Under the pieces are notes generated by a model. The model worked only from the letters and a program-made list of their open reading frames with translations. It did not search any database and was not told the origin of the DNA. Below, piece by piece: positions 1 to 64,000 of a DNA stretch of 64,000 bases (the first letter of the stretch is position 1; the number at the start of each line of letters is the position of its first letter). Source of the DNA: a virus; IMG/VR virus record IMGVR_UViG_3300037804_000367, positions 32,001 to 96,000 of that record, one strand, 5' to 3'. The translations under genes were made by a program, and so were the position numbers.

Positions 1-28
1 AGCTGCTCTGCCACTGAGCTACATAGGC
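1..28 (-). tRNA. tRNA, 5' part only (truncated by window edge; anticodon not visible)
   Basis: Minus strand reads GCCTATG-TA-GCTC-AGTGGCA-GAGC-AGCT: acceptor 5' strand plus canonical D arm. Confidence 0.75.
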
Positions 29-37
29 ATTGTAAAG

Positions 38-113
38 TGGAGCCGCCTGACAGAATCGAACTGACATTCCTGCATTACAAAAGCAGTTTCTTAAGCCATT
101 AGAAGAAGGCGGC
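38..113 (-). tRNA. tRNA-Thr(UGU)
   Basis: Cloverleaf; anticodon arm CTGCT-TTTGTAA-TGCAG; T loop TTCGATT; encoded CCA. Confidence 0.88.
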
Positions 114-123
114 ATTTAAAACT

Positions 124-199
124 TGGTGGAGAATACCGGCCTCGAACCGGTGTCGGGTGGGTGCAAGCCACCTGTTTTATCCATCTAAACTAATTCCCC
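124..199 (-). tRNA. tRNA-Ala(UGC)
   Basis: GGTGG-CTTGCAC-CCACC anticodon arm; G3:U70; encoded CCA. Confidence 0.95.
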
Positions 200-219
200 A
201 AAAATCTTTACTATAGTGA

Positions 220-738
220 CTACCCTAACGACAGCCCTCTTGCACTTCTACCATTACCTTTATTTCGTCCGCCAAATGTTTCAGTCTGACTATGACAATT
301 AGGACAAATTAATCTCAAGTTAGTTGGAAAGTTATTTCCTGCGTTCCCGTCGATGTGGTCTACTTGTAGTGTTAAAGGCTTGTTATTATATTCACTTATA
401 TTACATAGTGCACATTTATATCCTTGATCATGAGTTAAGCAACGTCTCAGGGTATTTCTAGTTTCTATCAATCCGTCTCTAAATCTACAAAGGGTAGTGT
501 TCTCAAATTTATAGTTTGCTTGGCAAATATTATTACAGTATATTTTTTTACTATGTTTTATATCTGCTTTACAATACTTACAATTTGATAATCTACCTTT
601 ATATGATCGTAATGTATTTGTAACCGTTGCTCTACATGATTTACTACAGAACTTGTTTGTTCTTTGTTTAAATGTTAACATGCTGTTACAGCACTGACAA
701 TATTTTGGATGTTCACTATATATTTGTTTTGTTATCAT
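220..738 (-). CDS. HNH (homing-type) endonuclease with N-terminal Cys-rich zinc-binding repeats
   Basis: DHIDGN...NLRLICPNCHSQT HNH motif; CxxC repeats; AGGAG RBS; inserted between tRNAs. Confidence 0.9.
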   Translation of the reverse strand: MITKQIYSEHPKYCQCCNSMLTFKQRTNKFCSKSCRATVTNTLRSYKGRLSNCKYCKADIKHSKKIYCNNICQANYKFENTTLCRFRDGLIETRNTLRRCLTHDQGYKCALCNISEYNNKPLTLQVDHIDGNAGNNFPTNLRLICPNCHSQTETFGGRNKGNGRSARGLSLG

Positions 739-756
739 TTCACATCTCCTTTCTAT

Positions 757-764
757 TATTTATA
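757..764 (-). promoter_or_regulatory. T4-type late promoter box TATAAATA
   Basis: Exact TATAAATA just upstream of the RBS of the HNH gene. Confidence 0.55.
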
Positions 765-803
765 ATATACAGGAGTCGAACTCACTAGCACAAGTTAAAA
801 AAG

Positions 804-877
804 TGCAACGTACCGGTCTCGAACCGATCTTATTTCTCGTTGGCAACGAGATGCCATACCAACTAGGCGAACGATGC
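804..877 (-). tRNA. tRNA-Gly(GCC)
   Basis: TCTCG-TTGCCAA-CGAGA anticodon arm; T loop TTCGAGA. Confidence 0.92.
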
Positions 878-935
878 ATGTAAAATTTACTTCTATCTTC
901 TATCACATGTTATAAAACAGATCAATGTTAAAATA

Positions 936-1009
936 TGGCTACCCCGACTGGTTACGATCCAATCCTAACTCTTTCAAAGAGAGCTGTGCTACCAATACAC
1001 TACAGGGCA
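936..1009 (-). tRNA. tRNA-Gln(UUG) with atypical T loop (ATCGTAA)
   Basis: GCTCT-CTTTGAA-AGAGT anticodon arm; CCA encoded; A54/U58 T loop. Confidence 0.85.
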
Positions 1010-1020
1010 GTCTAAAAAGT

Positions 1021-1096
1021 TGGCGGTATAGACGAGAGACGATCTCGCAACCTTCCGATAGACAATCGGATGCTCTGCCAATTGAGCTACTATACC
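1021..1096 (-). tRNA. tRNA-Asp(GUC) with atypical T loop (ATCGTCT)
   Basis: TCCGA-TTGTCTA-TCGGA anticodon arm; G73; CCA encoded. Confidence 0.85.
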
Positions 1097-1103
1097 AATT
1101 AAG

Positions 1104-1185
1104 TGCCGCCTCTGGGTAACGATCCCAGCGAGCATAATGCGCAGGTTTTACAGACCTGATCCCCTCCTTAGAGATATACAACGGC
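1104..1185 (-). tRNA. tRNA-Tyr(GUA), long variable arm, atypical T loop (ATCGTTA)
   Basis: CAGGT-CTGTAAA-ACCTG anticodon arm; class II variable arm; A73. Confidence 0.85.
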
Positions 1186-1194
1186 TTAAAATAA

Positions 1195-1267
1195 CGGTTC
1201 ATACGAGATTTGAACTCGTGTTCCGCCCGTGACAGGGGCGTGTCCTAACCAACTAGACGAATGAACC
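1195..1267 (-). tRNA. tRNA-Asp(GUC), canonical second copy
   Basis: CGCCC-CTGTCAC-GGGCG; T loop TTCAAAT; G73. Confidence 0.95.
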
Positions 1268-1276
1268 TTAAAAGTT

Positions 1277-1894
1277 TTATTTTTTTCTTGTTTTATAAGT
1301 GCTGGTTTGAGAATGACAATTAGGACATAACATTCTCAAATTAGAAATTTCATTATTCCTATGATCACCGTTAATATGATCAACATCCAAAGTAATATCA
1401 TTTCCTAACCAGTTTGTCAAATGACAGCTAGAGCAAATATTCATATCTAATATTTTGAATTTCTTTACTGCTCTGCTAATACTACTCCTATCATACTCAC
1501 TATTTTTACAAAAAATCAATTCTCTTGTCCATTCCTTTTTCCCTCTCCTATATGATTTTTTTAAATCAAAATGTTCTAAACTTAGATTATGTTCTTTGAT
1601 CTTCAATTTCACATTTTTTATATTATTATTATGATAAGTTAAATTTAATTGTTTTAATACATCAGCCATACAAATTGAATTAGCAATAGCTGATTTTAAG
1701 TCATTAATGCTATATCTCATACTTCTACGACAAAGCAAAATTCCATTTTGCGTTAGCCTTTCTGAAAGGATTTCTCGCACTCCAGTGTCTTGACTTTCTA
1801 TAACCTTTAAAATATTTGAGATTGATTTGTGTTTATAATACAAATCACAAAGTTCAACATCTGTCATTTTTCGTACAATTTCTCTTTTCGTCAT
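1277..1894 (-). CDS. HNH (homing-type) endonuclease
   Basis: DVDHINGDHRNNEISNLRMLCPNCHSQT; start taken as MTKRE because the ATG at 1924 abuts the late box. Confidence 0.9.
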   Translation of the reverse strand: MTKREIVRKMTDVELCDLYYKHKSISNILKVIESQDTGVREILSERLTQNGILLCRRSMRYSINDLKSAIANSICMADVLKQLNLTYHNNNIKNVKLKIKEHNLSLEHFDLKKSYRRGKKEWTRELIFCKNSEYDRSSISRAVKKFKILDMNICSSCHLTNWLGNDITLDVDHINGDHRNNEISNLRMLCPNCHSQTSTYKTRKK

Positions 1895-1924
1895 AATGGC
1901 ACCTCTTATTGTTACACCTGTCAT

Positions 1925-1932
1925 TATTTATA
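1925..1932 (-). promoter_or_regulatory. T4-type late promoter box TATAAATA
   Basis: Exact box about 30 nt upstream of the HNH start. Confidence 0.55.
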
Positions 1933-2010
1933 ACAACTATAGCACTAACTGTGCCCTAACAACTACATAAAATAAAGAGGAAATCAACAGACTTTCTTAC
2001 TGAATTTTAA

Positions 2011-2175
2011 TGGGAAGTGTAGGAATCGAACCTACGAATGTTTACAAAAGCTCATCAGCCTCATTCAACTTGATCGGCGCTAACCCTAATCAAGCGGTAA
2101 ACTCTAAGTCACTTAGCCTCCATGACCTATTTGTGTGCCCGATGACGCTAATCATCATCATCTCATCTACTTCCC
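2011..2175 (-). ncRNA. tRNA-like RNA (acceptor + T arm) with expanded multi-hairpin core, 165 nt
   Basis: GGGAAGT/ACTTCCC-A acceptor; GTAGG-TTCGATT-CCTAC T arm; interior hairpins and no canonical anticodon arm. Confidence 0.65.
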
Positions 2176-2193
2176 AGTAAATTGTTTGTAAAG

Positions 2194-2267
2194 TACTACA
2201 GGAGAGATTTGAACTCTCAGTCACCTGTTTATCAGACAGGCGGCTTAACCAATTTGCCTACCGTAGT
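2194..2267 (-). tRNA. tRNA-Ile(GAU)
   Basis: CCTGT-CTGATAA-ACAGG; T loop TTCAAAT. Confidence 0.93.
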
Positions 2268-2276
2268 AAAAGTGAG

Positions 2277-2409
2277 TGGGGTCGGTAGGAATCGAACCTA
2301 CTTACAACTTTATCCAAGCATTAAGTAATAGCTTATTACTTTCACTATTTAGCCTAGTGATTAATTTTAAGGATATCTAAACAAGTTGCTCTTCCACTAA
2401 GCAACCCCA
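2277..2409 (-). ncRNA. tRNA-like RNA with a 65-nt structured insert in the anticodon arm
   Basis: TGGGGTTG/CGACCCCA acceptor; D-like arm; AACTT/AAGTT stem enclosing GTTTAGA plus a TATCC...GGATA insert; canonical T arm. Confidence 0.65.
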
Positions 2410-2427
2410 TGTAAATTTTTAATAAAT

Positions 2428-2504
2428 TGGTGCGACATGAGAGACTCGAACTCTCAACATCCACATTGGAAGTGTGGCACTCTAGCCAATTGAGTTAATG
2501 TCGC
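2428..2504 (-). tRNA. tRNA-Gly(UCC)
   Basis: CCACA-CTTCCAA-TGTGG; encoded CCA. Confidence 0.95.
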
Positions 2505-2588
2505 ATTTAAAAGTACCGCCGTGATATTGATCTATGGTGTCGACCCCTTCGATCTTCAAACCCTTAGAGTGAGCTTATATTACTCAAG

Positions 2589-2660
2589 TGGAGGACACGG
2601 GACTCGAACCCACAATGCCGGCAGTTTGCCGGTGAAGTTAACCAATTACTTCCAATCCCC
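2589..2660 (-). ncRNA. tRNA-like RNA with Ala identity (G3:U70, A73) but a non-canonical 5-nt anticodon loop
   Basis: GGGGGAT/GTCCTCC-A; CCGGC-AAACT-GCCGG; T loop TTCGAGT. Confidence 0.65.
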
Positions 2661-2749
2661 CGAGCAACATTATTCACACCGTTCGGGTTTGTTTTTATAT
2701 CACGACTTGGCATCCCCATCCTCCCTTTCGGGACTCCGCTTCTGCCTGA

Positions 2750-2821
2750 CTGATCTAGCTGGACTCGAACCAACATTTTACAAATTAACAGTTTGCTGCA
2801 TTACCATTATGCTATAGACCA
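2750..2821 (-). tRNA. tRNA-Asn(GUU)
   Basis: GCAAA-CTGTTAA-TTTGT; G73; T loop TTCGAGT. Confidence 0.92.
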
Positions 2822-2830
2822 AGGTAAAAA

Positions 2831-2973
2831 ACATTTACTTAACATTTAAATCTTTATCATTCGGCGTAGTTAGTTTAAAAACTACCTTTAGGATGTTCCC
2901 CGTCTGAAAATGTTTGGTGGATTCGCAGAGTTGATGATAAATATCCTTGTCGGTTCCGTTGTTAAGTAAATGT
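2831..2973. ncRNA. Candidate structured RNA closed by a perfect 14-bp inverted repeat
   Basis: acatttacttaaca (2831-2844) / tgttaagtaaatgt (2960-2973); inner tttatcat/atgataaa stem. Confidence 0.45.
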
Positions 2974-3041
2974 AAAGATGTATTTAATTTAGGGTACTGC
3001 TGTAACCATTACGCTACATTACGGTTCTAACTTAGATACAA

Positions 3042-3112
3042 TGGCGGGTGCCGGACTCGAACCGACGTGCGAGGCTTATGAGACCCCTGAGTGACCACTA
3101 CTCTAACCCGCT
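3042..3112 (-). tRNA. tRNA-Met(CAU), initiator-like
   Basis: CTCATAA loop; mismatch at 1:72; G-rich 5' anticodon stem. Confidence 0.85.
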
Positions 3113-3335
3113 ACAAAAAGTAAGCCTCTATATTTTTGTTATCTCGGAGGTTGACACTTACCCGTCCTCCGACTACTCATAATTTTTAAAATGGTGGATC
3201 GCTTATTTTTCATGATCGTCCACACCGTAACACTTTATAAACAAACTAGTATTTATTATAAAGCTTATACCTGCTTCACGAACCGCCTGACCATTATCCG
3301 AATTGTTTTAGTTTCGGCAACTACAGTTGTTAAAA

Positions 3336-3459
3336 AGCCCACCACTGGAATCGAACCAGTTCCTAGAGTCGGGTTTGTTCCTTTGCGAAGCGCTTCACTC
3401 GGGACCTCCATCTAATATAACCTCAGCAAGTGAGTGCTCTACCAATGAGCTAAATGAGC
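3336..3459 (-). ncRNA. tRNA-like RNA/pseudo-tRNA with expanded anticodon region (124 nt)
   Basis: Canonical D arm GCTC-ATTGGTA-GAGC and T arm ACTGG-TTCGATT-CCAGT flank a roughly 70-nt insert. Confidence 0.55.
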
Positions 3460-3474
3460 ATGTTGTTTGTAAAA

Positions 3475-3535
3475 TGGCGCTGGAACTAGGAGTGCATGCC
3501 TAGATTTACCATCCCTATCCTAAGGGACGTCCAAC
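3475..3535 (-). ncRNA. D-armless mini tRNA-like RNA ending in CCA (61 nt)
   Basis: GTTGGAC/TTCCAGC-G-CCA with two 5-bp hairpins (GTCCC/GGGAT, CTAGG/CCTAG). Confidence 0.4.
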
Positions 3536-3541
3536 ATTTAG

Positions 3542-3615
3542 TATTCCAGACGGGGCTCGAACCCGCAATCTTCTGCGTGAAAGGCAGACGAGATGACCAA
3601 TTACTCCACTGGAAC
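3542..3615 (-). tRNA. tRNA-Glu(UUC)
   Basis: TCTGC-CTTTCAC-GCAGA; T loop TTCGAGC. Confidence 0.93.
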
Positions 3616-3792
3616 AAATATTAAGATCAACAAAGTTTACCAAGCTTATACTACGCCAAGTCTTTAATCGATCTTAAAGATTTGCTTTAAGGACTGGTTA
3701 TCCTTAAAGACTTTTATCTTTACATTTTTTAATTCAATTTTCAAAGATCTTTCGGATTGGGCCCTAACGCCTGATCCTTTCTTACCTACTTT

Positions 3793-3820
3793 ACTATACT
3801 CTCTATTGTGAGATAGTCAA
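3793..3820 (-). promoter_or_regulatory. sigma70-like promoter for the tRNA operon (TTGACT-N16-TATAGT)
   Basis: Matches the 19-copy consensus; directly upstream of the tRNA cluster. Confidence 0.8.
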
Positions 3821-3911
3821 GCTGTTTTTAAAACTTTCTTAGAGTTTTTTTAGAACTCTCTGACTTTCATTTGATGTTCCTCAGTTAGTATTATTTGTTT
3901 CTTACTTCTTT

Positions 3912-3939
3912 ACTATACTCCGGAACAAAAAAAAGTCAA
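3912..3939 (-). promoter_or_regulatory. Second tandem promoter for the tRNA operon (TTGACT-N16-TATAGT)
   Basis: Matches consensus. Confidence 0.75.
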
Positions 3940-3990
3940 GCTCTCTTTGAAGAAAACTTGACTTTAAAATTTGATTTTGGATTTTGGATT

Positions 3991-4132
3991 TAATCTACAA
4001 TTTTATATCAAGTCTCCTAGAGGTTTTTGCACGGGTTCATTAAAACTCGCATTCATGCCTCGATCAATCGTGCACACAGGTGCTGCAATTGTCCCCTGAA
4101 GGGCAATCGATCTATAGCTTGTATGTAGATTA
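3991..4132. ncRNA. Candidate structured RNA (about 142 nt) closed by a 9-bp inverted repeat
   Basis: taatctaca/tgtagatta ends; inner tgcacg/cgtgca and ttgtccc/gggcaa stems; GC-richer than its flanks. Confidence 0.4.
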
Positions 4133-4237
4133 GTAAACATGTGAAATTGTAAATCCTTTTAAATTGTTTGTGTCTTTCTTTTATTTATGTTATATACTCT
4201 GATAACTTAAAGCACTTTATACTAACTTTCTTATTTA

Positions 4238-5623
4238 TTACGAAGATTTCTTTTTGAAGTACGAAGATGTTTTTGTATCCCGTTCTAATCCAACAAACTG
4301 CAATACTATATTTAATGCATCTTGAATTGATTGATTCTTATTCTTCGTGATAGCCTTTCCAATATCTTTAACAGATCCTTTTTGATCACAAAAGCCGATA
4401 ACGAGTTTATCTTTATCTTTAATTTGTGCAATTGCTTCTTTGCATCCTCTTAGTCTTGCTATTGATCTATCTGTATCTGGATTATCATTTAACCATTCAA
4501 CAGTAGGTTCTAGTTTTAAAAACTGTTCCTTCTCTCTATTCTTTTGTCTTTTAATATCGCTCTTTGTGTCCATACCGAACATGCCCATCAATTCGTCAAC
4601 GTCATCATCATCATCATCTTCTAATGGGTTTGGAAAATCTTCATCTTCTTTGAACATGTCTTGAATATCTTGCTTCAGTATCTTATCAGCTACTTCATCT
4701 CTTAATGGGTGATCAAGTTCGTTGCGATCTTCTAAGTAGTCAATCTTCAATGCAAGCATTTCAACTACTTTAATAAAATAGTATTCAACTTTAAATAATA
4801 CTGAACGGGCGTCAATGTTATTAACAAGTGCCTCGTCCCAGCCAAGATGTACATGATATCTTTTATGTTTACGATAATATGATTTCTTTAACTTCACAAA
4901 TGCGTTGATTGTATTTGTATGAATCTGTTCACTATAATGCTTCACTATGTCATACGCAATGTCCATCATGTCATCAGCAACTACTGAAAGACTTTGTTTG
5001 ACATCATCTTGGTGTATTCTTGTTTCGGCTTCATCAAGATCTCTCTCAACTGAAAGCATCCGAGCAAGTCTTTTAATGAACATGTTTCTTCTTGATTCAG
5101 ATTCTAACCCATCACGCAATCTATTCTTTAAAAAGGGACTTAATTGTATTAACTCTTTCATCCAATCAGATGATATTATCTGTTGCTGAAGGTATTCGTA
5201 ACTAGCTAGTTTTAATTCTTCAATCATCTCTTCTGGAAAAATATCAATACTCTCATTTGAACTATGTTGGTCAACAGTAGTAGCATCAATCCACCTTGTA
5301 CTGTTATTGTCTACTGAAGAGTAAACGTCAAAGGGAAACCAGGCAACATACTTTGCTTTTAAATGCATGAGCACATCACCATCAGTCTCGGTGTTAATGT
5401 CTCCCTGTGACAATTTCTCAGCTGCAACGGTGATCTTCTCGTTTGATTGATTGGCAAGGAACACAGCGCCTTCGTTGTCTGTTGTATGTCTAAACCAATC
5501 ATGCTTGCCATAATTAGGATACAACAACTTAGCGATCTTAGAATCTAATCGCAACTGTCCACGAAGGGCAAGTGCCCAATCAAACGTACTTCTTTTATTC
5601 TGTTCCGCTAGTTGTTGTTTCAT
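4238..5623 (-). CDS. Large acidic helical hypothetical protein (possible virion/head protein)
   Basis: Start MKQQLAEQ one base after the upstream TAA; poly-Asp tract; no recognisable motif. Confidence 0.7.
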   Translation of the reverse strand: MKQQLAEQNKRSTFDWALALRGQLRLDSKIAKLLYPNYGKHDWFRHTTDNEGAVFLANQSNEKITVAAEKLSQGDINTETDGDVLMHLKAKYVAWFPFDVYSSVDNNSTRWIDATTVDQHSSNESIDIFPEEMIEELKLASYEYLQQQIISSDWMKELIQLSPFLKNRLRDGLESESRRNMFIKRLARMLSVERDLDEAETRIHQDDVKQSLSVVADDMMDIAYDIVKHYSEQIHTNTINAFVKLKKSYYRKHKRYHVHLGWDEALVNNIDARSVLFKVEYYFIKVVEMLALKIDYLEDRNELDHPLRDEVADKILKQDIQDMFKEDEDFPNPLEDDDDDDVDELMGMFGMDTKSDIKRQKNREKEQFLKLEPTVEWLNDNPDTDRSIARLRGCKEAIAQIKDKDKLVIGFCDQKGSVKDIGKAITKNKNQSIQDALNIVLQFVGLERDTKTSSYFKKKSS

Positions 5624-5624
5624 A

Positions 5625-7604
5625 TTAGGAAAGGTCACCAATGTATTGAAGATCTTCAAGTTTTCCACTTTCGATTGCATCAGATACCTTTTCGATATCC
5701 TTAAACCATTTAAGAACTTTTGAAATGATAACCTTCTTCTGCTTACCATCAACCTTTTCAAAGTCTGTGTAGCTTTTAGTGATACCAAGTCTTGATGATA
5801 TATCAAATATCTTTTTCAAAGCTGCTTGTTTTTTATCATCAGCATTACCGGACGTAGCTTTTGCAAGCTTGGCAAAGCTTTCAATGAAACCTAACAATTC
5901 AGAATCGTATTTGAAATCAAAGAATTTCTTTTCGAAAGGGTTTGCTATTAATTCTTTATGATACATGCTCATGAAATATTCAGCTAGTGTATTGAACACT
6001 GGACTAAAAGCTGAAGCATAAGTATCGAGATCAGAAGCTTTCATGTCTTGAGGACCACTATTAGCTCTTGCATCATATCTAGCACTAGCTTTTGAATTCG
6101 GAACTTTTGCTCTGTCTGCACCAAAGTATTTTTGGGTACGTGTTAAGTAAGCTATGGCTCTTGCTCTAGTAAGAGCTTCATCAACTAATTTTACTTCACC
6201 AGTTTCTGGGTCATATCTTTTTACTTTATAATAATCTCCACCATTGCTCCAAATCATTACATGGTCTTGTGTTTTATTGTCAACACCAATAACCAAGCGA
6301 CCACCTTCAGCGGACAAGAAAGATTTTACTTCTGCTTTGTTCTTTAAGTCGGTCCACTCGAGATCGTCCTTAATAACTGAACCACTCTTAGTATCAAATG
6401 ATTTATGAATAGCTGAAACGGTTTTAGAATCTAAACCTAGTGAACTTAATCCTGATGCTTCCGTAACAATTGATTCATCTAAAAGAACTTCTAAGTCTTC
6501 AAATGATACTTCGACTGGTTCTGACCAACCCTTGCCTTCAGGTTTCTTATCAGCTTCTTTGTATTGGCCAGTAAGAGTATTGTAGCAAACATTTGTCATT
6601 CCATTGATACGTCTTGCTGAATCAGATTCAACGACACCACCTGTATCAATTGATTCATCTTTCTCAAGTCTATCTAGTAATGATGTTAGTTGTCTCGGAC
6701 GAAGATCAAACTTATCACATAATTGTTCAAATGATAACTCATGTTTGAGATACTCATCATAAATAGATTGATCTGTTGCTTCGTCTTCTTGTAAGGAAGT
6801 AGATTCAAGTACACTTGCCTTTCCATCAGTGTAGTCCCCTTCAGGTACTTCAATGAGTGTCCATCTACTAGTAGTGTATTTGTTTAATACATCTACAGCA
6901 TTTTTTATATCTTTACCAGCTAATGTTTGGATATGGAATTTGACTTTGATGCCACCGTTTTCAAGTTCGGTGCCTTTGAATTCTGGGAGAGTATTTAATA
7001 TACGGTAATTCAATACACCGTCAAAAGAATGCCCAACACCAGACGTGCGACCATTTTTTACAGTGAACCCTCTACCAGTATTGTACATTGATTTTGTTTC
7101 AGGATTGTAAAAGTATGGTTGACGTCCATCACTTTTCAACATTTGTACTTTCTTACCAGGAGTGCCACCATCTTCTGATTCAAGATCGGATAGTTCAAAC
7201 CATCTGCGATTAGGACCAAAAGTAACTAAGTATCTTCCATCGTCACCCATTCTATTAACACGACCCTTACGACCCTTGCTCTTAATGAAAACCTTATCAC
7301 CTTTATTGAATTGTTCTGTTATTACATCTTCAGCAATTGGTTCATCGACATCGTCCATGTGCTTCTTACCTTCAAGAGCATCAAGGACTCCATCTACAAC
7401 AGTGTCAGCAGTAAAGTTATAAGTTTGTAAAGGTGTTTCACCTGCTACATCTTCTATTTGTAATTTGTACGAACCATCTTCTTTCTCTACTAGGTAAATC
7501 ATTTCGCCGTAGAAGAATGCCATCCACACTGCTTTCTCTCCTCCATAAGCTGTAGAGTTTTCAAACTTTAATTCTGTTAAAACTGTCTGTAGTTCATCAG
7601 TCAT
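5625..7604 (-). CDS. Multi-domain late protein, probable head/internal virion protein with a KOW/SH3-like segment
   Basis: 659 aa; TATAAATA box 40 nt upstream; FNKGDKVFIK...GRV...YLVTF; acidic linkers with (L/V/I)xE(S/A) motifs. Confidence 0.6.
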   Translation of the reverse strand: MTDELQTVLTELKFENSTAYGGEKAVWMAFFYGEMIYLVEKEDGSYKLQIEDVAGETPLQTYNFTADTVVDGVLDALEGKKHMDDVDEPIAEDVITEQFNKGDKVFIKSKGRKGRVNRMGDDGRYLVTFGPNRRWFELSDLESEDGGTPGKKVQMLKSDGRQPYFYNPETKSMYNTGRGFTVKNGRTSGVGHSFDGVLNYRILNTLPEFKGTELENGGIKVKFHIQTLAGKDIKNAVDVLNKYTTSRWTLIEVPEGDYTDGKASVLESTSLQEDEATDQSIYDEYLKHELSFEQLCDKFDLRPRQLTSLLDRLEKDESIDTGGVVESDSARRINGMTNVCYNTLTGQYKEADKKPEGKGWSEPVEVSFEDLEVLLDESIVTEASGLSSLGLDSKTVSAIHKSFDTKSGSVIKDDLEWTDLKNKAEVKSFLSAEGGRLVIGVDNKTQDHVMIWSNGGDYYKVKRYDPETGEVKLVDEALTRARAIAYLTRTQKYFGADRAKVPNSKASARYDARANSGPQDMKASDLDTYASAFSPVFNTLAEYFMSMYHKELIANPFEKKFFDFKYDSELLGFIESFAKLAKATSGNADDKKQAALKKIFDISSRLGITKSYTDFEKVDGKQKKVIISKVLKWFKDIEKVSDAIESGKLEDLQYIGDLS

Positions 7605-7640
7605 TATAATATCCCGTTGTGTTAAATTTAGCTATGTAGT

Positions 7641-7648
7641 TATTTATA
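7641..7648 (-). promoter_or_regulatory. T4-type late promoter box TATAAATA
   Basis: Exact box in a 49-bp intergenic gap upstream of the 659-aa gene. Confidence 0.6.
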
Positions 7649-7653
7649 GAATG

Positions 7654-8067
7654 TTACAATGAATCTACGTACAGTTCTAATAGAGATATTTGATTTTTAT
7701 GAACTACCTTTGCTGCCTCTTCAATGTCAAAATATCTTCCGTCTTGATTCTCAGGTAGACCTTTTCTATATCCATCAGCAATGATATTTGAACTTATATA
7801 TTTCTCAGTGCCATCGCCTTCGTAAATGAAAGCATTAATCTTCTTACCTTGCTTTACGTCTCCACTACCTTGAAGATAAACTAATCGATCAGGATGGTCA
7901 ATAGTAAGTCCAGTTTCTTCTTCAAATTCTCTGATAGCAGCTTGCTTTATATCTTCACCTTGTTCCACTCCGCCCTTTGGGATTCCCCAACCGTCACTAC
8001 CAGTGGGATTGATATAAAATATTTTATTCTCATGTCTAAGAATGATTCCTGCTGTTTGCCTTTGCAT
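7654..8067 (-). CDS. NUDIX hydrolase
   Basis: Nudix box GGVEQGEDIKQAAIREFEEETG. Confidence 0.93.
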   Translation of the reverse strand: MQRQTAGIILRHENKIFYINPTGSDGWGIPKGGVEQGEDIKQAAIREFEEETGLTIDHPDRLVYLQGSGDVKQGKKINAFIYEGDGTEKYISSNIIADGYRKGLPENQDGRYFDIEEAAKVVHKNQISLLELYVDSL

Positions 8068-8478
8068 AATACTTTTCCTTTTCTAAAAACTAATGGGTAG
8101 GGACTCTCAAAACTACCTCGTGTTGTTTCATATACATTGGAACATCGACTGTCCCTTGATAGATCCTTTTTATTTATCATTAGCTTACATTGTTATCCGA
8201 TACAAAGATGAAGCTACAAAGTTCACCATGAACATTATTACCAGTTGCAATTATAAAGTCATCAAAGTGATCAATGTTTTTATGAAGCTGCAATTTAAAC
8301 TGGCCATCTTCACTTTTGATTTGTTTAGTTGTTGGTTTATTTAACCAACACAATAACATATTATCTTTTCCTTCCATCCAAAATATATTTCTCTCATCTC
8401 TGAGAATAGTTTGAACACCTAACGATAATTTCAAATCACTTAATTGTTTTAACACTTTATCTACAACACTAAAATTCA

Positions 8479-8655
8479 TTACGGCATCTCCATCCAGTCG
8501 CCCATATTGCCACAACGCTTCATGTAATCTTGTCCACCATCAACAGCTACACTCTTACATGGACACCATTTAAAATCATGACGAGTCTTACTCTCAATTA
8601 TAGTAAGACACTTCAAACATTTTATTCTGTTTCTTTCTGGTTTTGATTCTTGCAT
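8479..8655 (-). CDS. Small zinc-ribbon phage protein (58 aa; not in the ORF track)
   Basis: MQESKPERNRIKCLKC..ESKTRHDFKWCPCKSVAVDGG; pattern recalled from conserved phage proteins; coupled to its neighbours. Confidence 0.7.
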   Translation of the reverse strand: MQESKPERNRIKCLKCLTIIESKTRHDFKWCPCKSVAVDGGQDYMKRCGNMGDWMEMP

Positions 8656-8868
8656 GATATATCTTCCTGTTGTTTTATTTGTTTTAAACTTTCTAAAAAC
8701 TGTAGAAGGTTTGAGTTATGATTAATCACAGTATTGAATAATAAATCAAATTGTGGAGAGTTTAATTGTACATCATATTTTTCAGCTAATTGCTTCATTA
8801 GTTTAAATATGTCGCCATCATCTTGTTCGGTAAACGTCCAAAGCCAATCACCGTTGTCTAATTGTTCC

Positions 8869-9207
8869 TCAATCATGTTGTGTCCTTTGCATTAATTTTA
8901 TTAAACCTATTGCAGCTGCCCATCCTTTTTCAGTTGGCTCTAACCTAGCGAATGGAGCTATATCATTTTGACTGAAATGTGGATCTAATTTATTATGGGA
9001 TAGTATCTTTGCTAGATGATAATTATATACACAAATCTTATTACCTTCATAGTTATTACAGTCAGGATAAACAATTTTGATTACACACCAATCATAAAAA
9101 CTTTGACTCTTAACTATTTTATAATTAGTTGCTACAGGGTTTCCTGATCTGTAAACATATTCAACATCATTGCTACTACAACTTCTACTAAAAGGAGATA
9201 GACCCAT
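8869..9207 (-). CDS. Conserved phage hypothetical protein
   Basis: YPDCNNYEGNKI...LDPHF...ARLEPTEKGW motif pattern; tight packing. Confidence 0.65.
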   Translation of the reverse strand: MGLSPFSRSCSSNDVEYVYRSGNPVATNYKIVKSQSFYDWCVIKIVYPDCNNYEGNKICVYNYHLAKILSHNKLDPHFSQNDIAPFARLEPTEKGWAAAIGLIKLMQRTQHD

Positions 9208-9643
9208 TATAGTTTCCTATTACTTTTTATTACATCAGGCATCGGCTCGCCATACATTTCATGCAAATATAATTTTTGCTTATATGTTGTTAAGTCCAAC
9301 CCATACTTCTTACAATCAATTGCTTGTTGTAGTCCTTTCTCGCTACACGTATGACCATGATAGTGAGTATCATGATCATCCCAGTTTACAAAATCTCCAC
9401 ACTTGTCACATTTCATGATTAAGTAATCTTGTTTGCGTTGATGGTATCTTGGATATCTTTATGATTAAGATTAACCGTAATGCCATCACGCATCTTTGTC
9501 ATCATGTCAGTTGTATAAGCAGTAAGAAGATCACTAGCTCGTTGTGCAGCTAATCTCCCAGCACTAGGACTTGGCATTGTCTTGAGATCTATTCTATGCT
9601 GTAGAACTATTTCGTTGATGCTTTCCATTATAATGTTCCTTTG

Positions 9644-10207
9644 TTAATGATGATCGTCAGTTACAATTTCTTGTTTATGATTTCTCATATTGTTTTTCTT
9701 AATGCTGTCAATCTCAGAAAGGATCTGTTCAACACTAACTGGTTTCCAATCCCAACAATCGACTCCTACATCAAGACGAAGCTTTGTGCCATCATGTTTA
9801 AGATTACCATGACAATGACCATGTAGCATGATCGTTCCTCTGTATTGTCCGTTCCATGATACCATAGGGTAGTGACTTAGAACAAACTTCTGAGTTCCAA
9901 CTTTGATCTCTTTATAGTCACCGCTCCAAGCACACCCTTCACTATTTCTAAATGATTTATCATGGTTTCCAAAGATCCAATGAATGTGACCATTAAGTCT
10001 CCTGAATAGATTCTCCACCTGGGACTTTTTATTTACAAACGCGAAGTCCCCTAGCATGTAGATGTCGTCTTGAGGATCAACAAGTTCATTCCAATTACTA
10101 ATCATTGCTTCATTCATTTCGTCTACATTTGCAAACGGACGATTACTAAATCTAATAATGTTCTTATGATTGAAATGTAGATCAGATGTAAACCATGTAC
10201 GTTTCAT
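9644..10207 (-). CDS. Calcineurin-like metallophosphoesterase
   Basis: SDLHF, GDF, GNHD, HYP and HGHCH motifs. Confidence 0.93.
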   Translation of the reverse strand: MKRTWFTSDLHFNHKNIIRFSNRPFANVDEMNEAMISNWNELVDPQDDIYMLGDFAFVNKKSQVENLFRRLNGHIHWIFGNHDKSFRNSEGCAWSGDYKEIKVGTQKFVLSHYPMVSWNGQYRGTIMLHGHCHGNLKHDGTKLRLDVGVDCWDWKPVSVEQILSEIDSIKKNNMRNHKQEIVTDDHH

Positions 10208-10400
10208 TTTATACTTTCCTTTATTAGTTCAAGTGATATACAAACATTGCAATCACATCTAGTAACGTCAAGTGCCATTACTTTATTATAGAATGAAGAT
10301 AGTTTACCAAACTCACTATTAACATCTTTGCACTTTGTACAAAGGCCGTTCTTGAATGACAAACCATTCTTTCCACATCCGTTACATTGTTCCATATTTG

Positions 10401-10904
10401 TCAGTCAATTGCTCTTGTTAGTGTTGGCGGAGTACTAAGCTTGAATGGTTTATCTGCTAACATGTAGTTACCAGCCCACTCTACGTATGTACCGTCTGTA
10501 GTAAAGAAGAAGATGCCATCACCATTAGTTCCGTATGAACCATCCTCTGCAGGACTAGGCAGTGTTACTGATCCACCATGCGTCCTTTTTAATTGTTCAG
10601 GGTTCGTGATCTGTGAATTTACAGAACTAACCTTTCCTTTGATAGAATAGAACGCCATGATCCTTCCATAGCTAACAAGATAGATATAACTTACTTTGTT
10701 TTCATTATTCCATAAATTGGTTCGCTTATTAATATTCTCACGTTCCAAACTCCATTGCAATGATACAGGAGGTTGTGCAGTCAGGAGTCGAGCTTGATTT
10801 TCTTCAGTTTGTTTCTGTTCCTTTTCCGATGTACCTTTTGGCTCACAAGCAGTGAATAGAGATAGCATGAGGATGGACATTAGTACTAGCATTAGTTTTT
10901 TCAT
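10401..10904 (-). CDS. Lipoprotein
   Basis: Signal peptide with lipobox SLFTA-C; PAEDGSYG motif. Confidence 0.75.
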   Translation of the reverse strand: MKKLMLVLMSILMLSLFTACEPKGTSEKEQKQTEENQARLLTAQPPVSLQWSLERENINKRTNLWNNENKVSYIYLVSYGRIMAFYSIKGKVSSVNSQITNPEQLKRTHGGSVTLPSPAEDGSYGTNGDGIFFFTTDGTYVEWAGNYMLADKPFKLSTPPTLTRAID

Positions 10905-10938
10905 ATTGGGTATTCCTTTTGTTTGTTTTTGTTTGGGG

Positions 10939-11361
10939 TTAGTTAAGTTGGTGTGGTAAGTTGTTGTCTTTAAAGATGTTTCGATTCAACATCTTAGATC
11001 TGGCATTGTACTTGGATCGCATATCCTCCATTTGATATACAAGTCCGTCTGCGATTGACCTTAGCCTAGAGAACTCTTGTTTGTCTTCAAAGGTCCATTT
11101 GTCTCTATCACCTGCGTCTGTCTTAAATGTTTCAACACTTTTATTTGATATGTCGATCTTTTGTTTGATTGCACCATAGTCTTCATGTTGTTGCTTGAAC
11201 CATTCGTATTGAAAGATTACATTGTCACCATCAAGAGTACGATCCATTATCTGAGTACCAGTTGTGCAAGCCCTGCCAACCACTAACAAAATTATCATCA
11301 TACATACTACACCAAAACCTACGAACACATTCTTCATTTGTATTACCTTTATTATATTCAT
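10939..11361 (-). CDS. Membrane-anchored helical protein
   Basis: N-terminal TM followed by a coiled-coil-like region; first gene after the 11399 promoter. Confidence 0.65.
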   Translation of the reverse strand: MNIIKVIQMKNVFVGFGVVCMMIILLVVGRACTTGTQIMDRTLDGDNVIFQYEWFKQQHEDYGAIKQKIDISNKSVETFKTDAGDRDKWTFEDKQEFSRLRSIADGLVYQMEDMRSKYNARSKMLNRNIFKDNNLPHQLN

Positions 11362-11398
11362 TTTTGTTTCCTTACTACATCTTTCGTTTACCTATACT

Positions 11399-11426
11399 AA
11401 TATACACTGTTAACTAGATAAGTCAA
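11399..11426 (-). promoter_or_regulatory. Early-type promoter TTGACT-N16-TATATT
   Basis: Consensus match. Confidence 0.8.
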
Positions 11427-11725
11427 CCTCAAAGTCAAACTATTTGCAATAAAAATTATCCTATACATTTCCACATTGTTGCTATTATATTATCAACCTG
11501 TTTATGAACATCTTTCATAGTAGGCTCTTCTAGGGGCACACCACAAAAGTTTCCACTGTAAAAACTCCAGCCTTGATGATCCTCAGTGTAATACACAGAC
11601 CCAAACCCTATAACCTTGTTAACCGTAAAGTAATATGAAGGCTCACAATCACATTCATCTTCACAATCACAATAATCTGTTAGGCATCTAACATTACTAT
11701 CTTTGTATCTATGAGTGCTCATTAT

Positions 11726-12415
11726 CTAGTTATCCTTATTGTGTTTACGAAGCAGCTTCGCCTTGTATGTGCTAGCTTTGTTATTGATACAACAATTGCA
11801 CTTTCCACACGGCCGCCCTTTTTTACCCTCAGTACCTTCACAGTACCAACATAAGTGAGATAGAGTTGACTCGCGCATGTCATTAATAACATCAGCCTTA
11901 GTATTAAATATGAGAGGTAGCTTTAGTCCGTCTACCTTCTTACCATTTATAATAGCAAGATGCTTCCATATTTGTTTGGCACTATGTATCAGTTCACTAT
12001 CATAATCATCCTTGAGCCAACTTATGTATACATCCTCATCCATCTTACTCATCATACTAGCTAGAGAGATCCATAAGCTAGGCTGACAGCCCTGACCATG
12101 TAGTTGATTGTGTAGGTCTATAGTTAGCTCTTGATGATCCCAATCACAAATGTCATAAATCTTTAACATACGTTTCTTTAATTTCTTCCTAGCCTTCTTC
12201 TCCATCTTTTGTTGACGATTGGAGATCTGATCAATATCAAACGCAATTGTTCTTACACTACCCGGAGTACTGTTTTGAAGAATGTTGATTAGAGTTAGAG
12301 TAGAATCGAGACCGCCCGTCCATAGTACTAACTTGTTTGTACTAGCTTCATTAGTTTTTATCATCTTTATATTAACCTTTGACATTACGTTTAATCTTAA
12401 AAAAATTTTACACAC
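11726..12415 (-). CDS. queC: QueC-like 7-cyano-7-deazaguanine synthase (PP-loop ATPase)
   Basis: N-terminal LWTGGLDST PP-loop; C-terminal CWYC...PCGKCNCC zinc site. Confidence 0.7.
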   Translation of the reverse strand: MCKIFLRLNVMSKVNIKMIKTNEASTNKLVLWTGGLDSTLTLINILQNSTPGSVRTIAFDIDQISNRQQKMEKKARKKLKKRMLKIYDICDWDHQELTIDLHNQLHGQGCQPSLWISLASMMSKMDEDVYISWLKDDYDSELIHSAKQIWKHLAIINGKKVDGLKLPLIFNTKADVINDMRESTLSHLCWYCEGTEGKKGRPCGKCNCCINNKASTYKAKLLRKHNKDN

Positions 12416-12994
12416 TGTTGTTGTTTAACCGTTATACAATGCACTATTGTCCTTGGGGAGATAGCATGGGTTATAGTGACTTGAATTTTAACCATTATTG
12501 ATTTGTTGGTTATTTTAGTAGACTAGTCTTTGGTATAACCTTTATGTGTTGTTTGTTGTGTAATGCATGTATTATATTATCTTAGCAAGTTGCGTTATAG
12601 TTACATCATATCCACGAATTAGTACAGTTATTATACGATCGTTGTATACAACTATGTACATGGGTGTATTGATTTACCCTATCGTTGATCGAGAAGTTAT
12701 TAGACCGTAGGACAAAAGCTGCTTAGCACATTGCCGTTGAATGAGCCGTTTTACGCAAAAATCGTAAAAACGCTATATACACGTATTTTAGCTATTGAGA
12801 TAACGTCTCACGCAGATTGCGGTATACTAGCCGTTAGTACACGATTTAAGTAATCATAGATACAACAACTCGTTATACGTAGGAATGCGTAAGATATAGT
12901 TTTTGGTATAAACGTCGTTATGAATAGTTGTATTATTCAATAATAGCATTTGACCATATACTAATACAATTGGTAATACATTCTACTACGAATA

Positions 12995-13076
12995 AAGGTA
13001 TCATAACGTATTCCATGCATTCATAAGTGATCATAACGTGTTATATCAATTACTAAGTGATCATATCGTGTTATAT
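12995..13076. repeat. Three direct repeats spaced 30 nt apart (iteron-like)
   Basis: tcata(a/t)cgt at 13001, 13031 and 13061; the last two share taagtgatcata.cgtgttatat. Confidence 0.7.
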
Positions 13077-13201
13077 AAGGTAAACCGTCCCTTTACCTAG
13101 GGAAAAAAGTGTTATTTAGAAATTCATAGCGGTTTCTACGCGTTTCTAAGCGATCCTATCAGTTTCTATACCGGATATTGGGGTAAATTGCGTATATTAT
13201 C

Positions 13202-13417
13202 AGTAAAACCATTGCTCTTCCCGGGGAATACTCCACCTGACACGTGTTTATTCGGTGATTAGGGTAATAAACTAGTTGATATTAGTCAATACTGGGTTAA
13301 ATATTGCAAAATAGTCTGGATAATAGTATGTTAAGCGGGAATATTAGTAAAAACCGTCTCTCTTCCTGCAGAGACCTCGAACATACGCGTGTTTATTCGG
13401 CGATTGGGTCAATAAAC
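13202..13417. repeat. Two imperfect ~71-nt direct repeats, each ending in a gtttatt...aataaac hairpin
   Basis: 13202-13272 and 13346-13417. Confidence 0.7.
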
Positions 13418-13441
13418 GACATATAAATCAAGGAACATTGT

Positions 13442-13939
13442 ATGATAGCTCTTATAACTGCTGCTTGGGACAAGATTTCGAGCGTAGTTGGTGATGAAAC
13501 CACTATTACTCCGGATACTTACGAGTATCTTGGGGTAAAATTCACTAATGGAGAGACAAAACTGTTAGATATCGGTGATGACTTCGAGAAAAGGCACTTA
13601 GAAAGTATATTTCCCATCATTTCCGAGTATGGATACAGTTCTTTAACTGCAATTGGCCCTAATAATGGATTTTATATCATTCCAAAGGATAGTTCTTACA
13701 ATTTAACCATTGCTTGGCGCTATGAAGGCACTACTTTGGGTCAAATAGGTTCATTTAATGAGCAAAGTGAAGTAATTGAGCGCAAGCACCCGATGTTTTT
13801 TGCTGATCACATCTGTAATAGTTGTTTGAAGCCTATTACTATATGTAAATGTGAACAATTAAGTCATCCGATCGATCATTTTGGTGGTCCAGGTACTGCT
13901 TGGGGTGGTCCAGGACCAATTGAAGTAATGAAAGGGTAA
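13442..13939 (+). CDS. Hypothetical protein (isolated plus-strand gene; Cys knuckle and GGPG repeats at the C-terminus)
   Basis: AAGGA RBS and TATAAATC box upstream; 165 aa. Confidence 0.6.
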   Translation: MIALITAAWDKISSVVGDETTITPDTYEYLGVKFTNGETKLLDIGDDFEKRHLESIFPIISEYGYSSLTAIGPNNGFYIIPKDSSYNLTIAWRYEGTTLGQIGSFNEQSEVIERKHPMFFADHICNSCLKPITICKCEQLSHPIDHFGGPGTAWGGPGPIEVMKG

Positions 13940-14017
13940 ACTTTTATCAAAAACTGACTAAAAACAGTCAACTTTTGTGGTAGGGCACCCACCTCCCTTG
14001 GTATAACAATATCAGCT

Positions 14018-14346
14018 AGACCTTTTTCGATCGTTTTATGTCTCAACGCGCGACCAAAAAAAATAAATATTGTATATCGCGTAGTGCACAAGTGTAGTAC
14101 ACAATAATTTGGCAGTATTTTATAAGTGACCTTTGTAATACATCTTTAAAAGTATAACGAAATCGTTTTTGCTTAATAATTGGCAAACATTTAAAAGTAT
14201 AACAAAATCGGCAAGACCTTTTTCGATCGATTTAGGTCTAACACGTGACCAAAAAAAATAAATATTGTATATCGTGGACTAGTATAGCGTAGTGCACAAT
14301 ATTTTGGCAGTATTTTCCGTAGACCTTTTTCGATCGATTTAGGTCT
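14018..14346. repeat. Direct repeats of about 100 nt carrying the dyad agacct-tttt-cgatcg-attt-aggtct
   Basis: Units at 14018-14120, 14214-14315 and partial 14321-14346. Confidence 0.75.
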
Positions 14347-14410
14347 GTAGCATTATTTCAGCATTTTACCTAATAGTCGATTTCGTTAACGAGTTTTTTT
14401 GTTATAAAAC

Positions 14411-14446
14411 AAAAAAAGACTTACCAAATGAATGATAAGTCTTTTT
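14411..14446. terminator. Bidirectional intrinsic terminator
   Basis: aaaaagactta/taagtcttttt stem with A/T tails. Confidence 0.65.
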
Positions 14447-14466
14447 AAAATTTGATTATGTTTGTT

Positions 14467-14820
14467 TTATTTGTCTGGTGGAGTGACCTCTTCCCTTACA
14501 ACTGAAATGTTTCGGTACTTAGATAGGAAAGGTATACGCCAGCCATAAACTTTGACCTTAAATGTCTTACCTTTGTCTAATTGTGATTGCATATCAGATG
14601 AATCAAACTTCCAACGTAGTAAAGTATCATTGTTTGCAAACACTTCGCCTTGTTCAGTAAAGATTAAGTACTTACTGTCCCCATTTGACATCACCACTTC
14701 TTGTTTCTTAACTGTAATAGTTAGTTCTTGTGTTGAGAAGTGAGGGCCAACAATCATAAATGCAATAATTGCTAAAACTAAAATCACTAACACGCCTTTT
14801 GTTCCATCTTTCATACTCAT
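14467..14820 (-). CDS. Membrane-anchored/secreted conserved phage protein (DUF1523-like)
   Basis: N-terminal TM; ...VYGWRIPFLSKYRNI C-terminal motif. Confidence 0.55.
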   Translation of the reverse strand: MSMKDGTKGVLVILVLAIIAFMIVGPHFSTQELTITVKKQEVVMSNGDSKYLIFTEQGEVFANNDTLLRWKFDSSDMQSQLDKGKTFKVKVYGWRIPFLSKYRNISVVREEVTPPDK

Positions 14821-15254
14821 TTTCCTTTTTGTTTATTAGATCTTTGTTGCTCGAACTGTTCCTGAATCTCTTTTGTTCTCAAATTATACTCAACCATATC
14901 AACACAGATGCAAGGAGTCGAAGAACAATACATACAACACACTCCACAACTCGGACAGTCGTCATTATATGTGCTTGCCATTATAGATAGATACCTTGGT
15001 GAGCATAAATGCCAACCTTCTGAAGTCTTTGTCCGTCACAAATCTCTTTAAGCAATTGAACAATGTTTGTAAACTGTTTAAGACGATTAAACTTGTCAAT
15101 CGTAATCGCTTTCGTGATAGTATCGATAGCTTCCTTAGAGGTCTGTTTACGAAGGTCTGACTTCATGAATACAATTTTAAAGATCTCTAGGCTGTCTGAT
15201 GACTGAACTAACATATTACTTCTCCGGTTGATTAAATCTTATCTTACTAATATT

Positions 15255-15282
15255 AATATACACCCTCAAGTAGATAAGTCAA
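15255..15282 (-). promoter_or_regulatory. Early-type promoter
   Basis: TTGACT-N16-TATATT. Confidence 0.8.
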
Positions 15283-15312
15283 CTTCATTTGACCAATATG
15301 TGTCGTAATAGT

Positions 15313-15561
15313 TCATGATAGATGTTTCTTCATTTCAAATGCTAGATAATGATTATCAAAATCTTCTTGTGTGGAAAGAACAAGCATCTGTTTAATTATT
15401 AGTTCTTGTAACCCGCTTCTGAATCTAAACAACTCGCATTTGTTGGTCGTATTCTCCCATCCGACACATATCAATTTAAATAATTCATTGTCCCAATTGC
15501 TAGTTGTAACATAAATGGCCATTGTTCCATTTGACCAATATGTTTTGTTAAAGTTCATCAT
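15313..15561 (-). CDS. Hypothetical protein with C-terminal MxxHL tag
   Basis: Ends FEMKKHLS*. Confidence 0.75.
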   Translation of the reverse strand: MMNFNKTYWSNGTMAIYVTTSNWDNELFKLICVGWENTTNKCELFRFRSGLQELIIKQMLVLSTQEDFDNHYLAFEMKKHLS

Positions 15562-16245
15562 TGATGTTTGCTCGGTTCTATTTTAAAAACCAAAATATAA
15601 TCATCGCGTACCACGTTACATCAAGAAGCTTTCCAAATGTAGACTGAGCTACTGCGCGTCCGAACCAACCACACACTCTCATGTAAGAGTTTCTAACACC
15701 TAGTACGATACCATAACCAATTATTAATGATAGTAGAATTAGATTAATCATTTTTTATCTCCATTAATTGTTGCGTTGTTATTGTTCGGGAAACAAATTC
15801 ACATTTAACACCAACTGCTCTCATTTGTTCGACAGTCATCTTATCATGTTTATAACGTTTGATTTCTTTATTGTTAGTCAGGTCGTAAATGTAGTATGAT
15901 TTAAATGATAGCTTATTTGGAATTTTTAGACATTTAACTATTTTACCATCAATAAAGTATTCAATTTTTGATGTTGGAAATGGGGTAGCAAATCCATTAG
16001 GGGTTGAGTTGTTATCCATTTTTATTCACCCCAAGCACTTTTAATGTTTAGCATTCTAACAGCCATCTTTGCAAACTGACTATTGGCTCCGTCGTGCTTG
16101 TAACCAATACCTATAAGCAGAGCTACATCTTCTGTTTCTGCAATCATACTCAGTTCCTTTCCATCAACCACTGGCTTGAAGTAATTTATAACATCTAAAG
16201 ATGGAATATTATTTGCACCTGTGTTCTGATATTGTTTAACTGTAA

Positions 16246-16578
16246 TCATTTTTTGTACTCCTGGTTGTGTAAATGTTTACTCATCTGTTTTGTTAGTATG
16301 AATTGTTGAGCTGTTAGTTTATCAATTGTTCGCCAATGGCCTGGAATGTCATAGCTGACATGTTGCCATCCTAATATTGACAACCACTTATAATTAGTAT
16401 CCCCTTTGCTTGCAAACAATACAAAGTTTTTGTCATCGGAATAGTTTGTCAAGAAGAACTTGTTCATTGTGTCAACACATAATTTCTCTTTGACATCATT
16501 CATTTTAACTACAACCCTTTTCGCCATTACACACTGTACACATGGTCTGCATGTTGCTAATGTTATTTGAACCACCAT
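16246..16578 (-). CDS. Hypothetical protein with MxxHL tag
   Basis: Ends KQMSKHLHNQEYKK*. Confidence 0.65.
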   Translation of the reverse strand: MVVQITLATCRPCVQCVMAKRVVVKMNDVKEKLCVDTMNKFFLTNYSDDKNFVLFASKGDTNYKWLSILGWQHVSYDIPGHWRTIDKLTAQQFILTKQMSKHLHNQEYKK

Positions 16579-16909
16579 TACTCTTAGCCAGTATGTGATC
16601 TTTAGTCATGAGAACTTCATTACCATTTGAGTCCATACCGTACAGATTGATATGGTAACCTTTTTCAGTATAGTTTTTTTCAAGTGCTAAGAACTTACCT
16701 TTAGCTGAACACGCTACGCAATCAACTCCTTTTTCTTTAAAAGTTAATAACCGTAATGAAGACATGTTAATAGTTTCTCCATTAAGTTCAATATTTACTC
16801 TGTTTTTACTAGAAGTTTTGTTAGTAGCAAACTTTAAAATAGATAAATCTTCAAGTATGGAGTGACGGAAATACGTTGGTCTAGTTTTCTTTGTTGATTT
16901 CTTTTTCAT
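16505..16909 (-). CDS. HNH endonuclease
   Basis: MTKDHILAKSNGGSNNISNMQTMCTVCNGEKG; CxxC. Confidence 0.88.
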   Translation of the reverse strand: MKKKSTKKTRPTYFRHSILEDLSILKFATNKTSSKNRVNIELNGETINMSSLRLLTFKEKGVDCVACSAKGKFLALEKNYTEKGYHINLYGMDSNGNEVLMTKDHILAKSNGGSNNISNMQTMCTVCNGEKGCS

Positions 16910-16910
16910 T

Positions 16911-17291
16911 TTACATTGCTCTCAGTACAGAGGACACAGGGAGCTTGAATGATTTACCAGTGGCAACTTCAATAGCCATTACTGGATAACGTTTTGCTCT
17001 TGTGTTCCAACCACTGACCTTGAACTTCTTTGATTGTAAAGTTATGGTTGAATTAAGAAGAGACTTTTTGAGTCCGTGTCTTTCAGCATAGAAGTTCCAA
17101 GCCTCAACTTCTTTTGAATCAGCTACTGTACCATTTGCTTTGACGTCGAGGAACTCAACCTTCATTGAGAATTGTTCTTTATTATAAGAGGCGCGACCAG
17201 TTTTGAATTTAACACTATGTTTCTTTTCAATTTTCTTCATAGCAGCTTCCATGTCTTTGCGAATTGCATCAATCTTTGAAGTAGTAATCAT
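16911..17291 (-). CDS. Basic hypothetical protein, first gene of a module
   Basis: Follows the 17331 promoter; 126 aa. Confidence 0.7.
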   Translation of the reverse strand: MITTSKIDAIRKDMEAAMKKIEKKHSVKFKTGRASYNKEQFSMKVEFLDVKANGTVADSKEVEAWNFYAERHGLKKSLLNSTITLQSKKFKVSGWNTRAKRYPVMAIEVATGKSFKLPVSSVLRAM

Positions 17292-17330
17292 ATTTGTGTC
17301 TCTCTTTTAATTTATTTTCTTACCTATTCT

Positions 17331-17358
17331 AATATAAGCCCTTAACAGGATAAGTCAA
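17331..17358 (-). promoter_or_regulatory. Early-type promoter
   Basis: TTGACT-N16-TATATT. Confidence 0.8.
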
Positions 17359-17366
17359 CAACAAAG

Positions 17367-17804
17367 TTAAACTAAATGCTTACTCATTTCAATATAAAGT
17401 AACACTTCGCTTGATGGGTCGTCAATATATTGAATAGCTTGACCATTTTGTTGCACGGACGCTAATTGAACTTCTCGAGAAGGGTCTTTTATATATTCAA
17501 TAGCGTGTCCATTTTGTTGTACAGCAGCAATTTGGACTTCTCGAGAAGGGTCTGTAATACATATAATAGCGTATCCATTTTCCTGCATAGCCACGAGTTG
17601 AACTTTTTGAGAAGGCTCTTTAATATATTGAATAGTGTGTCCATCTTGTTGCACAGCAGCTAGTTGGATTTCGAAAGATGGATTGTCAATATATTGAATT
17701 GTGTATTCGTCTTGTTGTACAGCTGCTAGTTGAATATCTTCACTAGGATTTTTAATAAATCTAATATCATATCCATCTAGTTGCACTTTCTGTAAGTCGG
17801 TCAT
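17367..17804 (-). CDS. 22-aa helical repeat protein (DUF4116-like), 5 full repeats, MxxHL tag
   Basis: EIQLAAVQQDGYxIQYIxNPS repeats; ends EMSKHLV*. Confidence 0.85.
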   Translation of the reverse strand: MTDLQKVQLDGYDIRFIKNPSEDIQLAAVQQDEYTIQYIDNPSFEIQLAAVQQDGHTIQYIKEPSQKVQLVAMQENGYAIICITDPSREVQIAAVQQNGHAIEYIKDPSREVQLASVQQNGQAIQYIDDPSSEVLLYIEMSKHLV

Positions 17805-18172
17805 GATAAATGTTCACTCATTTTAATAAAAAGTAACACTTCTTTACATGGATTGTCAATATATTGAATAGTGTATACATTTTGTTGTACAGCAGCAAGT
17901 TGAATTTCAATTGATGGATTGTTTATGTAGGTTATAGCATTTCCATATTGTTGTACAGCAGCAAGTTGAATTTCAATTGATGGATTGTCAATGAATCGAA
18001 TAACATACCCCTCTTGTTGTACAGCAGCAAGTTGAACTTCTCGAGAAGGGTCTTTAATATATTGAATAACATACCCCTCTTGTTGTACAGCAGCAAGTTG
18101 AACTTCTCGAGAAGGGTCTTTAATATATTGAATAGCATATCCACTTTGTTGTACTTTCTGTAAGTCGGTCAT
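17801..18172 (-). CDS. 22-aa repeat protein (DUF4116-like), 4 full repeats, MxxHL tag
   Basis: Contains an exact 66-bp tandem duplication (18001-18132); ends KMSEHLS*. Confidence 0.85.
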   Translation of the reverse strand: MTDLQKVQQSGYAIQYIKDPSREVQLAAVQQEGYVIQYIKDPSREVQLAAVQQEGYVIRFIDNPSIEIQLAAVQQYGNAITYINNPSIEIQLAAVQQNVYTIQYIDNPCKEVLLFIKMSEHLS

Positions 18173-18408
18173 GATAAATGTTCACTCATTTTAATAAAAA
18201 GTAACACTTCTTGAGAAGGGTCTTTTATACATTCAATAGCATATTCACTGTGTTGTACAGCGGCTAGTTGAATTTCAATTGAGGGATTGTTAATAAATTC
18301 AATATTATATCCATCTTGTTGCACAGCAGCTAGTTGGACTTCTCGAGATGGATTGTCAATGTATTGAATAGCATATCCATCTTGTTGTACTTTTTGTAAA
18401 TCAGTCAT
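18169..18408 (-). CDS. 22-aa repeat protein (DUF4116-like), 2 full repeats, MxxHL tag
   Basis: MTDLQKVQ...KMSEHLS*. Confidence 0.85.
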   Translation of the reverse strand: MTDLQKVQQDGYAIQYIDNPSREVQLAAVQQDGYNIEFINNPSIEIQLAAVQHSEYAIECIKDPSQEVLLFIKMSEHLS

Positions 18409-18644
18409 GATAAATGTTTACTCATTTTAATATAAAGTAAAACTTCGCTTGATGGATTGTTTATGTAGTTAATAGCATTTCCATATTGTTGTACAGCAGT
18501 TAGTTGGACTTCACGAGACGGATTGTTAATATATTCAATATTATATCCATCTTGTTGCACAGCAGATAGTTGAATTTCGATAGATGGATCTTTAATATAT
18601 AAAATAGCATATCCATTTTGCTGTACTTTTTGTAAGTCAGTCAT
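18405..18644 (-). CDS. 22-aa repeat protein (DUF4116-like), 2 full repeats, MxxHL tag
   Basis: MTDLQKVQ...KMSKHLS*. Confidence 0.85.
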   Translation of the reverse strand: MTDLQKVQQNGYAILYIKDPSIEIQLSAVQQDGYNIEYINNPSREVQLTAVQQYGNAINYINNPSSEVLLYIKMSKHLS

Positions 18645-19276
18645 AATATATGCTCACTCATTTTACAATGTAGCTTTACAACTTCAGATGGATTGTCAAT
18701 ATAATTAATAGTGTATACATTTTGTTGTACAGCGGCAAGTTGAATTTCACCTGATGGATTGTCTATGTAGTTAATAGCATATCCTCCTTGTTGAACAGCA
18801 GCTATTTGAATCGCTTCGCTTGGATCTTTAATATATTGAATGGCATAACTATTTTGCTGAACTGCGGCTAGTTGAATCTCTTTACTAGGATTGTTAATAT
18901 ATTTAATAGCATATCCACTTTGTTGTGCAGCAGCTAATTGAATCTCTTCAGACGGATTGTTAATATATTCAATTGAGTTTCCATCTTGGTGTACAGCTGC
19001 TAGTTGAATTACTTCACTAGGATTTTTAATAAATTGAATTGCATATCCATGTTGTTGAACAGCTACCAGTTGAATTAATTCAGATGGATTATCAATGTCT
19101 TGAATTGCATAACCATCTTGTTGTACAGCAGCTAATTGAACTTCTTCACTTGGATCTTTAATATATTGAATTGTAATTCCCTTTTGTCGTACAGCAGCTA
19201 GTGGGACTTCGATAGACGGATCTTTAATATCTCGAATAGCATATCCATTTTGCTGTACTTTTTGTAAGTCGGTCAT
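18641..19276 (-). CDS. 22-aa repeat protein (DUF4116-like), 8 full repeats, MxxHL tag
   Basis: MTDLQKVQ...KMSEHIL*. Confidence 0.85.
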   Translation of the reverse strand: MTDLQKVQQNGYAIRDIKDPSIEVPLAAVRQKGITIQYIKDPSEEVQLAAVQQDGYAIQDIDNPSELIQLVAVQQHGYAIQFIKNPSEVIQLAAVHQDGNSIEYINNPSEEIQLAAAQQSGYAIKYINNPSKEIQLAAVQQNSYAIQYIKDPSEAIQIAAVQQGGYAINYIDNPSGEIQLAAVQQNVYTINYIDNPSEVVKLHCKMSEHIL

Positions 19277-19603
19277 TGTGTCCTCTTTTATAATTCGACA
19301 CTACTGTTTGCTACATGTTGCTTTATTCTTTTAGCTAGGCCTTTGCCACCAGCGTCTACTTCTTGTAAGATGTTTTGAACAAGTGATTCCATAAACATAG
19401 TTTGTTCTCTTTCTAACTCTAACTCTCTATACTTGCGCGTAGCTAATTCTTGTTGTGCCATTCTTTCATTGGCCATAAACGATATACACTCTTGTGTACT
19501 GATATAATCAATGTCTGTTTTGAATTCAAACTGTAACTCTTGTTGTAATAAAACTTTAGTTGCAAACTCGGTCATGTTAATATCTCCAGTGTTTAATTTA
19601 ACT

Positions 19604-20131
19604 TTACTTCTTTCTAAATTTAGTAATTATTCTTACATGCAAGCATTGGATATTATATCCGCCTGCATAGATTGCTTCGACACTCATGACAAATTTGTCA
19701 TTGACTAGAAACTCAAAGCAGAATTGAGACTCAACTGTCTTTACAAATGTATCAATTGCTTCGCCGTCTAGTTTCTTTAGAGCTTTTGCTTCAAGTCCCT
19801 TTGCACAATTGTACCACTTCTTGTTGAATACTTTTTCGACATGCTCAATCTGGTAATCTTCTCTACAAAAGATATAATCTTGGTCGGCACGAGCAACGTT
19901 TGCATATTTCCACTCAAGTGAACACTGACTAACCATTTGATCTCTTTTAGAACGAGGCACAGGACGACAACCAGTTATACCAAACTTATCAAGCTTCTCT
20001 GCATTCCAAAGCTCATCGAGTTGATTCATCTTAGCTCTTGCGTTTGCATAAAACTCAAGCTTCTTTTTCTTTTGAATTTCAAAGTGTGGCTTGATTGCTA
20101 GTTTGATTTGGTCAAGTGCTGTCATAATCAT
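19604..20131 (-). CDS. Hypothetical protein, first gene of a module
   Basis: 175 aa; follows the 20164 promoter. Confidence 0.7.
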   Translation of the reverse strand: MIMTALDQIKLAIKPHFEIQKKKKLEFYANARAKMNQLDELWNAEKLDKFGITGCRPVPRSKRDQMVSQCSLEWKYANVARADQDYIFCREDYQIEHVEKVFNKKWYNCAKGLEAKALKKLDGEAIDTFVKTVESQFCFEFLVNDKFVMSVEAIYAGGYNIQCLHVRIITKFRKK

Positions 20132-20163
20132 CTTCCTTTTACATTTTCTTTCTTACCTATATT

Positions 20164-20192
20164 AATATACACTCACAACTGCAATTAGTCAA
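20164..20192 (-). promoter_or_regulatory. Early-type promoter (17-nt spacer variant)
   Basis: TTGACT-N17-TATATT. Confidence 0.75.
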
Positions 20193-20213
20193 GCTGTTTT
20201 ATACAGTTTATAC

Positions 20214-20247
20214 AAAAAAAGATCCAATTAAATTAATAATTGGATCT
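20214..20247 (-). terminator. Intrinsic terminator
   Basis: agatccaatta/taattggatct stem followed by a U-run on the minus strand. Confidence 0.7.
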
Positions 20248-20278
20248 AGTATCTCCAGGTAAGAAGAAAATATGTTAT

Positions 20279-20584
20279 CTAAATGTTAATCTGTCTACAT
20301 GCCTTATCAAAATCTGCTTGCAATTGTTCTAGAGTAGGCCAATTTTCTCTGGCTAGATGTTTCCTCATATGTTGTTCAAGTATTTGTATTTCAAAAATCT
20401 TTTTTGATAGTTGTATATCTGTTATGTCTTGTTCATTTGATTGTAAAAAAGTTGATAAGTGAAAATATTCCCAATAGGAATGTTTTTCATTGTATCGTTC
20501 TACTTCCAAACTTTTTAAATCGCGTGTACGAATGTAAAGGATATCGTGTAAGTAGTTAGAGCTAATCCTCATAAAGTAAAACAT
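20279..20584 (-). CDS. Hypothetical protein with an internal MxxHL motif and C-terminal extension
   Basis: LEQHMRKHLARENW... Confidence 0.7.
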   Translation of the reverse strand: MFYFMRISSNYLHDILYIRTRDLKSLEVERYNEKHSYWEYFHLSTFLQSNEQDITDIQLSKKIFEIQILEQHMRKHLARENWPTLEQLQADFDKACRQINI

Positions 20585-20586
20585 AA

Positions 20587-20904
20587 TTAGTCCAAGTGTT
20601 TTGACATCGCTTTGTTTAACTCATAATGTTCCATGTCTTCTTTTTGCTTATCAGTTAGAGAGTTGTTTACTTTTACACAATACAATTCAACTGAGTTTGG
20701 TCTCATGTTATCATTTAAGTGTCCCACCCCATCTCTATTTTTCATTAAGCAATAAGGAATTTCAAACAGAGCCATCTTTGGTTTGCCTTGTTGTGTATAT
20801 TCATAACCAGTAAAGATTCCAATTCTCATTCCGTATCCTTTATCGCTACTCGGGATAGCAACAATGTCACCTTTTTCAATTGTATTTCCTAACATGTCTG
20901 TCAT
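20587..20904 (-). CDS. SH3/YorX-like hypothetical protein with MxxHL tag
   Basis: DMLGNTIEKGDIVA...; ends KAMSKHLD*. Confidence 0.7.
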   Translation of the reverse strand: MTDMLGNTIEKGDIVAIPSSDKGYGMRIGIFTGYEYTQQGKPKMALFEIPYCLMKNRDGVGHLNDNMRPNSVELYCVKVNNSLTDKQKEDMEHYELNKAMSKHLD

Positions 20905-20920
20905 AAGTTTGCCTTTTAAT

Positions 20921-21175
20921 TTAAATGTTCGTGTTTAGATATTGTCGCATTTTATTTAATGTTTGATAGTGTTCGCGCTTAACAAAATCATATTTTACAT
21001 CGCCAAGACCATTGCCCTTTAAGAACAAATCAAATACTTCAGTGGACATTTTAGTTTGGTGATTGTGAGTGTCGTAGTCGAACAACTTTATTTCATTGTT
21101 CTTCTCATAGAACATATAGAATGATACAACACCGTTACATGTCTTCATTATTAAATCATTAGCTGGATATTTCAT
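20921..21175 (-). CDS. ~82-aa paralogue family member, tag variant
   Basis: IMKT..SFY...KYDFV; ends KMRQYLNTNI*. Confidence 0.75.
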   Translation of the reverse strand: MKYPANDLIMKTCNGVVSFYMFYEKNNEIKLFDYDTHNHQTKMSTEVFDLFLKGNGLGDVKYDFVKREHYQTLNKMRQYLNTNI

Positions 21176-21420
21176 TATACTAAATGCTCGCTCATTGCTT
21201 TGTAAGTTATCATCTGTTCTTTAGTAACAAAATCATATTTGGTTCCTTGAAACCCTTCTAGGAATGATTTGAATAGATTCCTTGATGGTTGTGTACTTAT
21301 TTCAGCGGTTCCATAATAGTATAACATTATCCAATCACATTTTGGACCTAGATCTTTAATATTATAAAAACTTATTTTAGATCCTTTGGTTTTCATTATA
21401 ATATTTGTTCGGTCAATCAT
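21175..21420 (-). CDS. ~82-aa paralogue family member with MxxHL tag
   Basis: Ends KAMSEHLV*. Confidence 0.75.
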   Translation of the reverse strand: MIDRTNIIMKTKGSKISFYNIKDLGPKCDWIMLYYYGTAEISTQPSRNLFKSFLEGFQGTKYDFVTKEQMITYKAMSEHLV

Positions 21421-21421
21421 T

Positions 21422-21682
21422 TTAAACCATCTTTGTTAAATGCTTTCTCATTTTGGAATATGTATTTATTTGGTCTTCAGTAATGTAATCATACTTCTCT
21501 ACTTTAGTACCTTTTAAGTTTGTTTGAAATTGATCAGCTGTTAGTTTGATTCTGCTCATTGGACCATTAGCAGCACGTATTTCAAACAGTTCGATGTCGG
21601 TAGTTTCTTTGGTCCACACTTGAAAGAATGAAACAATGTTTGTTTTGTAATGTGTTACCATTATGAAAGTTCTTTTGCCCAT
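21422..21682 (-). CDS. ~82-aa paralogue family member with MxxHL tag
   Basis: Ends KMRKHLTKMV*. Confidence 0.75.
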   Translation of the reverse strand: MGKRTFIMVTHYKTNIVSFFQVWTKETTDIELFEIRAANGPMSRIKLTADQFQTNLKGTKVEKYDYITEDQINTYSKMRKHLTKMV

Positions 21683-21683
21683 G

Positions 21684-21935
21684 TTAAACTTCCTTATCTA
21701 AATGTTCGTTCATTTTCTTTAATGTTTTCATTTGTGTTTCAGAAACGTATTCAAACTTTACTCCATTCAATCCTCTAAGCAATGCTTGGAACACATGTGG
21801 CGTTAGTTTAGTATGTTCGTCAGGTGGTCTTCCAAACTCATATAACAATACAGACTGATTTGGTTTACCAGCTAGTACAGAATAGAATCTTATTTTGTTA
21901 CCTTCCGTTTCCATAATGATTTCAAGATCGTTCAT
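21684..21935 (-). CDS. ~82-aa paralogue family member with MxxHL tag
   Basis: Ends KMNEHLDKEV*. Confidence 0.75.
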   Translation of the reverse strand: MNDLEIIMETEGNKIRFYSVLAGKPNQSVLLYEFGRPPDEHTKLTPHVFQALLRGLNGVKFEYVSETQMKTLKKMNEHLDKEV

Positions 21936-22139
21936 TTGTGATCGTCTCTGAATACTAACTGATAGTTTACGAATTCGAATAACAATTTAGACTTTGCATA
22001 TAGAATAGCACAAGGCATATCTTTCTTATCATGTGACTCAGCTGCTATCACAAGTCTTTCAAGAGCGGTTGTTAGTTCTTTGATTCGTTCGTCCTTTGTT
22101 TCCTTTGGACACGGTAGGTTTTCTTGAGCCATTATGTTG

Positions 22140-22385
22140 TTACCTTGTTAAATGCTCTTGCATCTTTTGATAAGTTGCTACCCACTCTTCAGTAACCCAG
22201 TCATACTTTATTCCTGGTTTACCTTTTAGGAAATTATCAAACATGTTTCTTGAGGGATGTAAATGTAATTGCGGAGATCCAAACATAAACATTTTTACTC
22301 TTCCCATTTTTGAATCGTAGTCTTCTATTGTAAAGAAGTCTATCTTTTCGTTTTGAGTTCTCTGTATAATGTTTGTTTGTTTCAT
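22140..22385 (-). CDS. ~82-aa paralogue family member with MxxHL tag
   Basis: Ends KMQEHLTR*. Confidence 0.75.
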   Translation of the reverse strand: MKQTNIIQRTQNEKIDFFTIEDYDSKMGRVKMFMFGSPQLHLHPSRNMFDNFLKGKPGIKYDWVTEEWVATYQKMQEHLTR

Positions 22386-22843
22386 TTCTAAAACTTTCCT
22401 TTTATTTGTTCGCCTTTGTAAGTAACATTATGGGGCGCCCAACAACATGAACGATTATTGATATAAGTTTTTACTCTAACCCATTCAAATGGAAAATCAT
22501 TTTTTACTTCCTCAACTCTTCCTAAACCATCCGAACAAATAACTTCCATTCCTAATACAAGATCTTCGAGTTTCATATTTTACCTTTTTTGATCTTTTTG
22601 TAAACTACGTCTTTACCATCTTTTCGATTATCACTAGTACAATGAAAATCAGGATCTGTTAAACATGAACTTTCGTAATCACATCTTTCACAAATAGCAC
22701 CTCCTAGTTCAGGGTAGCCATCACTGATTGCTTCAAAGCCATTAGGTGCTTCGTCTTTATCAATCATTGTTAGTTCCTCTTTTTACATTTTTTTGCCACT
22801 AACCAAATTTCATTATTTTAAAAACATTTCAACAATTGTACTT

Positions 22844-23203
22844 TTATAATAAATGTTTTTTCATTTTTTGTTCTAAAAAGTAAGAGTTTAATGCTGGGTT
22901 CCAAATGTGTTTGTGATTTGGACAATATTTTGGTAAGTATTTTCTACATGATAATACAAATGTTTTTGTATCAAACCACTTTTCGAAATGCTCACTACAG
23001 AACATTATCAGTAATTTACATTCGATTGATGACATTGTCATGTTTTGTGGGTCAAACCATTTATCAAAATGCTCATGACAGTTTTGTATTAGTAAAGGAT
23101 AATGAGACCAATTAAATTTGTCCTTGTCAAACCATTGATCAAAATGCCAATTGTGTTTCTTTAACCACTCTCTAGTATATTGTATTTTCATTTTAATCCA
23201 CAA
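22844..23203 (-). CDS. Trp/Cys-rich 25-aa repeat protein (FDKWFD family) with MxxHL tag
   Basis: HFDxWFD repeats; ends QKMKKHLL*. Confidence 0.8.
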   Translation of the reverse strand: MWIKMKIQYTREWLKKHNWHFDQWFDKDKFNWSHYPLLIQNCHEHFDKWFDPQNMTMSSIECKLLIMFCSEHFEKWFDTKTFVLSCRKYLPKYCPNHKHIWNPALNSYFLEQKMKKHLL

Positions 23204-23459
23204 AATATTTTTTCATTTTTTGTTCAAGAGTTTGTATTTGTACTTGTTTGTTCATTTCGCTTTGTGTAATCTCGATATCTTTTTTATGCATTCCGACAGC
23301 AACTAAAGGACTCCAAGATTTTTTTACCCATTCTTTTTGTTCCAAATTCCACTTGTAAATTGTATTTGGAGATTGTAACACAAACAAACTTATTTGTTTA
23401 TTTGTATGAGTTCGTTTCCAATATTTAAATTCAATTGCTGTCATATTACTATCTACCAT
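23193..23459 (-). CDS. Hypothetical protein, tag variant
   Basis: Ends LEQKMKKYFVD*. Confidence 0.7.
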   Translation of the reverse strand: MVDSNMTAIEFKYWKRTHTNKQISLFVLQSPNTIYKWNLEQKEWVKKSWSPLVAVGMHKKDIEITQSEMNKQVQIQTLEQKMKKYFVD

Positions 23460-24455
23460 TCCATTTCATGCCATTCGGCCCCAGTAATTTTCCTAAGCTC
23501 ATCATGAGTGGTTGAGTACTCCCACGCATTGTCGCCTCTTGTCTGACCATCTTCTGCTTTATTGTATCCGTCTTGAAAAGACTCAAGTACTAGGTTCATC
23601 AACGATATAGATTTCTTTCTTAGAAATGACTTTTCATTACTTTCATAATTTAGTTTGGCATTGAGATCTTCAATCGTTTTTGTTAGATCCTTTATGCAGT
23701 TTTGGTACTGTGCTTCCGTTTCGGAAAACTTCTGTAATTTACTCATTGTTTGTTTCTCTTTAACATTCCTGGCCACATGATCATATACAATACAGCAATT
23801 ATTGTCCAAGCTATTATTCTTATATAAAGTTGTTCACCAGAGTTATGTTTTGGACGATAGGCAAACAATCTATCAAACAGTAAAACAATTAATCCTATTA
23901 ACATGTACACTAGTACAATAATTGCTACAATAATTAAAATGCTCATTCACTTTCCTTGTTTAGATGCTTTGTCATTTTTGTTGGACGTCCATGTCATCGT
24001 ATAGTCCAGGAACATTAAATGGAATGTCTTTTGTAAACGGAAGAGTTTCTCTTATTTTACTTTCTAACAATTTGAGTTCTTTTAGTGATACAAACTTATC
24101 AGCGGTTATGATTTCAAAAATGTCCATTAACTGCTCTCTACCTTTAAACGAGTCGCCACTTATAAAACTATCATACAATTTAAAAGCAGATGATTTATAG
24201 TTTGGTTCATTATTAAATTTAGATTCTTTATCCCCTAAATTGATAAGAGTAATTAGTAATACTACACTAACTATTGATATACAAACTTTTGCAATTGTCG
24301 AGTCTGAAAATTTCATTATTTAGTTTCCTTTAATTTTACGATCTCATGAGCAGCTTCCCAAATCTTTAAATAATTATCAATATCAGAGTATTCAGAAATG
24401 ATTCCATGCTTCTGTAAAACAATAATTACTTGTTGTGCATCTTTTGTGTCTTGAG

Positions 24456-24716
24456 TCATTTTGTTAACCACTTTGCTTGTTTATAATTATTACATCTCTT
24501 TGCAACCTTTACCCAAGCCGTTAAGCAATCTTGCCAATCGAATGGTTCTACTTGACTGGTTGCATGACAGCTACAACATTCTAACATATATTTGTCTGGA
24601 AAGGTTCCCCAAGCTATTCGTTGTTTAACATACAGTTGATTGTGTCCTTTACAAAATGGACACGGATAGGGATTTTCATGATCCTCAGTTGTCCCTATCA
24701 TTTCAAAATCTTTCAT
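24456..24716 (-). CDS. Lar-like (restriction alleviation-type) zinc-ribbon protein
   Basis: PCPFC...ECCSCHA...AW pattern. Confidence 0.55.
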   Translation of the reverse strand: MKDFEMIGTTEDHENPYPCPFCKGHNQLYVKQRIAWGTFPDKYMLECCSCHATSQVEPFDWQDCLTAWVKVAKRCNNYKQAKWLTK

Positions 24717-25119
24717 TTAAGTGGCTTATATAATATTTTGTTTGTTCGACATCTGCACTTATTAAGAACCTGAGTTGAATTATAAAATCCTCTATTCTTC
24801 CTTGAAGCAAAGGTTGTAGATCTTCAAACTTCTTTCCATCAAACTCTCCGTCTATTAGATGAAATTTGTTATCTATAAAAGCAGCGAAGACCATAACTAA
24901 ATGAGCATTAAAAATACAATCTATAGTTTCTTTGTTATATTTTAAATGTACAGCTGGTAATTCTAAACCATAAATAGCTGCTTCTATTATTAAATTTGGA
25001 TTACATTGTTTACGATTATCTTTTTTATAGTCGATATCTAGTTGATAAGTTCCACACTTTATCTTTTTTATTAAAGAATTAACCGAAGTAAAATCTTTAG
25101 ATATTCTTATTCGTTCCAT
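24703..25119 (-). CDS. Degenerate DUF262/GmrSD-N-like protein
   Basis: YQ...LIIEAAIYGLELPAV...F.DNKFHL...KFEDLQPLLQ resembles DUF262, but the DGQQR motif is absent. Confidence 0.4.
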   Translation of the reverse strand: MERIRISKDFTSVNSLIKKIKCGTYQLDIDYKKDNRKQCNPNLIIEAAIYGLELPAVHLKYNKETIDCIFNAHLVMVFAAFIDNKFHLIDGEFDGKKFEDLQPLLQGRIEDFIIQLRFLISADVEQTKYYISHLNERF

Positions 25120-25999
25120 TTTGTTTCCTTGTTTTGTTTTGAAACGCGATCATTGAATAAATCAGCATCTTGATAAATCATTTCATTGATCAATACGATA
25201 GCCGCATTCAAATCTTCTATAGCAACCTTTGCTTGATAAAGAGCATTCTGCTTTCTATCTTTTAGCGCTCTGAGTACTTCAAGTTCGCTTTTATAGATAA
25301 TTGTGTAATGACTATTTTTGTTTATCGTGTTTTTGATAGGTGGAAAATTTTTTTGATCTTTATCTGTTGAATTAACCATTTGAATAACAATTAAGTCTTT
25401 GATATGTTCAACGACTTTGAATTTGTCAATGATATCAGATGATCCTCTGAACATGTAGATAAACTCATCCATTACTTTTTTAGTCCTTCCATCAAAAAGA
25501 TAATACGGTCTTTCTTTTCAATGATTTCATTTTGGATGGTGTACACTTCAAGTTCATCTCTGAGCTTAGCAGCAGATTTGTTTCTGTCAGCCTGCCACTC
25601 GAGTTGTTCCTTTTCGCCCATTAGATAAGCAGCACCAGGCCAAAGATTTTCATCTTGAAGCTGAGCGATTGTTTCTTCTACTAAAAATTTGATAGTCATG
25701 TTATACTTCCAATACTTTAAAAGTGTTTAATTCAATACCACGGCCGTTGACTTTTTCAACAACATCACTCATCCATTCATGATCGGCAAATTTTTTAAAT
25801 TGATCTACCCAAACAAAGTAAGCTTCTTCGCTAGCTTTTTCTGCATTTCGAGCTCTGACAAACACTTCGACTTTCATAGTCTTTGCATCTCTTTTTCTCT
25901 TTGCAATTCTGTCGGTATCAGGAGCGATTTCATAAACTGCTTGTACTTTGAATGTGGCCATGATTTTTTCCTTATTAATTTATCTTTCTTACCTATTAT

Positions 26000-26027
26000 A
26001 GTATAAGCCCTTAAACAAATAAGTCAA
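26000..26027 (-). promoter_or_regulatory. Early-type promoter
   Basis: TTGACT-N16-TATACT. Confidence 0.78.
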
Positions 26028-26183
26028 CTTCAAAGTAACTTTATTTTGGTAGTTTTGATTCACATTGTAGACAACGGAAGCATCTTCCCTTTTGGCTCTC
26101 TATACAGAAACCTGGATTTGGTCTGAATTGTTCAAGAGGCTTTATCGTGTGACAAATGTAACAGTTCTTTTCGTCTGGTTTGT

Positions 26184-26396
26184 TCATGTTAAGTGTTTTC
26201 TCATCTTTCGTTCAAGCAACCGTTCGTTTAATAATCGTATACCGTTTTGCTCACTGCCAACTTCTGGATAGCTTAATTGAGTTCTACTATATTGTCCCCT
26301 ACTCCATTTTCCATTTTTATAGAATTCTGTTTTGGGATTTGGAAATTGAGTATTAACTTTAAAAAGTGTTACTCCTGATAAGTGATAAGTGGTCAT
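26184..26396 (-). CDS. Hypothetical protein with MxxHL tag
   Basis: Ends ERKMRKHLT*. Confidence 0.72.
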   Translation of the reverse strand: MTTYHLSGVTLFKVNTQFPNPKTEFYKNGKWSRGQYSRTQLSYPEVGSEQNGIRLLNERLLERKMRKHLT

Positions 26397-26936
26397 CTTA
26401 ATGTCCTATCCAATAGTAGTCGCCACATGAAACTCTTTGTTGGTTTGTATCAGCAGCAACTTTATCTAACAACTCTTGAGAGGAATTTGAACTATGAAAC
26501 AGCTCTCCGTTCTTCAACATAATGTGACGGTGTTTACTGAATATGCTACCAGTTTTTAATTCGTATTCATTTCCGCCTTTTGTGTACTTCCATAACATAA
26601 TGATTACCTCGATTGTTGTTCGTTTATTAAACCTTCCCAATATGAAATCTGTTTATCTATTCCTCTCAGCTGACATCCAACATAATGATCTCCGTCAATA
26701 CTAGCTTGAACGTTTGTGATGTTGCAATGTATGCAATGAGGGTAGTACACTGTGTCGTCCCAACAATTATCGTGTTTGATAATTAACTTGTTAAGCATGT
26801 TGTTTAATCTAGTTAATGTTGGGACGCAATTATCTTTCATTTTCAATTCCTTTAATCTAATACAAAGTATGCTACAACCATTGCAAGTATGTTACACCAT
26901 GCTAACAATATACCAATGTAAATTAAATATTGCATT

Positions 26937-27311
26937 TTATCTTTTCACAGGGTCTTGGAATTTGTACACTAATGTGAAGTCAACATTTCCATAGAAGTCT
27001 CTCTTGAACTTCTTTTCAACTGTAAAATGATTATTGACTTTCTTTGCATCTGTTGACGAGTACACTGTGTCGTCACCTTTAACCTTCCATGATACATAGT
27101 CATTAGATCTCAAAACTTGTTCAATGGCTATTGGTTCATTTGGTTCTTTACTTTCATAAGTTATTTCACATGGAATAAACCAGAAGGCTACTACTTGTAA
27201 CATTATTCCAATTACTATTAAAAAAGGATCAAAATCATTCTTTATCCCAAAAATAATTATCGTAATTCCTATTACACTAAATACTATCATTATCAATGCT
27301 ATTACTACCAT
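26937..27311 (-). CDS. Two-TM membrane protein
   Basis: Two hydrophobic helices at the N-terminus. Confidence 0.65.
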   Translation of the reverse strand: MVVIALIMIVFSVIGITIIIFGIKNDFDPFLIVIGIMLQVVAFWFIPCEITYESKEPNEPIAIEQVLRSNDYVSWKVKGDDTVYSSTDAKKVNNHFTVEKKFKRDFYGNVDFTLVYKFQDPVKR

Positions 27312-27344
27312 GTTTACTACCTCTTTGTTTTTATTAATTTAAAA

Positions 27345-27500
27345 AGAAAAGGCTTTCCACCTTTATGTCGGGTTTGCCCTCTGCGGTTCCGAGGTCGAAC
27401 TATTAAGCTGATTACAGCACCATTACTGGTAAGGTAGCCACCGAACTATTAAACTGCAGTCTTGACCACAAGGGAATACGGGCCACAGTTCTCATACGTC
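27345..27500. ncRNA. Candidate structured intergenic/leader RNA
   Basis: GC-rich 190-bp gap; 11-nt direct repeat cgaactattaa (27396, 27442); several short hairpins. Confidence 0.35.
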
Positions 27501-28138
27501 ATTTAATATCGTTTTAAGATTGAATCAAATACAAATTTTGGTAAAGGGATTCGATTTCGATTGTCATTGTAATATTGACCTTCACCTTTCTCTCCAGTAC
27601 TTTCATACCAATCAACTCTATAAGATCCTTCATCAGTTTTTTCAATTACTTTAAAAATTGTTTCTGGAATAGTTTCATCAGTGCCAATCAAAGTCTCGTG
27701 AGGGTTTAACCAATAGGTACCTGGTTCCATTTGTGTCTTACCGTGAGGGAAGTCTTTCAAAATTAAGCTCCTTTTTTAAAGTAAACAGCATTGATTCTGG
27801 TTTCGGTTTCATGCCAAATGATTCCGTCAATAAAGTTCCATTGTTCAATCCAAACCTTCTCAGTTGGGTCATTAGCTAATTTGATAAGAGAATTGATCTT
27901 ACGAGAAACAGCTTTGTCGCTGACTTCATCTTCTGTGATTTTATATCCACGATCTATGCTTTGCTGTTCAACTTCACTAGACTTGTATTTGTAATTTCCA
28001 TTACATCCGCACATGCAACCTAGATTCCCACTATAAGAACTATGGATAGTAGATTTTAATTCGTTGATCATTTCCTGGCTTGCTTCAATTTTGACAGCTT
28101 CTTTCATTTTCAATTCCTTTTATTTTCTTACCTATTAT

Positions 28139-28166
28139 ACTATACGCCCTTAAATAGATAAGTCAA
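28139..28166 (-). promoter_or_regulatory. Early-type promoter
   Basis: TTGACT-N16-TATAGT. Confidence 0.8.
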
Positions 28167-28721
28167 CATGAAACGTAAATTAATCTTTGTAAAGTTTAGT
28201 AACAGAAGTGTCCGCATATACTATTTTTTGAGGACTCGTTACTCTGAGATCTTCGCCTAAAAGTTTGTACACTAATTGGTGGTTATGGCCACCACCCCAA
28301 TTTTGCTCAGATTCTGTATCTACTGTAATACCATGTTTTAGTTGAAGATCTTTTAGTTCTTTCTTAAATGCATCTAGGCGGGTTTTATATTCGCCTCTTA
28401 CTTGAGATAATATTTTCATTTTACAGACATCCAGTTATAACTGCTGTTTCATATGAACGATCAGACTTTTTGTGTTCTTGTGTTGGATTGTTCTTTCTTT
28501 CTTGTGCACACATTTCATAGATTGCATTTTCTTCGCGAATCTCTTGCTCGAGTTCTTCCTGTGTCAGCTCTATATCGAATTTCCACAACATCCACTGTTT
28601 ATAAACTTTACTGCTAGCAGAAGGCATTGGCGATGCATAGAATTTTAAATTTAAGTATTGTCTTTTTAAGAATTTTATCATCATCTGTTTCCTTTTAATG
28701 TTTATCTTTTTTACCTGTTCT

Positions 28722-28749
28722 AATATACACCCTGAACTAGATAAGTCAA
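28722..28749 (-). promoter_or_regulatory. Early-type promoter
   Basis: TTGACT-N16-TATATT. Confidence 0.8.
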
Positions 28750-28762
28750 CATCAAAAGGTAA

Positions 28763-29035
28763 TTATTTATCCAAATGTTTTCTCATTTGTTTAAAAAGTT
28801 TCTGTTCCTCGTGCCAATCATCATACTTCTGTTTTGTCGAAAGACAAATATCTTTCTTTTTCATTGACTTCTTCACCCAGTCCTTTCCATAGTGTATAAA
28901 TGTTCTCAGTTCTGTTTTAAAATAGAACTGATCTTTTTCAAACTTTTCACATTTACAAATCATGTAATTTTTACCACCCCACTTTACCCTGAAGTATTTA
29001 CCTATCCATTTTTTATTCCCACCATACTTTTTCAT
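28763..29035 (-). CDS. Hypothetical protein with MxxHL tag
   Basis: Ends FKQMRKHLDK*. Confidence 0.72.
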   Translation of the reverse strand: MKKYGGNKKWIGKYFRVKWGGKNYMICKCEKFEKDQFYFKTELRTFIHYGKDWVKKSMKKKDICLSTKQKYDDWHEEQKLFKQMRKHLDK

Positions 29036-29716
29036 CGATAATTGCTGAATAAATTTTGCATAAACTTTTGTTGATCTTCAGACCCTTCCCAACAAGCTTC
29101 ACATCTCATATGCTTATTTTGAATCAATGCATCATTACATTTGATACAAATTTCCTTAGTGGGTTTTGCGGATTTAACTTTCATGGTGACATCACGATCG
29201 TCATCAAAGGTGCTACATGATGACCACGCGACAGTATTGATACTGCCTTTTTTAGCTAAGTCTTTTTTATCTCTACACACCACTCTTACTTTCTGAGTGA
29301 ATGTAAACTCGACATCATATACTTTGTATTCATCTTTTTTACTCATTTTTAATTTCCTTTAATCTATTTTTCATGAAGTAGAGTATTTAATTTAAACTGC
29401 ATCTAGTGCCTTCTTCATTTTCGGATCATCCCAACCTGGATTATCGTCTATGTATTTTACCATCACAAAATTAAGCTTCTTCTCATCGTGCTCTTCTTGT
29501 GTACATGACACATATTGCATTACAAAATCTTTCAATGAAAGTGTAATCATATTGTTGTTCATTCCTTGAAATGTAATACAAGTAGTGTTTTCATTTCCGT
29601 CGAAGTAGAAAGTTTTTACAACGTTTACGATTGAAATATATTGATACATCTTAGTTGAAAACCTTGTTTGATCTTCAATCGACTTCCAGTATTTTTGTGA
29701 AATATCCATGTTGTTC

Positions 29717-30001
29717 CTAGTTTAAATAATGAGCCATCTTTTTATCAAGTACAAACCTGTCAAATTGTTCCTTTGTTATTTCATAAAATGATTTATGTTT
29801 TACGAGTGACATGAACCACTTAACTCCCATTGACAGTGATAGCATATCAGGAGTCTGTATGAATACAGAAGTGCTAGTTATTTTATGAATAAAAATACAA
29901 TCATGAAACGTGGTTGAATTAAAATACTTGTTTTTGTATTTTTTATTAAGGTGTTTTATTCGTAACGCTTTTGATTTTCTTTTTTGTGTTTTAGATTTCA
30001 T
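29717..30001 (-). CDS. Hypothetical protein, tag variant
   Basis: Ends DKKMAHYLN*. Confidence 0.7.
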   Translation of the reverse strand: MKSKTQKRKSKALRIKHLNKKYKNKYFNSTTFHDCIFIHKITSTSVFIQTPDMLSLSMGVKWFMSLVKHKSFYEITKEQFDRFVLDKKMAHYLN

Positions 30002-30216
30002 TACAAGTGCTTTTTCATTTCTCGTTCTAATTTAAATTCTTGTATTTCTGTTTTACTTATTTTACAATCATGTGGGTGTTCTCCAAATCGATCAGACAAA
30101 TTAGCATGCCCAGACCAGACCTGTCCTTTTGTAAACAACTCAATGCGTCCGTCTTCGAATTGTCGCATTAGAAACTTACTTTGTGGATTGTGAAATGTTC
30201 TGAAAAAGTAAATCAT
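30001..30216 (-). CDS. Hypothetical protein with MxxHL tag
   Basis: Ends EREMKKHL*. Confidence 0.72.
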   Translation of the reverse strand: MIYFFRTFHNPQSKFLMRQFEDGRIELFTKGQVWSGHANLSDRFGEHPHDCKISKTEIQEFKLEREMKKHL

Positions 30217-30838
30217 TTTGTTTTAAATTTTACTTTACATTTCTTTGCTTCGGGAATATATAGATCATCATCGGACAGTATACTCATGGTATCTAACTCT
30301 CCATCACACCATTCAATAGCTAAAAAGATATCATCTATCTTTTTATAAGTGTGAAAATATAGAGACGGTTTAGGATCATCTCGTTCGCCCATTGGCCATT
30401 CATATGTTTTGTTTACTTTAAGCACTTTTAAAATCCTCGTGTAGACCTGCTAATCCAATTTTAACAGAATGTAAATGGTTTTTGATTAGAGAGCAAACAT
30501 AGCCAGTTTGATCAATAGGTTTTTTGGGAATCATTTCAGGTTGGTTTATACGTTTGGCCATCCATGTCATAACTTCATGAGTGCATTCGTTCATTACCTT
30601 AAACGCAATTTTGTCACTGACTTCCTGTTCGATCAATGCTAGTGCAACTTGCTTTCCGATTATATAAATAGGTGAACAGTCATTTGTATTAAAACCAGGT
30701 TTAAAATGATCAGCTAATGCCTTCTCGATTTTATTCTCTAACCGTTTGATTTTTTTCTTTTCCAACATTCTCTGATGATTTCTGATGTTCTCTTTTTTGG
30801 AACTCATATTAATCGTCCTGTTATTTTTTACCTATTCT

Positions 30839-30866
30839 AATATACACCCTTAACTAGATAAGTCAA
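30839..30866 (-). promoter_or_regulatory. Early-type promoter
   Basis: TTGACT-N16-TATATT. Confidence 0.8.
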
Positions 30867-31114
30867 CTACAAATCAAATGTTTTTTCATCGTTTGTTCTA
30901 AAATGTGAGTGGTCACTTCTGCCTTTTTTACAATAGTGCATTGTTTAAGTATTGATTTGTCAGCTGACCATTTAATAACCCACTGCAAGGTTTGTTCGTT
31001 TAAGCTAAAGATATTTTTATGTTCTGTTCTTAAATATCGTATTTCATTCTCAACTACAAGGCTACCACTTGCGGTAGTACCATACAATCTTCTTTTGCGC
31101 TTATAATATTTCAT
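30863..31114 (-). CDS. Hypothetical protein with MxxHL tag
   Basis: Ends EQTMKKHLICS*. Confidence 0.72.
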   Translation of the reverse strand: MKYYKRKRRLYGTTASGSLVVENEIRYLRTEHKNIFSLNEQTLQWVIKWSADKSILKQCTIVKKAEVTTHILEQTMKKHLICS

Positions 31115-31623
31115 GACAAGTGTTCCTTCATTTTACGATCTAATATATACTGATCATACTTGAGTTTTGAAATTTCCTTTATTTGATTATATTCCAAATT
31201 AGTATGAATAAATTCTGCTGAATCGCCATAGCTATTAGGTATAGTGAAAGGACTTTCAAAATAAAACGTGTTATTATTATAACCAGTACATTGATAACAT
31301 GGGTCACCGTGATAATAAAACATCTGAAAGAATTTACCAATAAGTAGTTTACTTTTATTGTCAATTGTATCTTGATGAGATTTCATTTTGATAAAGGTCT
31401 TTGCTTGGTTGTAAAATTGTTTAGTTGTAGGCTTGTACAATTTTTCGAAATCTCGAACAGATTCTACAAACACAAATCCATTACAACATTTTAAAGTAAC
31501 CCACTCGTGTAAAGCATTTTCATCATGGTCCCAATTAGTATCATATTGCTCTAATGTTACTGCGACACAAACATCGTGGTCATGAGAGGTCCAATATGAT
31601 TTTAACAAATTATTATAGTTCAT
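31111..31623 (-). CDS. Hypothetical protein with MxxHL tag
   Basis: Ends DRKMKEHLS*. Confidence 0.72.
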   Translation of the reverse strand: MNYNNLLKSYWTSHDHDVCVAVTLEQYDTNWDHDENALHEWVTLKCCNGFVFVESVRDFEKLYKPTTKQFYNQAKTFIKMKSHQDTIDNKSKLLIGKFFQMFYYHGDPCYQCTGYNNNTFYFESPFTIPNSYGDSAEFIHTNLEYNQIKEISKLKYDQYILDRKMKEHLS

Positions 31624-31991
31624 ATTAAATGCTCACTCATCTTTTCTTCTAATTGCTGTTCAATAATTTGTTGCTTGGAATGATCGAATCTATTTTCATC
31701 ATACCATTTGTCTATGTGCTGTAGACAGTGCCTCTGAAGGTAACCACCAAATTGCAACACTTTTGCACCTGGTCTTATATTCCATTTGTATGACAAGTAT
31801 TCAGATGCTAGTTCACCGAACCTCAAACCATTCCAATCGAAAGTGTCACTATTAAACCATTTATCAAAATGATCACTGCAATGAATACACAACATACTCA
31901 CTGAAGTTAATGGGAATGTTTGTTCAGAGTACCACTCGTCAAAGTGACGAGCATTAGCTGAGAACCATTCATTTGTGTATTCAATTTTCAT
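31620..31991 (-). CDS. Trp/Cys-rich 25-aa repeat protein with MxxHL tag
   Basis: MKIEYTNEWF...; ends EEKMSEHLI*. Confidence 0.8.
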   Translation of the reverse strand: MKIEYTNEWFSANARHFDEWYSEQTFPLTSVSMLCIHCSDHFDKWFNSDTFDWNGLRFGELASEYLSYKWNIRPGAKVLQFGGYLQRHCLQHIDKWYDENRFDHSKQQIIEQQLEEKMSEHLI

Positions 31992-32767
31992 TAGTTTAGA
32001 TGTAGTTTCATCTTTTTAAATAATTCAATATTATCATAAGCATCGTCACTGGCTGTTTCAGCTTGTTCAAATGTTTTATTTAATTCAAGAGCAATCAAGT
32101 TGATGAGAAATTTATATCGCGTGTCCTTTACCAATCCGCAATATTTTAAATCAATTCCCAAATCATCTATCGGATTATCATTACAGCTTAAATTTGTTAA
32201 ATTAATACTGACATCATTTAATTGTTTCGTAAAGTAAAATAATCCCTTGCATTCAAGTTGCTCTAAAATGGAATACCAATCACCAGATGAATAATTTTTA
32301 CGATCGTTTTTTCGTTTGCTATCTCCTGTCAAGGCTCTTCTTGCTGGTGGAAGGGGACATGATAAATCCAATTTATCAGATATCAATTCTAAATTTTCAT
32401 ATTTTAACTTTTCTTGTATACTTGTTATGCATAATCCGAAAGTTGATTTTAATTCACATCCATTCTTGTCCAAACGTAACAATATATAATTCAAAGGCAC
32501 ACGAGGCGATTCATTAAATTTTATTCGATTTCCATATGTCCTAGTCGTGTGGTAATAACCATAACCTGACTTTACACGGTATTGTTTATAATATCCCACT
32601 ACTTTAAAATCACAACCTTCATTAAAGTTTGTTCCCATGTATCCTTTTATAATTTTAAACTTTGAACCGATTGGAAACTGTGGATGATCTTTAGGATCGA
32701 AAGTTTTAATATGATCACTGACTAATTTTCTTGCAGTAGAGTTGTAATACATTTCTTGAAATTTCAT
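31991..32767 (-). CDS. Hypothetical protein (258 aa) with MxxHL tag
   Basis: Ends FKKMKLHLN*. Confidence 0.75.
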   Translation of the reverse strand: MKFQEMYYNSTARKLVSDHIKTFDPKDHPQFPIGSKFKIIKGYMGTNFNEGCDFKVVGYYKQYRVKSGYGYYHTTRTYGNRIKFNESPRVPLNYILLRLDKNGCELKSTFGLCITSIQEKLKYENLELISDKLDLSCPLPPARRALTGDSKRKNDRKNYSSGDWYSILEQLECKGLFYFTKQLNDVSINLTNLSCNDNPIDDLGIDLKYCGLVKDTRYKFLINLIALELNKTFEQAETASDDAYDNIELFKKMKLHLN

Positions 32768-33089
32768 TAGAAGTTATCCATTTATTAGTTGATTAATTAT
32801 CATGGGCAAGTGACGGAGGACGTCATCTTCAGGAGTTGGAAAATGTTTTTTGTCTTTATCATCGCTTGAAGTTACTACTACACCAGCTCTCTTCATTAGC
32901 GTGCACTGAGAAAGATGTAGTTCGCAAACACTTCTCTCTAATGATTTACTACAACCAGTAGTCATGTCTCGAAGCGTGACAGATTTTTTAGATACTTTTA
33001 TAATCTTATATTGATGAGTAACGTGATTGTGTTCCCATTCATCTCTTAATTTCAAAACCATTTCAATACTCCTTTTGTATTTCAGATAG

Positions 33090-33383
33090 TTAAATTAAAT
33101 GTTTTGCCATCTTTTGTTCTAAATTTGTAATTAAAATTTGTTCTTTGGATTGTTTATATATCTCTGGATAGTACCAAGTATCGATATATTCAATACAATA
33201 ATAAGATAGATAACTTGTATACTGCCAATCAAACGTTCCTAGTTCAAACCAATCGTGAAAATAATCTTTACAGTATACAGCCAATAACCAACTCTCTTTC
33301 CATTTAAAAGTGGTCTTATCGAACCACTTGTGGAACAATTGATGGTTTTGTTGGAACCAAATATTTGAATAATCAATATGCAT
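33090..33383 (-). CDS. Trp/Cys-rich 25-aa repeat protein with MxxHL tag
   Basis: Ends EQKMAKHLI*. Confidence 0.8.
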   Translation of the reverse strand: MHIDYSNIWFQQNHQLFHKWFDKTTFKWKESWLLAVYCKDYFHDWFELGTFDWQYTSYLSYYCIEYIDTWYYPEIYKQSKEQILITNLEQKMAKHLI

Positions 33384-33676
33384 TATATTAAATGTCTCTT
33401 CATCATCTCTTCAAGATGTAACTGCCGTAGTTGCTGTTTTGTTTCATCAAATATTTTTTTGTGGTACCAAGTGTCTAAATTGTCCATACAATACATTATC
33501 AGATATTCACTATATGACCAACTAAATGTTTTGCGATCAAACCAAATATCAAAATGCTCAGGACAACATCTTGCCAACATCCAACTACGACTCCACAAAA
33601 ACGTGTCTTTGTTAAACCATATAGGTAAAGTGCTTCTATTTGCAGAAAACCATCTAGTTGTGTACTCGATTTCCAT
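33383..33676 (-). CDS. Trp/Cys-rich 25-aa repeat protein with MxxHL tag
   Basis: Ends EEMMKRHLI*. Confidence 0.8.
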   Translation of the reverse strand: MEIEYTTRWFSANRSTLPIWFNKDTFLWSRSWMLARCCPEHFDIWFDRKTFSWSYSEYLIMYCMDNLDTWYHKKIFDETKQQLRQLHLEEMMKRHLI

Positions 33677-34169
33677 TTTTGATCTTTTCGCTTGTTTGAT
33701 TTACACTATGTCTTGTTTCTTCTTGAGCTATTTGTTTATCGACATTTCCAATATACCAAATACCTTGATGTATTTTTGACCATACTGTTTTTCCATTTAC
33801 TGATCTTTCAAATATTCCGGTCGTATCACTATTTGATAAATTAATAGCGTTCCATTTATATTTTCCGAATGAGATGAATAATGTTAAAGTGTTTGGCTCA
33901 ACATATTCTATTTTATGAAATCGTTTTGATTTATGCCAAATAAAACTGAGAAAATTATACTGTTTAAATATCGGATTTTGAAATCCTATTCGTTCTATGT
34001 AACCACCTTTTAGAACTATACTCAAATAATTGAAAGGGTGATTGTGTAATAATTGTGTAGTGTCCTGTCCAATAAATCTATGTAGACGTATATGTATTTT
34101 CCAAAACTTTAATATTGTGAATCGTTTTAATAGATTTGGAATGGTTGTATATTTTTTAAAGAATATCAT
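33654..34169 (-). CDS. Cupin-fold protein
   Basis: LHNHPFNYLSIVLKGGYIE...FHKI...TLFI cupin motifs. Confidence 0.7.
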   Translation of the reverse strand: MIFFKKYTTIPNLLKRFTILKFWKIHIRLHRFIGQDTTQLLHNHPFNYLSIVLKGGYIERIGFQNPIFKQYNFLSFIWHKSKRFHKIEYVEPNTLTLFISFGKYKWNAINLSNSDTTGIFERSVNGKTVWSKIHQGIWYIGNVDKQIAQEETRHSVNQTSEKIKNGNRVHN

Positions 34170-34174
34170 AATTG

Positions 34175-34705
34175 TTATTTAGTTAGATGTTTTGTCATAG
34201 ATTTTTCTAAGTGCTCTATTTTCATTTGTTGTTTTGAAAAGTTTTTATACTTTGATTTATCATACCAAATATCGATATGTTGGATGCAAAATTCTGGAAG
34301 AGAGAATGAACAATCCCAATGAAACTTATCTTTGTCCCACCACTTGTCAAAATGATCACTACACTTTTCACTTAAATACCATGAGTTTTCCCAAATGAAT
34401 TTATCAGCGTCCCACCAAAAGTTAAAATCTTTAGAACACCACCTTGCTAATGTTCCACTCTGTGTCCAATCAAATGTATCTGTATCAAACCATACCTTTA
34501 TGTGCTGTCCACAATGAGTAGCAAATGCTGAACTAAATGAGTTCCAAAACACCTGCGTGTGATCAAACCAAATAGATATTTTATTATTGCAATGCTCGAT
34601 TAAAAACATTATATAGTTCCAATCGAATGTTTTACTATCAAACCAATCGGATATTAAATGAGAGTGTTGCTTAAACCAAATTTCATTATATGTAATTTCC
34701 ATCAA
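34175..34705 (-). CDS. Trp/Cys-rich 25-aa repeat protein (longest member) with MxxHL tag
   Basis: About 6 repeats; ends EKSMTKHLTK*. Confidence 0.8.
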   Translation of the reverse strand: MMEITYNEIWFKQHSHLISDWFDSKTFDWNYIMFLIEHCNNKISIWFDHTQVFWNSFSSAFATHCGQHIKVWFDTDTFDWTQSGTLARWCSKDFNFWWDADKFIWENSWYLSEKCSDHFDKWWDKDKFHWDCSFSLPEFCIQHIDIWYDKSKYKNFSKQQMKIEHLEKSMTKHLTK

Positions 34706-35080
34706 CTAATCCATATGTTCGGTCATTTTAAAATAAAGGTTTTGTTCTTGTAATTCTATTTTTGTGGCCTTAAATTGTTGTTGATCAAACCAAATATCAA
34801 TATGCTCGAAACAATGTACAACTAATTCCCATCTTGAAGTATAATTGAACTTATCAATATCAAACCATATCAAAAATTTATCAGAACAACATCTCGCTAT
34901 TTGAAGAGATCCGTGTTGAAAATTATAAGTGTTTGGATCAAACCAAATGTCAAATTTTTCAGGGCAATGTTCAGCTAATAAATTGCTAAAATTAAAGTCG
35001 AACTTTTTTGGATTATACCAACTGTCAAAATACTGTGCGTTTTCATTGAACCATTTATATGAGTAGCAAACAGATTGCAT
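34706..35080 (-). CDS. Trp/Cys-rich 25-aa repeat protein, tag variant
   Basis: Ends YFKMTEHMD*. Confidence 0.8.
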   Translation of the reverse strand: MQSVCYSYKWFNENAQYFDSWYNPKKFDFNFSNLLAEHCPEKFDIWFDPNTYNFQHGSLQIARCCSDKFLIWFDIDKFNYTSRWELVVHCFEHIDIWFDQQQFKATKIELQEQNLYFKMTEHMD

Positions 35081-35315
35081 CAGGGCCTCTGTGAATCGTT
35101 TTTGCCACGTGCTGAAGGCTGTTCGATTAAAGACTCCAATGTGTGATCATCTTCAATGTCTATACCTAAATAAGAGGCTCTTTTAACAGCATCTTCGATA
35201 GTGTCTTTTGCATATGTATTTCTATTATGAGCATATCTTCTAGCCATCCAAAGAGTGTCCCAAATAATGGATCTCAATTTACTATTTTCTTGCTCGAGTA
35301 GTTTATTTTTATTCA

Positions 35316-35966
35316 TTAGCTATTCATGTGTTGTTTCATTTTTTGCATAAGAGGCATTTCCTCAAATTCAGAAAGAATAGTTTTACAATGTTGACCACTT
35401 AAAGCTGCTAGAACTTCAGCAATCATTTGCTCATTACCAGGTTCAATTTTTATCTGCATTGTGGTACATGCAGTGTCGTGAAAATAAGTGTCATTGCCTT
35501 TTGGTAAATCTAATGATTTTATAACAGATCTCCAGTAACCTGCACGAGCCTGTGCTTTATCTCTTTCGGACAGTTTATCTTCGAGTCTTTTCTGAATCTT
35601 TTTCTGTCTATCATAACAACTCTGTATCATTTTTGTGAGTTTGCCATCTAAAAAATCTAGCACGTCTTGTTGACAATAAGAGTCACCTTCAAATATTTTT
35701 GTGGATGATGCAGTCAATTCACTTTGATTATAATCACAGACTTTTAGTTTTAACTTAGTACCTGTCCACTTTGCATAATGACCATCTACTTGAGTAAGAT
35801 CAACTCGCCAATCTCTTTTATCAGGAGTTTCGAAAATAAAATAATTATATCCTTTGCTGGTGACTTCGTACCCGTTTGGAAGCTGTGCTACCAGTTCATT
35901 AATACCAAACACGATAGAAGATCTTACAGAGTTCCAAACTTCCGGATCGTATGTTTTATTTTCCAT
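35316..35966 (-). CDS. Hypothetical protein, tag variant
   Basis: Ends MQKMKQHMNS*. Confidence 0.72.
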   Translation of the reverse strand: MENKTYDPEVWNSVRSSIVFGINELVAQLPNGYEVTSKGYNYFIFETPDKRDWRVDLTQVDGHYAKWTGTKLKLKVCDYNQSELTASSTKIFEGDSYCQQDVLDFLDGKLTKMIQSCYDRQKKIQKRLEDKLSERDKAQARAGYWRSVIKSLDLPKGNDTYFHDTACTTMQIKIEPGNEQMIAEVLAALSGQHCKTILSEFEEMPLMQKMKQHMNS

Positions 35967-36377
35967 GATACTATTTTTCCTTTTTGTCTTGAGATGTACG
36001 AATGCCTAACCACTGAAAAACTCTTGTTTCTAGCTCTTTAAATTTCTTTCGATCGTCTTTAATCCTTTGCTTCTTCTGATTCTTTTTAGATTTTTTCATT
36101 ACATGCAGTCGTCCATATGAGCGTTAAGATTATTTTCAAGAGTTTTATTATCACAGTCAACTGCTGGATACAATTCACAGTTTTCCTCTCCACATTTTGA
36201 CCAGCTCTTAACTAAAGATTCAGCTTGGTCGCAATTGCGATCGATGTACTGTTCGCAAACTTTCTTTGCATTTTGCTCAGTGGTTTCAATTTCTTCATTG
36301 AGCCATTCACAGCCGTTCATTGTAGAGTAATAAAATTTTAGTAACATTTTAAATCCTTCGTTTTTCTTACCTATTTT

Positions 36378-36405
36378 AATATACCCCCTTAACTAGATAA
36401 GTCAA
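36378..36405 (-). promoter_or_regulatory. Early-type promoter
   Basis: TTGACT-N16-TATATT. Confidence 0.8.
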
Positions 36406-36413
36406 CTCCAAAC

Positions 36414-36446
36414 AAAAAAAGATCCTATAAAATAGGATCTTTTTTT
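36414..36446. terminator. Bidirectional intrinsic terminator
   Basis: A7-gatcctat-aaa-ataggatc-T7. Confidence 0.8.
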
Positions 36447-36460
36447 GATATTTGTAACTA

Positions 36461-37117
36461 CTAAAGTCTGTTTTTTCTACTTAAAAGTTTCTTTAGTTTT
36501 GATGAACTATTGAACGTGTCCATTGCTTCAATGATTATATCCCTAAGATATTTGTAACTCTTATCATCTTCTGTGAAGAATCTCAATGCTATTGCAGTTG
36601 CTATTTCAATACGAGGATCGTCATGTGAGTATTTGTGATTTTTTGACCAAGGCATTCCTAAATGATCCTGCACGTCTAATAATATTTTTCCGTGCTTCTC
36701 AGCCTCTTGCATCATTCCCATTCCACAATTAGTACCCAACCACTGAATAACCGAAGCGATATCCTTACAAGTAGCTGAACTAATTTGGTCACGTTCTAGT
36801 AATTGAGGTAAGAAATCTTCATGCTTGTGATTCCAATCTCTCCAAACCTTATAAAACCAATGTTCATACCCGTTTGATTTTGTTCGTTCAAATGAGTGTC
36901 CTTTGTGATCAGGACGGATAGCAGCATTTAAATCCGTCAATGACTGTCTAATATTACAAATAGAACATAAATTCTCAGGTGTACAATCTGCAAGACCTCC
37001 GTCTTCATTATCACATTCAAGACCTTCAACTTGGTGCTCCAATCTCATTTTACAATCATTTAATAATTCTAATTGTGCGGTATCCATTTCATTTTTTCCT
37101 TGTGCGATTGTATACAT
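36461..37117 (-). CDS. Hypothetical protein
   Basis: 218 aa; SVIQWLGTNCG motif; ends in tandem TAG TAG before the terminator. Confidence 0.7.
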   Translation of the reverse strand: MYTIAQGKNEMDTAQLELLNDCKMRLEHQVEGLECDNEDGGLADCTPENLCSICNIRQSLTDLNAAIRPDHKGHSFERTKSNGYEHWFYKVWRDWNHKHEDFLPQLLERDQISSATCKDIASVIQWLGTNCGMGMMQEAEKHGKILLDVQDHLGMPWSKNHKYSHDDPRIEIATAIALRFFTEDDKSYKYLRDIIIEAMDTFNSSSKLKKLLSRKNRL

Positions 37118-37426
37118 TCCATCTTTGCAACCTCGTGCGATTTTTCAGCTCTGATGTTTTGATATGTTTGTTGATGTACTAATACTTTATTCTTTTCTAA
37201 AATCAAGTTTCGACAAATGCTTTTAGGAATCCACAAGCTAGGATTATTTGCAAATGAAAATAGATAATGAGTTTCTGTTTCACGTTCTATCGATTCAAAA
37301 CTAATTGAACGATGATAATAATTTGGATCAGATCCCCATTGAAAAACTGATTTGCTTCCGTGATAACTTTCGCCCCAACTTGGACATCCCATTGATTCCC
37401 ATTGATCAAATGCTTCTATGTAATGA

Positions 37427-37831
37427 TCACCGTGCATTTGCTACCTTCCTTCCGTGAGTGAGGGTTATCATTTTATCATCAGTTTCATTATATTCAAACC
37501 ACTCATCTTTCCATTTTCCTCTGAAGCTAATCGCCCAAGCAGTTTTTGTGCAATGTATTTTATGGACATTGTCACGAGGAGTGTACTTGACATTTCCCAT
37601 CTTAAATTTCTTCAAGGATGATTGTTTTGTTTCAACATCCATAATCTGTTCTTGTACATTTCCTTTCAACCAAAACGTCAATGCATTGAAAGCATGAGAA
37701 TGAAAATTTTCTCTGTCGTTCGGATTAAATTTTAGTAACACAATTGAAAACAACCATTTGATTTCAATCAACCAATATCCACTAACGCCTGAATTTGGTC
37801 CGCCATCCGATTTCTTTTTGAATATTAACAT
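37427..37831 (-). CDS. Cupin-fold protein
   Basis: FHSHAFNALTFWLKG...E...VHKI...WAISFRG; start MLIFKK. Confidence 0.7.
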   Translation of the reverse strand: MLIFKKKSDGGPNSGVSGYWLIEIKWLFSIVLLKFNPNDRENFHSHAFNALTFWLKGNVQEQIMDVETKQSSLKKFKMGNVKYTPRDNVHKIHCTKTAWAISFRGKWKDEWFEYNETDDKMITLTHGRKVANAR

Positions 37832-38166
37832 ATCGGATTGTCCTTTCCGTAAGCAGTTCTCCACCTTGTAAGACCACGTTCCTTCAAAGCAGACATGCAA
37901 TTATCACAAACATAAGTGTGGCCCTCTAATACAATATAACAATCAGTGAGATCTTGATCTCCTGCATTTACCAAAGCACTTATTTCAGCGTGATGAGATT
38001 GACCACAAACCTCTTTACATAAGTGATATCCTTCTCCAGTTTCCATCCCGACACGAGGACACTCAGTCACTTCGTCATTTGATATGGAATTACTTCCGGT
38101 AGAAATTTCCGTTCCATATCTAAAAATTGTTGCATGTACAACTTGTTTTAAACATTCCTGACTCAT
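37825..38166 (-). CDS. dCMP/cytidine deaminase-like zinc protein
   Basis: HAE...C..C zinc motif (HHAEISAL...YVCDNC). Confidence 0.8.
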   Translation of the reverse strand: MSQECLKQVVHATIFRYGTEISTGSNSISNDEVTECPRVGMETGEGYHLCKEVCGQSHHAEISALVNAGDQDLTDCYIVLEGHTYVCDNCMSALKERGLTRWRTAYGKDNPIC

Positions 38167-38493
38167 ATCATCTCCAATTGCGTTTCGATATCTATCAGTA
38201 ATTGTTGAAGATCTTTTCGTTCTTGTAAAATTACTTTTTCGTTATCTGTTGACATCATATTATTCAACATGCAAAGCTGATCCTCTACAACAGATTTACT
38301 TCTTGTTAATATACTTGCGATAGGATTGTATTTCACTTCAGTTGTTGAACTAAATCCTGTTAATATTTTTCCGCTAGTCATAACTGTTGTTGTATTACAA
38401 ATATGTTTCGTATTACAAACTATTTTTGTTTCAGTTTTTGATCCATGAGAACATTGATGTTCTTCATCCCAACTTACAAAATTATCACATCCG

Positions 38494-38817
38494 TCACAAT
38501 ACATTCCAAAAATCTCCGTGTTGTTTTTCTTCGATCTCTATTGGATCCATGTCCTGAGTCAATACCGTGCACACAACTTTTCTTACACTATCATAAACTA
38601 ATCTTAGCTTGTGACCATAATGATTATAATCAAAAATTGAAACTCTATTTGATTGTTTGTATACAAATGTTGCATGTCCCTTTTGAATAGCTGTTATCCA
38701 CACTCTGAATGATTCACGGTTTGGTTCAAATCCAAATCTTTCAAGACATCTTTTTTTACAATGTAGTTTCTGACAGACACTTTTATCAGGTCGATTATTC
38801 TTTTTTCGCTTACTCAT
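38494..38817 (-). CDS. Hypothetical protein, possible BECR/RelE-like fold
   Basis: HCKKRCLER...LRLVYD...VCTVL pattern. Confidence 0.4.
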   Translation of the reverse strand: MSKRKKNNRPDKSVCQKLHCKKRCLERFGFEPNRESFRVWITAIQKGHATFVYKQSNRVSIFDYNHYGHKLRLVYDSVRKVVCTVLTQDMDPIEIEEKQHGDFWNVL

Positions 38818-40115
38818 GAGTTATTCTCCAATATGTCAACTATTTGATCTAAAGTATTATCAATCACTGATTGCTTAATTATATCAGGATTTTGAATTTC
38901 TCTACAAACTATTCCACATGGATGACATCCGTTACGTTCGACCCACTTCTTAAAAGCTTTCTTTTCATCGGTGGCTGCCACGTGTCCTATCACTTTTACA
39001 TCATAGTTCTGCGAGGTGACACTTTCCAAATACATAAAGAATTCAAAACATTTTAAAGTTTGCTCTGGCATATTTCAACTTCCTCCAATAAATAAAATAG
39101 TTTCATCATCACTTTTAAGATTTTCCACATCAAGCTCGAGGTGTAAATGACTTTCATCTAATTCCAATGATGCTGAGTTTACATAGATTTCATTACTATC
39201 CAACCTGATTGTTTCAGTTGCACCATATTCGCCATTAGTGAAACATTTTAAATCACCATGCTTTTCAAACTTTAATTGTAGATCAGAAATCAATTGAGAT
39301 AACATCATAATGTATTCCTTATTACCTGATTATTGTTTTAATTTTTCCCGGTAACCGATAATCTAGGATAGTAAATACCGAAGATGTTAATTCAACTTTT
39401 GGTTCAGACTTTTTTGTAATCCATCTTTTTGTAGCAAAATAAGCTTCACGAGTAGTTTTTTTAAACCATATCCGTTTAGTAACAGTTTGTTTTTCAGTGT
39501 CTTCTTTGCGATAAAGTTCAGGATTATCTATTTCAAATGGATCATCATACAAGCCAAATCCTTGTTCCACTTCGCGTTTTCTTCCGACCAGACACAATAC
39601 ACCGTTTTCAAGAATTTGTATTTTAGGATCAAGGATAAGCGTGTCTCTGTTCGGTTTCCATGACGGAGAGTCATCCATCAATTCAATTTGGACATTGATA
39701 CCTGATTGATTAACAATAGCATAATTTGCAGTGAGTTTCATATTTGATTCCTTTATTAACCTAAAAAAGCTGTTAATTCATTTAACTTTAATTGCTCTTG
39801 TGCTATAATATTTTCTATTTTTGCACGTGCGGTCTTTAGATAATTCTTTGATATTGGTTTTACAGAAGGTGACATTGAGTCTTTAAACTCGCCATCTCTA
39901 ATATAAGCCTCTGCTGAAGCACCAGAAGCAAGTTTAAAAATACCAACCTCGTGCCCATTTTGATTAGTTTTAATTTGTCCAGTGAACTTGCAAGGTACCC
40001 AAGGGATGTTTTTAGAATTATATTTTACACGAGTCATGTAAACTTTATCTAAACTTACTTCTGATACTTTCAATGTATTTGACATGTTGTATTCCTTATT
40101 AACTTTACCTACTCT

Positions 40116-40143
40116 AATATACACTGTTAACCTAGTAAGTCAA
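40116..40143 (-). promoter_or_regulatory. Early-type promoter
   Basis: TTGACT-N16-TATATT. Confidence 0.8.
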
Positions 40144-40145
40144 GC

Positions 40146-40511
40146 TCAATCCAAATATTTTTTCATCTTTTCGTTGAGTTTATATTCTCTAAATCCATCG
40201 TGCCAAATATCAATGTCATGTACACAGTGCCTAAACAATAAGGTTCCGTCATTCCAATTAAATTTATCTTTATCAAACCAAGTTTTAATATGCTCTGGAC
40301 AAAATTCAACCAAATAATCTGAATACCCATCCCATTCATATTTTTCAGGATCCCACCAAATTTCAAAATAATCAAAGCAATATTGAGCTAACAATTCACT
40401 CCACGACCAATCAAACGTGTCTGGATTAAACCACTGTTTTATGGTATCACAGTTATTATCAAACCAATCTGATTCGTATCTAATTACATCATTTTCATTG
40501 TAGTGGTACAT
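40146..40511 (-). CDS. Trp/Cys-rich 25-aa repeat protein, tag variant
   Basis: Ends NEKMKKYLD*. Confidence 0.8.
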   Translation of the reverse strand: MYHYNENDVIRYESDWFDNNCDTIKQWFNPDTFDWSWSELLAQYCFDYFEIWWDPEKYEWDGYSDYLVEFCPEHIKTWFDKDKFNWNDGTLLFRHCVHDIDIWHDGFREYKLNEKMKKYLD

Positions 40512-40512
40512 G

Positions 40513-40935
40513 TTAATCTATGTGCCTGTTCATTTCTTTAAATAATTTATATTGCTCAAAATCAGGACCCCAAATGTGTTTTTTGTCCATGCAATTTCCA
40601 CTTAGATAATGGTTCATTCCCCAATTAAAAAGTTCCGGATCGTACCACTTGTCAAAATGATCTGAACAATATCTAGCCAATTGTAATGAATTGTGTCTCC
40701 AATCAAACGAATTATGATCAAACCAAATATCAAATTTATGATTTCCAAATTTACACAACCAACCAATTTCGCCAACCCAAAACAGGTCAGGATCCCACCA
40801 TTTGTCAAAATTCCTAATACAGAACCGTGCTAGTTTATCAGAATTACATTTCCACATAAAAGTTTCTTTATCAAACCATTTGTCAAAATGCTTAGCGTTC
40901 TTTTTAAACCACTCTGATGTGTACACAATTTCCAT
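40513..40935 (-). CDS. Trp/Cys-rich 25-aa repeat protein, tag variant
   Basis: Ends FKEMNRHID*. Confidence 0.8.
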   Translation of the reverse strand: MEIVYTSEWFKKNAKHFDKWFDKETFMWKCNSDKLARFCIRNFDKWWDPDLFWVGEIGWLCKFGNHKFDIWFDHNSFDWRHNSLQLARYCSDHFDKWYDPELFNWGMNHYLSGNCMDKKHIWGPDFEQYKLFKEMNRHID

Positions 40936-40937
40936 TG

Positions 40938-41357
40938 TTAATCCAAATATTGTGACATTTTATTAAACAGAACATACTGATCATATCCTTCTTTCCACAC
41001 GTGTTTGTAATCACCACACTTTGACATCAATGTAGGATACTCGTCCCAATCGAATGTGTCCTTATCAAACCATTTTTCAATAAACGTTGGACAGTGAATC
41101 ATTAAATCATATTGGTTGTTCCATTTTAAAACGTTGGTTTTGTTAAACCAAGTCTCAAAATACCTCGAGCAATACTTTATGAGATAGAACGAAGAGCTCC
41201 AATCAAATAGATCTTTGTCAAACCACAATTCAATATAACGAGGACACTGTTTTGCTATTATATGAGAACACTCCCATAAAAACGTTTCCTTATCAAACCA
41301 TGTGTGTATTAAGTGTTCATTTTGCTTAAACCACAATTCTGTGTATTCAATTTTCAT
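40938..41357 (-). CDS. Trp/Cys-rich 25-aa repeat protein, tag variant
   Basis: Ends FNKMSQYLD*. Confidence 0.8.
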   Translation of the reverse strand: MKIEYTELWFKQNEHLIHTWFDKETFLWECSHIIAKQCPRYIELWFDKDLFDWSSSFYLIKYCSRYFETWFNKTNVLKWNNQYDLMIHCPTFIEKWFDKDTFDWDEYPTLMSKCGDYKHVWKEGYDQYVLFNKMSQYLD

Positions 41358-41772
41358 GCAAGTGCTCTTTCATTTTCTGATTTAACAAGTGTTGTTGATA
41401 ACCAGCTTTCCAAATTTTAGAATGTTTAACGCTATGAATCTCTAATATTCTTTTATTGTTCCAGTTGAAGGTTAAAGGATCAAACCATGTTAACAAATGC
41501 TTACTGCAATATTTTGCTAGATAATATGAATCCCACTCCCAATCAATACGATCCTTATCAAACCATTTGTCAAAATGCTTGTGACAATATTCCTCTAAGT
41601 ATTCAAGAGCTCCCCAATTAAATGTTTTGGGATCAAACCACTTATCAAAATGTTTGTCACAATACTTTGCAAATAGACCAGTGTGTTCAGTTACAACACA
41701 CTCTGGTGTAAACCACTCGTCAAAGTGTTTTACATTTGCTTTGAACCATTTTTCTTTATACTGAATCTTCAT
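41347..41772 (-). CDS. Trp/Cys-rich 25-aa repeat protein with MxxHL tag
   Basis: Ends NQKMKEHLHEN*. Confidence 0.8.
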   Translation of the reverse strand: MKIQYKEKWFKANVKHFDEWFTPECVVTEHTGLFAKYCDKHFDKWFDPKTFNWGALEYLEEYCHKHFDKWFDKDRIDWEWDSYYLAKYCSKHLLTWFDPLTFNWNNKRILEIHSVKHSKIWKAGYQQHLLNQKMKEHLHEN

Positions 41773-42190
41773 TTAAGTGCTCTGACATCTTTTTGAATGT
41801 TAAATGTTCAGCCTTTGCTTCTTTCCATTTTGTTCTATTTTCACAATTGTGAGTTTTGTTATACACAGGACTGTCAAAATTAAACTTTTCTTTATCGAAC
41901 CATTTGTCAAAGTGTCGTGAACAATATTTTACTAAGTGATAAGAAAATTTCCAATCAAACGTGTACTTGTCAAACCACTTGTCAAAATCTTTAGAACAGA
42001 ATTTTGCTAAAAGGTTTGAATAATACATGTGGTGAAATTCTCTATCATACCATTTGTCAAAGTCACTGTTGCAATACTTTATCAATTTGTTTACATAGAA
42101 CCATTCAAATGTTCCCTTATCAAACCACTTATCAAAGTGCTTGGCATTTTGCTTAAACCATTCTGATGTGTATTTAATTTCCCTTGTCAT
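41756..42190 (-). CDS. Trp/Cys-rich 25-aa repeat protein with MxxHL tag
   Basis: Ends FKKMSEHLNEDSV*. Confidence 0.8.
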   Translation of the reverse strand: MTREIKYTSEWFKQNAKHFDKWFDKGTFEWFYVNKLIKYCNSDFDKWYDREFHHMYYSNLLAKFCSKDFDKWFDKYTFDWKFSYHLVKYCSRHFDKWFDKEKFNFDSPVYNKTHNCENRTKWKEAKAEHLTFKKMSEHLNEDSV

Positions 42191-42406
42191 TTAAAACTTC
42201 TCAATGTACCATTCGCCATCTTTATCATTATCTAAAACGATATCTTCCAAGTGACTTTTTGAAATTTTTGCAATTCCGAATAAGTTGGGATAGCGAGTCC
42301 AAGGCCAAAGTTTTGCACCTCTGTAATATTCACCTTGACGGTTTCTAATACAATACAATTTATCTTTCGGAATTTTAATAGTGGTCTGTCGAATAAAGTA
42401 ATTCAT

Positions 42407-42772
42407 TTAGGCAACTCTCTGAACGTATTGTTTATAGGCAACTTGCCAAATGTGTTCTTTGTCTTTGCAAAACGTGTGCAACATTTTTGCATATTGCCAG
42501 TTAAAGGTATCTTTGTCAAACCACTTATCGAAATGTTCACTACAGTGTTCTGCTAAAAAATCACAGAAATAATAATCAAAAGTTTTTGCATCAAACCATT
42601 TATCAAAATGATCTGGACAGTATTGCACTAAGTAAAAGTAGAATATCTTCTCGAATTTATTTTTGTCAAACCACTCGTCAAATTGATCATTATACATTAG
42701 GAACCAATTACATGTGTACTGAACTTTCAATTTCTTCTTTGTCATTGCTTGCTCTTCTATTATGATTAACAT
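42407..42772 (-). CDS. Trp/Cys-rich 25-aa repeat protein lacking the tag
   Basis: Same repeats; ends AYKQYVQRVA* where its paralogues carry the tag. Confidence 0.78.
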   Translation of the reverse strand: MLIIIEEQAMTKKKLKVQYTCNWFLMYNDQFDEWFDKNKFEKIFYFYLVQYCPDHFDKWFDAKTFDYYFCDFLAEHCSEHFDKWFDKDTFNWQYAKMLHTFCKDKEHIWQVAYKQYVQRVA

Positions 42773-42791
42773 GGTGTATCTGACTAATATT

Positions 42792-42819
42792 AATATACAC
42801 TCTATATATTAAAAGTCAA
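42792..42819 (-). promoter_or_regulatory. Early-type promoter
   Basis: TTGACT-N16-TATATT. Confidence 0.78.
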
Positions 42820-42840
42820 GCTCATTTAACTAAAACATTA

Positions 42841-43548
42841 TTAATAATAACCGTATGCTGCAATACGACCTTCGATTCCTCCGCCTACATTTGGAGCATT
42901 CATTGAATGTTTTTTCCATGAGAAGTTTATGTACAACACGTGACCATCTGCAAATCCCAGTGGAAACTTTGGCTGATTATCATCATGCCATCTGATTTGC
43001 TTCATTCCCCAAATCCTACCGTTGTTCAAACTCTTTTGATAGAACAATGCTTTGCTACTAGGATAAGCGAATCCGTCTATTAAAATTTTTCCACCTTGAA
43101 CATTTGTGAATTTGTCAATGTTCATCGTAGTAGCATACTTTACAACATAGCTACTTCCATATAACCAGTAATTTGTTTTCTCCGTTCTGAATCCTCCTGC
43201 TGCCCAACTCTGTCCAATGTCAGATGGACACTTTGCCACTTTAGAGGTTCCTGTGAAATCATCCAAATATCTATTTAGTGGTCGATCTTCCGGTTTATGA
43301 TTTCCCCAACTTTTATTTCCCTTTATCCCAGCATAATCATGATACCATTTATGGTAAATGACAAGTCCCGAGTTATCATCTGTGTACATTTGATAAGCGG
43401 CTGATAATTGCTTGTGGTTGTTTATGCACACTGCAACGTACGATTTCTTTCTTGCTTTGGCTAAAGCTGGCATTAGGATGGAAGCAAGTATACCAATGAT
43501 GGCAATTGCTATTAATAATTCTATGAGAGTAAATCCTTTAGTTTTCAT
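42841..43548 (-). CDS. Prepilin-type N-methylation protein with C-terminal H-X9-DG motif (DUF1559-like, PVC-type)
   Basis: KG/FTLIELLIAIAIIGILASILMPALAKAR...C.NN.KQL...WHDDNQPKFPLGFADGHV. Confidence 0.9.
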   Translation of the reverse strand: MKTKGFTLIELLIAIAIIGILASILMPALAKARKKSYVAVCINNHKQLSAAYQMYTDDNSGLVIYHKWYHDYAGIKGNKSWGNHKPEDRPLNRYLDDFTGTSKVAKCPSDIGQSWAAGGFRTEKTNYWLYGSSYVVKYATTMNIDKFTNVQGGKILIDGFAYPSSKALFYQKSLNNGRIWGMKQIRWHDDNQPKFPLGFADGHVLYINFSWKKHSMNAPNVGGGIEGRIAAYGYY

Positions 43549-44276
43549 ATCAGTTTTCCTGTTTATTTGCATCTTTACTTATCATTGAAAAGCGCAACAA
43601 AAACCACTCTCTGGATTTATTCCATCCAATTTTTAACATGTTGGTTTATTGTTAACCCGTTGATCTTCTTTATTTTCCTATCCCATCCTATCGATTTATA
43701 GTAATCGTATAAATTTATAGGAGGAATATCCAAAAATGTTCTGTAGTTCAACATAGGAAATTTTATTGCTTGCTCTTCTTCATGTTTCTTTTCATATTCC
43801 ATCACACAGGCAATCAACGAATCATACGTTCTAAATGTTTTATGTTTCAAATATTGTTTATATCCACCACTTATCATTGTTCGATTGAAACAATTATAGG
43901 ATATGCCTTGTTGATAAGAATCTATAGACACAGGACGGAGGGTGTCTCTGTTGCCAATTTCAACACTACAATACTCAATGAATGGATACATGTTATTTTT
44001 CCTTTTTAAAACAGTTTACACTGGCGTGAGTAGTGCTTGTGTGAACAACTTTGTATTCGAGACGAAATGCCTCAAACAGCGCTTTCTGAAGCTGAGCAGC
44101 TACCTTAATCCAAAATACAGGATTCTGTTCATCTTGCTTATTTTTAATCATAATATATTTTCCATTCAATCTTATGTCGATGACTGTGTCGCCCTGTAAT
44201 TGAATAGTTTGTTTCACTTGATCCGCAACTCGCTGTACTCTTTCCACGTGTCCCATTATGATACCTCTTTGATTTT

Positions 44277-44284
44277 TATAAATA
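44277..44284 (+). promoter_or_regulatory. T4-type late promoter box TATAAATA
   Basis: Upstream of AGGAG RBS and ATG 44311 of an inverted gene. Confidence 0.6.
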
Positions 44285-44310
44285 ACTGTAATAATATATT
44301 AGGAGTGCTC

Positions 44311-44577
44311 ATGTCACATCAAGTTTCAGTATCCACGTTTGCAGGTATGGTAATACCTTTTACTTTAGCAGCAGATGCAGCAGTAAAAAAAGAATTAAAA
44401 GTAGTCACAGACGTTGTAAATGAAACTAGCTACTATCAGGTAAATTCCATTGAAGGATGTAGCACTGTGGTGTTTGCAACAAATCACCCTACGTTACAAG
44501 CAGCCGTTGATTATTACAATAGTATCAATGATACCAATAGCTTAGAACTGTTTACTGCATTCAACTTATTGCCTTAA
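44311..44577 (+). CDS. Small late hypothetical protein (inverted relative to its neighbours)
   Basis: AGGAG RBS; late box; distinct codon usage. Confidence 0.7.
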   Translation: MSHQVSVSTFAGMVIPFTLAADAAVKKELKVVTDVVNETSYYQVNSIEGCSTVVFATNHPTLQAAVDYYNSINDTNSLELFTAFNLLP

Positions 44578-44651
44578 ATAATCCTTTGACCATTTGAACG
44601 AGTGCAAACACTAACAGTGCGACATACACAGTTGCTATAATAGTACCCATT

Positions 44652-44933
44652 TTAAGTTCCTTCAAGGTGGGTTGACATTTTCTTGAATAATACATTTCGT
44701 TCAGGATCTAGCGCATCGTAGAAACACTCGTCTAAGAAATTGTTTAATTCAGATGTGGTATCTTCTATAAATTGATTTCTAGATTCTTCTATAATAATCG
44801 AAAACAGTTTGGTAATGTTTGATCTGTGATGAAATGATTGAATAACTCTTTTTTGTACAATAGATGTAATCTTTTTTATCTCCCTATTTGTCATGTCCAT
44901 TAGAATCTCCCATGTGTGTTTCCATTTTTGCAT
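44652..44933 (-). CDS. Hypothetical protein with MxxHL tag
   Basis: Ends FKKMSTHLEGT*. Confidence 0.7.
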   Translation of the reverse strand: MQKWKHTWEILMDMTNREIKKITSIVQKRVIQSFHHRSNITKLFSIIIEESRNQFIEDTTSELNNFLDECFYDALDPERNVLFKKMSTHLEGT

Positions 44934-45108
44934 GTAAAATTTCTATCTCTAATTTATACATTTTATCTCTTAATTGTTCTAATTCCTCTTGCATTTTTGC
45001 AACAGTTCTTCTATCAACATAATAATTATCATCATGTATTTGTGATGCAATAGCCCAAGCAGTATCAGCCCATGTACTTTGTTTTGAAGTTGATATATTT
45101 TTATTCAT
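44884..45108 (-). CDS. Hypothetical protein, tag variant
   Basis: Ends HAKMETHMGDSNGHDK*. Confidence 0.65.
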   Translation of the reverse strand: MNKNISTSKQSTWADTAWAIASQIHDDNYYVDRRTVAKMQEELEQLRDKMYKLEIEILHAKMETHMGDSNGHDK

Positions 45109-45593
45109 CCAAACACTGCACAGGCTTTGTCAACTGTGTTTGAGAAAGAGGAGCACCCATCATAGTCATATTCGGATCCGTCGATAGCATCACCTGCTTC
45201 ATCAACTTCCAATATAAAATAACAGTCGCCACGTTTTTCAATAACACAGTTGACATCAAACAAGCCTAAATAAAATAATACAAAGTTGTCGGTAAAAACT
45301 TTTGATTGGGACCGCCAATCAACAACTACAGTAAACATTTCCATATTAATTTCCTTTTTTAAATCGGAGAGTTATAAAGTGGCATGATTGCCCAATGGGT
45401 AGGTTGGTTATAAAACCAGACCGTACATTCACTATCACTAACTTCTATATCTCCTACTCCAATAAATTCTCCAGAACTGTTGCTAAAGTAAGCCACTATC
45501 AATTCGCCGTTCATCATTACAAAATAATTTCCATCTGTTACAGGGAATGTAGATCTTACACTTTCTTCAAATTCGTTCCATTCTAAAGTCATA

Positions 45594-45836
45594 TTATTTC
45601 TCCCTGTGCTTTGACATTGTCGATATTAAAAGTTGTTCGTTAAATTCCTGTGAGGATATCGAACTAAAAAATTCATGATCTATCTTAAATAAGTCTTCAT
45701 ATGTTTTGATGATTTTATGACTAAAGGACTGACATGATGTAACATAACCACTTCCAAATTCATCTGTAGCTTCAAACATTATATAATTTACACTGTGCTG
45801 ACCCTTAAAATAATGTCTCGATATTATATCTTCCAT
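45594..45836 (-). CDS. Hypothetical protein, tag variant
   Basis: Ends ISTMSKHREK*. Confidence 0.65.
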   Translation of the reverse strand: MEDIISRHYFKGQHSVNYIMFEATDEFGSGYVTSCQSFSHKIIKTYEDLFKIDHEFFSSISSQEFNEQLLISTMSKHREK

Positions 45837-46312
45837 CCGGGCCTCTGTTTAACTATATCTCGATATTTGATTGAAACTGCAAGTTGTTTTTCCCAATGCT
45901 CAAACTTATTATTGATTTCGAGTTTTCTTGTTGCAAATTCTAACGGTCCCATCTTCGTTCTTTTCAACAGCTCAGCAAGTGCATCCACTTCTGTGTCGTA
46001 AGCTAACTGAACAAAAAAGTCGAAAATTGAAGATGGGACTTTATATGCACTCATTGAATTATCTCCAAAGGATGACATAATCGCCAAAATATTTTTCAAA
46101 TACTTGTAGGAGATTTTCATAATCTCCAGATTGCATTTCGTCTAATACTTTATTTGGATCGATATCAAGTTGCTTTGCGAGATCAGTTGCATATCCCATT
46201 AACGGAAATGCGTTTCCCTGAGGGCCGTTTAAATCAATTTCAAGCTTACCTGAACTAGGTCTTTCACTTATATCACGTATCATTTAAAATTCCTTTTTTT
46301 ATTACCTATATT

Positions 46313-46340
46313 AATATACCCTCTTTAATGATAAAGTCAA
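46313..46340 (-). promoter_or_regulatory. Early-type promoter
   Basis: TTGACT-N16-TATATT. Confidence 0.8.
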
Positions 46341-46434
46341 CACCATTTTCAAATAAAAAGGGATTTTAAAAAGGCATTGGAGGATGTTTTCAATAAATAT
46401 CAATATACAAATAACTATATTGAGGAACCGTCAC

Positions 46435-47157
46435 ATGAAAATAAATCCGAAAAGACTGCAACTTATTGAGAAAAGACTGCCTATCATTAGAGAGAAGCAA
46501 TCGAAGGGTGAACATCTCCGTCCAGGAGAATTGGCAATGTATAATAATTACAAATATCCTGAATCAAAAATAACTTATTTGAGCAGAGCCATTCCTGGAC
46601 AGTCAAAGAGAATGCCAACTGATGTTAAAGATTTCATAACTCCAAATAACTTCTTAGTTGATAATGTTCTGAAGTCTTTAAAGATTGAAGCTTGCTCTTC
46701 ATTAGATGAAAAAGTTGTAAAGATTCAGAAATGGGTAGTTGATAATATAAAATATACAAGCGATTCGGCTGCTCAGGGGTTTGTTGAATTTTGGCAATTC
46801 CCTTTTGAGACTCTTTCATTGAGAACAGGAGACTGTGAAGACGGAGCCATCCTTTTAGCTTCTTTAATGATCGGAGCAGGTGTGCCTCCATTCAGAGTAC
46901 GAGTAGCTGGTGGTTTGGTAAAAACTCATGTTAAGACTGCGCCACAAGGTGGACACGGATGGTGTTGCTATTTAAGAGAGGAAGATGCAAAGTGGATTCC
47001 TATCGACTGGTGTTACTATCCAAGAACAACTAAAAATCTTACCAAAAGAAAAACTCTAAAAGAAGAAACAAATTATATTGAAAGTTGGTTCTCTTGGAAT
47101 AATATGTTCAGTTGGGGAAAATCTAGCTTTGAACTAGACAAGAGAATTAAAAAATAA
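46435..47157 (+). CDS. Transglutaminase-like cysteine protease
   Basis: FWQFPFETL..RTGDCED.AILLASL; GH; DWC catalytic triad; GAGGA RBS. Confidence 0.85.
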   Translation: MKINPKRLQLIEKRLPIIREKQSKGEHLRPGELAMYNNYKYPESKITYLSRAIPGQSKRMPTDVKDFITPNNFLVDNVLKSLKIEACSSLDEKVVKIQKWVVDNIKYTSDSAAQGFVEFWQFPFETLSLRTGDCEDGAILLASLMIGAGVPPFRVRVAGGLVKTHVKTAPQGGHGWCCYLREEDAKWIPIDWCYYPRTTKNLTKRKTLKEETNYIESWFSWNNMFSWGKSSFELDKRIKK

Positions 47158-47580
47158 TTATTCTGGCTTTAGATTGGATAATTTATTTTCAACTTTAAAG
47201 TCAGAAAACATTGATTTGAGTGCAGTGTACGTGTCCTTTAGTATTAATTGGTCATCGCAGTAATAAACGTCATGTTCTCTTAGCGTTCTCGATTCTTTTA
47301 AAATCTGTTCAAAGTGAATGCTGTAAAATGTTTCTCTAATTACAAATAATAAATTATATTGAAACTCAATATCTTTTGTGTTGTTATATTGATCAACACA
47401 TTGTTGTAATAGAAGAAGTTTATTTGTTGGGTCGAGTTGGGTCATGTGAACATAAATATCTGACCTGGCATCCATTCTGACCTTGTAACTTTTATCAGCC
47501 AATTCTTTTAGTTCAACTCCTCGAGCAAGTGTAATGATCATTAAAAAGATCATTACTATCAGTACATGTATAGTTTTCAT
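47158..47580 (-). CDS. Secreted helical (HEAT-like) protein
   Basis: Signal peptide MKTIHVLIVMIFLMIITLARG; helical body. Confidence 0.55.
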   Translation of the reverse strand: MKTIHVLIVMIFLMIITLARGVELKELADKSYKVRMDARSDIYVHMTQLDPTNKLLLLQQCVDQYNNTKDIEFQYNLLFVIRETFYSIHFEQILKESRTLREHDVYYCDDQLILKDTYTALKSMFSDFKVENKLSNLKPE

Positions 47581-48833
47581 CTTACGTTAGTTCCGTATAG
47601 TTAGTTCCTATGCCGGTACTTATAAACATCTAGTTTACTAATTAACTTTTTAGTTGACGATCTTTTCCAAATATATTGTAATTTATCACTTGTTGCTAAA
47701 TAAAGAAACCCATTAAAATCTTTAAAATTATCACATGGTACACAATAACCCATCAGTTCACAATGCGTAGTTTTTTGATTACATGTGTTGCAAAATAGTA
47801 AAAGATCGCTTTGATATTCAAAGACGGTTTGATCATATAATAATTTTAAAGTGTCGAATGTAGTATCTTGACGAGGAACGGATTGTACCAAACATAATAT
47901 GTCTAGTTTATCACTAGTGCATGATCGTTGCCACAGTTCGCCTGACCTGTAATGCAAACAATCCGTACATATTTCGCTTTGTCTATCGAACACGCACTCT
48001 TCTTTACATCTTGGGCAGTAAGATCTCCAACTCATTTAATCACTCCTAGCCCAGTATCCACTGTAACCTAATATAAAACATCCTAACACAAACATGAAAC
48101 CGGTTCCTATCATCCCTGTACCTGTATAGTTTCCAAACGCGACACTCACTACTACAACCATGTAAAACATGAGGCACCCTAAAATAAAGGATATGATAGC
48201 TGATAGAATGTATAATAGTAAATGATTCATATTGTTACCAAAACCTAGGTTCTTTGTGATTTATTCCACTCAGAACATTCTTTTTAAATTCTTCATCAGT
48301 ATCAAGCTTTGAAATATAGTTCTTGATTTTTTTAAATGCCACGCACCTTTTATCAAACTTCTCATTATATTGATCAGTTTTTTTACATTCTTGTTTTACA
48401 AAAACTTTTAAATAATTTGGAGAATGATGAAGGATTAAACCACATTTAAATTCTCTGTACTCGTTCCATGTTCCATTAGTGTGCTGACTTTCTTTCTTCT
48501 CTGATTCGATTCTTGCACATTTACAGTAAGGGCACATTAATTCTGATATTTTCTCAATCATCGAATGATACCTTTATTTCAGTTTCAAATGAAACGGTTT
48601 TGATTTGTAAGATTTTAAAGTTATCTCTTGAAGATACTTTACTTTGTCTTCTCTTAATCTCTTCTATCAGATCTTCCTTTGAAAAGATTCTCATGCCTAA
48701 AAAATATTCAGTGCTTGCTGGATACCCGTGTCCAGGATGAGTTTTTGATCTTTCATCTGCTGGAATGTGAACGCTATTGTTTTGGACAATAGCATAAAAT
48801 TCCCCATCTGGTAAGTCGTCTATTCGTTGAACG

Positions 48834-49409
48834 CTACTCATCGTAATGATCCTTTGTGGTTACAGGTTTTGTTTTATTGTGATACATACCTTGTCGTCTA
48901 TTTCGAGTTATCACTCGGCTCTCTTCGCTACTATGATACTCGAGTACTTTGTCTCTATACCAACCGATCTTTGTAAAAGCGTCCATGTAATTTTGAATAC
49001 AGAAGCCATCAAAGCTAATTGTTTGAACAAATTGATCATCTCTGTGTCCAAAACCAGCATCAGTTTCATCATCAATGATTAAATAATCTTTCACTTCAGG
49101 ATGTAAAGCAAGGTACTCGCTGATTTCATTTCCTCTACTTCCACTAGATCTTCCAGTATGACCTACCACTTTAAAAGTGCAACCGTGTGAATCAAATATC
49201 TTTTGTAGTTGTTCAGTATTGTAACCTATTCTCCAACAACTAGAAATGATAACCTTTGCATTCAATTCCATGCACATGTGGTTCATTAACCCAACTGGAC
49301 GGGGATCGAGTTCCATTCTAGGCTTGACTTCGTGTCGATAAACAAAACGTGTCCAACTGTCGGTATTTAAAACTCCGTCTATATCTAAAAATATGTATAG
49401 ATCATCCAT
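48834..49409 (-). CDS. HAD-superfamily phosphatase (Swiss-Army-knife RNA-repair-like HAD domain)
   Basis: FLDIDGVLN motif I; SSCWR; YLIIDDE motif IV. Confidence 0.85.
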   Translation of the reverse strand: MDDLYIFLDIDGVLNTDSWTRFVYRHEVKPRMELDPRPVGLMNHMCMELNAKVIISSCWRIGYNTEQLQKIFDSHGCTFKVVGHTGRSSGSRGNEISEYLALHPEVKDYLIIDDETDAGFGHRDDQFVQTISFDGFCIQNYMDAFTKIGWYRDKVLEYHSSEESRVITRNRRQGMYHNKTKPVTTKDHYDE

Positions 49410-49691
49410 ATTAAAATCCTAGTTCTTTTAGATGTTCACTACTTAGAAATTCAGAGAGCCACTCTGGGTATCTCCACTTTGGAACTCCATCTCGAGCAAT
49501 ACTATCATTTCTTCTACCACATCTACTACAAGTTGCTTGTGGCAATCTCGTGTGTCTTCCAACAGTAACATGACCTTCATTTTTACATGTTAAATGATCT
49601 TTTAATACGGATCTTTCAGTTTTACATAGAAGCGGGTTTACGATAAGATCGACTTTACGATACGTTACTTTATTACCTTCTGATTCGTTAA

Positions 49692-50003
49692 TCATTTCTT
49701 AACTCCGTTTATTTGCGTAACCTTTCCATAAATGGTACGAGTCCAACCGTTATCCAAACCGTGATTATTGGAAATAAGATAACCTCTTTTGGGATCTTTC
49801 TTTGTAATTTTATGAGCGTCAATGATACGTCCCTTAACTTTACAAAAAACTATATCACCAATTTTATAATCTTTCTTTTTTTCAAATGTTAATAGAGATC
49901 CAGATTTTAAAATAGGCATCATTGAATTACCAAAGCATTTCATCTTGGTGATGTTGTTCTTTTCTAGCTCCATCATCGCACGTTCGTATTTCGGATTAAG
50001 CAT
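49692..50003 (-). CDS. S24/S26 peptidase-like protein
   Basis: GNSMMPILKSG...GDIV...HKI. Confidence 0.7.
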   Translation of the reverse strand: MLNPKYERAMMELEKNNITKMKCFGNSMMPILKSGSLLTFEKKKDYKIGDIVFCKVKGRIIDAHKITKKDPKRGYLISNNHGLDNGWTRTIYGKVTQINGVKK

Positions 50004-50799
50004 CTGCTTCTCCTTCTATTGCAGTATCGTACATCTCTTTTGTGAATAGGGAAGCTACTCCGCCTGACATGCAACAAATTATTAATAATGATAATTCGCT
50101 TGCTAGTCCGCCTTGAACAAACGGATAATAAAAAGCATATATTCCTACAGCTGAAGTTAGCCCGGCAAATATCACGATTGTCATAAGTGTCCAGGTGACT
50201 AAGGATAATATCAGTATAAGTAGTTTTTTCATTCAGATGGCCAAATGTCATTCAACGTCATTGGAGGCATTTCAGCTACAGAAGCTTCATAGCGCTTCTT
50301 TGCATCTTCTTGTTTCTTTTCATGCCAAAGTTTCTGTTCATATATATTTTTTAAACGATCTAACTCTTTTAGATGTTTATTATTGAAATGATCTTCACGA
50401 GTAACTTTAAATATAAAGTCACATGTATCGCAATCAAATTGATTACCGTCCTCATCAATAGCACACCAAGTGTAAATGAAAGCTTTTTCTGACCAAGAGA
50501 ATTTTGATCTACAAACTATTACTTCAAATTCTTCAGCTGTTGAGCTTTCATATGCAGTGATAGTGGTTTTTTCCATGATTGCATTTGAGTGCAATTCATT
50601 AATAATGTCTTCGTTTGTTACATAAAACTTGCCTTTGAAGAGCATTGTTTCGTATTGAAGACATTTCATTTCCTGTTGAAAATTTAAATCAACCGCTTTC
50701 ATGACATGATCTTTTGCGGAAGGGGAAAGAGTGTCTAAAAACGTTCTACAAAATTTATTCATTTATTATCCTTATTGTCATTATTAACTTTACTATATT

Positions 50800-50827
50800 A
50801 ATATACGTGTTATTTTATATAATTCAA
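50800..50827 (-). promoter_or_regulatory. Early-type promoter (TTGAAT variant)
   Basis: TTGAAT-N16-TATATT. Confidence 0.65.
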
Positions 50828-50838
50828 CAACAAATGAT

Positions 50839-50873
50839 AAAAAAGAGCGCCTTTTTATGGGCGCTCTTTTTTT
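50839..50873. terminator. Intrinsic terminator closing the suppressor-tRNA/PTH2 operon
   Basis: A6-gagcgcc-ttttta-tgggcgctc-T7. Confidence 0.85.
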
Positions 50874-51183
50874 AGTTCATTAATTGAAACTTTCTGAAGA
50901 ACTGTCTGTCGTCTCCATGAATTGGTTCCGTTGCAATAGCAGTCATTTGATTTCCAATATCTGGTTCAAAGAATGCTCTGAATTTAACTTGCAATTTTTC
51001 AGCAATTGTTTTTAACTTGTGTTCGCTTTTTACAGTAACAATAATAACTGATGGATGTTCCTGTCCAGGTTTGATAAATGCTCGCGAAGCTTCAATTGCA
51101 GCATGTGCAGACTGTACAGCTTTTTGGGCATTTGATAAATCATTCCTAATAAGAACGTACATGTATTTTGGGACCTATGTCAT
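50872..51183 (-). CDS. PTH2-like peptidyl-tRNA hydrolase; in-frame TAG at codon 3 (ATG ACA TAG GTC CCA AAA TAC ATG...)
   Basis: YVLIRNDLS.AQKAVQSAHAA...FFEPDIGNQMTAIA; ATG at 51183 abuts the upstream TAA; internal ATG at 51162 is the alternative start. Confidence 0.8.
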
Positions 51184-51519
51184 TTAAGCTACCTCTTCAA
51201 CTTCTACAGTTTCCGAAATGACTTGATGAACTACTGCTTCAAGTTTTTTATAACTGTTACTAAATCCGTTCTTAAACTCGTTATCATTGTGAGTATGACT
51301 TGGTTTGTTACGAAACTCATTGTAAATGATATGAAGCAACGTAAGGTTTGTTGCAAAAGAATTTGGTCTTAGTGTATTTTCTAATCTCCAATCTCCGTCT
51401 CTCTGAGCTTGTTTAAACTCAGGTTTGCGAATCTTCTGTGCTTCAGTTAGTTTTATGATTTCACTTTTTAGGGTAGAAACTACTGCTTTGTATTGTGCTC
51501 TTGTGATATTCGTATTCAT
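51184..51519 (-). CDS. Hypothetical helical protein co-transcribed with PTH2
   Basis: CGGAGA RBS 6 nt upstream; 111 aa. Confidence 0.75.
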   Translation of the reverse strand: MNTNITRAQYKAVVSTLKSEIIKLTEAQKIRKPEFKQAQRDGDWRLENTLRPNSFATNLTLLHIIYNEFRNKPSHTHNDNEFKNGFSNSYKKLEAVVHQVISETVEVEEVA

Positions 51520-51584
51520 TTTCTTTCTCCGAAATATTATTTAATTAAGTGTTTGTTTTTATAAAATGGGTAATCCATTTTCAC

Positions 51585-51614
51585 TTACGGAGAGTTGTTA
51601 CGTATCTACATCAT
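51585..51614 (-). promoter_or_regulatory. Leader minigene ATG-ATG-TAG (read-through product MMxIRNNSP*) with an anti-SD segment
   Basis: AAGGA RBS 8 nt upstream; read-through codons TCT CCG complement the CGGAGA SD at 51526-51531. Confidence 0.55.
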
Positions 51615-51698
51615 GATACAATTCCTTTTATTGTTGTTTTTACTTATATTAAAATCTAATACAAAGTGACACTACCTTGTACTTTTTTAATATTAAAA

Positions 51699-51771
51699 TG
51701 CCCAGTGTGGGGATCGAACCCACGTCTCAAGGATTTAGAATCCAGCGCAATAACCGCTATACTAACTGAGC
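51699..51771 (-). tRNA. Amber suppressor tRNA (anticodon CUA)
   Basis: GCTCAGT/ACTGGGC-A acceptor; GGA-TTCTAAA-TCC arm; canonical numbering puts CUA at 34-36; GTGGG-TTCGATC-CCCAC T arm. Confidence 0.85.
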
Positions 51772-51782
51772 TTAAAATTAAA

Positions 51783-52091
51783 TTAACCTACGTGAGTAAA
51801 TAATAAAGATTTTGCTTCCATTCCAAAAGCATTTTTAAATCTTTCCTTGTATTCTTCAACTTTTGAAAAATCTAAATCCTTTGACATATTAAATCCAATA
51901 TATGTATCATCATCTTCAGGACCAGATAAACAATTTTCAAACTGAACGTCAAATGCAAAATTATCTTTAAAATATTCATTATCGTCCCAAGCAGGAAGAT
52001 CAGCGATTTCTCTTACAGTCAACCCAATATCCTGTACGGATCGACCAATCATTAGTACAGCTTCATACTCGTAACTCATTTCAAACTCCAA
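51783..52091 (-). CDS. Acidic hypothetical protein, first gene of the suppressor operon
   Basis: Follows the 52120 promoter; ends 11 nt before the tRNA. Confidence 0.7.
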   Translation of the reverse strand: MEFEMSYEYEAVLMIGRSVQDIGLTVREIADLPAWDDNEYFKDNFAFDVQFENCLSGPEDDDTYIGFNMSKDLDFSKVEEYKERFKNAFGMEAKSLLFTHVG

Positions 52092-52119
52092 TGTTTATTA
52101 GCTCTTTCTTACTAATATT

Positions 52120-52147
52120 AATATACATCCTTAACTAGACAAGTCAA
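52120..52147 (-). promoter_or_regulatory. Early-type promoter of the suppressor/PTH2 operon
   Basis: TTGACT-N16-TATATT. Confidence 0.8.
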
Positions 52148-52165
52148 CCTCAAACACAAAGTATT

Positions 52166-52573
52166 TTACAAATAAATGTTAAAAAATATTATAGCAAAAG
52201 TATTAATACACACGTGCATAACATTATCAGTAATAATCATTAGCCAAACTGTTAACCAAGGTGGTTTCGAATCGTGATATCCTGTATTAGAACACTCTGA
52301 CCACTTGTGTCTATACGATTTAGGAGCCATGAGATTCTTTAACCAACAAACATATCTCGCTAATCTATATCTGTCTATTAAAAAATGCGTTAATAATATT
52401 ATTAAAAATCCTGGTACGGTTACTATAAACAAGAATGGTAATGAATATATTGTTGCATGGATGAAAGCTGGTAGAAATTTTGACGTTTTGTCACTTGCCA
52501 TCCAATCTGATTGGGTAACATAGTCTCCGATAAAATGAAATAACAATCCAAAATATAATAATTGTTCAATCAT
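52166..52573 (-). CDS. DUF3307-family membrane protein
   Basis: HFIGDYVTQSDWMA...HATIY...THFLID...DNVMH. Confidence 0.85.
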   Translation of the reverse strand: MIEQLLYFGLLFHFIGDYVTQSDWMASDKTSKFLPAFIHATIYSLPFLFIVTVPGFLIILLTHFLIDRYRLARYVCWLKNLMAPKSYRHKWSECSNTGYHDSKPPWLTVWLMIITDNVMHVCINTFAIIFFNIYL

Positions 52574-53838
52574 TTTTGATCTTTCCTTTTATCAGCTTCT
52601 TTATGATCATCCCACCATTGAGCTAACTGTCTAGCTTTTGCAATACGACCATCGTACACGATTCTGTTCAATTGATCATCATCAAGCGACTCCAATTTCT
52701 TACATAACTTTGCCGTAAATTTATGAACTCGTTTACTATCACCGTATACATGTTCAGCTGCTTTTTTTATTTTAGGAGAGTAACTTTGATTCATACTTTC
52801 GAAAATATAAATTAATAGTTTAGCTACTTTCTTTGATTCCTGTTCCCACTTGTCTGGGTGCATATGATCACAATTACATGGCATATTATTCTCCTTTAGG
52901 TTGAATATGAATCTTCAGCAGAAGTAACAACTTCTCCGTCCAAGTAAGCGACTACGCGTGTGGTTACATAAGATCTGTCATATTCTTGTGTAGTGTCTAC
53001 TTCGATGTTCAAAGTCAATTCATCTTTGATTACTTGTCGTACCATGTTATAAATTTCTTCACTTGTGAAGCTTTTTGGATATTCTTCAGTCATTTGTTAA
53101 TTCCTGTTATATCTATCTTGTTCGATTTCATCACGGTATCTATCATGGGCATCATCAACTTGTCGAGGATCATAAACGATTGCTCCGTCTTCTTCTTCAC
53201 AAGTTCCACATCTGTCACATTGATTACCGTTCACAATTTGTGTATTGCCGCAGTTTGGACACATGTCCATATATTATATTCCTTTGTTAAGTTAATTTTA
53301 AAGCTTCTGAATGAGCTTCTTCGAGAGAAAAGAATTGATCAACAAGATGTTCAGCTTCGCCTTCGTGCAGTGAAAACATTCCCATCTTATCCTCATAAAT
53401 TATCCAACCATCATCAACATAAGGAGCTGATTGATATTCAATAAGTCCGTTGTTCTTATCAAACTTGTAGATAACTACACCATTAACAGTTACAGTTTTA
53501 TAAGGTGACATATTACTTCTCAGTTGGTTTCAAAAGTTTAAACATTCTTTTCATGAAAGGAGTCAATTGGTTATTTCTAACTCTGACTTCAACCTTTTCA
53601 TTGTTAAGAAGTTTTGTAATAAGAATTTGTTTATTGTTCCATTTGCAAATAGCACGATTAGTTTCTATGTTATATCCGATCATAGTATTATTACAATGAC
53701 AAGGACTATAAATTTGATACGTAGTTTCTTGTTCCCAATCTAATTCTAATCTAGCTTTTGCGTTACAAATAGCACATGGAAGTATAGCAGGGTTTTTTAC
53801 AATTTGCATAATGTTTCCTTTATTAACTCTTTACTATT

Positions 53839-53866
53839 AATATACTACCTTAAATTAAAAAGTCAA
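53839..53866 (-). promoter_or_regulatory. Early-type promoter
   Basis: TTGACT-N16-TATATT. Confidence 0.78.
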
Positions 53867-54136
53867 CGACAAAGTTAGTTTTTTATTTCGATATCAATAA
53901 TGCACATATAATAATGATTTGCATATCGTTCACCAATACCAATCCAGTTGAATTTATCCACTCGTTCAAACCCAGGAACTATTCCACCGTAAAATTTTTC
54001 ACCAATAGGAGTATCAATATTTGCATATTTTACAGCGGCTTTTTCAGCTTTGTCAAAGGTTGACCAAAATTCTTCTTTGTATGGTCCTTCGTATTTGTTT
54101 CCCAATTCAATTTTAAACGCTTTCATCACAAATTCC

Positions 54137-54754
54137 TCACGTACCTTGCTTTAGAGATTTCCATTTTGATTCTGAGATTTCCATTAATGTACCGTCTTCA
54201 ATTCGGTCCATTAAACTAACGATCTCTCCTCTCCAATCATCAACATTACCATAATTATAATGTGCACAGTACACATACTTGTGCTTGTCACTATAGTCTA
54301 ATATTTCATTTACAAATTCTGTAATAGTTCTAAACTTGGTTCTCATTTCAAATGCATTTATTTCATACACGTCTTCAACAATGCCGTCTACTTTAAAAGA
54401 GGTTCTCGCATCTAGTGTTAATTTGCCATCAGCTTCTGTAAAACATTTACCAATAATTTTCATATCGTTAAACTTTTTGAGCTGTCCGATTGCTAACATA
54501 TCTTGTTCGGATTCATATTTGCACGGATCTTCTTTCGGACCATCAGCAATTAACCCTAATGAGGCAAGTGAAATTTCACTAAAATCGGTTTCAATATATC
54601 TATCTTTAAAATGATTTGATTTAATAACGTATGTGGGAATAAATGAACTTTTACTAACGCTGTGTATACTAGCAACATACCACACTACCCCATAGTAGTC
54701 CATTAGTAATTTGCCTTTCATGCGAAAAAGAGGATCAAAATCTGCATCAGTCAT
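54137..54754 (-). CDS. Hypothetical protein
   Basis: 205-aa ORF, tightly packed. Confidence 0.7.
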   Translation of the reverse strand: MTDADFDPLFRMKGKLLMDYYGVVWYVASIHSVSKSSFIPTYVIKSNHFKDRYIETDFSEISLASLGLIADGPKEDPCKYESEQDMLAIGQLKKFNDMKIIGKCFTEADGKLTLDARTSFKVDGIVEDVYEINAFEMRTKFRTITEFVNEILDYSDKHKYVYCAHYNYGNVDDWRGEIVSLMDRIEDGTLMEISESKWKSLKQGT

Positions 54755-55012
54755 TTAGTTATTCCTTTGGTTTGTACTGAGTTTTTCGTTGTGACTTCCA
54801 ACATCTTTGAGGTTTGGATCTGAATACTCTTTTTCCTGATCCCCAGTACACAGGATCACCCCCATCAAAATCATATGGATTATAATAATTTAATACTATT
54901 CTGTATTCACGTGATGATGTTGTAGTCTGTAGTCGTAGTTTGTAGTTTCTCATGTTTGGTTCCTTTGTTTAAGTTACCTAACACTCTCCTACATAATATT
55001 TAAATCGTTTCA

Positions 55013-55492
55013 TTATCTAGTTAGTTCCCAAAATGTACACTTTCCATCTGGATCTTCTCCAAGATGTACTTTATTTTTCCAATTGTCTTGTAATTTGAAA
55101 TACACGTCGCCTTTGAATTCGCCTTTGACTTCAGTCCAAAGAATTCTATCCGCGTATGGTTCCCAAAGTTTATAAATTTCTGACCCGCCAATGATTACAA
55201 ATTCTTCTGTTTCATTTTGAGCAGTCATTAAACTATCAATGTGATCAATATAGATCCAGCCATCTTCGTGTAGAACACCCGTAGAATCCACTTTCTTTTG
55301 TCTTGTTAGTACAAAATTGTTTCTATTAGGTAACGGCTTCTTGAGCGAGTCAGCAGTCTTTCTACCCATCAGTATGTTCTTACCGGTTGTGTACTTTTTG
55401 AAATGCTTAAAGTCCGATGAAATGTGCCAAGGCATCTTATCACCATCACCAATCAATCCATTTTCGTCACTAGCAAACATCATTGTAATCAT
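55013..55492 (-). CDS. folA: Dihydrofolate reductase
   Basis: ASDENGLIG...MPWHISSDFKHFK...MGRKT..SL..PLPNR.N.VLT...IIGG. Confidence 0.95.
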   Translation of the reverse strand: MITMMFASDENGLIGDGDKMPWHISSDFKHFKKYTTGKNILMGRKTADSLKKPLPNRNNFVLTRQKKVDSTGVLHEDGWIYIDHIDSLMTAQNETEEFVIIGGSEIYKLWEPYADRILWTEVKGEFKGDVYFKLQDNWKNKVHLGEDPDGKCTFWELTR

Positions 55493-55503
55493 ATTGTAAA
55501 TTC

Positions 55504-56319
55504 CTAAGGTTTAAATAAGTGATAAATATTGTCAACGTTTATTGAAAAATCCTGCTCAAATTTTCCCTGAGTGTAAATTTTCGAAATGCTCCGACCTCTA
55601 AATTGTTCAGGTAACATGACTACAACTGGACACACTGGTTTATATGTTACTGGACTGTTTTTAGAAGTGCCCAATAAAATAAATGGATCACAGTGAAGCT
55701 TCTGATATATTTTTATCTGTCGTCCTTTGTTAGTTATATGTCCCACTAATCCAACTTCAGCAAAACTATCATCAAAATTTGACATAGTAAATTGTTCTAT
55801 TTGTTTTATATTCTGAGAATCAGCTATAATAAACTCACTTCCCATTTTGAAAGATTTATTCATTATGTTTCCAATATCACACAACTCAGAGGTTTGCTTT
55901 TCAGTAATCATTTGTACCATACGTTCAATTGTTTCAACATTTAATTCTGCTGACACATCAATGACTGCAATCTCAATCAGCTCTTGCTCCACATCTACAC
56001 CATTAACAGTTTTCATATCTCCGTCTGATAGGTGATGAACGGTACTGTGTAATAACTTTGGTGGAATATCTGTTTGATCATTCGTTGCTTCTACATTTAT
56101 TACTGAATGAGCTATTAAATTAGAAAAGGTTCTAAGAGTTGTTAGTATTGACAATGGTTTTATAAAAAACTTATCCATCTCGTGAGTAGTTTGAAGTACA
56201 GTTGTTGTGCTAGATCGTAGTTTGGTTCCATAAACTTTTGCAGCATCAAGAACTGGATCCCAAGACTGTTTTGGTTTTGTTTTTCGTTTCCAGAATTTGA
56301 GTTTATTTAAATTTAACAT
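55504..56319 (-). CDS. Diverged T4 gp23/gp24-like capsid protein paralogue (truncated HK97-type)
   Basis: GVDVEQELIEIAVIDVSAELNVETI resembles gp23 G.DAE.EL..IL..EI..EIN.E.I; later FIIAD and G...YKP..P.V segments. Confidence 0.55.
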   Translation of the reverse strand: MLNLNKLKFWKRKTKPKQSWDPVLDAAKVYGTKLRSSTTTVLQTTHEMDKFFIKPLSILTTLRTFSNLIAHSVINVEATNDQTDIPPKLLHSTVHHLSDGDMKTVNGVDVEQELIEIAVIDVSAELNVETIERMVQMITEKQTSELCDIGNIMNKSFKMGSEFIIADSQNIKQIEQFTMSNFDDSFAEVGLVGHITNKGRQIKIYQKLHCDPFILLGTSKNSPVTYKPVCPVVVMLPEQFRGRSISKIYTQGKFEQDFSINVDNIYHLFKP

Positions 56320-56592
56320 CTAAAACGTTCGTCATTACCAGATCCACCTGGTTTCAAATGAGGAAATGTAGAATGGCTGCCTGTAGCGTGAACAGCATGT
56401 AGTTGTTCTTTAGTAACATCCGTTTCGCTTTCTCTAAGAGGATCTATTTCATGTACAAATGCTAGATTTAAATGATTTTTAATCAATTTTAATTGTTTTT
56501 CTGAAACTGACGTACACTCTGACAACTCAAAGAATCCCTGTAGCCAAAAGCAAAAATCAATGCTGTTCATATTCATTTCCTATTTAAATTAG

Positions 56593-56666
56593 TGCGCCCA
56601 GAGGGACTCGAACCCACGACCTTCGCTTTATGAGAGCGCTGCTCTAACCAACTGAGCTATAGGCAC
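56593..56666 (-). tRNA. tRNA-Met/Ile2 (CAU)
   Basis: GCGCT-CTCATAA-AGCGA; canonical D and T arms. Confidence 0.9.
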
Positions 56667-56842
56667 TTTTTATATTGTCGTTATTTAGTTTTAAAAAGTA
56701 AACTGAACAATATTTACTTTGTTAGTTTTTCTTGATCTGTTTGATCGGGCACTTCAAATTTTCCATTGACACATCCAACAGAAATCAACATTAATAATAC
56801 TATCAACCATTTTTTCATTTTTGTTTCCTTTTTATTAAATAA

Positions 56843-56928
56843 CGACTTTGGAAGGTTTCGAAGCCTACATACAGTCTGTTCGGAGTTCATCCTACTAAGT
56901 CTCGCGTTGCCAATTAGCGTACAAAGTC
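56843..56928 (-). pseudogene. Degenerate class II-like tRNA
   Basis: GACTTTG/CAAAGTC acceptor and D arm intact; anticodon arm unpaired; 8-nt T loop. Confidence 0.45.
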
Positions 56929-56933
56929 AAAAA

Positions 56934-57069
56934 TGGTGTCGGGAGAAGGGGTTGAACCTCACAATTCGCTTCGTCAAGAAAAGAACTTAATAAGAAAATA
57001 CCTTCCATGGTGTATTAGCTTTTCGTTTCAGTCTATCTGAGAACTATTTTATAGCTAGGACTTTCCGAC
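56934..57069 (-). ncRNA. tRNA-like RNA with encoded CCA and an AU-rich ~100-nt core
   Basis: GTCGGAA...GAGG-TTCAACC-CCTT-C-TCCCGAC-A-CCA. Confidence 0.55.
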
Positions 57070-57150
57070 ACAACCTTTGTCTCTTTTATACTAAAGTTGT
57101 ACACTCTCTTTCGAAAGAGCATTAAAGGCGTCCTAACCCGACATAAAAAA

Positions 57151-57231
57151 TACCCCCAGCAGGATTTGCACCTGCACGCCCGAAGGCAACGAATTTTAAG
57201 TTCGTCATGTCTGCTGTTCCATCATGGGGAC
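57151..57231 (-). tRNA. tRNA-Leu(UAA)
   Basis: ACGAA-CTTAAAA-TTCGT; variable arm TGCC-TTCG-GGCG; T loop TGCAAAT. Confidence 0.85.
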
Positions 57232-57638
57232 GTAAAACCTCTGTATTTTTGTTTCCTCACAGGTTGAGATTGCAGTCCTGTGACTTGATTATCAAAACAA
57301 ATGAACGAGGGATTTGCCCCGCTGACGTTCTGTCTGACCTACCGCTCTGGGAAGTTGTGGAATTGTACCACAAGTACAACTTACAATGTTTAGATAAATT
57401 CGTTAAATTGAAATGTACATGTACTGCTTTTTTTCTTGCAGTTGTTTCACCATAGAGGCATATGTTTTATATGCTTCTTCTCGTGTTGTAAAATTAAATA
57501 TATTGATTTCACTAACACCTTTAAACCAAAATGTCAATTTCAAATCTTCAAACTGACACTGTCTAACATCAAACAAATCTATTACAACTTCGTTTTGCAT
57601 CTTCGCTTCCTTCTTTATTTTTGATTTACTATACTATT

Positions 57639-57666
57639 AATATACACTCTAAAACTAATAAGTCAA
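57639..57666 (-). promoter_or_regulatory. Early-type promoter (drives the second tRNA group)
   Basis: TTGACT-N16-TATATT. Confidence 0.8.
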
Positions 57667-57677
57667 CATCAAATGTA

Positions 57678-57710
57678 AAAGAAAGATGGGAAACTTTCCC
57701 ATCTTTCTTT
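57678..57710. terminator. Intrinsic terminator/hairpin
   Basis: aaagaaagatggga/ttcccatctttcttt. Confidence 0.75.
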
Positions 57711-57891
57711 AATCAAATTTATCATTTGATCGTAATTTAAACATACATGTTGTTCTTTATTGGAGCATTTCTAATCTTTAAAAATGTTCCGAACGTCAAA
57801 AGTTTAAAAAATGTGAAAATGTTACTGTTTACTTATTATAATTATCTGTGTATGTTGTGTACTTTACACAGTAAACACTAATTAATTGCAA

Positions 57892-58893
57892 TTATTTTTC
57901 GTATCCGTTCGGATTTTTAGTTTGCCAATTCCAAGCGTCTGTGATCATATCGTTTATATTTCTTGTCGCTGTCCACCCCAACTCTTGTTTAATGAGATCA
58001 GCTGTGGCAATTACATTTGCAATGTCACCGTCTCTTCTCGGTGCAATCTCATATGCAATCTCCTTCTTTGAAATGTCACGAAAGGCTTGAATCATCTCCA
58101 ATACTGAATATCCTGTCCCCGTGCCAACATTGTAAATTTTAGTTCCATTCATCTTTGCAACAGCGTCTACATGAGCTTGTGCTAAGTCCATCACGTGAAT
58201 GTAATCTCGTACACCAGTGCCATCAGGAGTGTCATAATCATCTCCAAAAACCATTACCTTTGATCTTTTTCCACATGCTACTTGTTGAACAAACGGAAGC
58301 AAGTTTGCTGGATATTTCGGATCCTCTCCTATTTGTCCCGACACATGAGCGCCCACAGGATTAAAGTATCTAAGTAGGGTAACATTCTTATCATTTGCAT
58401 TGGCCCAATCGCTTAATATCTCCTCTGTCATTAATTTGGTCCTACCGTAAGGATTGGTTGGTCCTAAAGCAGACAATTCGCTTACAGGTGCATTACTAGC
58501 CTTATAAACAGTAGCTGAAGAGCTAAAAATAATGTTCTTTACCTTCGAGACCTTCATTGACTCTATTAAGTTAAGTGTCCCTGTTATATTATTTTTATAA
58601 TACATGTGAGGATGTTCGACTGATTCGTTTACAGACTTTAAAGCCGCAAAGTGAATTACCGTATCAATGTTCTTTTCCTTTCGACAAATGTCTGTGAGGT
58701 AATTTTGATTGAGAAGGTTTACTCGATGAAACTTTATCTTTTTATTTGTTATCTTTTCAACTCTTTTTAGAGATTCGATTGATGAATTTACAAAATCATC
58801 TATAGCGACCACTTCATATCCATTTTCTAACAATAATAGACACGTGTGTGATCCTATGTAACCACTTGCGCCTGTGACCAAAATCTTTTTCAT
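57892..58893 (-). CDS. galE: UDP-glucose 4-epimerase
   Basis: GASGYIG NAD-binding motif; HFAALKSV.ES; FSSSATVY; YGRTK; LRYFNP; GTGVRDYIHV. Confidence 0.96.
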   Translation of the reverse strand: MKKILVTGASGYIGSHTCLLLLENGYEVVAIDDFVNSSIESLKRVEKITNKKIKFHRVNLLNQNYLTDICRKEKNIDTVIHFAALKSVNESVEHPHMYYKNNITGTLNLIESMKVSKVKNIIFSSSATVYKASNAPVSELSALGPTNPYGRTKLMTEEILSDWANANDKNVTLLRYFNPVGAHVSGQIGEDPKYPANLLPFVQQVACGKRSKVMVFGDDYDTPDGTGVRDYIHVMDLAQAHVDAVAKMNGTKIYNVGTGTGYSVLEMIQAFRDISKKEIAYEIAPRRDGDIANVIATADLIKQELGWTATRNINDMITDAWNWQTKNPNGYEK

Positions 58894-58901
58894 ACATTTC
58901 C

Positions 58902-59576
58902 TTAATTGATATGTTTTGTCATTTCAAAAGTTAAAGTTGCTTTTTCTGTCGGATTTGATATCAAACTATATGTTGTATTATCTTTTTCAATAGCAATAAG
59001 TTGAAGCTCTTCTACAGGGTCATCGATAAATCGTATACACGTTGGATATGTTTGAATAGTATGGATCAAAAAAACCATCGATAGAGGAGGAAAGTTTTTA
59101 AATACACTCCACGTTCTAATAATTTCAGGGTATTTCATTATACACCTTTTAACTATTTCTTCATCAGGATCTTGTATATATCTCATGAACCCGTTTTGAT
59201 TCTGTCCATTTGTTCCTGATGTTGCAAAAAGTTTCTCCTCTTGTGTTTGATTCTGCATGTATTCCAAAGCACGTAAATTACTTTTCAATGCAGCTAAGCG
59301 TACAGCTGAACTCTGAGTTTCTATAAATCTTATACACATTCCATCACGTTTTACAGCAGCTATTTTCACTTGTTCACATGGATTATGAATATGTTTTATA
59401 GACTCTCCTTCTGACCGTACCGCCTTTAATTGTAATTTAAAGTCCGGTATTTTAAAACATTTAATTAATGTAGGGCACTCGGTCACAAGTGCACATTGTT
59501 GTTCTCTAGGATATTGTTCTATGTATGGAGAGTGCTCCTCGAACAGTTGTTGGTATTTTTTATCCAAGCCTCTCAC
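58902..59576 (-). CDS. DUF4116-like repeat protein with tag variant
   Basis: LQLKAVR/VKIAAVK repeats; ends TFEMTKHIN*. Confidence 0.75.
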   Translation of the reverse strand: MRGLDKKYQQLFEEHSPYIEQYPREQQCALVTECPTLIKCFKIPDFKLQLKAVRSEGESIKHIHNPCEQVKIAAVKRDGMCIRFIETQSSAVRLAALKSNLRALEYMQNQTQEEKLFATSGTNGQNQNGFMRYIQDPDEEIVKRCIMKYPEIIRTWSVFKNFPPLSMVFLIHTIQTYPTCIRFIDDPVEELQLIAIEKDNTTYSLISNPTEKATLTFEMTKHIN

Positions 59577-60238
59577 GCTGACGGACTCCTTCCCCTACCA
59601 TCCCATTCAGCATAACGTTTGGACATAGCAGCAGCCATCGAACGAGAATGACTGCTTTGAGCACTGACCTTACATTTTTCATACCAAATTTCAGATATTT
59701 CTTGATTTAAAACACGTTCAGCAGCAGAGGTTACAACTTGTTGTTGTTTCATCTTCTTCATAATGTTTGAAAATACTGCAAAATCAACCACAGATATTAT
59801 TATATAATTACCTTTGCTAACATGAGTGTAAGGAATGATATCTTTATCAGTGATAAACTTTCCTTTGTTCTTTTCTGTGATGACTTGAACTTCTTTGCTT
59901 TCAAAATAATTTTCATTTCTTGACCGAGCAAACATGATACTCAATCTGTAATGAACATCATGGTTAGATTTTATAATAATATCACCAGGTTTTGCAACTC
60001 TATTATTAGGGAGAACAGCGTTAGCTAGGAACAGTCCCAATTCATGTTTAAGCTCTTTTCCGCTTGTGTCGATTGAATGCATTTCAGTTCGTAGAGCAGA
60101 AGTTAGTTCATTGAGATGAGTTTCACGTTCTTTAACTTGAGCATTTACAAATTCATCATCTTTGCCTTTGATTGATTTGATCCAATCGTGCAAATCTTTT
60201 GTTCTTTTTGGGCATGTGATTCCGTTAAAATACTTCAT
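59573..60238 (-). CDS. Hypothetical protein
   Basis: Start MKYFNG; the longer TTG start overlaps the promoter. Confidence 0.7.
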   Translation of the reverse strand: MKYFNGITCPKRTKDLHDWIKSIKGKDDEFVNAQVKERETHLNELTSALRTEMHSIDTSGKELKHELGLFLANAVLPNNRVAKPGDIIIKSNHDVHYRLSIMFARSRNENYFESKEVQVITEKNKGKFITDKDIIPYTHVSKGNYIIISVVDFAVFSNIMKKMKQQQVVTSAAERVLNQEISEIWYEKCKVSAQSSHSRSMAAAMSKRYAEWDGRGRSPSA

Positions 60239-60273
60239 CTTATATTTCCTCGTTTCTTTTTCTACTCTATTAT

Positions 60274-60301
60274 AATATACTCCTTTAACTGATAAAGTCA
60301 A
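60274..60301 (-). promoter_or_regulatory. Early-type promoter
   Basis: TTGACT-N16-TATATT. Confidence 0.78.
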
Positions 60302-60403
60302 CTACAAACTTGATTTAATTTAAATAAAAAGACACGTTTTAACTGAAATAAAAACATAAATAAAGAAAAGCAACACTGATTTTATAAATTCGGAGACATA
60401 AAC

Positions 60404-61819
60404 ATGCCAACACCAAAAATCGATATTTTTCTAGGCAAAGTAGTAGAGGCTGGTTCAGCAGATAACACTACAATGAAAAGAATTTCTGATTCTACCTATT
60501 CTACTGTACAGGACATGCAGAACCAATTTCACTCTGCGGGAGTAGTTTCCGGAGGATTAATTACTGATGCTGGAACAGGAACTGTTTCGGTTTCTGCTGG
60601 AACAGGATTTATTAGATCGGTAAATTCTGTAGTAGCTGACATTCTGTTTACAGACTGGGCAATAGGAACAGGAGGAAATGTAACTCTTGTTAACACTGCT
60701 CTAAACTTTATTTATGTAGAATATAACGGAGGATCTCCTCAAGTAATTGCTACAGATGTAAAGAGAACAGATCTTCACACAAACATTCTTTTAGGCACAG
60801 TATATAGAGATGCACTTGAAGTTCACATTACAACTGAAAGTAGGATTCAAGTAGCTGACCATGCCGGTCTAATGACTCAGCGTTTAATTAGTACAAACCC
60901 TTTTGCAAGAGAATCTGGAGGAATAATAAGTTCTCCGAGTGGAAGAACTCTTGCAGTAACTGCAGGATCTTTCTGGTATGGGTTTATAAGATTTGCAACA
61001 ACTTTGTTTGATAGCAGTGCTGCAGGAGTGTTTGATACATATTATCATGATGTATTTGATGCTACTGGATGGAGGCAAGATGCAAGTGAAACGGACATTA
61101 ACAATACTCAATATGATAATGGAACTGCAAAGGCTACTTTAACAGATGGTAATTATGGAATACATTGGGTATATTTAGATGTGGACGGCGAGGTATATAC
61201 AGTTTTAGGAACTGGTGATTATACATTAGAAGAAGCACAAAATGCACCACTTCTTTCAGAAGTACCGCCATTCTTTGAAGGACATAATACTCTTATCGGT
61301 AAGATGATAATACTTAAAAATGCTTCCACTCCTATACTTGTACAAAGTACATACGGTGAAGTTTTTGCAGGATCAACTCCGTCCAGTCATAGTAATTTAT
61401 TAGGACTTGGCGACGACGACCACCCACAGTACTTACCTACTGACGGTTCTCGTAACATGGCAGGTAACTTCACTATTGAAGGGCAAGCTAGGTCAGACGA
61501 GCAGACAACGTTAGTTCCTGCAGGTGCTGTCCAAGCTATTGACTGGAACGGAGGTAACTCTGTTACTGTAGATCTAGGATCTGCTACAGGTGACGTTACA
61601 CTTTCGTTTAGTAACCCAGAAAAGGGTGCCAGCTATCTTATTAAGTTCATCCAAGGTGCTACCTTTAGAGACGTCATTCTTCCTGCTACTGCTAAGATGC
61701 CGGGAGGCTCTGCGCCTAGTACTCTGGACATTACAGAGGTAGACGATGCAGAGGATATATTAACCTTGTATTACGACGGAACTAACTATCTAGCACAGTG
61801 GGCTTCAAACTTCGGGTGA
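60404..61819 (+). CDS. Virion structural/tail-fibre-like protein
   Basis: G/T/S-rich beta content; GLGDDDHPQYL..DG.R motif; C-terminal IDW..GN...L...Y...Q..GG domain; TATAAATT box upstream. Confidence 0.65.
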   Translation: MPTPKIDIFLGKVVEAGSADNTTMKRISDSTYSTVQDMQNQFHSAGVVSGGLITDAGTGTVSVSAGTGFIRSVNSVVADILFTDWAIGTGGNVTLVNTALNFIYVEYNGGSPQVIATDVKRTDLHTNILLGTVYRDALEVHITTESRIQVADHAGLMTQRLISTNPFARESGGIISSPSGRTLAVTAGSFWYGFIRFATTLFDSSAAGVFDTYYHDVFDATGWRQDASETDINNTQYDNGTAKATLTDGNYGIHWVYLDVDGEVYTVLGTGDYTLEEAQNAPLLSEVPPFFEGHNTLIGKMIILKNASTPILVQSTYGEVFAGSTPSSHSNLLGLGDDDHPQYLPTDGSRNMAGNFTIEGQARSDEQTTLVPAGAVQAIDWNGGNSVTVDLGSATGDVTLSFSNPEKGASYLIKFIQGATFRDVILPATAKMPGGSAPSTLDITEVDDAEDILTLYYDGTNYLAQWASNFG

Positions 61820-61869
61820 TATATGCTACATCAAGTTATTAAAGTAGAAAAGATAAGTGAGACGTTATA

Positions 61870-63303
61870 ATGCTGCACCACATTTTTAATATACCCATAC
61901 CCAGACCCTTCTGGACTCCTGCTGAAATAACCTCAGAAGCTTGGTTCGATGCAGATGACCCTCTAAGCATTACAGAGTCTGCTAATAGAATAAGTCAATG
62001 GAATGATAAGTCTGGTAATAATAGACACGCTACCCAACCAACCGGCAGTATACAGCCAGACTACGTAGCCTCTGATCCTGTATTTACAGGAAGAGCTACT
62101 GTGAAGGCAAGTACAGGAGGGGCTTATCTGGACACGGTTTCTAGTTTCTCGGTGAAGCGAGTATATCTAGTTGTATACTATGATGATACTTCCTTACTAT
62201 TCGGTAATCATAATGCAATTTTCGCTGGCTCCGTTGGTAGCAATTCTAGACTAACAGGTAGAAGTAACGAGGATAAGGTATGGGATGGGCCTAGAGACAA
62301 TAAAAACTTTGACAAAGACGGGATAACGCTAAGGAACGGAAGTAGGGTAGATAGTACCGCAGAAGCAAACGGATTGCCTATGCCGGGTGACATATTCAAC
62401 ATAACCGCCTTAGTTACTAAGACTCAAACTTTCCGCCTAATGGGTAATTCTGCAAGTTACACAACATGGCCAGGAGGCTTAGGTGAGATTATATTCACCG
62501 ATGGGACTGAAGGCATTGAAACACAGCAGAAGATGGAAGGCTACCTCGCTTGGAAATGGGGACTAGTTACCAAACTTCCTATAGATCATCCTTACCGTTT
62601 CGATGGAACATTATTCGGACATGGAATTCTTTGGAATCCTGCCCTTCTTACTACTGAACTCTGGCTCGATGCAGCGTCCCAGGGTACCATCACTGAAGCA
62701 GCGGGAGCTGTGAGCCAGTGGGACGATAAATCCGGTAACGATAATCATGTCACTCAAAACACAGGCGCTGACCAACCATCATTGGTTTCGGGTGCTATAA
62801 ATGGAATTAATGCAGTTAATTTTATAGACAGAAATGACTACATGGACGGTAGTATACCTCTTGATGCCAAGTGGGTCGTAGTGTTATTGCAATACAACGG
62901 CACTCCTACCTTTAGTCAAGCGTTAGGTAGTCAAACTTCTACTGGCGGAGAGAACTACACTATCCAGTATCGAGGAGATTTAGCTGCTGACAGATGGCAA
63001 AACTCTTATTATACTAACGGTAACTCCATTAGTAATGTTGGAGCCGATGTGAATGTAAACCCGACTATTGTTGTTCGTGATGGGATGAACTTGGTAGGCC
63101 TAGACCTACAGGTTGGTGGAGACCGTGGAATTAACGGTCGAGGATGGGATGGATACCTAGGTGAGGTTATCTACGGTAATCAGACTCTCGATACAGCCAC
63201 AAGACAACTACTAGAAGGCTACCTCGCATGGAAGTGGGGCACAGTAGCTTCATTAGATGCAAGTCATCCTTATAAAACAGACGGAAGTCTCTTCGGATAC
63301 TAA
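61870..63303 (+). CDS. Tandem LamG/concanavalin-like domain protein (adhesin/tail appendage)
   Basis: Two repeats of W.DA.D...I.E....SQW.DKSGN..H.TQ ... EGYLAWKWG....L...HPY. Confidence 0.75.
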   Translation: MLHHIFNIPIPRPFWTPAEITSEAWFDADDPLSITESANRISQWNDKSGNNRHATQPTGSIQPDYVASDPVFTGRATVKASTGGAYLDTVSSFSVKRVYLVVYYDDTSLLFGNHNAIFAGSVGSNSRLTGRSNEDKVWDGPRDNKNFDKDGITLRNGSRVDSTAEANGLPMPGDIFNITALVTKTQTFRLMGNSASYTTWPGGLGEIIFTDGTEGIETQQKMEGYLAWKWGLVTKLPIDHPYRFDGTLFGHGILWNPALLTTELWLDAASQGTITEAAGAVSQWDDKSGNDNHVTQNTGADQPSLVSGAINGINAVNFIDRNDYMDGSIPLDAKWVVVLLQYNGTPTFSQALGSQTSTGGENYTIQYRGDLAADRWQNSYYTNGNSISNVGADVNVNPTIVVRDGMNLVGLDLQVGGDRGINGRGWDGYLGEVIYGNQTLDTATRQLLEGYLAWKWGTVASLDASHPYKTDGSLFGY

Positions 63304-63331
63304 TTAAAAAATAAAAGAAAAGGAATAAATC

Positions 63332-63649
63332 ATGCAAGAATACTATGTTTTTTCAAGTGAAGCAGGCGCAACAGCCTGTTTAAACTATATCAACACAACA
63401 CCTTGGTTCCCGCTAGCGGGAAAGGTTAACGGACAACCTGCACCAGAAGCTAACCAGAAGACTACTAAATGGGCAGACGCGCCTACTGAGCTGCTTTCTG
63501 GTGAATGGGCAGTACCTAGGATACCTGAATCAAGATTAGATTATCTAGAAGTACCGCAAGCAGACAGAGATAACTTCATAGCTGCTTTCGGTCAAGATAT
63601 CCGTCAGCTGACTTCAGCAGACTTCCCAGTTATAGAAGAAGATATTTAA
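63332..63649 (+). CDS. Small hypothetical protein (tail-fibre-associated)
   Basis: AAGGA RBS; co-oriented with the adhesin genes. Confidence 0.7.
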   Translation: MQEYYVFSSEAGATACLNYINTTPWFPLAGKVNGQPAPEANQKTTKWADAPTELLSGEWAVPRIPESRLDYLEVPQADRDNFIAAFGQDIRQLTSADFPVIEEDI

Positions 63650-63660
63650 ACTTATCTAAA

Positions 63661-63701
63661 CTGTTATATTGTTTATTATTTATTTGTAAACAATATAACA
63701 G
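63661..63701. terminator. 15-bp hairpin between convergent genes
   Basis: ctgttatattgttta/taaacaatataacag. Confidence 0.7.
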
Positions 63702-64000
63702 CCTTTTATCTTTCTCTTGTCAGCTTTTAATCTAGGGTCAGTATCAACAACTGTCTTTCCGTGTTTGTTTAAAAATAAAATATGACCGTTTACATAAACG
63801 ATAAACCCTTTGACCTTTTCAGTTTGCATCTTTGCAATCAATGCAAGTCTCTCTCGAGCTTGTCCTATTCCTAGCCCATTAATTTTAGATTGGCGACTTC
63901 TCACTGTGTACTTTGTACGAGCAGCTCTTACAACATCACAAGTAGTGTGAAGATATGTTGTAACTTTTCCGACACCTAAATGTTTTGCAACAGCTAATGT
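63680..64000 (-). CDS. Hypothetical basic protein, 5' end outside the window
   Basis: Frame open from the window end (TLAVAKHLG...) to TAA at 63680. Confidence 0.6.
   Translation of the reverse strand, partial: TLAVAKHLGVGKVTTYLHTTCDVVRAARTKYTVRSRQSKINGLGIGQARERLALIAKMQTEKVKGFIVYVNGHILFLNKHGKTVVDTDPRLKADKRKIKGCYIVYK

What the first reader, a model, noticed from the sequence alone, without database searches (positions are those of the whole stretch)
15313..59576. Shared C-terminal (K/E)-M-x-(K/E)-H-L tag on about 38 unrelated early proteins
Seen: about 38 minus-strand ORFs of 70-260 aa end in a short helix such as EMKKHLS*, KMSEHLS*, AMSKHLD*, KMRKHLT*, KMKEHLS*, KMAKHLI*, KMKLHLN* or EMTKHIN* (variants use Y/M/I). 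It usually lies within 0-5 residues of the stop and is preceded by L/F/Y about 3 residues earlier. The bodies belong to at least 4 unrelated families plus singletons. Codons vary synonymously (CAT/CAC, TTA/CTA/TTG, GAA/GAG), so selection acts on the peptide. The tag is absent from recognisable enzymes (NUDIX, DHFR, GalE, QueC, HNH, PTH2) and from the late/structural genes. Inference: a modular variable-binder plus constant-docking-motif system, conceptually like poxvirus ankyrin/F-box adaptors or secretion signals. It could recruit targets to a protease or phage hub, direct localisation, or act as a degron.
Basis: partly seen in the sequence, partly recalled or inferred. Interest (0 to 1): 0.92.

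Follow-up and report, generated by a model that had tools for sequence, protein, structure and literature searches.

The report
Shared C-terminal tag, phage early proteins
About forty otherwise unrelated small early proteins of an uncultured 257-kb marine T4-type phage end in the same short helix (Leu-x-x-Lys-Met-x-x-His-Leu). Selection keeps it at the protein level, and it looks like an address label whose reader is still unknown.

Summary
37 minus-strand ORFs between 15313 and 59576 end in L-x-x-K-M-x-x-[H/Y]-[L/I/M] within 0-8 residues of the stop, and one more (20279-20584) carries a perfect copy 24 residues from the stop. The strict motif is terminal 31 times (30 of these 37 ORFs, plus one borderline hit in a NUDIX gene outside the window) and internal once; shuffles give 0.2 terminal. 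Synonymous codons vary freely, so selection acts on the peptide.

With the tag removed, the bodies fall into 3 families plus 19 singletons with no profile similarity. They have different folds: DUF4116 repeats, a second helical repeat, a beta-rich domain and a nucleotidyltransferase. Metagenomic homologues of the second repeat family stop short of the tag, so it is an add-on.

The window lies in half of a circular ~257-kb T4-type seawater phage. Outside the early block I found the tag only on a nucleotidyltransferase and inside an early operon for a MoxR ATPase and a metallopeptidase-vWA protein. There the tag survives in a relative's orthologue that is only 38% identical overall.

The MoxR/vWA pair is a candidate, not a result. 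This scan has already noted analogous tags with different sequences in other large phages, and I found no paper describing any of them.

The parts
15313..15561 (-). tagged ORF, 82 aa, singleton body, strict tag
17367..17804 (-). tagged ORF, 145 aa, family A (DUF4116 repeats), strict tag
17801..18172 (-). tagged ORF, 123 aa, family A, strict tag
18169..18408 (-). tagged ORF, 79 aa, family A, strict tag
18405..18644 (-). tagged ORF, 79 aa, family A, strict tag
18641..19276 (-). tagged ORF, 211 aa, family A (DUF4116, Pfam E 1e-21), strict tag
20279..20584 (-). ORF, 101 aa, perfect tag but 24 residues before the stop (the only strong internal copy in the early block)
20587..20904 (-). tagged ORF, 105 aa, singleton, strict tag
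20921..21175 (-). tagged ORF, 84 aa, family B, Tyr-for-His variant
21175..21420 (-). tagged ORF, 81 aa, family B, strict tag
21422..21682 (-). tagged ORF, 86 aa, family B, strict tag; AF2 model is beta-rich with a C-terminal helix at 69-84 that holds the tag
21684..21935 (-). tagged ORF, 83 aa, family B, strict tag
22140..22385 (-). tagged ORF, 81 aa, family B, strict tag
22844..23203 (-). tagged ORF, 119 aa, family C (Cys/His-Phe-Asp-Lys-Trp-Phe-Asp helical repeats), strict tag
23193..23459 (-). tagged ORF, 88 aa, singleton, Tyr/Phe variant
26184..26396 (-). tagged ORF, 70 aa, singleton, strict tag
28763..29035 (-). tagged ORF, 90 aa, singleton, strict tag
29392..29709 (-). ORF, 105 aa, degenerate tag (Ala for His)
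29717..30001 (-). tagged ORF, 94 aa, pair D, Tyr variant
30001..30216 (-). tagged ORF, 71 aa, singleton, strict tag ending exactly at the stop
30863..31114 (-). tagged ORF, 83 aa, singleton, strict tag
31111..31623 (-). tagged ORF, 170 aa, pair D, strict tag
31620..31991 (-). tagged ORF, 123 aa, family C, strict tag
31991..32767 (-). tagged ORF, 258 aa, singleton, strict tag
33090..33383 (-). tagged ORF, 97 aa, family C, strict tag
33383..33676 (-). tagged ORF, 97 aa, family C, strict tag
34175..34705 (-). tagged ORF, 176 aa, family C, strict tag
34706..35080 (-). tagged ORF, 124 aa, family C, strict tag (Met for final Leu)
35316..35966 (-). tagged ORF, 216 aa, singleton, strict tag (Met for final Leu)
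40146..40511 (-). tagged ORF, 121 aa, family C, Tyr variant
40513..40935 (-). tagged ORF, 140 aa, family C, strict tag; AF2 pLDDT 96.3, all-helical repeat; the tag lies in the prolonged last helix 116-139
40938..41357 (-). tagged ORF, 139 aa, family C, Tyr variant
41347..41772 (-). tagged ORF, 141 aa, family C, strict tag
41756..42190 (-). tagged ORF, 144 aa, family C, strict tag
42407..42772 (-). family C paralogue, 121 aa, WITHOUT the tag; it ends where the metagenomic homologues end
44652..44933 (-). tagged ORF, 93 aa, singleton, strict tag
44884..45108 (-). tagged ORF, 74 aa, singleton, strict tag 8 residues before the stop
45594..45836 (-). ORF, 80 aa, degenerate tag (Arg for final Leu)
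58902..59576 (-). tagged ORF, 224 aa, family A (DUF4116), strict tag (Ile for final Leu)
11398..60301 (-). early transcription block: 14 near-identical sigma-70-type promoters (TTGACT, 17-nt spacer, TATATT, with a conserved spacer). Their first bases are at 60301, 57666, 53866, 52147, 46340, 42819, 40143, 36405, 30866, 28749, 20192, 17358, 15282 and 11426

Best explanation
The tag is a lineage-specific, roughly 12-16-residue amphipathic helix that has been appended to the C-termini of many unrelated early proteins. It serves as a common docking label. Its conserved narrow face (Leu -4, Met 0, His +3, Leu +4, flanked by Lys -1) would plug into one groove on one shared partner, so about 40 different effector or binder bodies are handled as a group during host take-over.

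Shown: the tag exists, is terminal, is selected as a peptide, sits on unrelated folds, is an add-on relative to outside homologues, and is kept in a fast-diverging orthologue of a related phage.

Inferred: that it binds a single partner. The identity of that partner is open. My first candidate is the phage's own early-expressed MoxR AAA+ ATPase and metallopeptidase-vWA pair (about 0.2). A host hub or protease is the next candidate.
For: Terminal enrichment is 31 against 0.2 expected, with only 1 internal copy; at PSSM score 12 or more it is 38 terminal against 2 internal.

Synonymous codons vary at every conserved position, including the AGT/TCA serine split. Gene junctions of tagged and untagged early genes are alike: 16/37 against 29/78 overlap the next gene. 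So the signal is the peptide, not DNA or RNA.

Tag-stripped bodies form 3 families plus 19 singletons, and the family profiles have hhalign probabilities of 0.2% or less. The folds differ: DUF4116, a helical solenoid with pLDDT 96, a beta-rich domain with pLDDT 84, and a PolyA_pol-type nucleotidyltransferase. In both AF2 models the tag is a terminal helix.

About 25 metagenomic homologues of family C, and one in-phage paralogue (42407-42772), end just before the tag.

The orthologue of the 199-aa operon protein in a relative is 38% identical overall, while the neighbouring DUF2201 protein is 75% identical. Its last 16 residues are nearly unchanged and keep the tag.

In about 240 of the 257 kb, the tags lie only in sigma-70 early units.

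For the MoxR/vWA candidate: one perfect tag and two Tyr-type tag-like endings (one scoring 9.3 in the PSSM, the other below the listing threshold) sit on the three small genes next to or between the DUF2201 and MoxR genes, behind an early-type promoter. Apart from the clamp loader, this MoxR is the only AAA+ protein found in 220 kb of the phage, which has no ClpP or ClpS. MoxR rings are known to grip a partner's extreme C-terminus (NorD on NorQ, PMC13036017).
Against: No partner has been identified.

The distance from the tag to the stop varies from 0 to 8 residues, and one good copy is 24 residues internal, so a free carboxylate is not part of the signal.

In family A the tag replaces the first helix of what would be the next DUF4116 repeat, so its hydrophobic face may partly pack on its own body.

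The link to the MoxR operon is weak. The operon is itself early, and about one early gene in three is tagged, so tagged genes there are not very surprising. In more distant relatives DUF2201 and MoxR are adjacent with no tagged gene nearby. The published proposal for this pair in jumbo phages is virion assembly (PMC7824862).

Only one orthologue in one relative could be compared, so I could not test whether tag and reader change together.
Confidence: 0.5

Rival explanations
1. Timed-disposal label. The tag is a degron or adaptor-binding motif that hands the early proteome to a host AAA+ protease (ClpXP, Lon or FtsH type), or to the phage metallopeptidase, at the switch from early to middle and late development.
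For: The tag is restricted to early transcription units. It lies near the terminus, with exactly one residue after the final Leu in 21/37. It is rich in basic residues followed by non-polar ones, loosely like the MuA-type ClpX motif (my own knowledge). The phage metallopeptidase-vWA protein has an intact HExxH and MIDAS motif.
Against: The tag is predicted to be a well-formed helix continuous with the folded body, whereas classical degrons are disordered. Its distance to the C-terminus is not fixed. No protease contact has been shown. The host is unknown.
Confidence: 0.17
2. Homotypic zipper. The tags bind each other, possibly through a His/Met-liganded metal, so tagged proteins form mixed oligomers or an early-infection assembly without a separate reader.
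For: The conserved residues form one narrow hydrophobic face on an amphipathic helix. Compatibility of every tag with every other would also explain strict conservation across unrelated bodies. Met and His on the same helical face could bind a metal (inference).
Against: The helix is short, with about 9 conserved residues, which is less than typical coiled coils.
Confidence: 0.13
3. Structural cap with no shared partner. A good C-terminal capping or solubilising helix spread among early genes by recombination in a hyperplastic region and is kept for folding reasons.
For: In family A the tag occupies the place of a repeat helix. In family C it prolongs the last repeat helix.
Against: A cap would not need the same Met, His and Leu on alpha-solenoid, beta-rich and nucleotidyltransferase folds. 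Outside homologues fold without it. Codon variation argues against recent copying. The tag is the best-conserved part of a 38%-identical orthologue pair.
Confidence: 0.12
4. All tagged proteins are one highly diverged paralogous family and the helix is simply homologous; or the conservation reflects a nucleic-acid signal (ribosome-binding site, promoter or recombination site).
For: Many tagged genes are tandem paralogues. The stop often overlaps the next start codon.
Against: There is no profile similarity between the bodies, and the Pfam families and folds differ. Synonymous codons vary, including six-fold serine and leucine. Junctions are like those of untagged genes.
Confidence: 0.03

Closest known systems
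T4 sliding-clamp (gp45) docking tails at the C-termini of gp43, gp33 and gp55
   Same: Within a T4-type phage, unrelated proteins share a short C-terminal peptide that plugs them into one hub.
   Different: T4 has three or four replication and transcription proteins with such tails; here about 40 small early accessory proteins carry the tag. The motif is different and helical. The DNA polymerase of this phage does not carry the tag and ends in its own acidic-hydrophobic tail.
C-terminal degrons on unrelated proteins (ssrA tag, MuA-type ClpX motif, Lon-type tails)
   Same: A short terminal label shared by unrelated proteins and read by one AAA+ machine.
   Different: Those labels are disordered and usually sit at the very end. 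This tag is a predicted helix at a variable distance from the end. No protease link is shown.
Poxvirus ankyrin-repeat proteins with a C-terminal PRANC/F-box-like domain
   Same: Multigene families of a large virus combine variable repeat-type binder bodies (here DUF4116 and a second helical repeat) with one constant C-terminal module.
   Different: PRANC is a domain of about 50 residues that binds eukaryotic Skp1. Here the module has about 12 residues and also sits on non-repeat bodies. There is no homology: Pfam scans of 20 tagged proteins found no PRANC or F-box.
MoxR AAA+ / vWA partner systems: NorD C-terminus on the NorQ ring (PMC13036017); MoxR plus metallopeptidase-vWA pair of group 2.2 jumbo phages (PMC7824862)
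   Same: The phage encodes such a pair (AAA_5, and DUF2201_N plus DUF2201 with intact HExxH and MIDAS). Tagged genes are embedded in its operon. MoxR rings can hold a partner by its extreme C-terminus.
   Different: No contact between the tag and either protein is shown. The published proposal for the phage pair is virion maturation. DUF2201 has its own conserved hydrophobic C-terminus, which would be the NorD-like tail.
Lineage-specific C-terminal tags noted by this scan in other large phages (AI notes e1-4772764, e1-5882790, e1-5878633, e1-5882781, e1-5356287, e1-5689604, e1-5411451, e1-5380291, e1-5411460)
   Same: Two of the notes also point to a phage MoxR/vWA pair.
   Different: Each lineage has its own sequence, and this motif was not among them. 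Those notes are unchecked and are not independent evidence.

Membership tests
Single paralogous protein family with a homologous terminal helix | Detectable homology between the bodies once the tag is removed | tested here: not met
   phmmer and iterated HMMs on tag-stripped bodies give 3 families plus 19 singletons. hhalign probabilities between family profiles are 0.2% or less.
Single paralogous protein family with a homologous terminal helix | One common fold | tested here: not met
   The folds are DUF4116 repeats, a different all-helical repeat, a beta-rich domain and a Pol-beta-type nucleotidyltransferase.
DUF4116 (Pfam PF13475), for body family A only | Match to the Pfam model above its gathering score | tested here: met
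   Scores are 56.6, 76.7 and 32.7 bits against a cut-off of 24.9. PHROGs 17056 and 5925 also match.
ssrA/ClpX-type C-terminal degron | Disordered peptide at the extreme C-terminus, with recognition that includes the free carboxylate | tested here: not met
   The tag is helical in both AF2 models, and 0 to 8 residues, once 24, follow it.
ssrA/ClpX-type C-terminal degron | Tag-dependent degradation by an AAA+ protease | not testable with these tools
   The host is unknown and the phage is uncultured, from a seawater metagenome.
T4-type clamp-binding C-terminal tail | Present on the DNA polymerase and late transcription factors | tested here: not met
   The DNA polymerase B (G001:37122-39761) and the gp55-like sigma lack the tag.
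Poxvirus PRANC / F-box-like C-terminal domain | Match to the PRANC or F-box model; a domain of about 50 residues | tested here: not met
   Pfam scans of 20 tagged proteins found no such hit. The conserved core has about 9 residues.
T4 capsid-targeting sequence | N-terminal leader on late, virion-internal proteins, removed by the prohead protease | tested here: not met
   The tag is C-terminal and sits on genes behind sigma-70 early promoters. It is absent from the structural gene blocks examined.
MoxR/vWA client or cofactor | A MoxR ATPase and a vWA protein are encoded together with the tagged genes | tested here: met
   AAA_5 (38 bits) and DUF2201_N plus DUF2201 (68 and 48 bits). Tagged ORFs lie between and next to them.
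MoxR/vWA client or cofactor | Physical docking of the tag on the ATPase ring or the vWA/peptidase protein | tested here: inconclusive
   The only job possible gave no verdict. A MoxR hexamer exceeds the size limit.

The most novel reading that the evidence does not exclude
The phage runs its own tag-and-reader system. An early-expressed MoxR AAA+ ATPase with a zincin-vWA cofactor recognises the L-x-x-K-M-x-x-H-L helix on about 40 early proteins and remodels, activates or clips them as a set. That would be a virus-encoded machine for managing its own early proteome. Together with the analogous tags this scan has noted in other large phages, it would be a general and undescribed layer of phage biology, and it would give a function to the widespread but unexplained phage MoxR/vWA pair.
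Probability: 0.2. Interest if true: 0.88.

Novelty: new variant of a known kind. Interest (0 to 1): 0.72.

Why it matters
Most early genes of large phages are small orphans of unknown function. A label shared by a third of them shows that they are handled by one common partner or process. The tag also gives a handle for pull-downs and a way to recognise effector-type genes in related phages.

Tried and rejected
- **Complex prediction.** The DUF2201 protein (48-row alignment) with a tagged family C protein (28 rows) gave no verdict. This is not evidence either way. A MoxR hexamer with the tag was too large to send.
- **RNA.** No RNA holder was listed among the sequencing runs, so expression could not be examined.
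- **Relatives.**
  - Megablast and tblastn against cultured phages found nothing close.
  - The search for related loci failed or found only the same phage.
  - Family B has no homologue outside this phage.
  - A full HMM search with the 199-aa operon protein found only itself and one orthologue.
  - A census of the tag in a related genome was therefore impossible.
- **Collection-wide DNA pattern.** A degenerate DNA pattern for the tag gives 9 hits in the window against 0.01 expected. By my rough estimate it would give thousands of chance hits in a whole collection, so I did not scan one.
- **Access to the full contig.** The 257-kb ENA contig could not be searched whole. I covered about 240 kb through G000, G001 and four loci.
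- **Fold searches.** The family C and family B models found no significant PDB match.
- **Family scans.** Pfam and PHROGs found nothing for the singletons.
- **Language-model look-alikes.** An ESM Atlas query with 31991-32767 gave only weak hits, all below 0.9.
- **Other phage proteases.** No ClpP or ClpS was found in 220 kb.
- **Literature.** Five full-text searches found no description of such a tag.
- **Explanations rejected:**
  - DNA- or RNA-level signal.
  - One diverged family.
  - Clamp-binding tail.
  - Capsid-targeting signal.

Full report
**Observation.**
I called ORFs across the window and scanned their ends. Thirty-seven minus-strand ORFs between 15313 and 59576 end in M-x-x-[H/Y]-[L/I/M], or a near variant, at most 8 residues from the stop.
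- Thirty fit the strict form, five have Tyr for His, and two are degenerate (29392-29709 and 45594-45836).
- A family-weighted PSSM adds 20279-20584, a perfect copy followed by 24 residues.
- The conserved core is Leu(-4)-x-x-Lys(-1)-Met(0)-[K/S]-[K/E]-His(+3)-Leu(+4), about 23 bits. In 21 of 37 exactly one residue follows it.
- In all 259 ORFs of the 128.8-kb record the strict motif is terminal 31 times and internal once. Shuffles give 0.20 terminal, with a maximum of 3.
- At PSSM score 12 or more there are 38 terminal and 2 internal hits.

**Peptide or nucleic acid?**
Every conserved residue is written with several synonymous codons: His CAT 20/CAC 11; Leu TTA, TTG, CTA, CTT; Lys AAA 17/AAG 8; Ser AGT 6/TCA 5. 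Tagged and untagged early genes have the same kinds of junction with the next gene and the same median length. The signal is therefore in the protein.

**One family or many?**
BLAST groups the tagged proteins into families A (6), B (5), C (11) and a pair D, plus singletons.
- With the last residues removed, phmmer and iterated HMMs leave 3 families and 19 singletons, counting four tagged or tag-like proteins found outside the window.
- Profile-profile comparison of A, B and C gives probabilities of 0.2% or less.
- Family A is DUF4116.
- Family C is a different helical repeat. Its AF2 model has pLDDT 96.3, and the tag sits in the last helix, which runs about 17 residues beyond the length of the corresponding helix in the other repeats.
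- Family B is beta-rich with a terminal helix that carries the tag (pLDDT 84).
- One tagged protein outside the window is a PolyA_pol-type nucleotidyltransferase.
- About 25 metagenomic homologues of family C carry the same repeats but stop just before the tag. So does the untagged paralogue 42407-42772. The tag is therefore an add-on, not an inherited part of the bodies.

**Genome context.**
The window lies in a 128,786-bp IMG/VR record rated 38% complete.
- An ENA contig of 257,096 bp from a seawater sample is 100% identical over the two window stretches I compared (20.3 kb). By my coordinate arithmetic its ends overlap by 55 bp, so the genome is a circle of about 257 kb.
- A second IMG/VR record of 90,831 bp (G001) abuts the first.
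- Gp23, sheath, baseplate, gp25, clamp loader and B-family polymerase genes mark it as a distant T4-type phage. It has no close cultured relative; the best match is about 30% identical.
- The tagged block is transcribed from 14 near-identical sigma-70-type promoters in the window.
- About a third of the ORFs in that block (37 of 116) are tagged.
- In the other roughly 175 kb examined there are no tags on structural or replication proteins, with the exceptions described next.

Earlier notes of this scan on other phages suggested a phage MoxR/vWA pair, so I looked for one.
- Just beyond the end of the first record lies an operon behind an early-type promoter. In order it holds: an 84-aa ORF with a Tyr-type tag-like end; a DUF2201_N plus DUF2201 protein with HExxH and MIDAS intact; a 199-aa ORF with a perfect tag; a 238-aa ORF with a degenerate tag; and an AAA_5 MoxR ATPase.
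- In a relative whose DUF2201 protein is 75% identical, the orthologue of the 199-aa protein is only 38% identical. Its last 16 residues are almost unchanged and keep the tag. This is the only cross-lineage evidence of constraint that I could obtain.
- In another relative (48% identical), three small genes after DUF2201 share a related ending and the gene before it ends in a tag-like helix.
- In more distant relatives the two genes are adjacent and there are no tags nearby.
- Apart from the clamp loader, the MoxR is the only AAA+ protein found in 220 kb, and there is no ClpP or ClpS.
- MoxR rings can hold a partner by its extreme C-terminus (NorD on NorQ, PMC13036017).
- Against this lead: the operon is itself early, where one gene in three is tagged anyway. 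The published suggestion for this pair in jumbo phages is virion maturation (PMC7824862).
- Other conceivable phage readers are a GroEL-like chaperonin and a transglutaminase-like cysteine peptidase at 46384-47157.

**Interpretation.**
On a helical wheel the conserved residues (Leu -4, Met 0, His +3, Leu +4) fall on one narrow face, with Lys -1 beside it. The other positions are polar and variable. That is the signature of a helix that docks in a groove. I therefore read the tag as an address label for one partner (0.5). The partner may be the phage MoxR/vWA-peptidase (0.2), a host hub or protease, or the tags themselves. A purely structural cap is less likely because the same residues are kept on unrelated folds and outside homologues do without them.

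**Novelty.**
Five full-text searches found no description of such tags. This scan has noted analogous, lineage-specific tags in at least nine other large phages. This is therefore a further instance, with a new motif, of a recurrent and apparently unpublished pattern. It adds a concrete genomic link to a candidate reader.

Noticed in passing
window 11398-60301 (minus strand); also genome-wide: About 20 near-identical sigma-70-type promoters (TTGACT, 17-nt spacer, TATATT, with a conserved spacer and downstream bases) head the early operons. Their sequence identity is far higher than promoter function alone needs. They could double as recombination sites, like the T4 promoter-stem-loop cassettes.
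   Followed up: partly
window 51699-51771 (minus strand): ARAGORN calls a tRNA with anticodon CTA (reported as tRNA-Pyl), which would be an amber suppressor. TAG is used as an ordinary stop by at least two tagged early genes (29717-30001 and 34706-35080). I did not examine whether late genes read through TAG.
   Followed up: no
whole record (G000) and loci L005, L008, L031, L032: The record holding the window is only about half of the phage. An ENA contig of 257,096 bp, whose ends overlap by 55 bp on my coordinate arithmetic, and a second IMG/VR record of 90,831 bp complete a circular T4-type genome of about 257 kb.
   Followed up: yes
window 46384-47157 (+): The only plus-strand gene inside the early block encodes a transglutaminase-like cysteine peptidase (Transglut_core, E 1.6e-8).
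   Followed up: partly
window 42841-43572 (-): An early gene has a prepilin-type N-terminal methylation motif (N_methyl, E 1.9e-9), making it a pilin-like protein encoded by a phage.
   Followed up: no
proteins P0001-P0029 (metagenomic homologues of family C): The family C repeat (Cys-x-x-His-Phe-Asp-Lys-Trp-Phe-Asp) occurs in many metagenomic proteins behind a conserved N-terminal domain of about 110 residues that has no Pfam match. The phage versions lack that domain and carry the tag instead.
   Followed up: partly
proteins P0110, P0112, P0124, P0127, P0141: Several unrelated repeat proteins from metagenomes end in one common tail (Cys-Gln-Glu-Glu-Leu-[IM]-x-Ala-Gly-...-Ala-x-Leu). This is another shared C-terminal module, seen by accident.
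   Followed up: no
window 31991-32767 (-): The language-model look-alikes of this 258-aa tagged protein that carry a Pfam family all belong to DEDDh exonuclease families. The scores are only 0.76-0.82, so this is a weak lead.
   Followed up: no
L008 8703-9871 (around the end of G000): Two ORFs (103 and 202 aa) with the same first 30 residues and weak sigma-70 region 2 and 4 matches (gp55-like) lie around the point where the IMG/VR record breaks. This is probably a repeat that stopped the assembly.
   Followed up: no
L008 1-168 / G001:80823-82451: The phage encodes a full-length GroEL-type chaperonin (Cpn60_TCP1, 542 aa) a few kb upstream of the MoxR operon.
   Followed up: no

What the first reader, a model, noticed from the sequence alone, without database searches (positions are those of the whole stretch)
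50839..52147. Amber-gated operon: suppressor tRNA(CUA), ATG-NNN-TAG minigenes and a PTH2-like hydrolase
Seen: one unit bounded by a consensus promoter (52120-52147) and a terminator (50839-50873) contains a 102-aa ORF, a tRNA with anticodon CUA (51699-51771), an RBS-led minigene ATG ATG TAG (51614-51606), a 111-aa ORF and a PTH2-like gene. The PTH2 start coupled to the upstream stop reads TAA ATG ACA TAG GTC CCA AAA TAC ATG TAC GTT..., so TAG is codon 3 and is in frame with the enzyme. Both minigenes have amber at codon 3, while long genes elsewhere in the window have no in-frame TAG. Established: two-codon minigenes (lambda bar type) cause peptidyl-tRNA drop-off that needs Pth, and CUA tRNAs suppress UAG. 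Inference: a self-contained circuit in which PTH expression is switched on by amber read-through (charged suppressor tRNA or limiting RF1). It could sense translation status or counter tRNA-sequestering or tRNA-targeting defences. I do not recognise this as a described system.
Basis: partly seen in the sequence, partly recalled or inferred. Interest (0 to 1): 0.93.

Follow-up and report, generated by a model that had tools for sequence, protein, structure and literature searches.

The report
Amber-gated phage tRNA-hydrolase operon
A marine phage that otherwise uses the normal genetic code carries its own UAG-reading tRNA in a small operon whose leader and tRNA-hydrolase-like gene each hold an early UAG, and dozens of distant phages keep this layout; I found no description of it in the papers I searched.

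Summary
One promoter-to-terminator unit (52147-50839, minus strand) holds a 98/102-aa ORF, a tRNA(CUA), an SD-led ATG ATG TAG mini-ORF, a 111-aa ORF and a Pth2-fold gene whose SD-led start reads ATG ACA TAG in frame.

It is not chance. In 72 non-redundant homologous phage loci, 45 have ATG + 1-9 codons + TAG in frame just before the Pth2-like domain. Of these, 37 have no start codon after the TAG. 54 loci have a tRNA-CUA within 3 kb. One lineage has TGA with a tRNA-UCA.

The genome uses the standard code: 38 of 273 predicted genes end in TAG.

New here:
- The mini-ORF looks like a regulatory leader, not a bar-type minigene. The last codons of its read-through frame (UCUCCG) pair with the SD (CGGAGA) of the 111-aa gene, with a compensatory change in a relative. 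The same design is predicted in 12 of 15 leaders.
- The 111-aa protein belongs to a conserved, unnamed family that always sits beside the Pth2-like gene.

What the hydrolase does is unknown. This scan has reported the same module on other genomes. My literature searches found no description.

The parts
52109..52152 (-). Promoter: -35 TTGACT (52147-52142) and -10 TATATT (52125-52120), inside a 44-nt phage-specific promoter element
   Evidence: Consensus scan, 10/12 matches. The 44-nt element recurs at least 7 times on the minus strand of the genome with 5-9 mismatches. Other seawater contigs match only this stretch.
51783..52079 (-). First gene of the unit: 98 aa from ATG 52079 (102 aa if started at TTG 52091). 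Function unknown.
   Evidence: ORF list. GGAG lies 6 nt before ATG 52079. No Pfam or PHROG hit.
51699..51771 (-). tRNA with anticodon CUA (amber suppressor type). Class I, discriminator A73, no encoded CCA, only 3 Watson-Crick pairs in the anticodon stem.
   Evidence: ARAGORN. Rfam tRNA 52.6 bits. No close paralogue among the genome's other 29 tRNAs (at most 66% identity).
51585..51627 (-). Leader mini-ORF: SD AAGGA (51627-51623), then ATG ATG TAG (51614-51606), then the read-through frame ATA CGT AAC AAC TCT CCG TAA, ending at 51585. The anti-SD TCTCCG is at 51593-51588.
   Evidence: Sequence. Conserved in L011, L015 and L095 with TAG early and exactly 6 codons after it. Amber mini-ORFs are enriched upstream of the cassette genes: TAG 42, TAA 30, TGA 15, against 7/16/11 on the opposite strand.
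51526..51593 (-). Predicted SD-sequestering helix: TCTCCG (51593-51588) pairs with CGGAGA (51531-51526), the SD of the 111-aa gene. Two inner stems lie between the strands.
   Evidence: MFE -19.9 kcal/mol, z -2.69. RNAalifold predicts the same helix, with a GC to AU compensatory change in L015. P(SD paired) = 1.0, all of it with the read-through-only segment.
51184..51519 (-). 111-aa all-helical protein, a member of a conserved unnamed family of about 100 aa (motif L-x-x-L-H-I-I-Y-x-x-x-R here; YRHxHIAYxxLRGK in distant members). The family always neighbours the Pth2-like gene.
   Evidence: hhalign of the close group against the distant group: prob 90%, E 1.5e-6. An HMM finds the family in 45 loci, directly upstream or directly downstream of the Pth2-like gene. 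AF2 pLDDT 87.9; no PDB, Pfam or PHROG match.
51175..51195 (-). Amber leader of the Pth2-like gene: SD GAGG (51195-51192), ATG (51183-51181) abutting the TAA of the 111-aa gene, ACA, then TAG (51177-51175) followed by G.
   Evidence: Sequence. The only such leader in the genome. Conserved in L015 and L095, and in 45/72 non-redundant loci.
50872..51183 (-). Pth2-fold hydrolase-like gene. 103 codons if UAG at codon 3 is read through (M-T-X-VPKY-MYVLIRNDL...); 96 aa if started at ATG 51162.
   Evidence: Pfam PF01981 21.3 bits. 112 homologues. AF2 pLDDT 96.5. Foldseek top hits are Pth2/Bit1. Profile against PDB Pth2: E 1e-7. Tyr at -1 of the internal Met is conserved in homologues with uninterrupted N-termini.
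50839..50872 (-). Intrinsic terminator directly after the Pth2-like stop codon
   Evidence: 13-bp stem (6 GC pairs), 8-nt loop, T-run.

Best explanation
The unit is one sigma70-type transcript that encodes an amber-suppressor tRNA and a two-tier UAG read-through switch. The switch controls two conserved proteins: a helical protein of about 105 aa, and a Pth2-fold tRNA-ester hydrolase.

Tier 1. A 9-codon leader ORF (M-M-UAG-I-R-N-N-S-P-UAA) has its last two sense codons (UCUCCG) base-paired with the Shine-Dalgarno sequence (CGGAGA) of the 111-aa gene. A ribosome that stops at UAG (codon 3) stays 12 nt short of that helix. Only a ribosome that reads through UAG reaches and melts it, and the Pro-stop ending probably holds it there. 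That frees the SD.

Tier 2. The Pth2-like gene starts at the SD-led ATG 51183, which abuts the stop of the 111-aa gene, and has UAG as codon 3. Read-through yields the full protein.

Output therefore follows the activity of charged tRNA(CUA) relative to RF1, roughly as its square for the hydrolase.

Shown: the anatomy, its conservation, the fold, the predicted pairing and one covariation.

Inferred: that the tRNA is expressed and charged, that read-through occurs, and that the helix blocks initiation.

Most likely purpose (inference, about 30%): a closed loop in which the hydrolase acts on the ester of the suppressor tRNA (aminoacyl or peptidyl form) and so caps UAG read-through in a phage whose own genes still end in UAG.
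For: 1. In-frame early TAG in the Pth2-like leader. The window and its close relatives L015 and L095 have it. L011 keeps the same leader in front of a gene inserted there. It is present in 45 of 72 non-redundant IMG/VR loci, with TAG at codon 3 in 27 of them, and 37/45 have no ATG/GTG/TTG between the TAG and the conserved domain.

2. tRNA-CUA lies in the 6-kb locus in 54/72 cases. L072/L073 have TGA in the leader and a tRNA-UCA nearby.

3. The base after the leader TAG is a purine in 44/45 loci, against 21/38 for terminal TAGs of this genome (p 1.8e-6).

4. SD GAGG serves ATG 51183, and ATG 51162 has none. Tyr -1 is conserved in homologues that have uninterrupted N-termini, two of which carry Ile in place of the internal Met. 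P0106 has Gln where L004 has TAG.

5. Standard code. 38/273 predicted genes end in TAG. Domain hits in ORF pairs merged across a TAG stay on one side of it. No other gene in the genome has such a leader.

6. Leader helix. RNAalifold and the MFE fold both pair the end of the mini-ORF with the next SD, with one compensatory change. In 12/15 diverse leaders, at least 89% of SD pairing is with the read-through-only segment. The spacing of 6 codons after the UAG is conserved in 4 relatives.

7. Pth2 fold.
Against: - Nothing is experimental. No RNA run holds the locus.
- In the window and its closest relatives an ATG lies 4-5 codons after the TAG, so termination-reinitiation could give the 96-aa protein without the tRNA.
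- The window's tRNA has a weak anticodon stem (two mismatches) and no encoded CCA.
- 38 phage genes end in TAG and show no excess of back-up stops, so a strong suppressor should be costly.
- The Lys that I recall as catalytic in archaeal Pth2 is not conserved in this family.
- The covariation in the leader helix rests on one pair in four close sequences.
- 3 of 15 leaders pair their SD elsewhere.
- The 25 'no-leader' loci show that the Pth2-like gene does not always need its own amber.
Confidence: 0.72

Rival explanations
1. Coupling cistron. ATG-ACA-TAG is an ordinary two-codon ORF that only hands ribosomes from the 111-aa gene to ATG 51162 by termination-reinitiation. The Pth2-like protein is the 96-aa form, and the nearby tRNA(CUA) is irrelevant to it.
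For: ATG 51162 lies 12 nt after the TAG. The close relatives L015 and L095 also have an ATG there. The window tRNA has a weak anticodon stem.
Against: 37/45 distant loci have no start codon after the TAG; the domain begins with CTA, TTA or GTC codons there. The stop is TAG, not the commoner TAA, and is followed by a purine in 44/45. One lineage has TGA with a tRNA-UCA. Tyr -1 is conserved. ATG 51162 has no SD.
Confidence: 0.1
2. The two ATG-NNN-TAG minigenes exist to provoke peptidyl-tRNA drop-off or tRNA sequestration, and the Pth2-like enzyme relieves it.
For: Both have two sense codons before the stop and a good SD. By established knowledge, short ORFs terminate poorly and favour drop-off.
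Against: Leader length before the TAG varies from 1 to 9 codons. The frame after the TAG is conserved in length in the close relatives and ends in an anti-SD paired with the next SD. The second 'minigene' is in frame with a conserved protein that mostly has no other start.
Confidence: 0.05
3. Genome-wide TAG reassignment (code 15). The in-frame TAGs are ordinary sense codons of a recoded phage.
For: Phage-encoded tRNA(CUA). One relative (L002) has a second in-frame TAG inside the domain.
Against: 38/273 genes end in TAG. ORF totals gain less from TAG read-through than from TGA or TAA read-through. Domain hits do not cross TAGs. No other amber leader exists in the genome. In the 6-kb flanks of relatives the median ORF gain is 1.25 for TAG against 1.5 for TGA.
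Confidence: 0.02
4. Decay. The TAG is a disabling mutation in a dying Pth2-like gene, and the CUA tRNA is a mutated ordinary tRNA.
For: Weak anticodon stem. The Pfam score is below the cut-off.
Against: The TAG is position-specific in a non-conserved leader across 45 lineages, while the domain stays intact. The AF2 model has pLDDT 96.5. The same allele is seen in four seawater metagenomes.
Confidence: 0.02

Closest known systems
Stop-codon-recoded phages with phage-encoded suppressor tRNAs (TAG read as Gln, 'code 15'; Borges et al., bioRxiv 10.1101/2021.08.26.457843; Peters et al., PMC9523058)
   Same: A phage-encoded tRNA(CUA) lets in-frame TAG be translated. Those authors propose that this regulates when certain phage genes are made.
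   Different: Here the genome uses the standard code, and TAG still ends 38 genes. The in-frame TAGs are confined to the cassette's own leader and one gene, at codon 3, in a non-conserved N-terminal leader. The clients are translation-related, not lysis or structural genes.
prfB (RF2) autoregulation through an early in-frame UGA (recalled from textbook knowledge)
   Same: An early in-frame stop in a translation-factor gene makes that gene's synthesis depend on how efficiently the stop is recognised.
   Different: prfB is rescued by a +1 frameshift and senses its own product. Here the rescue is by a dedicated suppressor tRNA. Whether the hydrolase feeds back on the read-through is unknown.
Leader-peptide translational attenuators (ermC, cat, tnaC type; recalled knowledge)
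   Same: A short SD-led leader ORF, and an SD of the next gene sequestered by pairing with leader sequence. The position of the ribosome on the leader decides whether the SD is free. The Pro-stop ending is of a kind known to slow release.
   Different: The signal would be nonsense suppression at a UAG, not an antibiotic or an amino acid. I know of no such sensor having been described.
Archaeal/eukaryotic Pth2 (PF01981; PDB 2zv3, 3erj, 1wn2, 1xty, 1q7s)
   Same: Same fold (TM 0.70-0.77), with shared R-D-L, Q..HA and D-x-G...T-A motifs.
   Different: About 20 residues shorter (96 aa against 115-120) and only 17-25% identical. The Lys I recall as catalytic is not conserved. Activity and substrate are unknown.
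Lambda bar minigenes (AUG AUA stop; recalled knowledge)
   Same: Two sense codons, a stop and a strong SD.
   Different: Here the frame beyond the stop is conserved and functional-looking. The stop is always the one read by the co-encoded tRNA.

Membership tests
Pth2 peptidyl-tRNA hydrolase (PF01981) | Sequence match to the family model above its curated cut-off | tested here: inconclusive
   The window protein scores 21.3 bits against a cut-off of 23. Many homologues carry precomputed PF01981 hits. The family profile hits PDB Pth2 entries 24bt (E 1.1e-7) and 2zv3 (E 9e-7).
Pth2 peptidyl-tRNA hydrolase (PF01981) | Pth2 alpha/beta fold | tested here: met
   AF2 pLDDT 96.5. The top 11 Foldseek hits are all Pth2/Bit1, prob 1.0, TM 0.70-0.77.
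Pth2 peptidyl-tRNA hydrolase (PF01981) | Catalytic residues (Lys and Asp of archaeal Pth2; numbering recalled from memory, not checked) | tested here: inconclusive
   Asp68 (in E-P-D) is nearly invariant, and Gln17, His20 and Thr74 are invariant. The Lys14 position varies (K/Q/R/A) across the family.
Pth2 peptidyl-tRNA hydrolase (PF01981) | Hydrolysis of peptidyl- or N-acyl-aminoacyl-tRNA | not testable with these tools
   Needs an enzyme assay.
Amber suppressor tRNA | Cloverleaf tRNA with anticodon CUA | tested here: met
   ARAGORN. Rfam 52.6 bits. The anticodon stem has two mismatches.
Amber suppressor tRNA | Expressed, CCA-tailed, aminoacylated, and able to decode UAG | not testable with these tools
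   No RNA holder is listed for this DNA. The identity of the inserted residue is unknown. The 61 distinct suppressor tRNAs aligned here (60 CUA, one UCA) differ in acceptor stems and discriminators.
Code-15 (TAG-recoded) phage | In-frame TAG in many genes, with TAG not used as a terminator | tested here: not met
Leader-peptide translational attenuator | SD-led short leader ORF upstream of the regulated gene | tested here: met
   AAGGA-N8-ATG. Conserved in 4 close relatives and recurrent in distant loci.
Leader-peptide translational attenuator | SD of the regulated gene sequestered by pairing with leader-ORF sequence | tested here: met
   Prediction only. One compensatory pair. Seen in 12/15 leaders.
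Leader-peptide translational attenuator | Ribosome position on the leader controls downstream initiation | not testable with these tools
   Needs reporters or toeprinting.
Lambda bar-type minigene | Two-codon ORF whose expression sequesters tRNA and is toxic when Pth is limiting | not testable with these tools
   The shape fits (two sense codons plus a stop), but the conserved read-through frame points to another role.

The most novel reading that the evidence does not exclude
A self-contained homeostat for nonsense suppression in a standard-code phage. A new kind of leader-peptide sensor reads the level of UAG read-through and, through two amber gates in series, sets the amount of a Pth2-like enzyme. 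That enzyme, together with its conserved helical partner, hydrolyses the ester of the suppressor tRNA itself. The phage thereby holds a controlled, low level of UAG read-through. This would also explain what the 'orphan' CUA tRNAs of cultured jumbo phages such as XacN1 are for.
Probability: 0.25. Interest if true: 0.92.

Novelty: new variant of a known kind. Interest (0 to 1): 0.85.

Why it matters
Suppressor tRNAs in phages that keep the standard code have had no known target. The XacN1 paper says so explicitly (PMC5852040).

This cassette supplies a target. It is a dedicated operon whose own leader and whose tRNA-hydrolase-like gene carry the matching stop codon.

If the model holds, three things follow:
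- It would be the first leader-peptide switch that senses nonsense suppression.
- It would be a natural example of suppressor-gated gene expression, the design used in synthetic biology.
- It may be a stepping stone toward the full stop-codon reassignment seen in crAss-like and Lak phages.

It also flags two protein families, the short Pth2-like enzymes and the helical partner of about 100 aa, as likely actors on tRNA. In database records these genes are often missing or truncated because gene callers stop at the TAG.

Tried and rejected
- **Near-identical DNA search in INPHARED:** no match. The phage has only distant relatives.
- **IMG/VR scan with the 111-aa protein:** nothing. Only 2 sequence homologues besides itself turned up in the large protein collection. 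One of them sits on a contig whose DNA could not be fetched.
- **Public runs:** no RNA holder is listed. The four seawater DNA runs I laid on the stretch show the same allele and no variants, so they give no population evidence on the TAG.
- **Complex prediction on the Pth2-like and 111-aa proteins:** no verdict.
- **Structure of the 111-aa protein:** Foldseek and Atlas searches gave only generic helical bundles. Pfam and PDB profile searches on the family were empty, and PHROGs scans of three members found nothing.
- **The domain of about 170 aa fused to Pth2-like in some relatives:** by eye it looked HD-like to me. Pfam gives no HD hit, only phrog_14850 of unknown function, so that reading stays a lead.
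- **Test for selection against read-through of this phage's TAG-ended genes (back-up stops):** no signal.
- **Which amino acid the tRNA carries:** could not be decided. It has no close paralogue in the genome, and the CUA tRNAs of relatives are heterogeneous.
- **Code-15 recoding:** considered and rejected.
Full report
**What is in the window**

The window is bases 32001-96000 of a 128,786-bp phage genome. The genome has 34% G+C and 30 tRNA genes. Its DNA is held by seawater metagenomes. It has no near relative among cultured phages.

On the minus strand, between 52152 and 50839, lies one compact unit:
- a sigma70-type promoter, TTGACT-16-TATATT;
- a 98-aa ORF;
- a tRNA with anticodon CUA at 51771-51699;
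- an SD-led mini-ORF, ATG ATG TAG;
- a 111-aa ORF;
- a Pth2-like gene;
- a strong intrinsic terminator.

The promoter sits in a 44-nt element that recurs at least seven times on the same strand of the genome, so it belongs to a real promoter class of this phage.

**The Pth2-like gene**

The 96-aa ORF scores just below the Pfam cut-off for PF01981. It has 112 homologues. Its AlphaFold model, built on 86 sequences, has pLDDT 96.5. The best PDB matches of that model are all archaeal Pth2 or human Bit1, at TM 0.70-0.77. A family profile finds PDB Pth2 entries at E 1e-7. It is therefore a short, divergent Pth2-fold protein. Whether it has Pth2 chemistry is open: the Asp of the D-x-G motif is nearly invariant, but the Lys I recall as catalytic is not conserved.

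**The amber in its leader is selected**

The stop of the 111-aa gene is followed at once by ATG ACA TAG GTC CCA AAA TAC ATG. These codons are in frame, with GAGG 8 nt before the first ATG and no SD before the second.

Close relatives:
- L015 (74% identical protein) reads ATG ATG AGT ACT TAG ... TAC ATG.
- L095 (82%) reads ATG ACT TAG GGC CAA TAT ATG.
- In L011 (87%) the same ATG TTA TAG leader now precedes a 168-aa gene inserted at that point.

Profile-guided scan of IMG/VR. This gave 85 loci, 72 of them non-redundant at 90% identity:
- 45 have ATG, 1-9 codons, then TAG in frame. In 44 of these the TAG lies 3-10 codons before the conserved domain.
- TAG is codon 3 in 27 of the 45.
- In 37 of the 45 there is no ATG, GTG or TTG between the TAG and the domain, which then begins with codons such as CTA, TTA or GTC. 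Read-through is the only evident way to make the protein.
- A tRNA-CUA lies within the 6-kb locus in 54 of 72.
- One lineage (L072/L073) has TGA in the leader and a tRNA-UCA 3 kb away.
- The base after the leader TAG is A or G in 44 of 45. Terminal TAGs of this genome are followed by a purine in 21 of 38 (p 1.8e-6). From established work on E. coli, which I recall, a 3' purine favours amber suppression.

Homologues without a TAG have a short N-terminal extension ending in Tyr just before the position of the internal Met, and two of them have Ile instead of that Met. The window encodes that Tyr upstream of ATG 51162. One homologue has Gln where a close relative has TAG.

Cultured carriers. In phage GAP32 the frame reads ATG GCA CAA TAG, and the deposited annotation is truncated. 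In XacN1 the leader ATG AAG TAG precedes ORF364.

**The genome is not recoded**

My rough gene call gives 273 genes, of which 38 end in TAG. Reading TAG as sense lengthens ORFs less than doing the same for TGA or TAA. The few ORF pairs joined across a TAG have domain hits confined to one side. The Pth2-like gene is the only gene with an SD-led amber leader. The 6-kb flanks of relatives also show no general TAG read-through signal.

**The mini-ORF is a regulatory leader, not a bar minigene**

Between the tRNA and the 111-aa gene, four relatives align poorly except for one element. That element is AAGGAATT-N5-ATG, one to three sense codons, TAG, then exactly six codons ending TCT CC(G/A) TAA.

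- TCTCCG is the reverse complement of CGGAGA, the SD of the 111-aa gene.
- In L015 the pair is TCTCCA with TGGAGA, a compensatory change.
- RNAalifold predicts this helix without being told.
- The window's MFE fold contains it (-19.9 kcal/mol, z -2.69).
- In the ensemble the SD is fully paired, entirely with the segment that is translated only after read-through.

Geometry. A ribosome with UAG in the A site sits 12 nt short of the helix. A ribosome that has read through ends on Ser-Pro-UAA, on top of the anti-SD. This is an inference from the known reach of the ribosome's entry channel, which I recall.

The same design appears in distant loci. Amber mini-ORFs with an SD are enriched upstream on the coding strand: TAG 42, TAA 30, TGA 15, against 7/16/11 on the other strand. 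Many of them end in Ser-Pro or Pro-Pro codons, that is CUCC or CCUCC. In some a second UAG must also be read through. In 12 of 15 leaders examined, at least 89% of the predicted SD pairing is with the read-through-only segment.

**A fourth conserved part**

The 111-aa protein has only two sequence homologues besides itself in the large collection. A profile comparison links it (prob 90%, E 1.5e-6) to a family of about 100 aa. An HMM finds that family in 45 of the loci. It lies directly upstream of the Pth2-like gene where that gene has a normal start and the tRNA follows it. It lies directly downstream where the Pth2-like gene has the amber leader. The model is an all-helical bundle (pLDDT 87.9) with no informative match. 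A paralogue lies next to the phage's main tRNA cluster.

The cassette thus has four parts: a suppressor tRNA, an amber leader with anti-SD, the helical protein, and the Pth2-like protein.

**How it most likely works**

Both proteins are made only in proportion to UAG read-through, that is to charged tRNA(CUA) relative to RF1. The hydrolase sits behind two gates in series. The anatomy, the conservation and the fold are shown. Expression and charging of the tRNA, the read-through itself, and the blocking role of the helix are inferred.

Why a phage would do this is not settled. The cassette's only evident clients are its own genes, and early in-frame recoding sites usually serve autoregulation (prfB). 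My preferred reading, at about 30%, is therefore a feedback loop in which the hydrolase acts on the suppressor tRNA's ester and limits read-through of the phage's 38 TAG-ended genes. Other possibilities are a clean-up role for peptidyl-tRNA, a delay timer, or an anti-defence role.

Points against:
- An ATG lies 12 nt after the TAG in this lineage, so reinitiation is possible.
- The window tRNA's anticodon stem is weak.
- There is no excess of back-up stops after TAG-ended genes.

**Known or new**

Full-text searches for Pth2 or peptidyl-tRNA hydrolase together with suppressor tRNA and phage found no description. The XacN1 paper states that the targets of its two CUA tRNAs could not be identified. 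The closest known systems are the code-15 phages with suppressor tRNAs, prfB autoregulation, and ermC-type leader attenuators.

Earlier agents of this scan reported the same module on other genomes. I reached the gating reading before that look-up, and here I tested the leader, the covariation and the cultured-phage claims myself. The anti-SD mechanism of the leader and the conserved helical partner family do not appear in the eight summaries I was shown.

Noticed in passing
window 52109-52152, with further copies starting near 11388, 15244, 28711, 30828 and 36367 (minus strand): A 44-nt promoter element (GTTGACTT.TCTAGTTAAGG.TGTATATTA.TAT.AGTAA) is repeated at least 7 times in the genome. It is probably this phage's own promoter class. 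A weaker look-alike follows the terminator at 50827-50800.
   Followed up: partly
genome 27658-28065 (minus strand; outside the window, about 4 kb before its start): A paralogue of the 111-aa helical protein (motif RLTALHILYNKIR) lies just beside the main cluster of 27 tRNA genes. This hints that the family deals with tRNA.
   Followed up: partly
L011:3447-4001; L020 and L023 (about 185 codons upstream of the domain); XacN1 ORF364 (L092): A domain of about 170 aa (phrog_14850, function unknown; an H..HD.GKP..H..D motif by eye, no Pfam hit) is inserted behind the ATG-NNN-TAG leader in L011. In other phages, including cultured XacN1, it is fused in frame to the Pth2-like domain.
   Followed up: partly
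L093 (Cronobacter phage GAP32), and records listed with 'none' under the match: In several cultured jumbo phages (Yersinia fHe-Yen9-04, Erwinia pEa_SNUABM phages, Serratia BF) the Pth2-like gene is not annotated at all. In GAP32 it is truncated. This is presumably because the early TAG removes the start.
   Followed up: partly
window 38-3615: Twelve tRNA genes of the phage's large tRNA cluster. In all, the genome has tRNAs for every amino acid except Tyr, plus one ARAGORN call with an aberrant two-base anticodon (genome 31787-31856).
   Followed up: no
window 11456-12424; genome 107235-109055 and 1332-2219: A QueC-like gene and two sulfotransferase-family genes. These are possible nucleic-acid or surface modification functions. 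Each is TAG-terminated and followed in frame by another ORF.
   Followed up: no
window 1-64000: Only 8 ORFs of 250 aa or more in 64 kb, and 249 of 273 predicted genes lie on one strand. This is a region of very small genes, not a sign of recoding.
   Followed up: partly

What the first reader, a model, noticed from the sequence alone, without database searches (positions are those of the whole stretch)
51520..51630. Read-through-controlled anti-Shine-Dalgarno switch in the leader
Seen: after the amber of ATG ATG TAG the frame continues ATA CGT AAC AAC TCT CCG TAA. Its UCUCCG (51593-51588) is exactly complementary to CGGAGA (51531-51526), the SD of the 111-aa gene. A 7-bp hairpin (AAAATGG/CCATTTT, 51563-51581) lies between them and could bring them together. 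Inference: a ribosome stopping at UAG leaves the SD sequestered, while one reading through to UAA melts it. This would be translational attenuation with amber suppression as the input.
Basis: partly seen in the sequence, partly recalled or inferred. Interest (0 to 1): 0.8.

Follow-up and report, generated by a model that had tools for sequence, protein, structure and literature searches.

The report
Amber-gated leader switch in phage
A marine jumbo phage puts a tiny upstream reading frame ending in a UAG stop in front of a gene whose ribosome-binding site is locked in a hairpin, next to the phage's own UAG-reading tRNA; seven diverged relatives keep this design, so the gene is probably translated only when that tRNA overrides the stop, a natural switch I found in no paper.

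Summary
A bare 6-nt anti-SD is not beyond chance: 10 of 140 SD-bearing genes of this phage have one. The design is conserved, however. Seven lineages whose downstream proteins are only 28-65% identical keep the same parts: an SD, a short uORF that always ends in TAG, 6-8 further sense codons ending (Ser/Pro)-Pro over a CUCC anti-SD, then a TAA or TGA stop, then the GGAG SD of the homologous gene.

Every lineage whose contig reaches upstream has a tRNA(CUA) gene on the same strand. The helix flanks are complementary in a lineage-specific way (permutation p = 0.0005). Masking a ribosome footprint at UAG leaves the SD paired, and masking one at the second stop frees it, in all seven.

A second amber sits at codon 3 of the next gene, which is Pth2-like. 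In two relatives and in cultured Yersinia phage fHe-Yen9-04 no other start is available for that gene.

It is a translational attenuator with stop-codon read-through as its input. I found no paper describing one. This scan has already noted the same kind of module on other DNA (at least 62 genomes); here the leader lacks their RGPP motif.

The parts
52120..52147 (-). Sigma-70-like early promoter (TTGACT-16-TATATT), one copy of the phage's repeated early-promoter motif. Probable start of the transcription unit.
   Evidence: The same GTTGACTTATCTAGTTAAGG.TGTATATTA motif is seen upstream of several other genes.
51783..52079 (-). 98-aa ORF of unknown function, first gene of the unit.
   Evidence: No Pfam, PHROG or NCBIfam hit.
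51699..51771 (-). tRNA with anticodon CUA (amber suppressor). The amino acid it carries is unknown.
   Evidence: ARAGORN. Rfam RF00005, 52.6 bits. tRNA(CUA) genes also found in L002, L012-14, L015 and L017.
51623..51627 (-). SD (AAGGA) of the uORF, 8 nt before its ATG.
   Evidence: AAGGA or AGGAG lies 6-8 nt before the uORF ATG in all six lineages where the start is visible.
51606..51614 (-). uORF ATG ATG TAG (Met-Met-amber), the first amber lock.
   Evidence: The first stop is TAG in 7 of 7 lineages and is followed by a purine in 7 of 7.
51585..51605 (-). Read-through extension ATA CGT AAC AAC TCT CCG plus TAA (Ile-Arg-Asn-Asn-Ser-Pro-stop).
   Evidence: Relatives have 6-8 codons ending Pro-Pro or Ser-Pro, then TAA or TGA.
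51588..51593 (-). Anti-SD UCUCCG, formed by the last two sense codons of the extension.
   Evidence: It pairs with the SD at probability about 1.0.
51546..51587 (-). Inner part of the sequestering stem-loop: UAAGUG (51587-82) pairs with CACUUA (51551-46), enclosing the hairpin 51581-51563.
   Evidence: An equivalent second helix with a different sequence is found in each lineage. Cognate versus non-cognate flank test, p = 0.0005.
51526..51531 (-). SD CGGAGA of the 111-aa gene, sequestered.
51184..51519 (-). 111-aa regulated gene. All-helical protein of unknown function; family motif LT.LHI.YN..RNRP.HT.
   Evidence: AF2 pLDDT 89.9. No fold or family match.
51175..51183 (-). Second amber lock: ATG ACA TAG directly after the TAA of the 111-aa gene (TAAATG), in frame with the Pth2-like ORF.
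   Evidence: The same layout is in L012 (TAA ATG CAA TAG) and L015 (ATG AAT AAC ACA TAG), which have no ATG after the TAG. It is also seen in L010, in Yersinia phage fHe-Yen9-04 and in XacN1.
50872..51174 (-). Pth2-like ORF. The conserved N-terminus Y-M-Y-V-L-I-R-N-D starts at TAC 51165, and there is an internal ATG at 51162.
   Evidence: Pfam PF01981: E 3.3e-4 here (below the cut-off) and 5.9e-5 in the L002 orthologue (above the cut-off). PHROG 3668 hydrolase. The orthologue follows the 111-aa homologue in all lineages.
50839..50872 (-). Intrinsic terminator (13-bp stem, T-run) that ends the unit.

Best explanation
This is a translational attenuator whose input is read-through of a UAG stop codon. 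The unit is: early promoter, orf98, tRNA(CUA), leader, 111-aa gene, Pth2-like gene, terminator. In the leader, the SD of the 111-aa gene is held in a stem by an anti-SD that lies 13 nt beyond the UAG of a two-codon uORF. A ribosome released at UAG by RF1 never reaches the stem, so the gene stays off. If the phage's tRNA(CUA) decodes the UAG, the ribosome runs six codons further. It then sits on the anti-SD and the second helix while it terminates at Ser-Pro-UAA (Pro-Pro-stop in most relatives, probably a slow step). That frees the SD for another ribosome. Translation of the 111-aa gene then feeds, through the TAAATG junction, into the Pth2-like gene. That gene carries a second UAG at codon 3 and so needs the same tRNA again. 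Shown: the sequence architecture, its conservation, the predicted pairing and the tRNA genes. Inferred: that the uORF is translated, that the tRNA is charged and suppresses, that read-through opens the SD, and that termination after proline is slow.
For: 1) The architecture is conserved in seven lineages whose downstream proteins are 28-65% identical. The window and L002 leaders are nearly identical in two blocks while the coding sequence has diverged far more (protein 55% identical).
2) The first stop is TAG in 7 of 7, although TAG ends only 13% of this phage's ORFs. The second stop is TAA or TGA and never TAG.
3) A tRNA(CUA) lies upstream on the same strand in every lineage whose contig reaches that far.
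4) The SD pairs with the CUCC anti-SD at probability of at least 0.93 in all leaders. Only 3 of 38 control GGAG genes have an upstream CTCC.
5) The flanks show lineage-specific complementarity: -6.9 versus -3.1 kcal/mol, p = 0.0005.
6) With a ribosome footprint masked at UAG, the SD stays as paired as in the free RNA; with one at the second stop, P(SD unpaired) is 0.31-0.90 in 7 of 7.
7) The anti-SD is read in the same frame (YCU CCR or CCC CCU, giving Ser-Pro or Pro-Pro) in 7 of 7.
8) There is independent evidence that UAG is meant to be decoded in this operon. The Pth2-like gene has an in-frame TAG before its conserved N-terminus in the window, L010, L012 and L015, and L012 and L015 have no later ATG start before the conserved N-terminus. 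Cultured phages fHe-Yen9-04 and XacN1 have the same feature together with their own tRNA(CUA) genes.
Against: There is no experiment and no RNA data.

The core helix CUCC:GGAG is invariant, so RNAalifold finds no covariation. In an AT-rich leader, any CUCC will be predicted to pair with GGAG.

A 6-nt anti-SD alone is common. Fold z-scores are modest in several relatives (-0.7 to -1.3).

The window's read-through peptide (IRNNSP) lacks the R-x-P-P arrest motif, so the ribosome may not dwell long.

In L017 the zero-frame read-through runs on to the main start instead of stopping after the anti-SD. L016, a distant homologue, has the anti-SD but no amber.

TAG is a genuine stop for about 30 genes of this phage, so active suppression would carry a cost.

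The amino acid carried by the tRNA is unknown, as is whether it is charged.
Confidence: 0.7

Rival explanations
1. This is an ordinary uORF plus an SD-masking hairpin that damps or couples translation constitutively. TAG is simply the uORF's stop, and the tRNA(CUA) nearby serves something else.
For: SD-masking hairpins and short uORFs are common. 7% of SD genes here have a 6-nt anti-SD. A stop-free run of 6-8 codons after a stop is not rare in AT-rich DNA (rough estimate about 0.6).
Against: TAG is the first stop in 7 of 7 lineages against a 13% background. The second stop always follows the anti-SD in the same frame. tRNA(CUA) co-occurs in 5 of 5 lineages. A ribosome at the UAG does not reach the stem, so such a uORF would have no effect on the hairpin. 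A second amber lies in the next gene.
Confidence: 0.1
2. The leader senses RF1 activity rather than the tRNA. Loss or inhibition of host RF1 during infection stalls ribosomes at UAG or lets near-cognate tRNAs read through, and that opens the SD.
For: UAG is read only by RF1. The sensor in fact reports the ratio of suppressor to RF1. prfB uses an in-frame stop in a similar way to gauge RF2 (my own knowledge).
Against: A ribosome stalled at the UAG leaves the SD as paired as in the free RNA in the model. The constant linkage to a tRNA(CUA) gene points to the tRNA as the variable. No RF1 inhibitor has been identified.
Confidence: 0.1
3. This is a bar-like minigene. The two-codon ORF with a good SD produces peptidyl-tRNA drop-off, and the downstream Pth2-like enzyme deals with the products. 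The anti-SD is incidental.
For: SD plus AUG AUG UAG has the form of a lambda bar-type minigene, whose toxicity depends on Pth (minigene literature, e.g. PMC2490762). A Pth2-like gene lies in the same operon.
Against: This does not explain the TAG invariance, the conserved open frame across the anti-SD, the 6-codon uORF of L017, or the amber inside the Pth2-like gene.
Confidence: 0.05
4. It is chance: an AT-rich intergenic spacer after a tRNA that happens to contain these motifs.
For: The 6-mer complement alone is expected several times per window.
Against: Block-wise conservation of the leader exceeds that of the adjacent coding sequence. The same architecture occurs in seven lineages. Flank complementarity gives p = 0.0005.
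Confidence: 0.03

Closest known systems
Leader-peptide translational attenuation (ermC, cat/cmlA type; my own knowledge)
   Same: A short leader ORF with its own SD. The SD of the regulated gene is masked by pairing with leader sequence. A ribosome positioned at a particular place in the leader unmasks it.
   Different: The signal is not a drug-stalled ribosome. It is whether a stop codon is read through by a phage tRNA. The decisive ribosome position is reachable only after suppression.
RAPP/RAPG arrest peptides ApcA, ApdA, ApdP (Sakiyama et al. 2021, PMC7897499)
   Same: A proline-rich C-terminal end of a short upstream ORF, placed where a halted ribosome would expose the next gene's SD. Relatives L010, L012 and L020 end in R-P-P(-P), and L016 encodes S-R-A-P-P.
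   Different: The window's peptide ends N-N-S-P-stop, so the R-A-P-P/G motif that defines the family is absent. No secretion-monitoring role is apparent, and an amber gate precedes the motif.
'Code change modules' of stop-codon-recoded phages (Borges et al., bioRxiv 10.1101/2021.08.26.457843)
   Same: A phage-encoded suppressor tRNA expressed from a standard-code region, with genes whose translation depends on it.
   Different: That work describes genome-wide recoding of late genes. It does not mention leaders, SD masking or Pth2 (term search). In the 128.8 kb held here, TAG behaves as a true stop. The only ambers that need decoding are the two in this operon.
Synthetic unnatural-amino-acid switches with TAG placed in tna/trp leader peptides (review PMC6412442)
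   Same: [quoted passage not shown]
   Different: Those are engineered, act on transcription (Rho/rut), and use an orthogonal synthetase. This one is natural and acts on SD access.
prfB (RF2) autoregulatory in-frame UGA (my own knowledge)
   Same: An early in-frame stop codon serves as a gauge of termination efficiency.
   Different: prfB uses a +1 frameshift within the gene itself. Here there is no frameshift site, and the output goes through an anti-SD helix.

Membership tests
Leader-peptide translational attenuation (SD unmasking by a ribosome in a uORF) | Short uORF with its own ribosome-binding site upstream of the regulated gene | tested here: met
   AAGGA lies 8 nt before ATG ATG TAG. 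This is conserved in all six lineages where the start is visible.
Leader-peptide translational attenuation (SD unmasking by a ribosome in a uORF) | SD of the regulated gene is sequestered by pairing with sequence in or next to the uORF | tested here: met
   Pair probability is at least 0.93 in all leaders. The flank complementarity test gives p = 0.0005.
Leader-peptide translational attenuation (SD unmasking by a ribosome in a uORF) | Ribosome position in the leader changes SD accessibility and downstream expression | not testable with these tools
   There is only a thermodynamic model with masked footprints. Reporters or toeprints are needed.
RAPP/RAPG-type arrest peptides | R-A-P-P/G motif at the arrest site, essential for arrest (PMC7897499) | tested here: not met
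   The window peptide is MM-X-IRNNSP. Relatives have RPP, RPPP, YPP and DPPW. Only L016 has RAPP.
Stop-codon-recoded phage (TAG reassigned, code 15) | Suppressor tRNA(CUA) encoded by the phage | tested here: met
Stop-codon-recoded phage (TAG reassigned, code 15) | Many genes, typically late or structural, interrupted by in-frame TAG; coding density rises when TAG is read as sense | tested here: inconclusive
   Coding density is 0.84 under the standard code and 0.86 with TAG open. PHROG domains end at the TAG in all cases tested. However, the 128.8-kb record is about 38% of the genome and holds no capsid or polymerase gene.
Pth2 peptidyl-tRNA hydrolase (PF01981), for the downstream gene | Significant match to the family profile | tested here: inconclusive
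   The window protein scores 21.3 bits against a cut-off of 23. The L002 orthologue scores 23.7 bits, above the cut-off. NCBIfam Pth2 hits are weak. The AF2 model is too poor to compare (pLDDT 57).
Lambda bar-type minigene | Two-codon ORF with a strong SD whose expression is toxic when Pth is limiting | not testable with these tools
   The form is met (SD plus AUG AUG UAG). Toxicity and drop-off need a pth(ts) assay.

The most novel reading that the evidence does not exclude
Jumbo phages that keep the standard genetic code carry a self-contained 'is UAG being read through?' circuit. It consists of a suppressor tRNA(CUA), a leader that opens a ribosome-binding site only after amber read-through, and a second amber at the start of a Pth2-like gene. 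Together these make a small set of translation-related proteins strictly dependent on the tRNA's activity. This would be the first natural riboregulator with stop-codon suppression as its input. It would also give the unexplained suppressor tRNAs of standard-code phages, including cultured ones such as fHe-Yen9-04 and XacN1, a defined target.
Probability: 0.55. Interest if true: 0.85.

Novelty: new variant of a known kind. Interest (0 to 1): 0.8.

Why it matters
Suppressor tRNAs in phages are usually explained by whole-genome stop-codon recoding. In this phage TAG still works as a stop, and the only codons that clearly need the tRNA are two ambers in one small operon beside it.

If the switch works as inferred, it has three consequences:
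- It is a natural counterpart of the amber-dependent leader switches that synthetic biologists have built.
- It shows that translational attenuation can take decoding capacity itself as its signal.
- It makes a concrete question testable: what are an unknown helical protein and a Pth2-like enzyme needed for once amber suppression is on? One possibility is clearing the by-products of read-through.

Relatives in cultured Yersinia and Xanthomonas phages make bench tests feasible.

Tried and rejected
- DNA search of the cultured-phage collection with 1.9 kb around the site found no match.
- IMG/VR protein-pattern and DNA-pattern scans found no relatives. An alignment of 14 sequences was too diverse for the locus finder.
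- A metagenome pattern scan gave one true relative, the same Tara phage as L002, and two chance hits.
- tblastn of three members of the 111-aa family against cultured phages found no match.
- The larger contigs behind L002, L006 and L012 could not be reached, so late genes could not be checked for in-frame TAG.
- No RNA holder is listed for this stretch. Contigs from four seawater DNA runs were identical to the window, so there is no population variation to exploit.
- RNAalifold kept only the invariant 4-bp core.
- For the 111-aa protein, Foldseek against PDB gave no match below E 0.8, and the protein atlas gave only generic helical look-alikes.
- The AF2 model of the Pth2-like protein was poor (pLDDT 57), so no fold search was run on it. 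The PDB sequence search gave only E 0.65 to a peptidyl-tRNA hydrolase.
- Two other genes of this phage have an upstream CTCC. They were rejected as further switches: in one a promoter lies between the CTCC and the SD, and in the other the CTCC is part of a tRNA.
- The small hairpin around the uORF start (GUAUC/GAUAC) is not kept consistently in relatives, judged by eye.
- The N-terminal part of XacN1 ORF364 is not related to the 111-aa family.
- The intergenic region upstream of g405 in fHe-Yen9-04 shows no clear anti-SD leader.
- No complex prediction was run, because the host and any partner are unknown.

Full report
**The observation.** Reading the minus strand confirms every coordinate. 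The sequence is ATG ATG TAG (51614-51606), then ATA CGT AAC AAC TCT CCG TAA (51605-51585). UCUCCG at 51593-51588 is the exact complement of CGGAGA at 51531-51526. The GGAG of that SD lies 7 nt before the ATG of a 111-aa ORF (51519..51184). RNAfold places the 6-bp anti-SD:SD helix in the minimum-energy structure.

Two facts are not mentioned in the finding text. The uORF has its own SD (AAGGA, 8 nt upstream). A tRNA with anticodon CUA lies 85 nt upstream on the same strand (51771..51699; ARAGORN, Rfam 52.6 bits).

**Is the pairing more than chance?** By itself it is not. In this phage, 10 of 140 SD-bearing genes have a perfect 6-nt complement within 130 nt upstream. For GGAG-type SDs, 3 of 38 have an upstream CTCC. 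In the other two, the CTCC lies upstream of a promoter or inside a tRNA. The case therefore rests on comparison with relatives.

**Context.** The window is part of a 128.8-kb IMG/VR virus record estimated at 38% complete. It is AT-rich (34% GC), and nearly all genes are on the minus strand. The same DNA occurs in several seawater metagenomes.

The local unit has these parts:
- a sigma-70-like early promoter (52147-52120),
- a 98-aa ORF,
- the tRNA(CUA),
- the leader,
- the 111-aa gene,
- a 96-aa Pth2-like gene,
- a strong terminator (50872-50839).

TAG ends about 13% of ORFs. Where domains can be recognised they end at the TAG, so this part of the genome is not recoded. It contains no capsid or polymerase gene, so the late genes are unseen.

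**Relatives.** The 111-aa protein has no family assignment. AF2 models it confidently as a helical bundle (pLDDT 89.9) with no informative structural neighbour. Word-indexed and exhaustive profile searches found homologues at 28-65% identity. DNA could be fetched for six further lineages.

The read-through frames are as follows:

| Lineage | uORF, amber and read-through frame | Second stop |
|---|---|---|
| window | ATG ATG TAG ATA CGT AAC AAC TCT CCG | TAA |
| L002 | ATG ATG TAG ATT AAT AAC AAC TCT CCG | TAA |
| L012 | ATG TTG TAG ATT TAT ATT AGA CCT CCG | TAA |
| L010 | ATG TTG TAG ATA TAT ATT CGT CCA CCT CCA | TGA |
| L015 | ATG ACA TAG GTA CAT ACA TAC TAC CCT CCA | TAA |
| L020 (contig begins here) | ..TTG TAG GTT TCG TGT TTA CCA CGT CCC CCT | TGA |
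| L017 | ATG AAA ACA GTA TTC TTG TAG ATC GGT AAA GAC CCT CCG TGG ... | TGA, overlapping the main ATG |

In each lineage an SD precedes the uORF where its start is visible. The first stop is TAG followed by a purine. The C-rich anti-SD is read as Ser-Pro or Pro-Pro. About 50-60 nt further on lies the GGAG SD of the homologous gene.

Between the window and L002 (proteins 55% identical), the leader is almost identical in two blocks, while the coding sequence has diverged far more. A tRNA(CUA) lies upstream on the same strand in the window, L002, L012-14, L015 and L017. The contigs of L010 and L020 start too close to tell.

A more distant, GC-richer homologue (L016) has the anti-SD (CUCCUG:CAGGAG) but no amber. 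Its frame after a TAA encodes S-R-A-P-P.

**Structure.** In all eight leaders the MFE pairs the anti-SD with the SD, at probability of at least 0.93. This is partly trivial in AT-rich RNA, and RNAalifold retains only the invariant CUCC:GGAG with no covariation.

I therefore tested the flanks. I took the 16 nt after the anti-SD and the 22 nt before the SD and compared cognate pairs with pairs swapped between lineages. Cognate duplexes average -6.9 kcal/mol against -3.1 for non-cognate ones (permutation p = 0.0005). The stem is thus kept by lineage-specific complementary changes.

**Geometry.** The anti-SD core begins 13-21 nt after the TAG. That places it beyond a footprint of -12 to +14 nt around the P site of a ribosome at UAG. 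I masked that footprint and compared SD accessibility in three states:

| State | P(SD unpaired) |
|---|---|
| Free RNA | about 0 in six leaders; 0.3 in L020 |
| Ribosome footprint at UAG | about 0 in six leaders; 0.27 in L020 |
| Ribosome footprint at the second stop (Pro-Pro site in L017) | 0.31-0.90 in all seven |

The last sense codon is always proline. Slow termination after proline, and slow Pro-Pro bond formation, are established properties (my own knowledge). They would prolong the open state. The R-A-P-P/G motif that defines the ApcA/ApdA/ApdP arrest peptides (PMC7897499) is absent from the window's peptide (IRNNSP). It is only approximated (RPP) in three relatives.

**A second amber.** The Pth2-like gene follows the 111-aa homologue in every lineage (tblastn). 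Its Pfam PF01981 match is 21.3 bits here and 23.7 bits in L002, against a cut-off of 23.

Its conserved N-terminus Y-[MV]-Y-[IV]-[LI]-[IV]-R-N-D is preceded in frame by a TAG:
- window: TAA ATG ACA TAG GTC CCA AAA TAC ATG
- L012: TAA ATG CAA TAG ACT CCT TAT GTT
- L015: ATG AAT AAC ACA TAG AAC CAA TAC GTA
- L010: ACT TAG GAC CCA ATG

In L012 and L015 no ATG follows the TAG before the conserved N-terminus, and gene callers missed or truncated the gene. The enzyme can therefore be made only by decoding UAG.

The same feature is seen in cultured phages:
- Yersinia phage fHe-Yen9-04 has an unannotated Pth2-like gene starting ATG TCT CAC TAG and a tRNA(CUA) 3 kb away.
- Xanthomonas phage XacN1 has ATG AAG TAG in frame before a Pth2-like fusion gene. 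It also has two tandem tRNA(CUA) genes beside a tmRNA.

This is independent evidence that these tRNAs are meant to read the ambers of this operon.

**Mechanism.** The most likely reading (confidence about 0.7) is a translational attenuator that reports the balance between suppressor tRNA and RF1 at UAG. Termination at UAG leaves the SD closed. Read-through parks a ribosome on the anti-SD, opens the SD, and turns on the 111-aa gene. Through the TAAATG junction and a second amber, the Pth2-like gene follows. The architecture and its conservation are shown; the rest is inferred.

The rivals fit less well:
- a constitutive uORF and hairpin (0.1),
- an RF1 gauge independent of the tRNA (0.1),
- a bar-like minigene (0.05),
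- chance (0.03).

None of them accounts for the TAG invariance, the tRNA linkage and the second amber.

**What is known.** The kind of mechanism is classical leader-peptide attenuation: a ribosome-dependent unmasking of an SD. The input is new. The preprint on recoded phages describes suppressor-tRNA 'code change modules' but mentions no leader, SD or Pth2 element (term search). A review describes engineered switches in which a TAG is inserted into tna or trp leaders (PMC6412442). Six literature searches found no natural example.

This scan's own notes show that the same kind of module has already been reported on other DNA. It comprises an amber leader, usually with an RGPP or RAPP motif, an unknown gene, a Pth2-like gene and a tRNA(CUA), and it was noted in at least 62 genomes. 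Those are unchecked AI notes. None overlaps this protein family by sequence. I tested two of their leads here. The RxPP motif is not met in this window. The amber inside Pth2 is met.

**Verdict.** It is a new variant of a known kind of regulation, of high interest, and testable with simple reporters and with cultured relatives.

Noticed in passing
window 51175-51183 (-), and L012:2843-2851, L015:2868-2882: There is a second amber lock. ATG NNN TAG sits directly at the stop of the 111-aa gene, in frame with the Pth2-like ORF. In L012 and L015 no ATG follows the TAG before the conserved N-terminus, and gene callers missed or truncated the gene.
   Followed up: yes
L022 (Yersinia phage fHe-Yen9-04, NC_042116.1) 1975-2300; tRNA(CUA) at record 292524-292596: This cultured phage has an unannotated Pth2-like gene that begins ATG TCT CAC TAG, and its own tRNA(CUA) 3 kb downstream. 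It is a possible laboratory model.
   Followed up: partly
L021 (Xanthomonas phage XacN1, AP018399.1) 1440-2300; tRNAs at record 36047-36202: ORF364, whose C-terminal part is Pth2-like, is preceded in frame by an SD plus ATG AAG TAG. The phage has two tandem tRNA(CUA) genes next to a tmRNA gene.
   Followed up: partly
L017:1623-1698 and 1904-1960: The anticodon stem of this tRNA pairs perfectly only with an 8-nt loop, AUUCUAAC (ARAGORN reports the anticodon as 'tcta'). Its leader has UAGA. Four-base decoding would shift the frame to TCG GTA AAG ACC CTC CGT GGT TAA, which stops right after the anti-SD as in the other lineages. This was worked out by eye only.
   Followed up: no
L016:735-856: This distant, GC-richer homologue has an anti-SD (CUCCUG:CAGGAG) and, in the frame after a TAA, the peptide S-R-A-P-P-V running on to a TGA that overlaps the main ATG. 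It may be an ochre-gated or ungated variant. No tRNA is present in the 1.3-kb contig.
   Followed up: partly
window, e.g. 52120-52147(-), and upstream of the genes starting at 36347, 30807, 11361 and 57600: A repeated early-promoter motif, GTTGACTTATCTAGTTAAGG.TGTATATTA, precedes many small genes.
   Followed up: no
window 38-3615 (-), 3336-3459 (-): There is an array of 12 tRNA genes. There is also a 124-nt weak tRNA match (Rfam 31 bits) that ARAGORN did not call; it may be a tRNA with an insert.
   Followed up: no
L002:3320-3370: In the Tara relative, the ATG TTA TAG after the 105-aa gene is in frame with an inserted 168-aa gene rather than with Pth2. That gene may also be amber-gated.
   Followed up: no
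window 51699-51771 (-): By my manual parse, the anticodon stem of the window's tRNA(CUA) has only three Watson-Crick pairs (positions 29-31 with 39-41). L012's looks similar. This has not been checked against a structural alignment.
   Followed up: no
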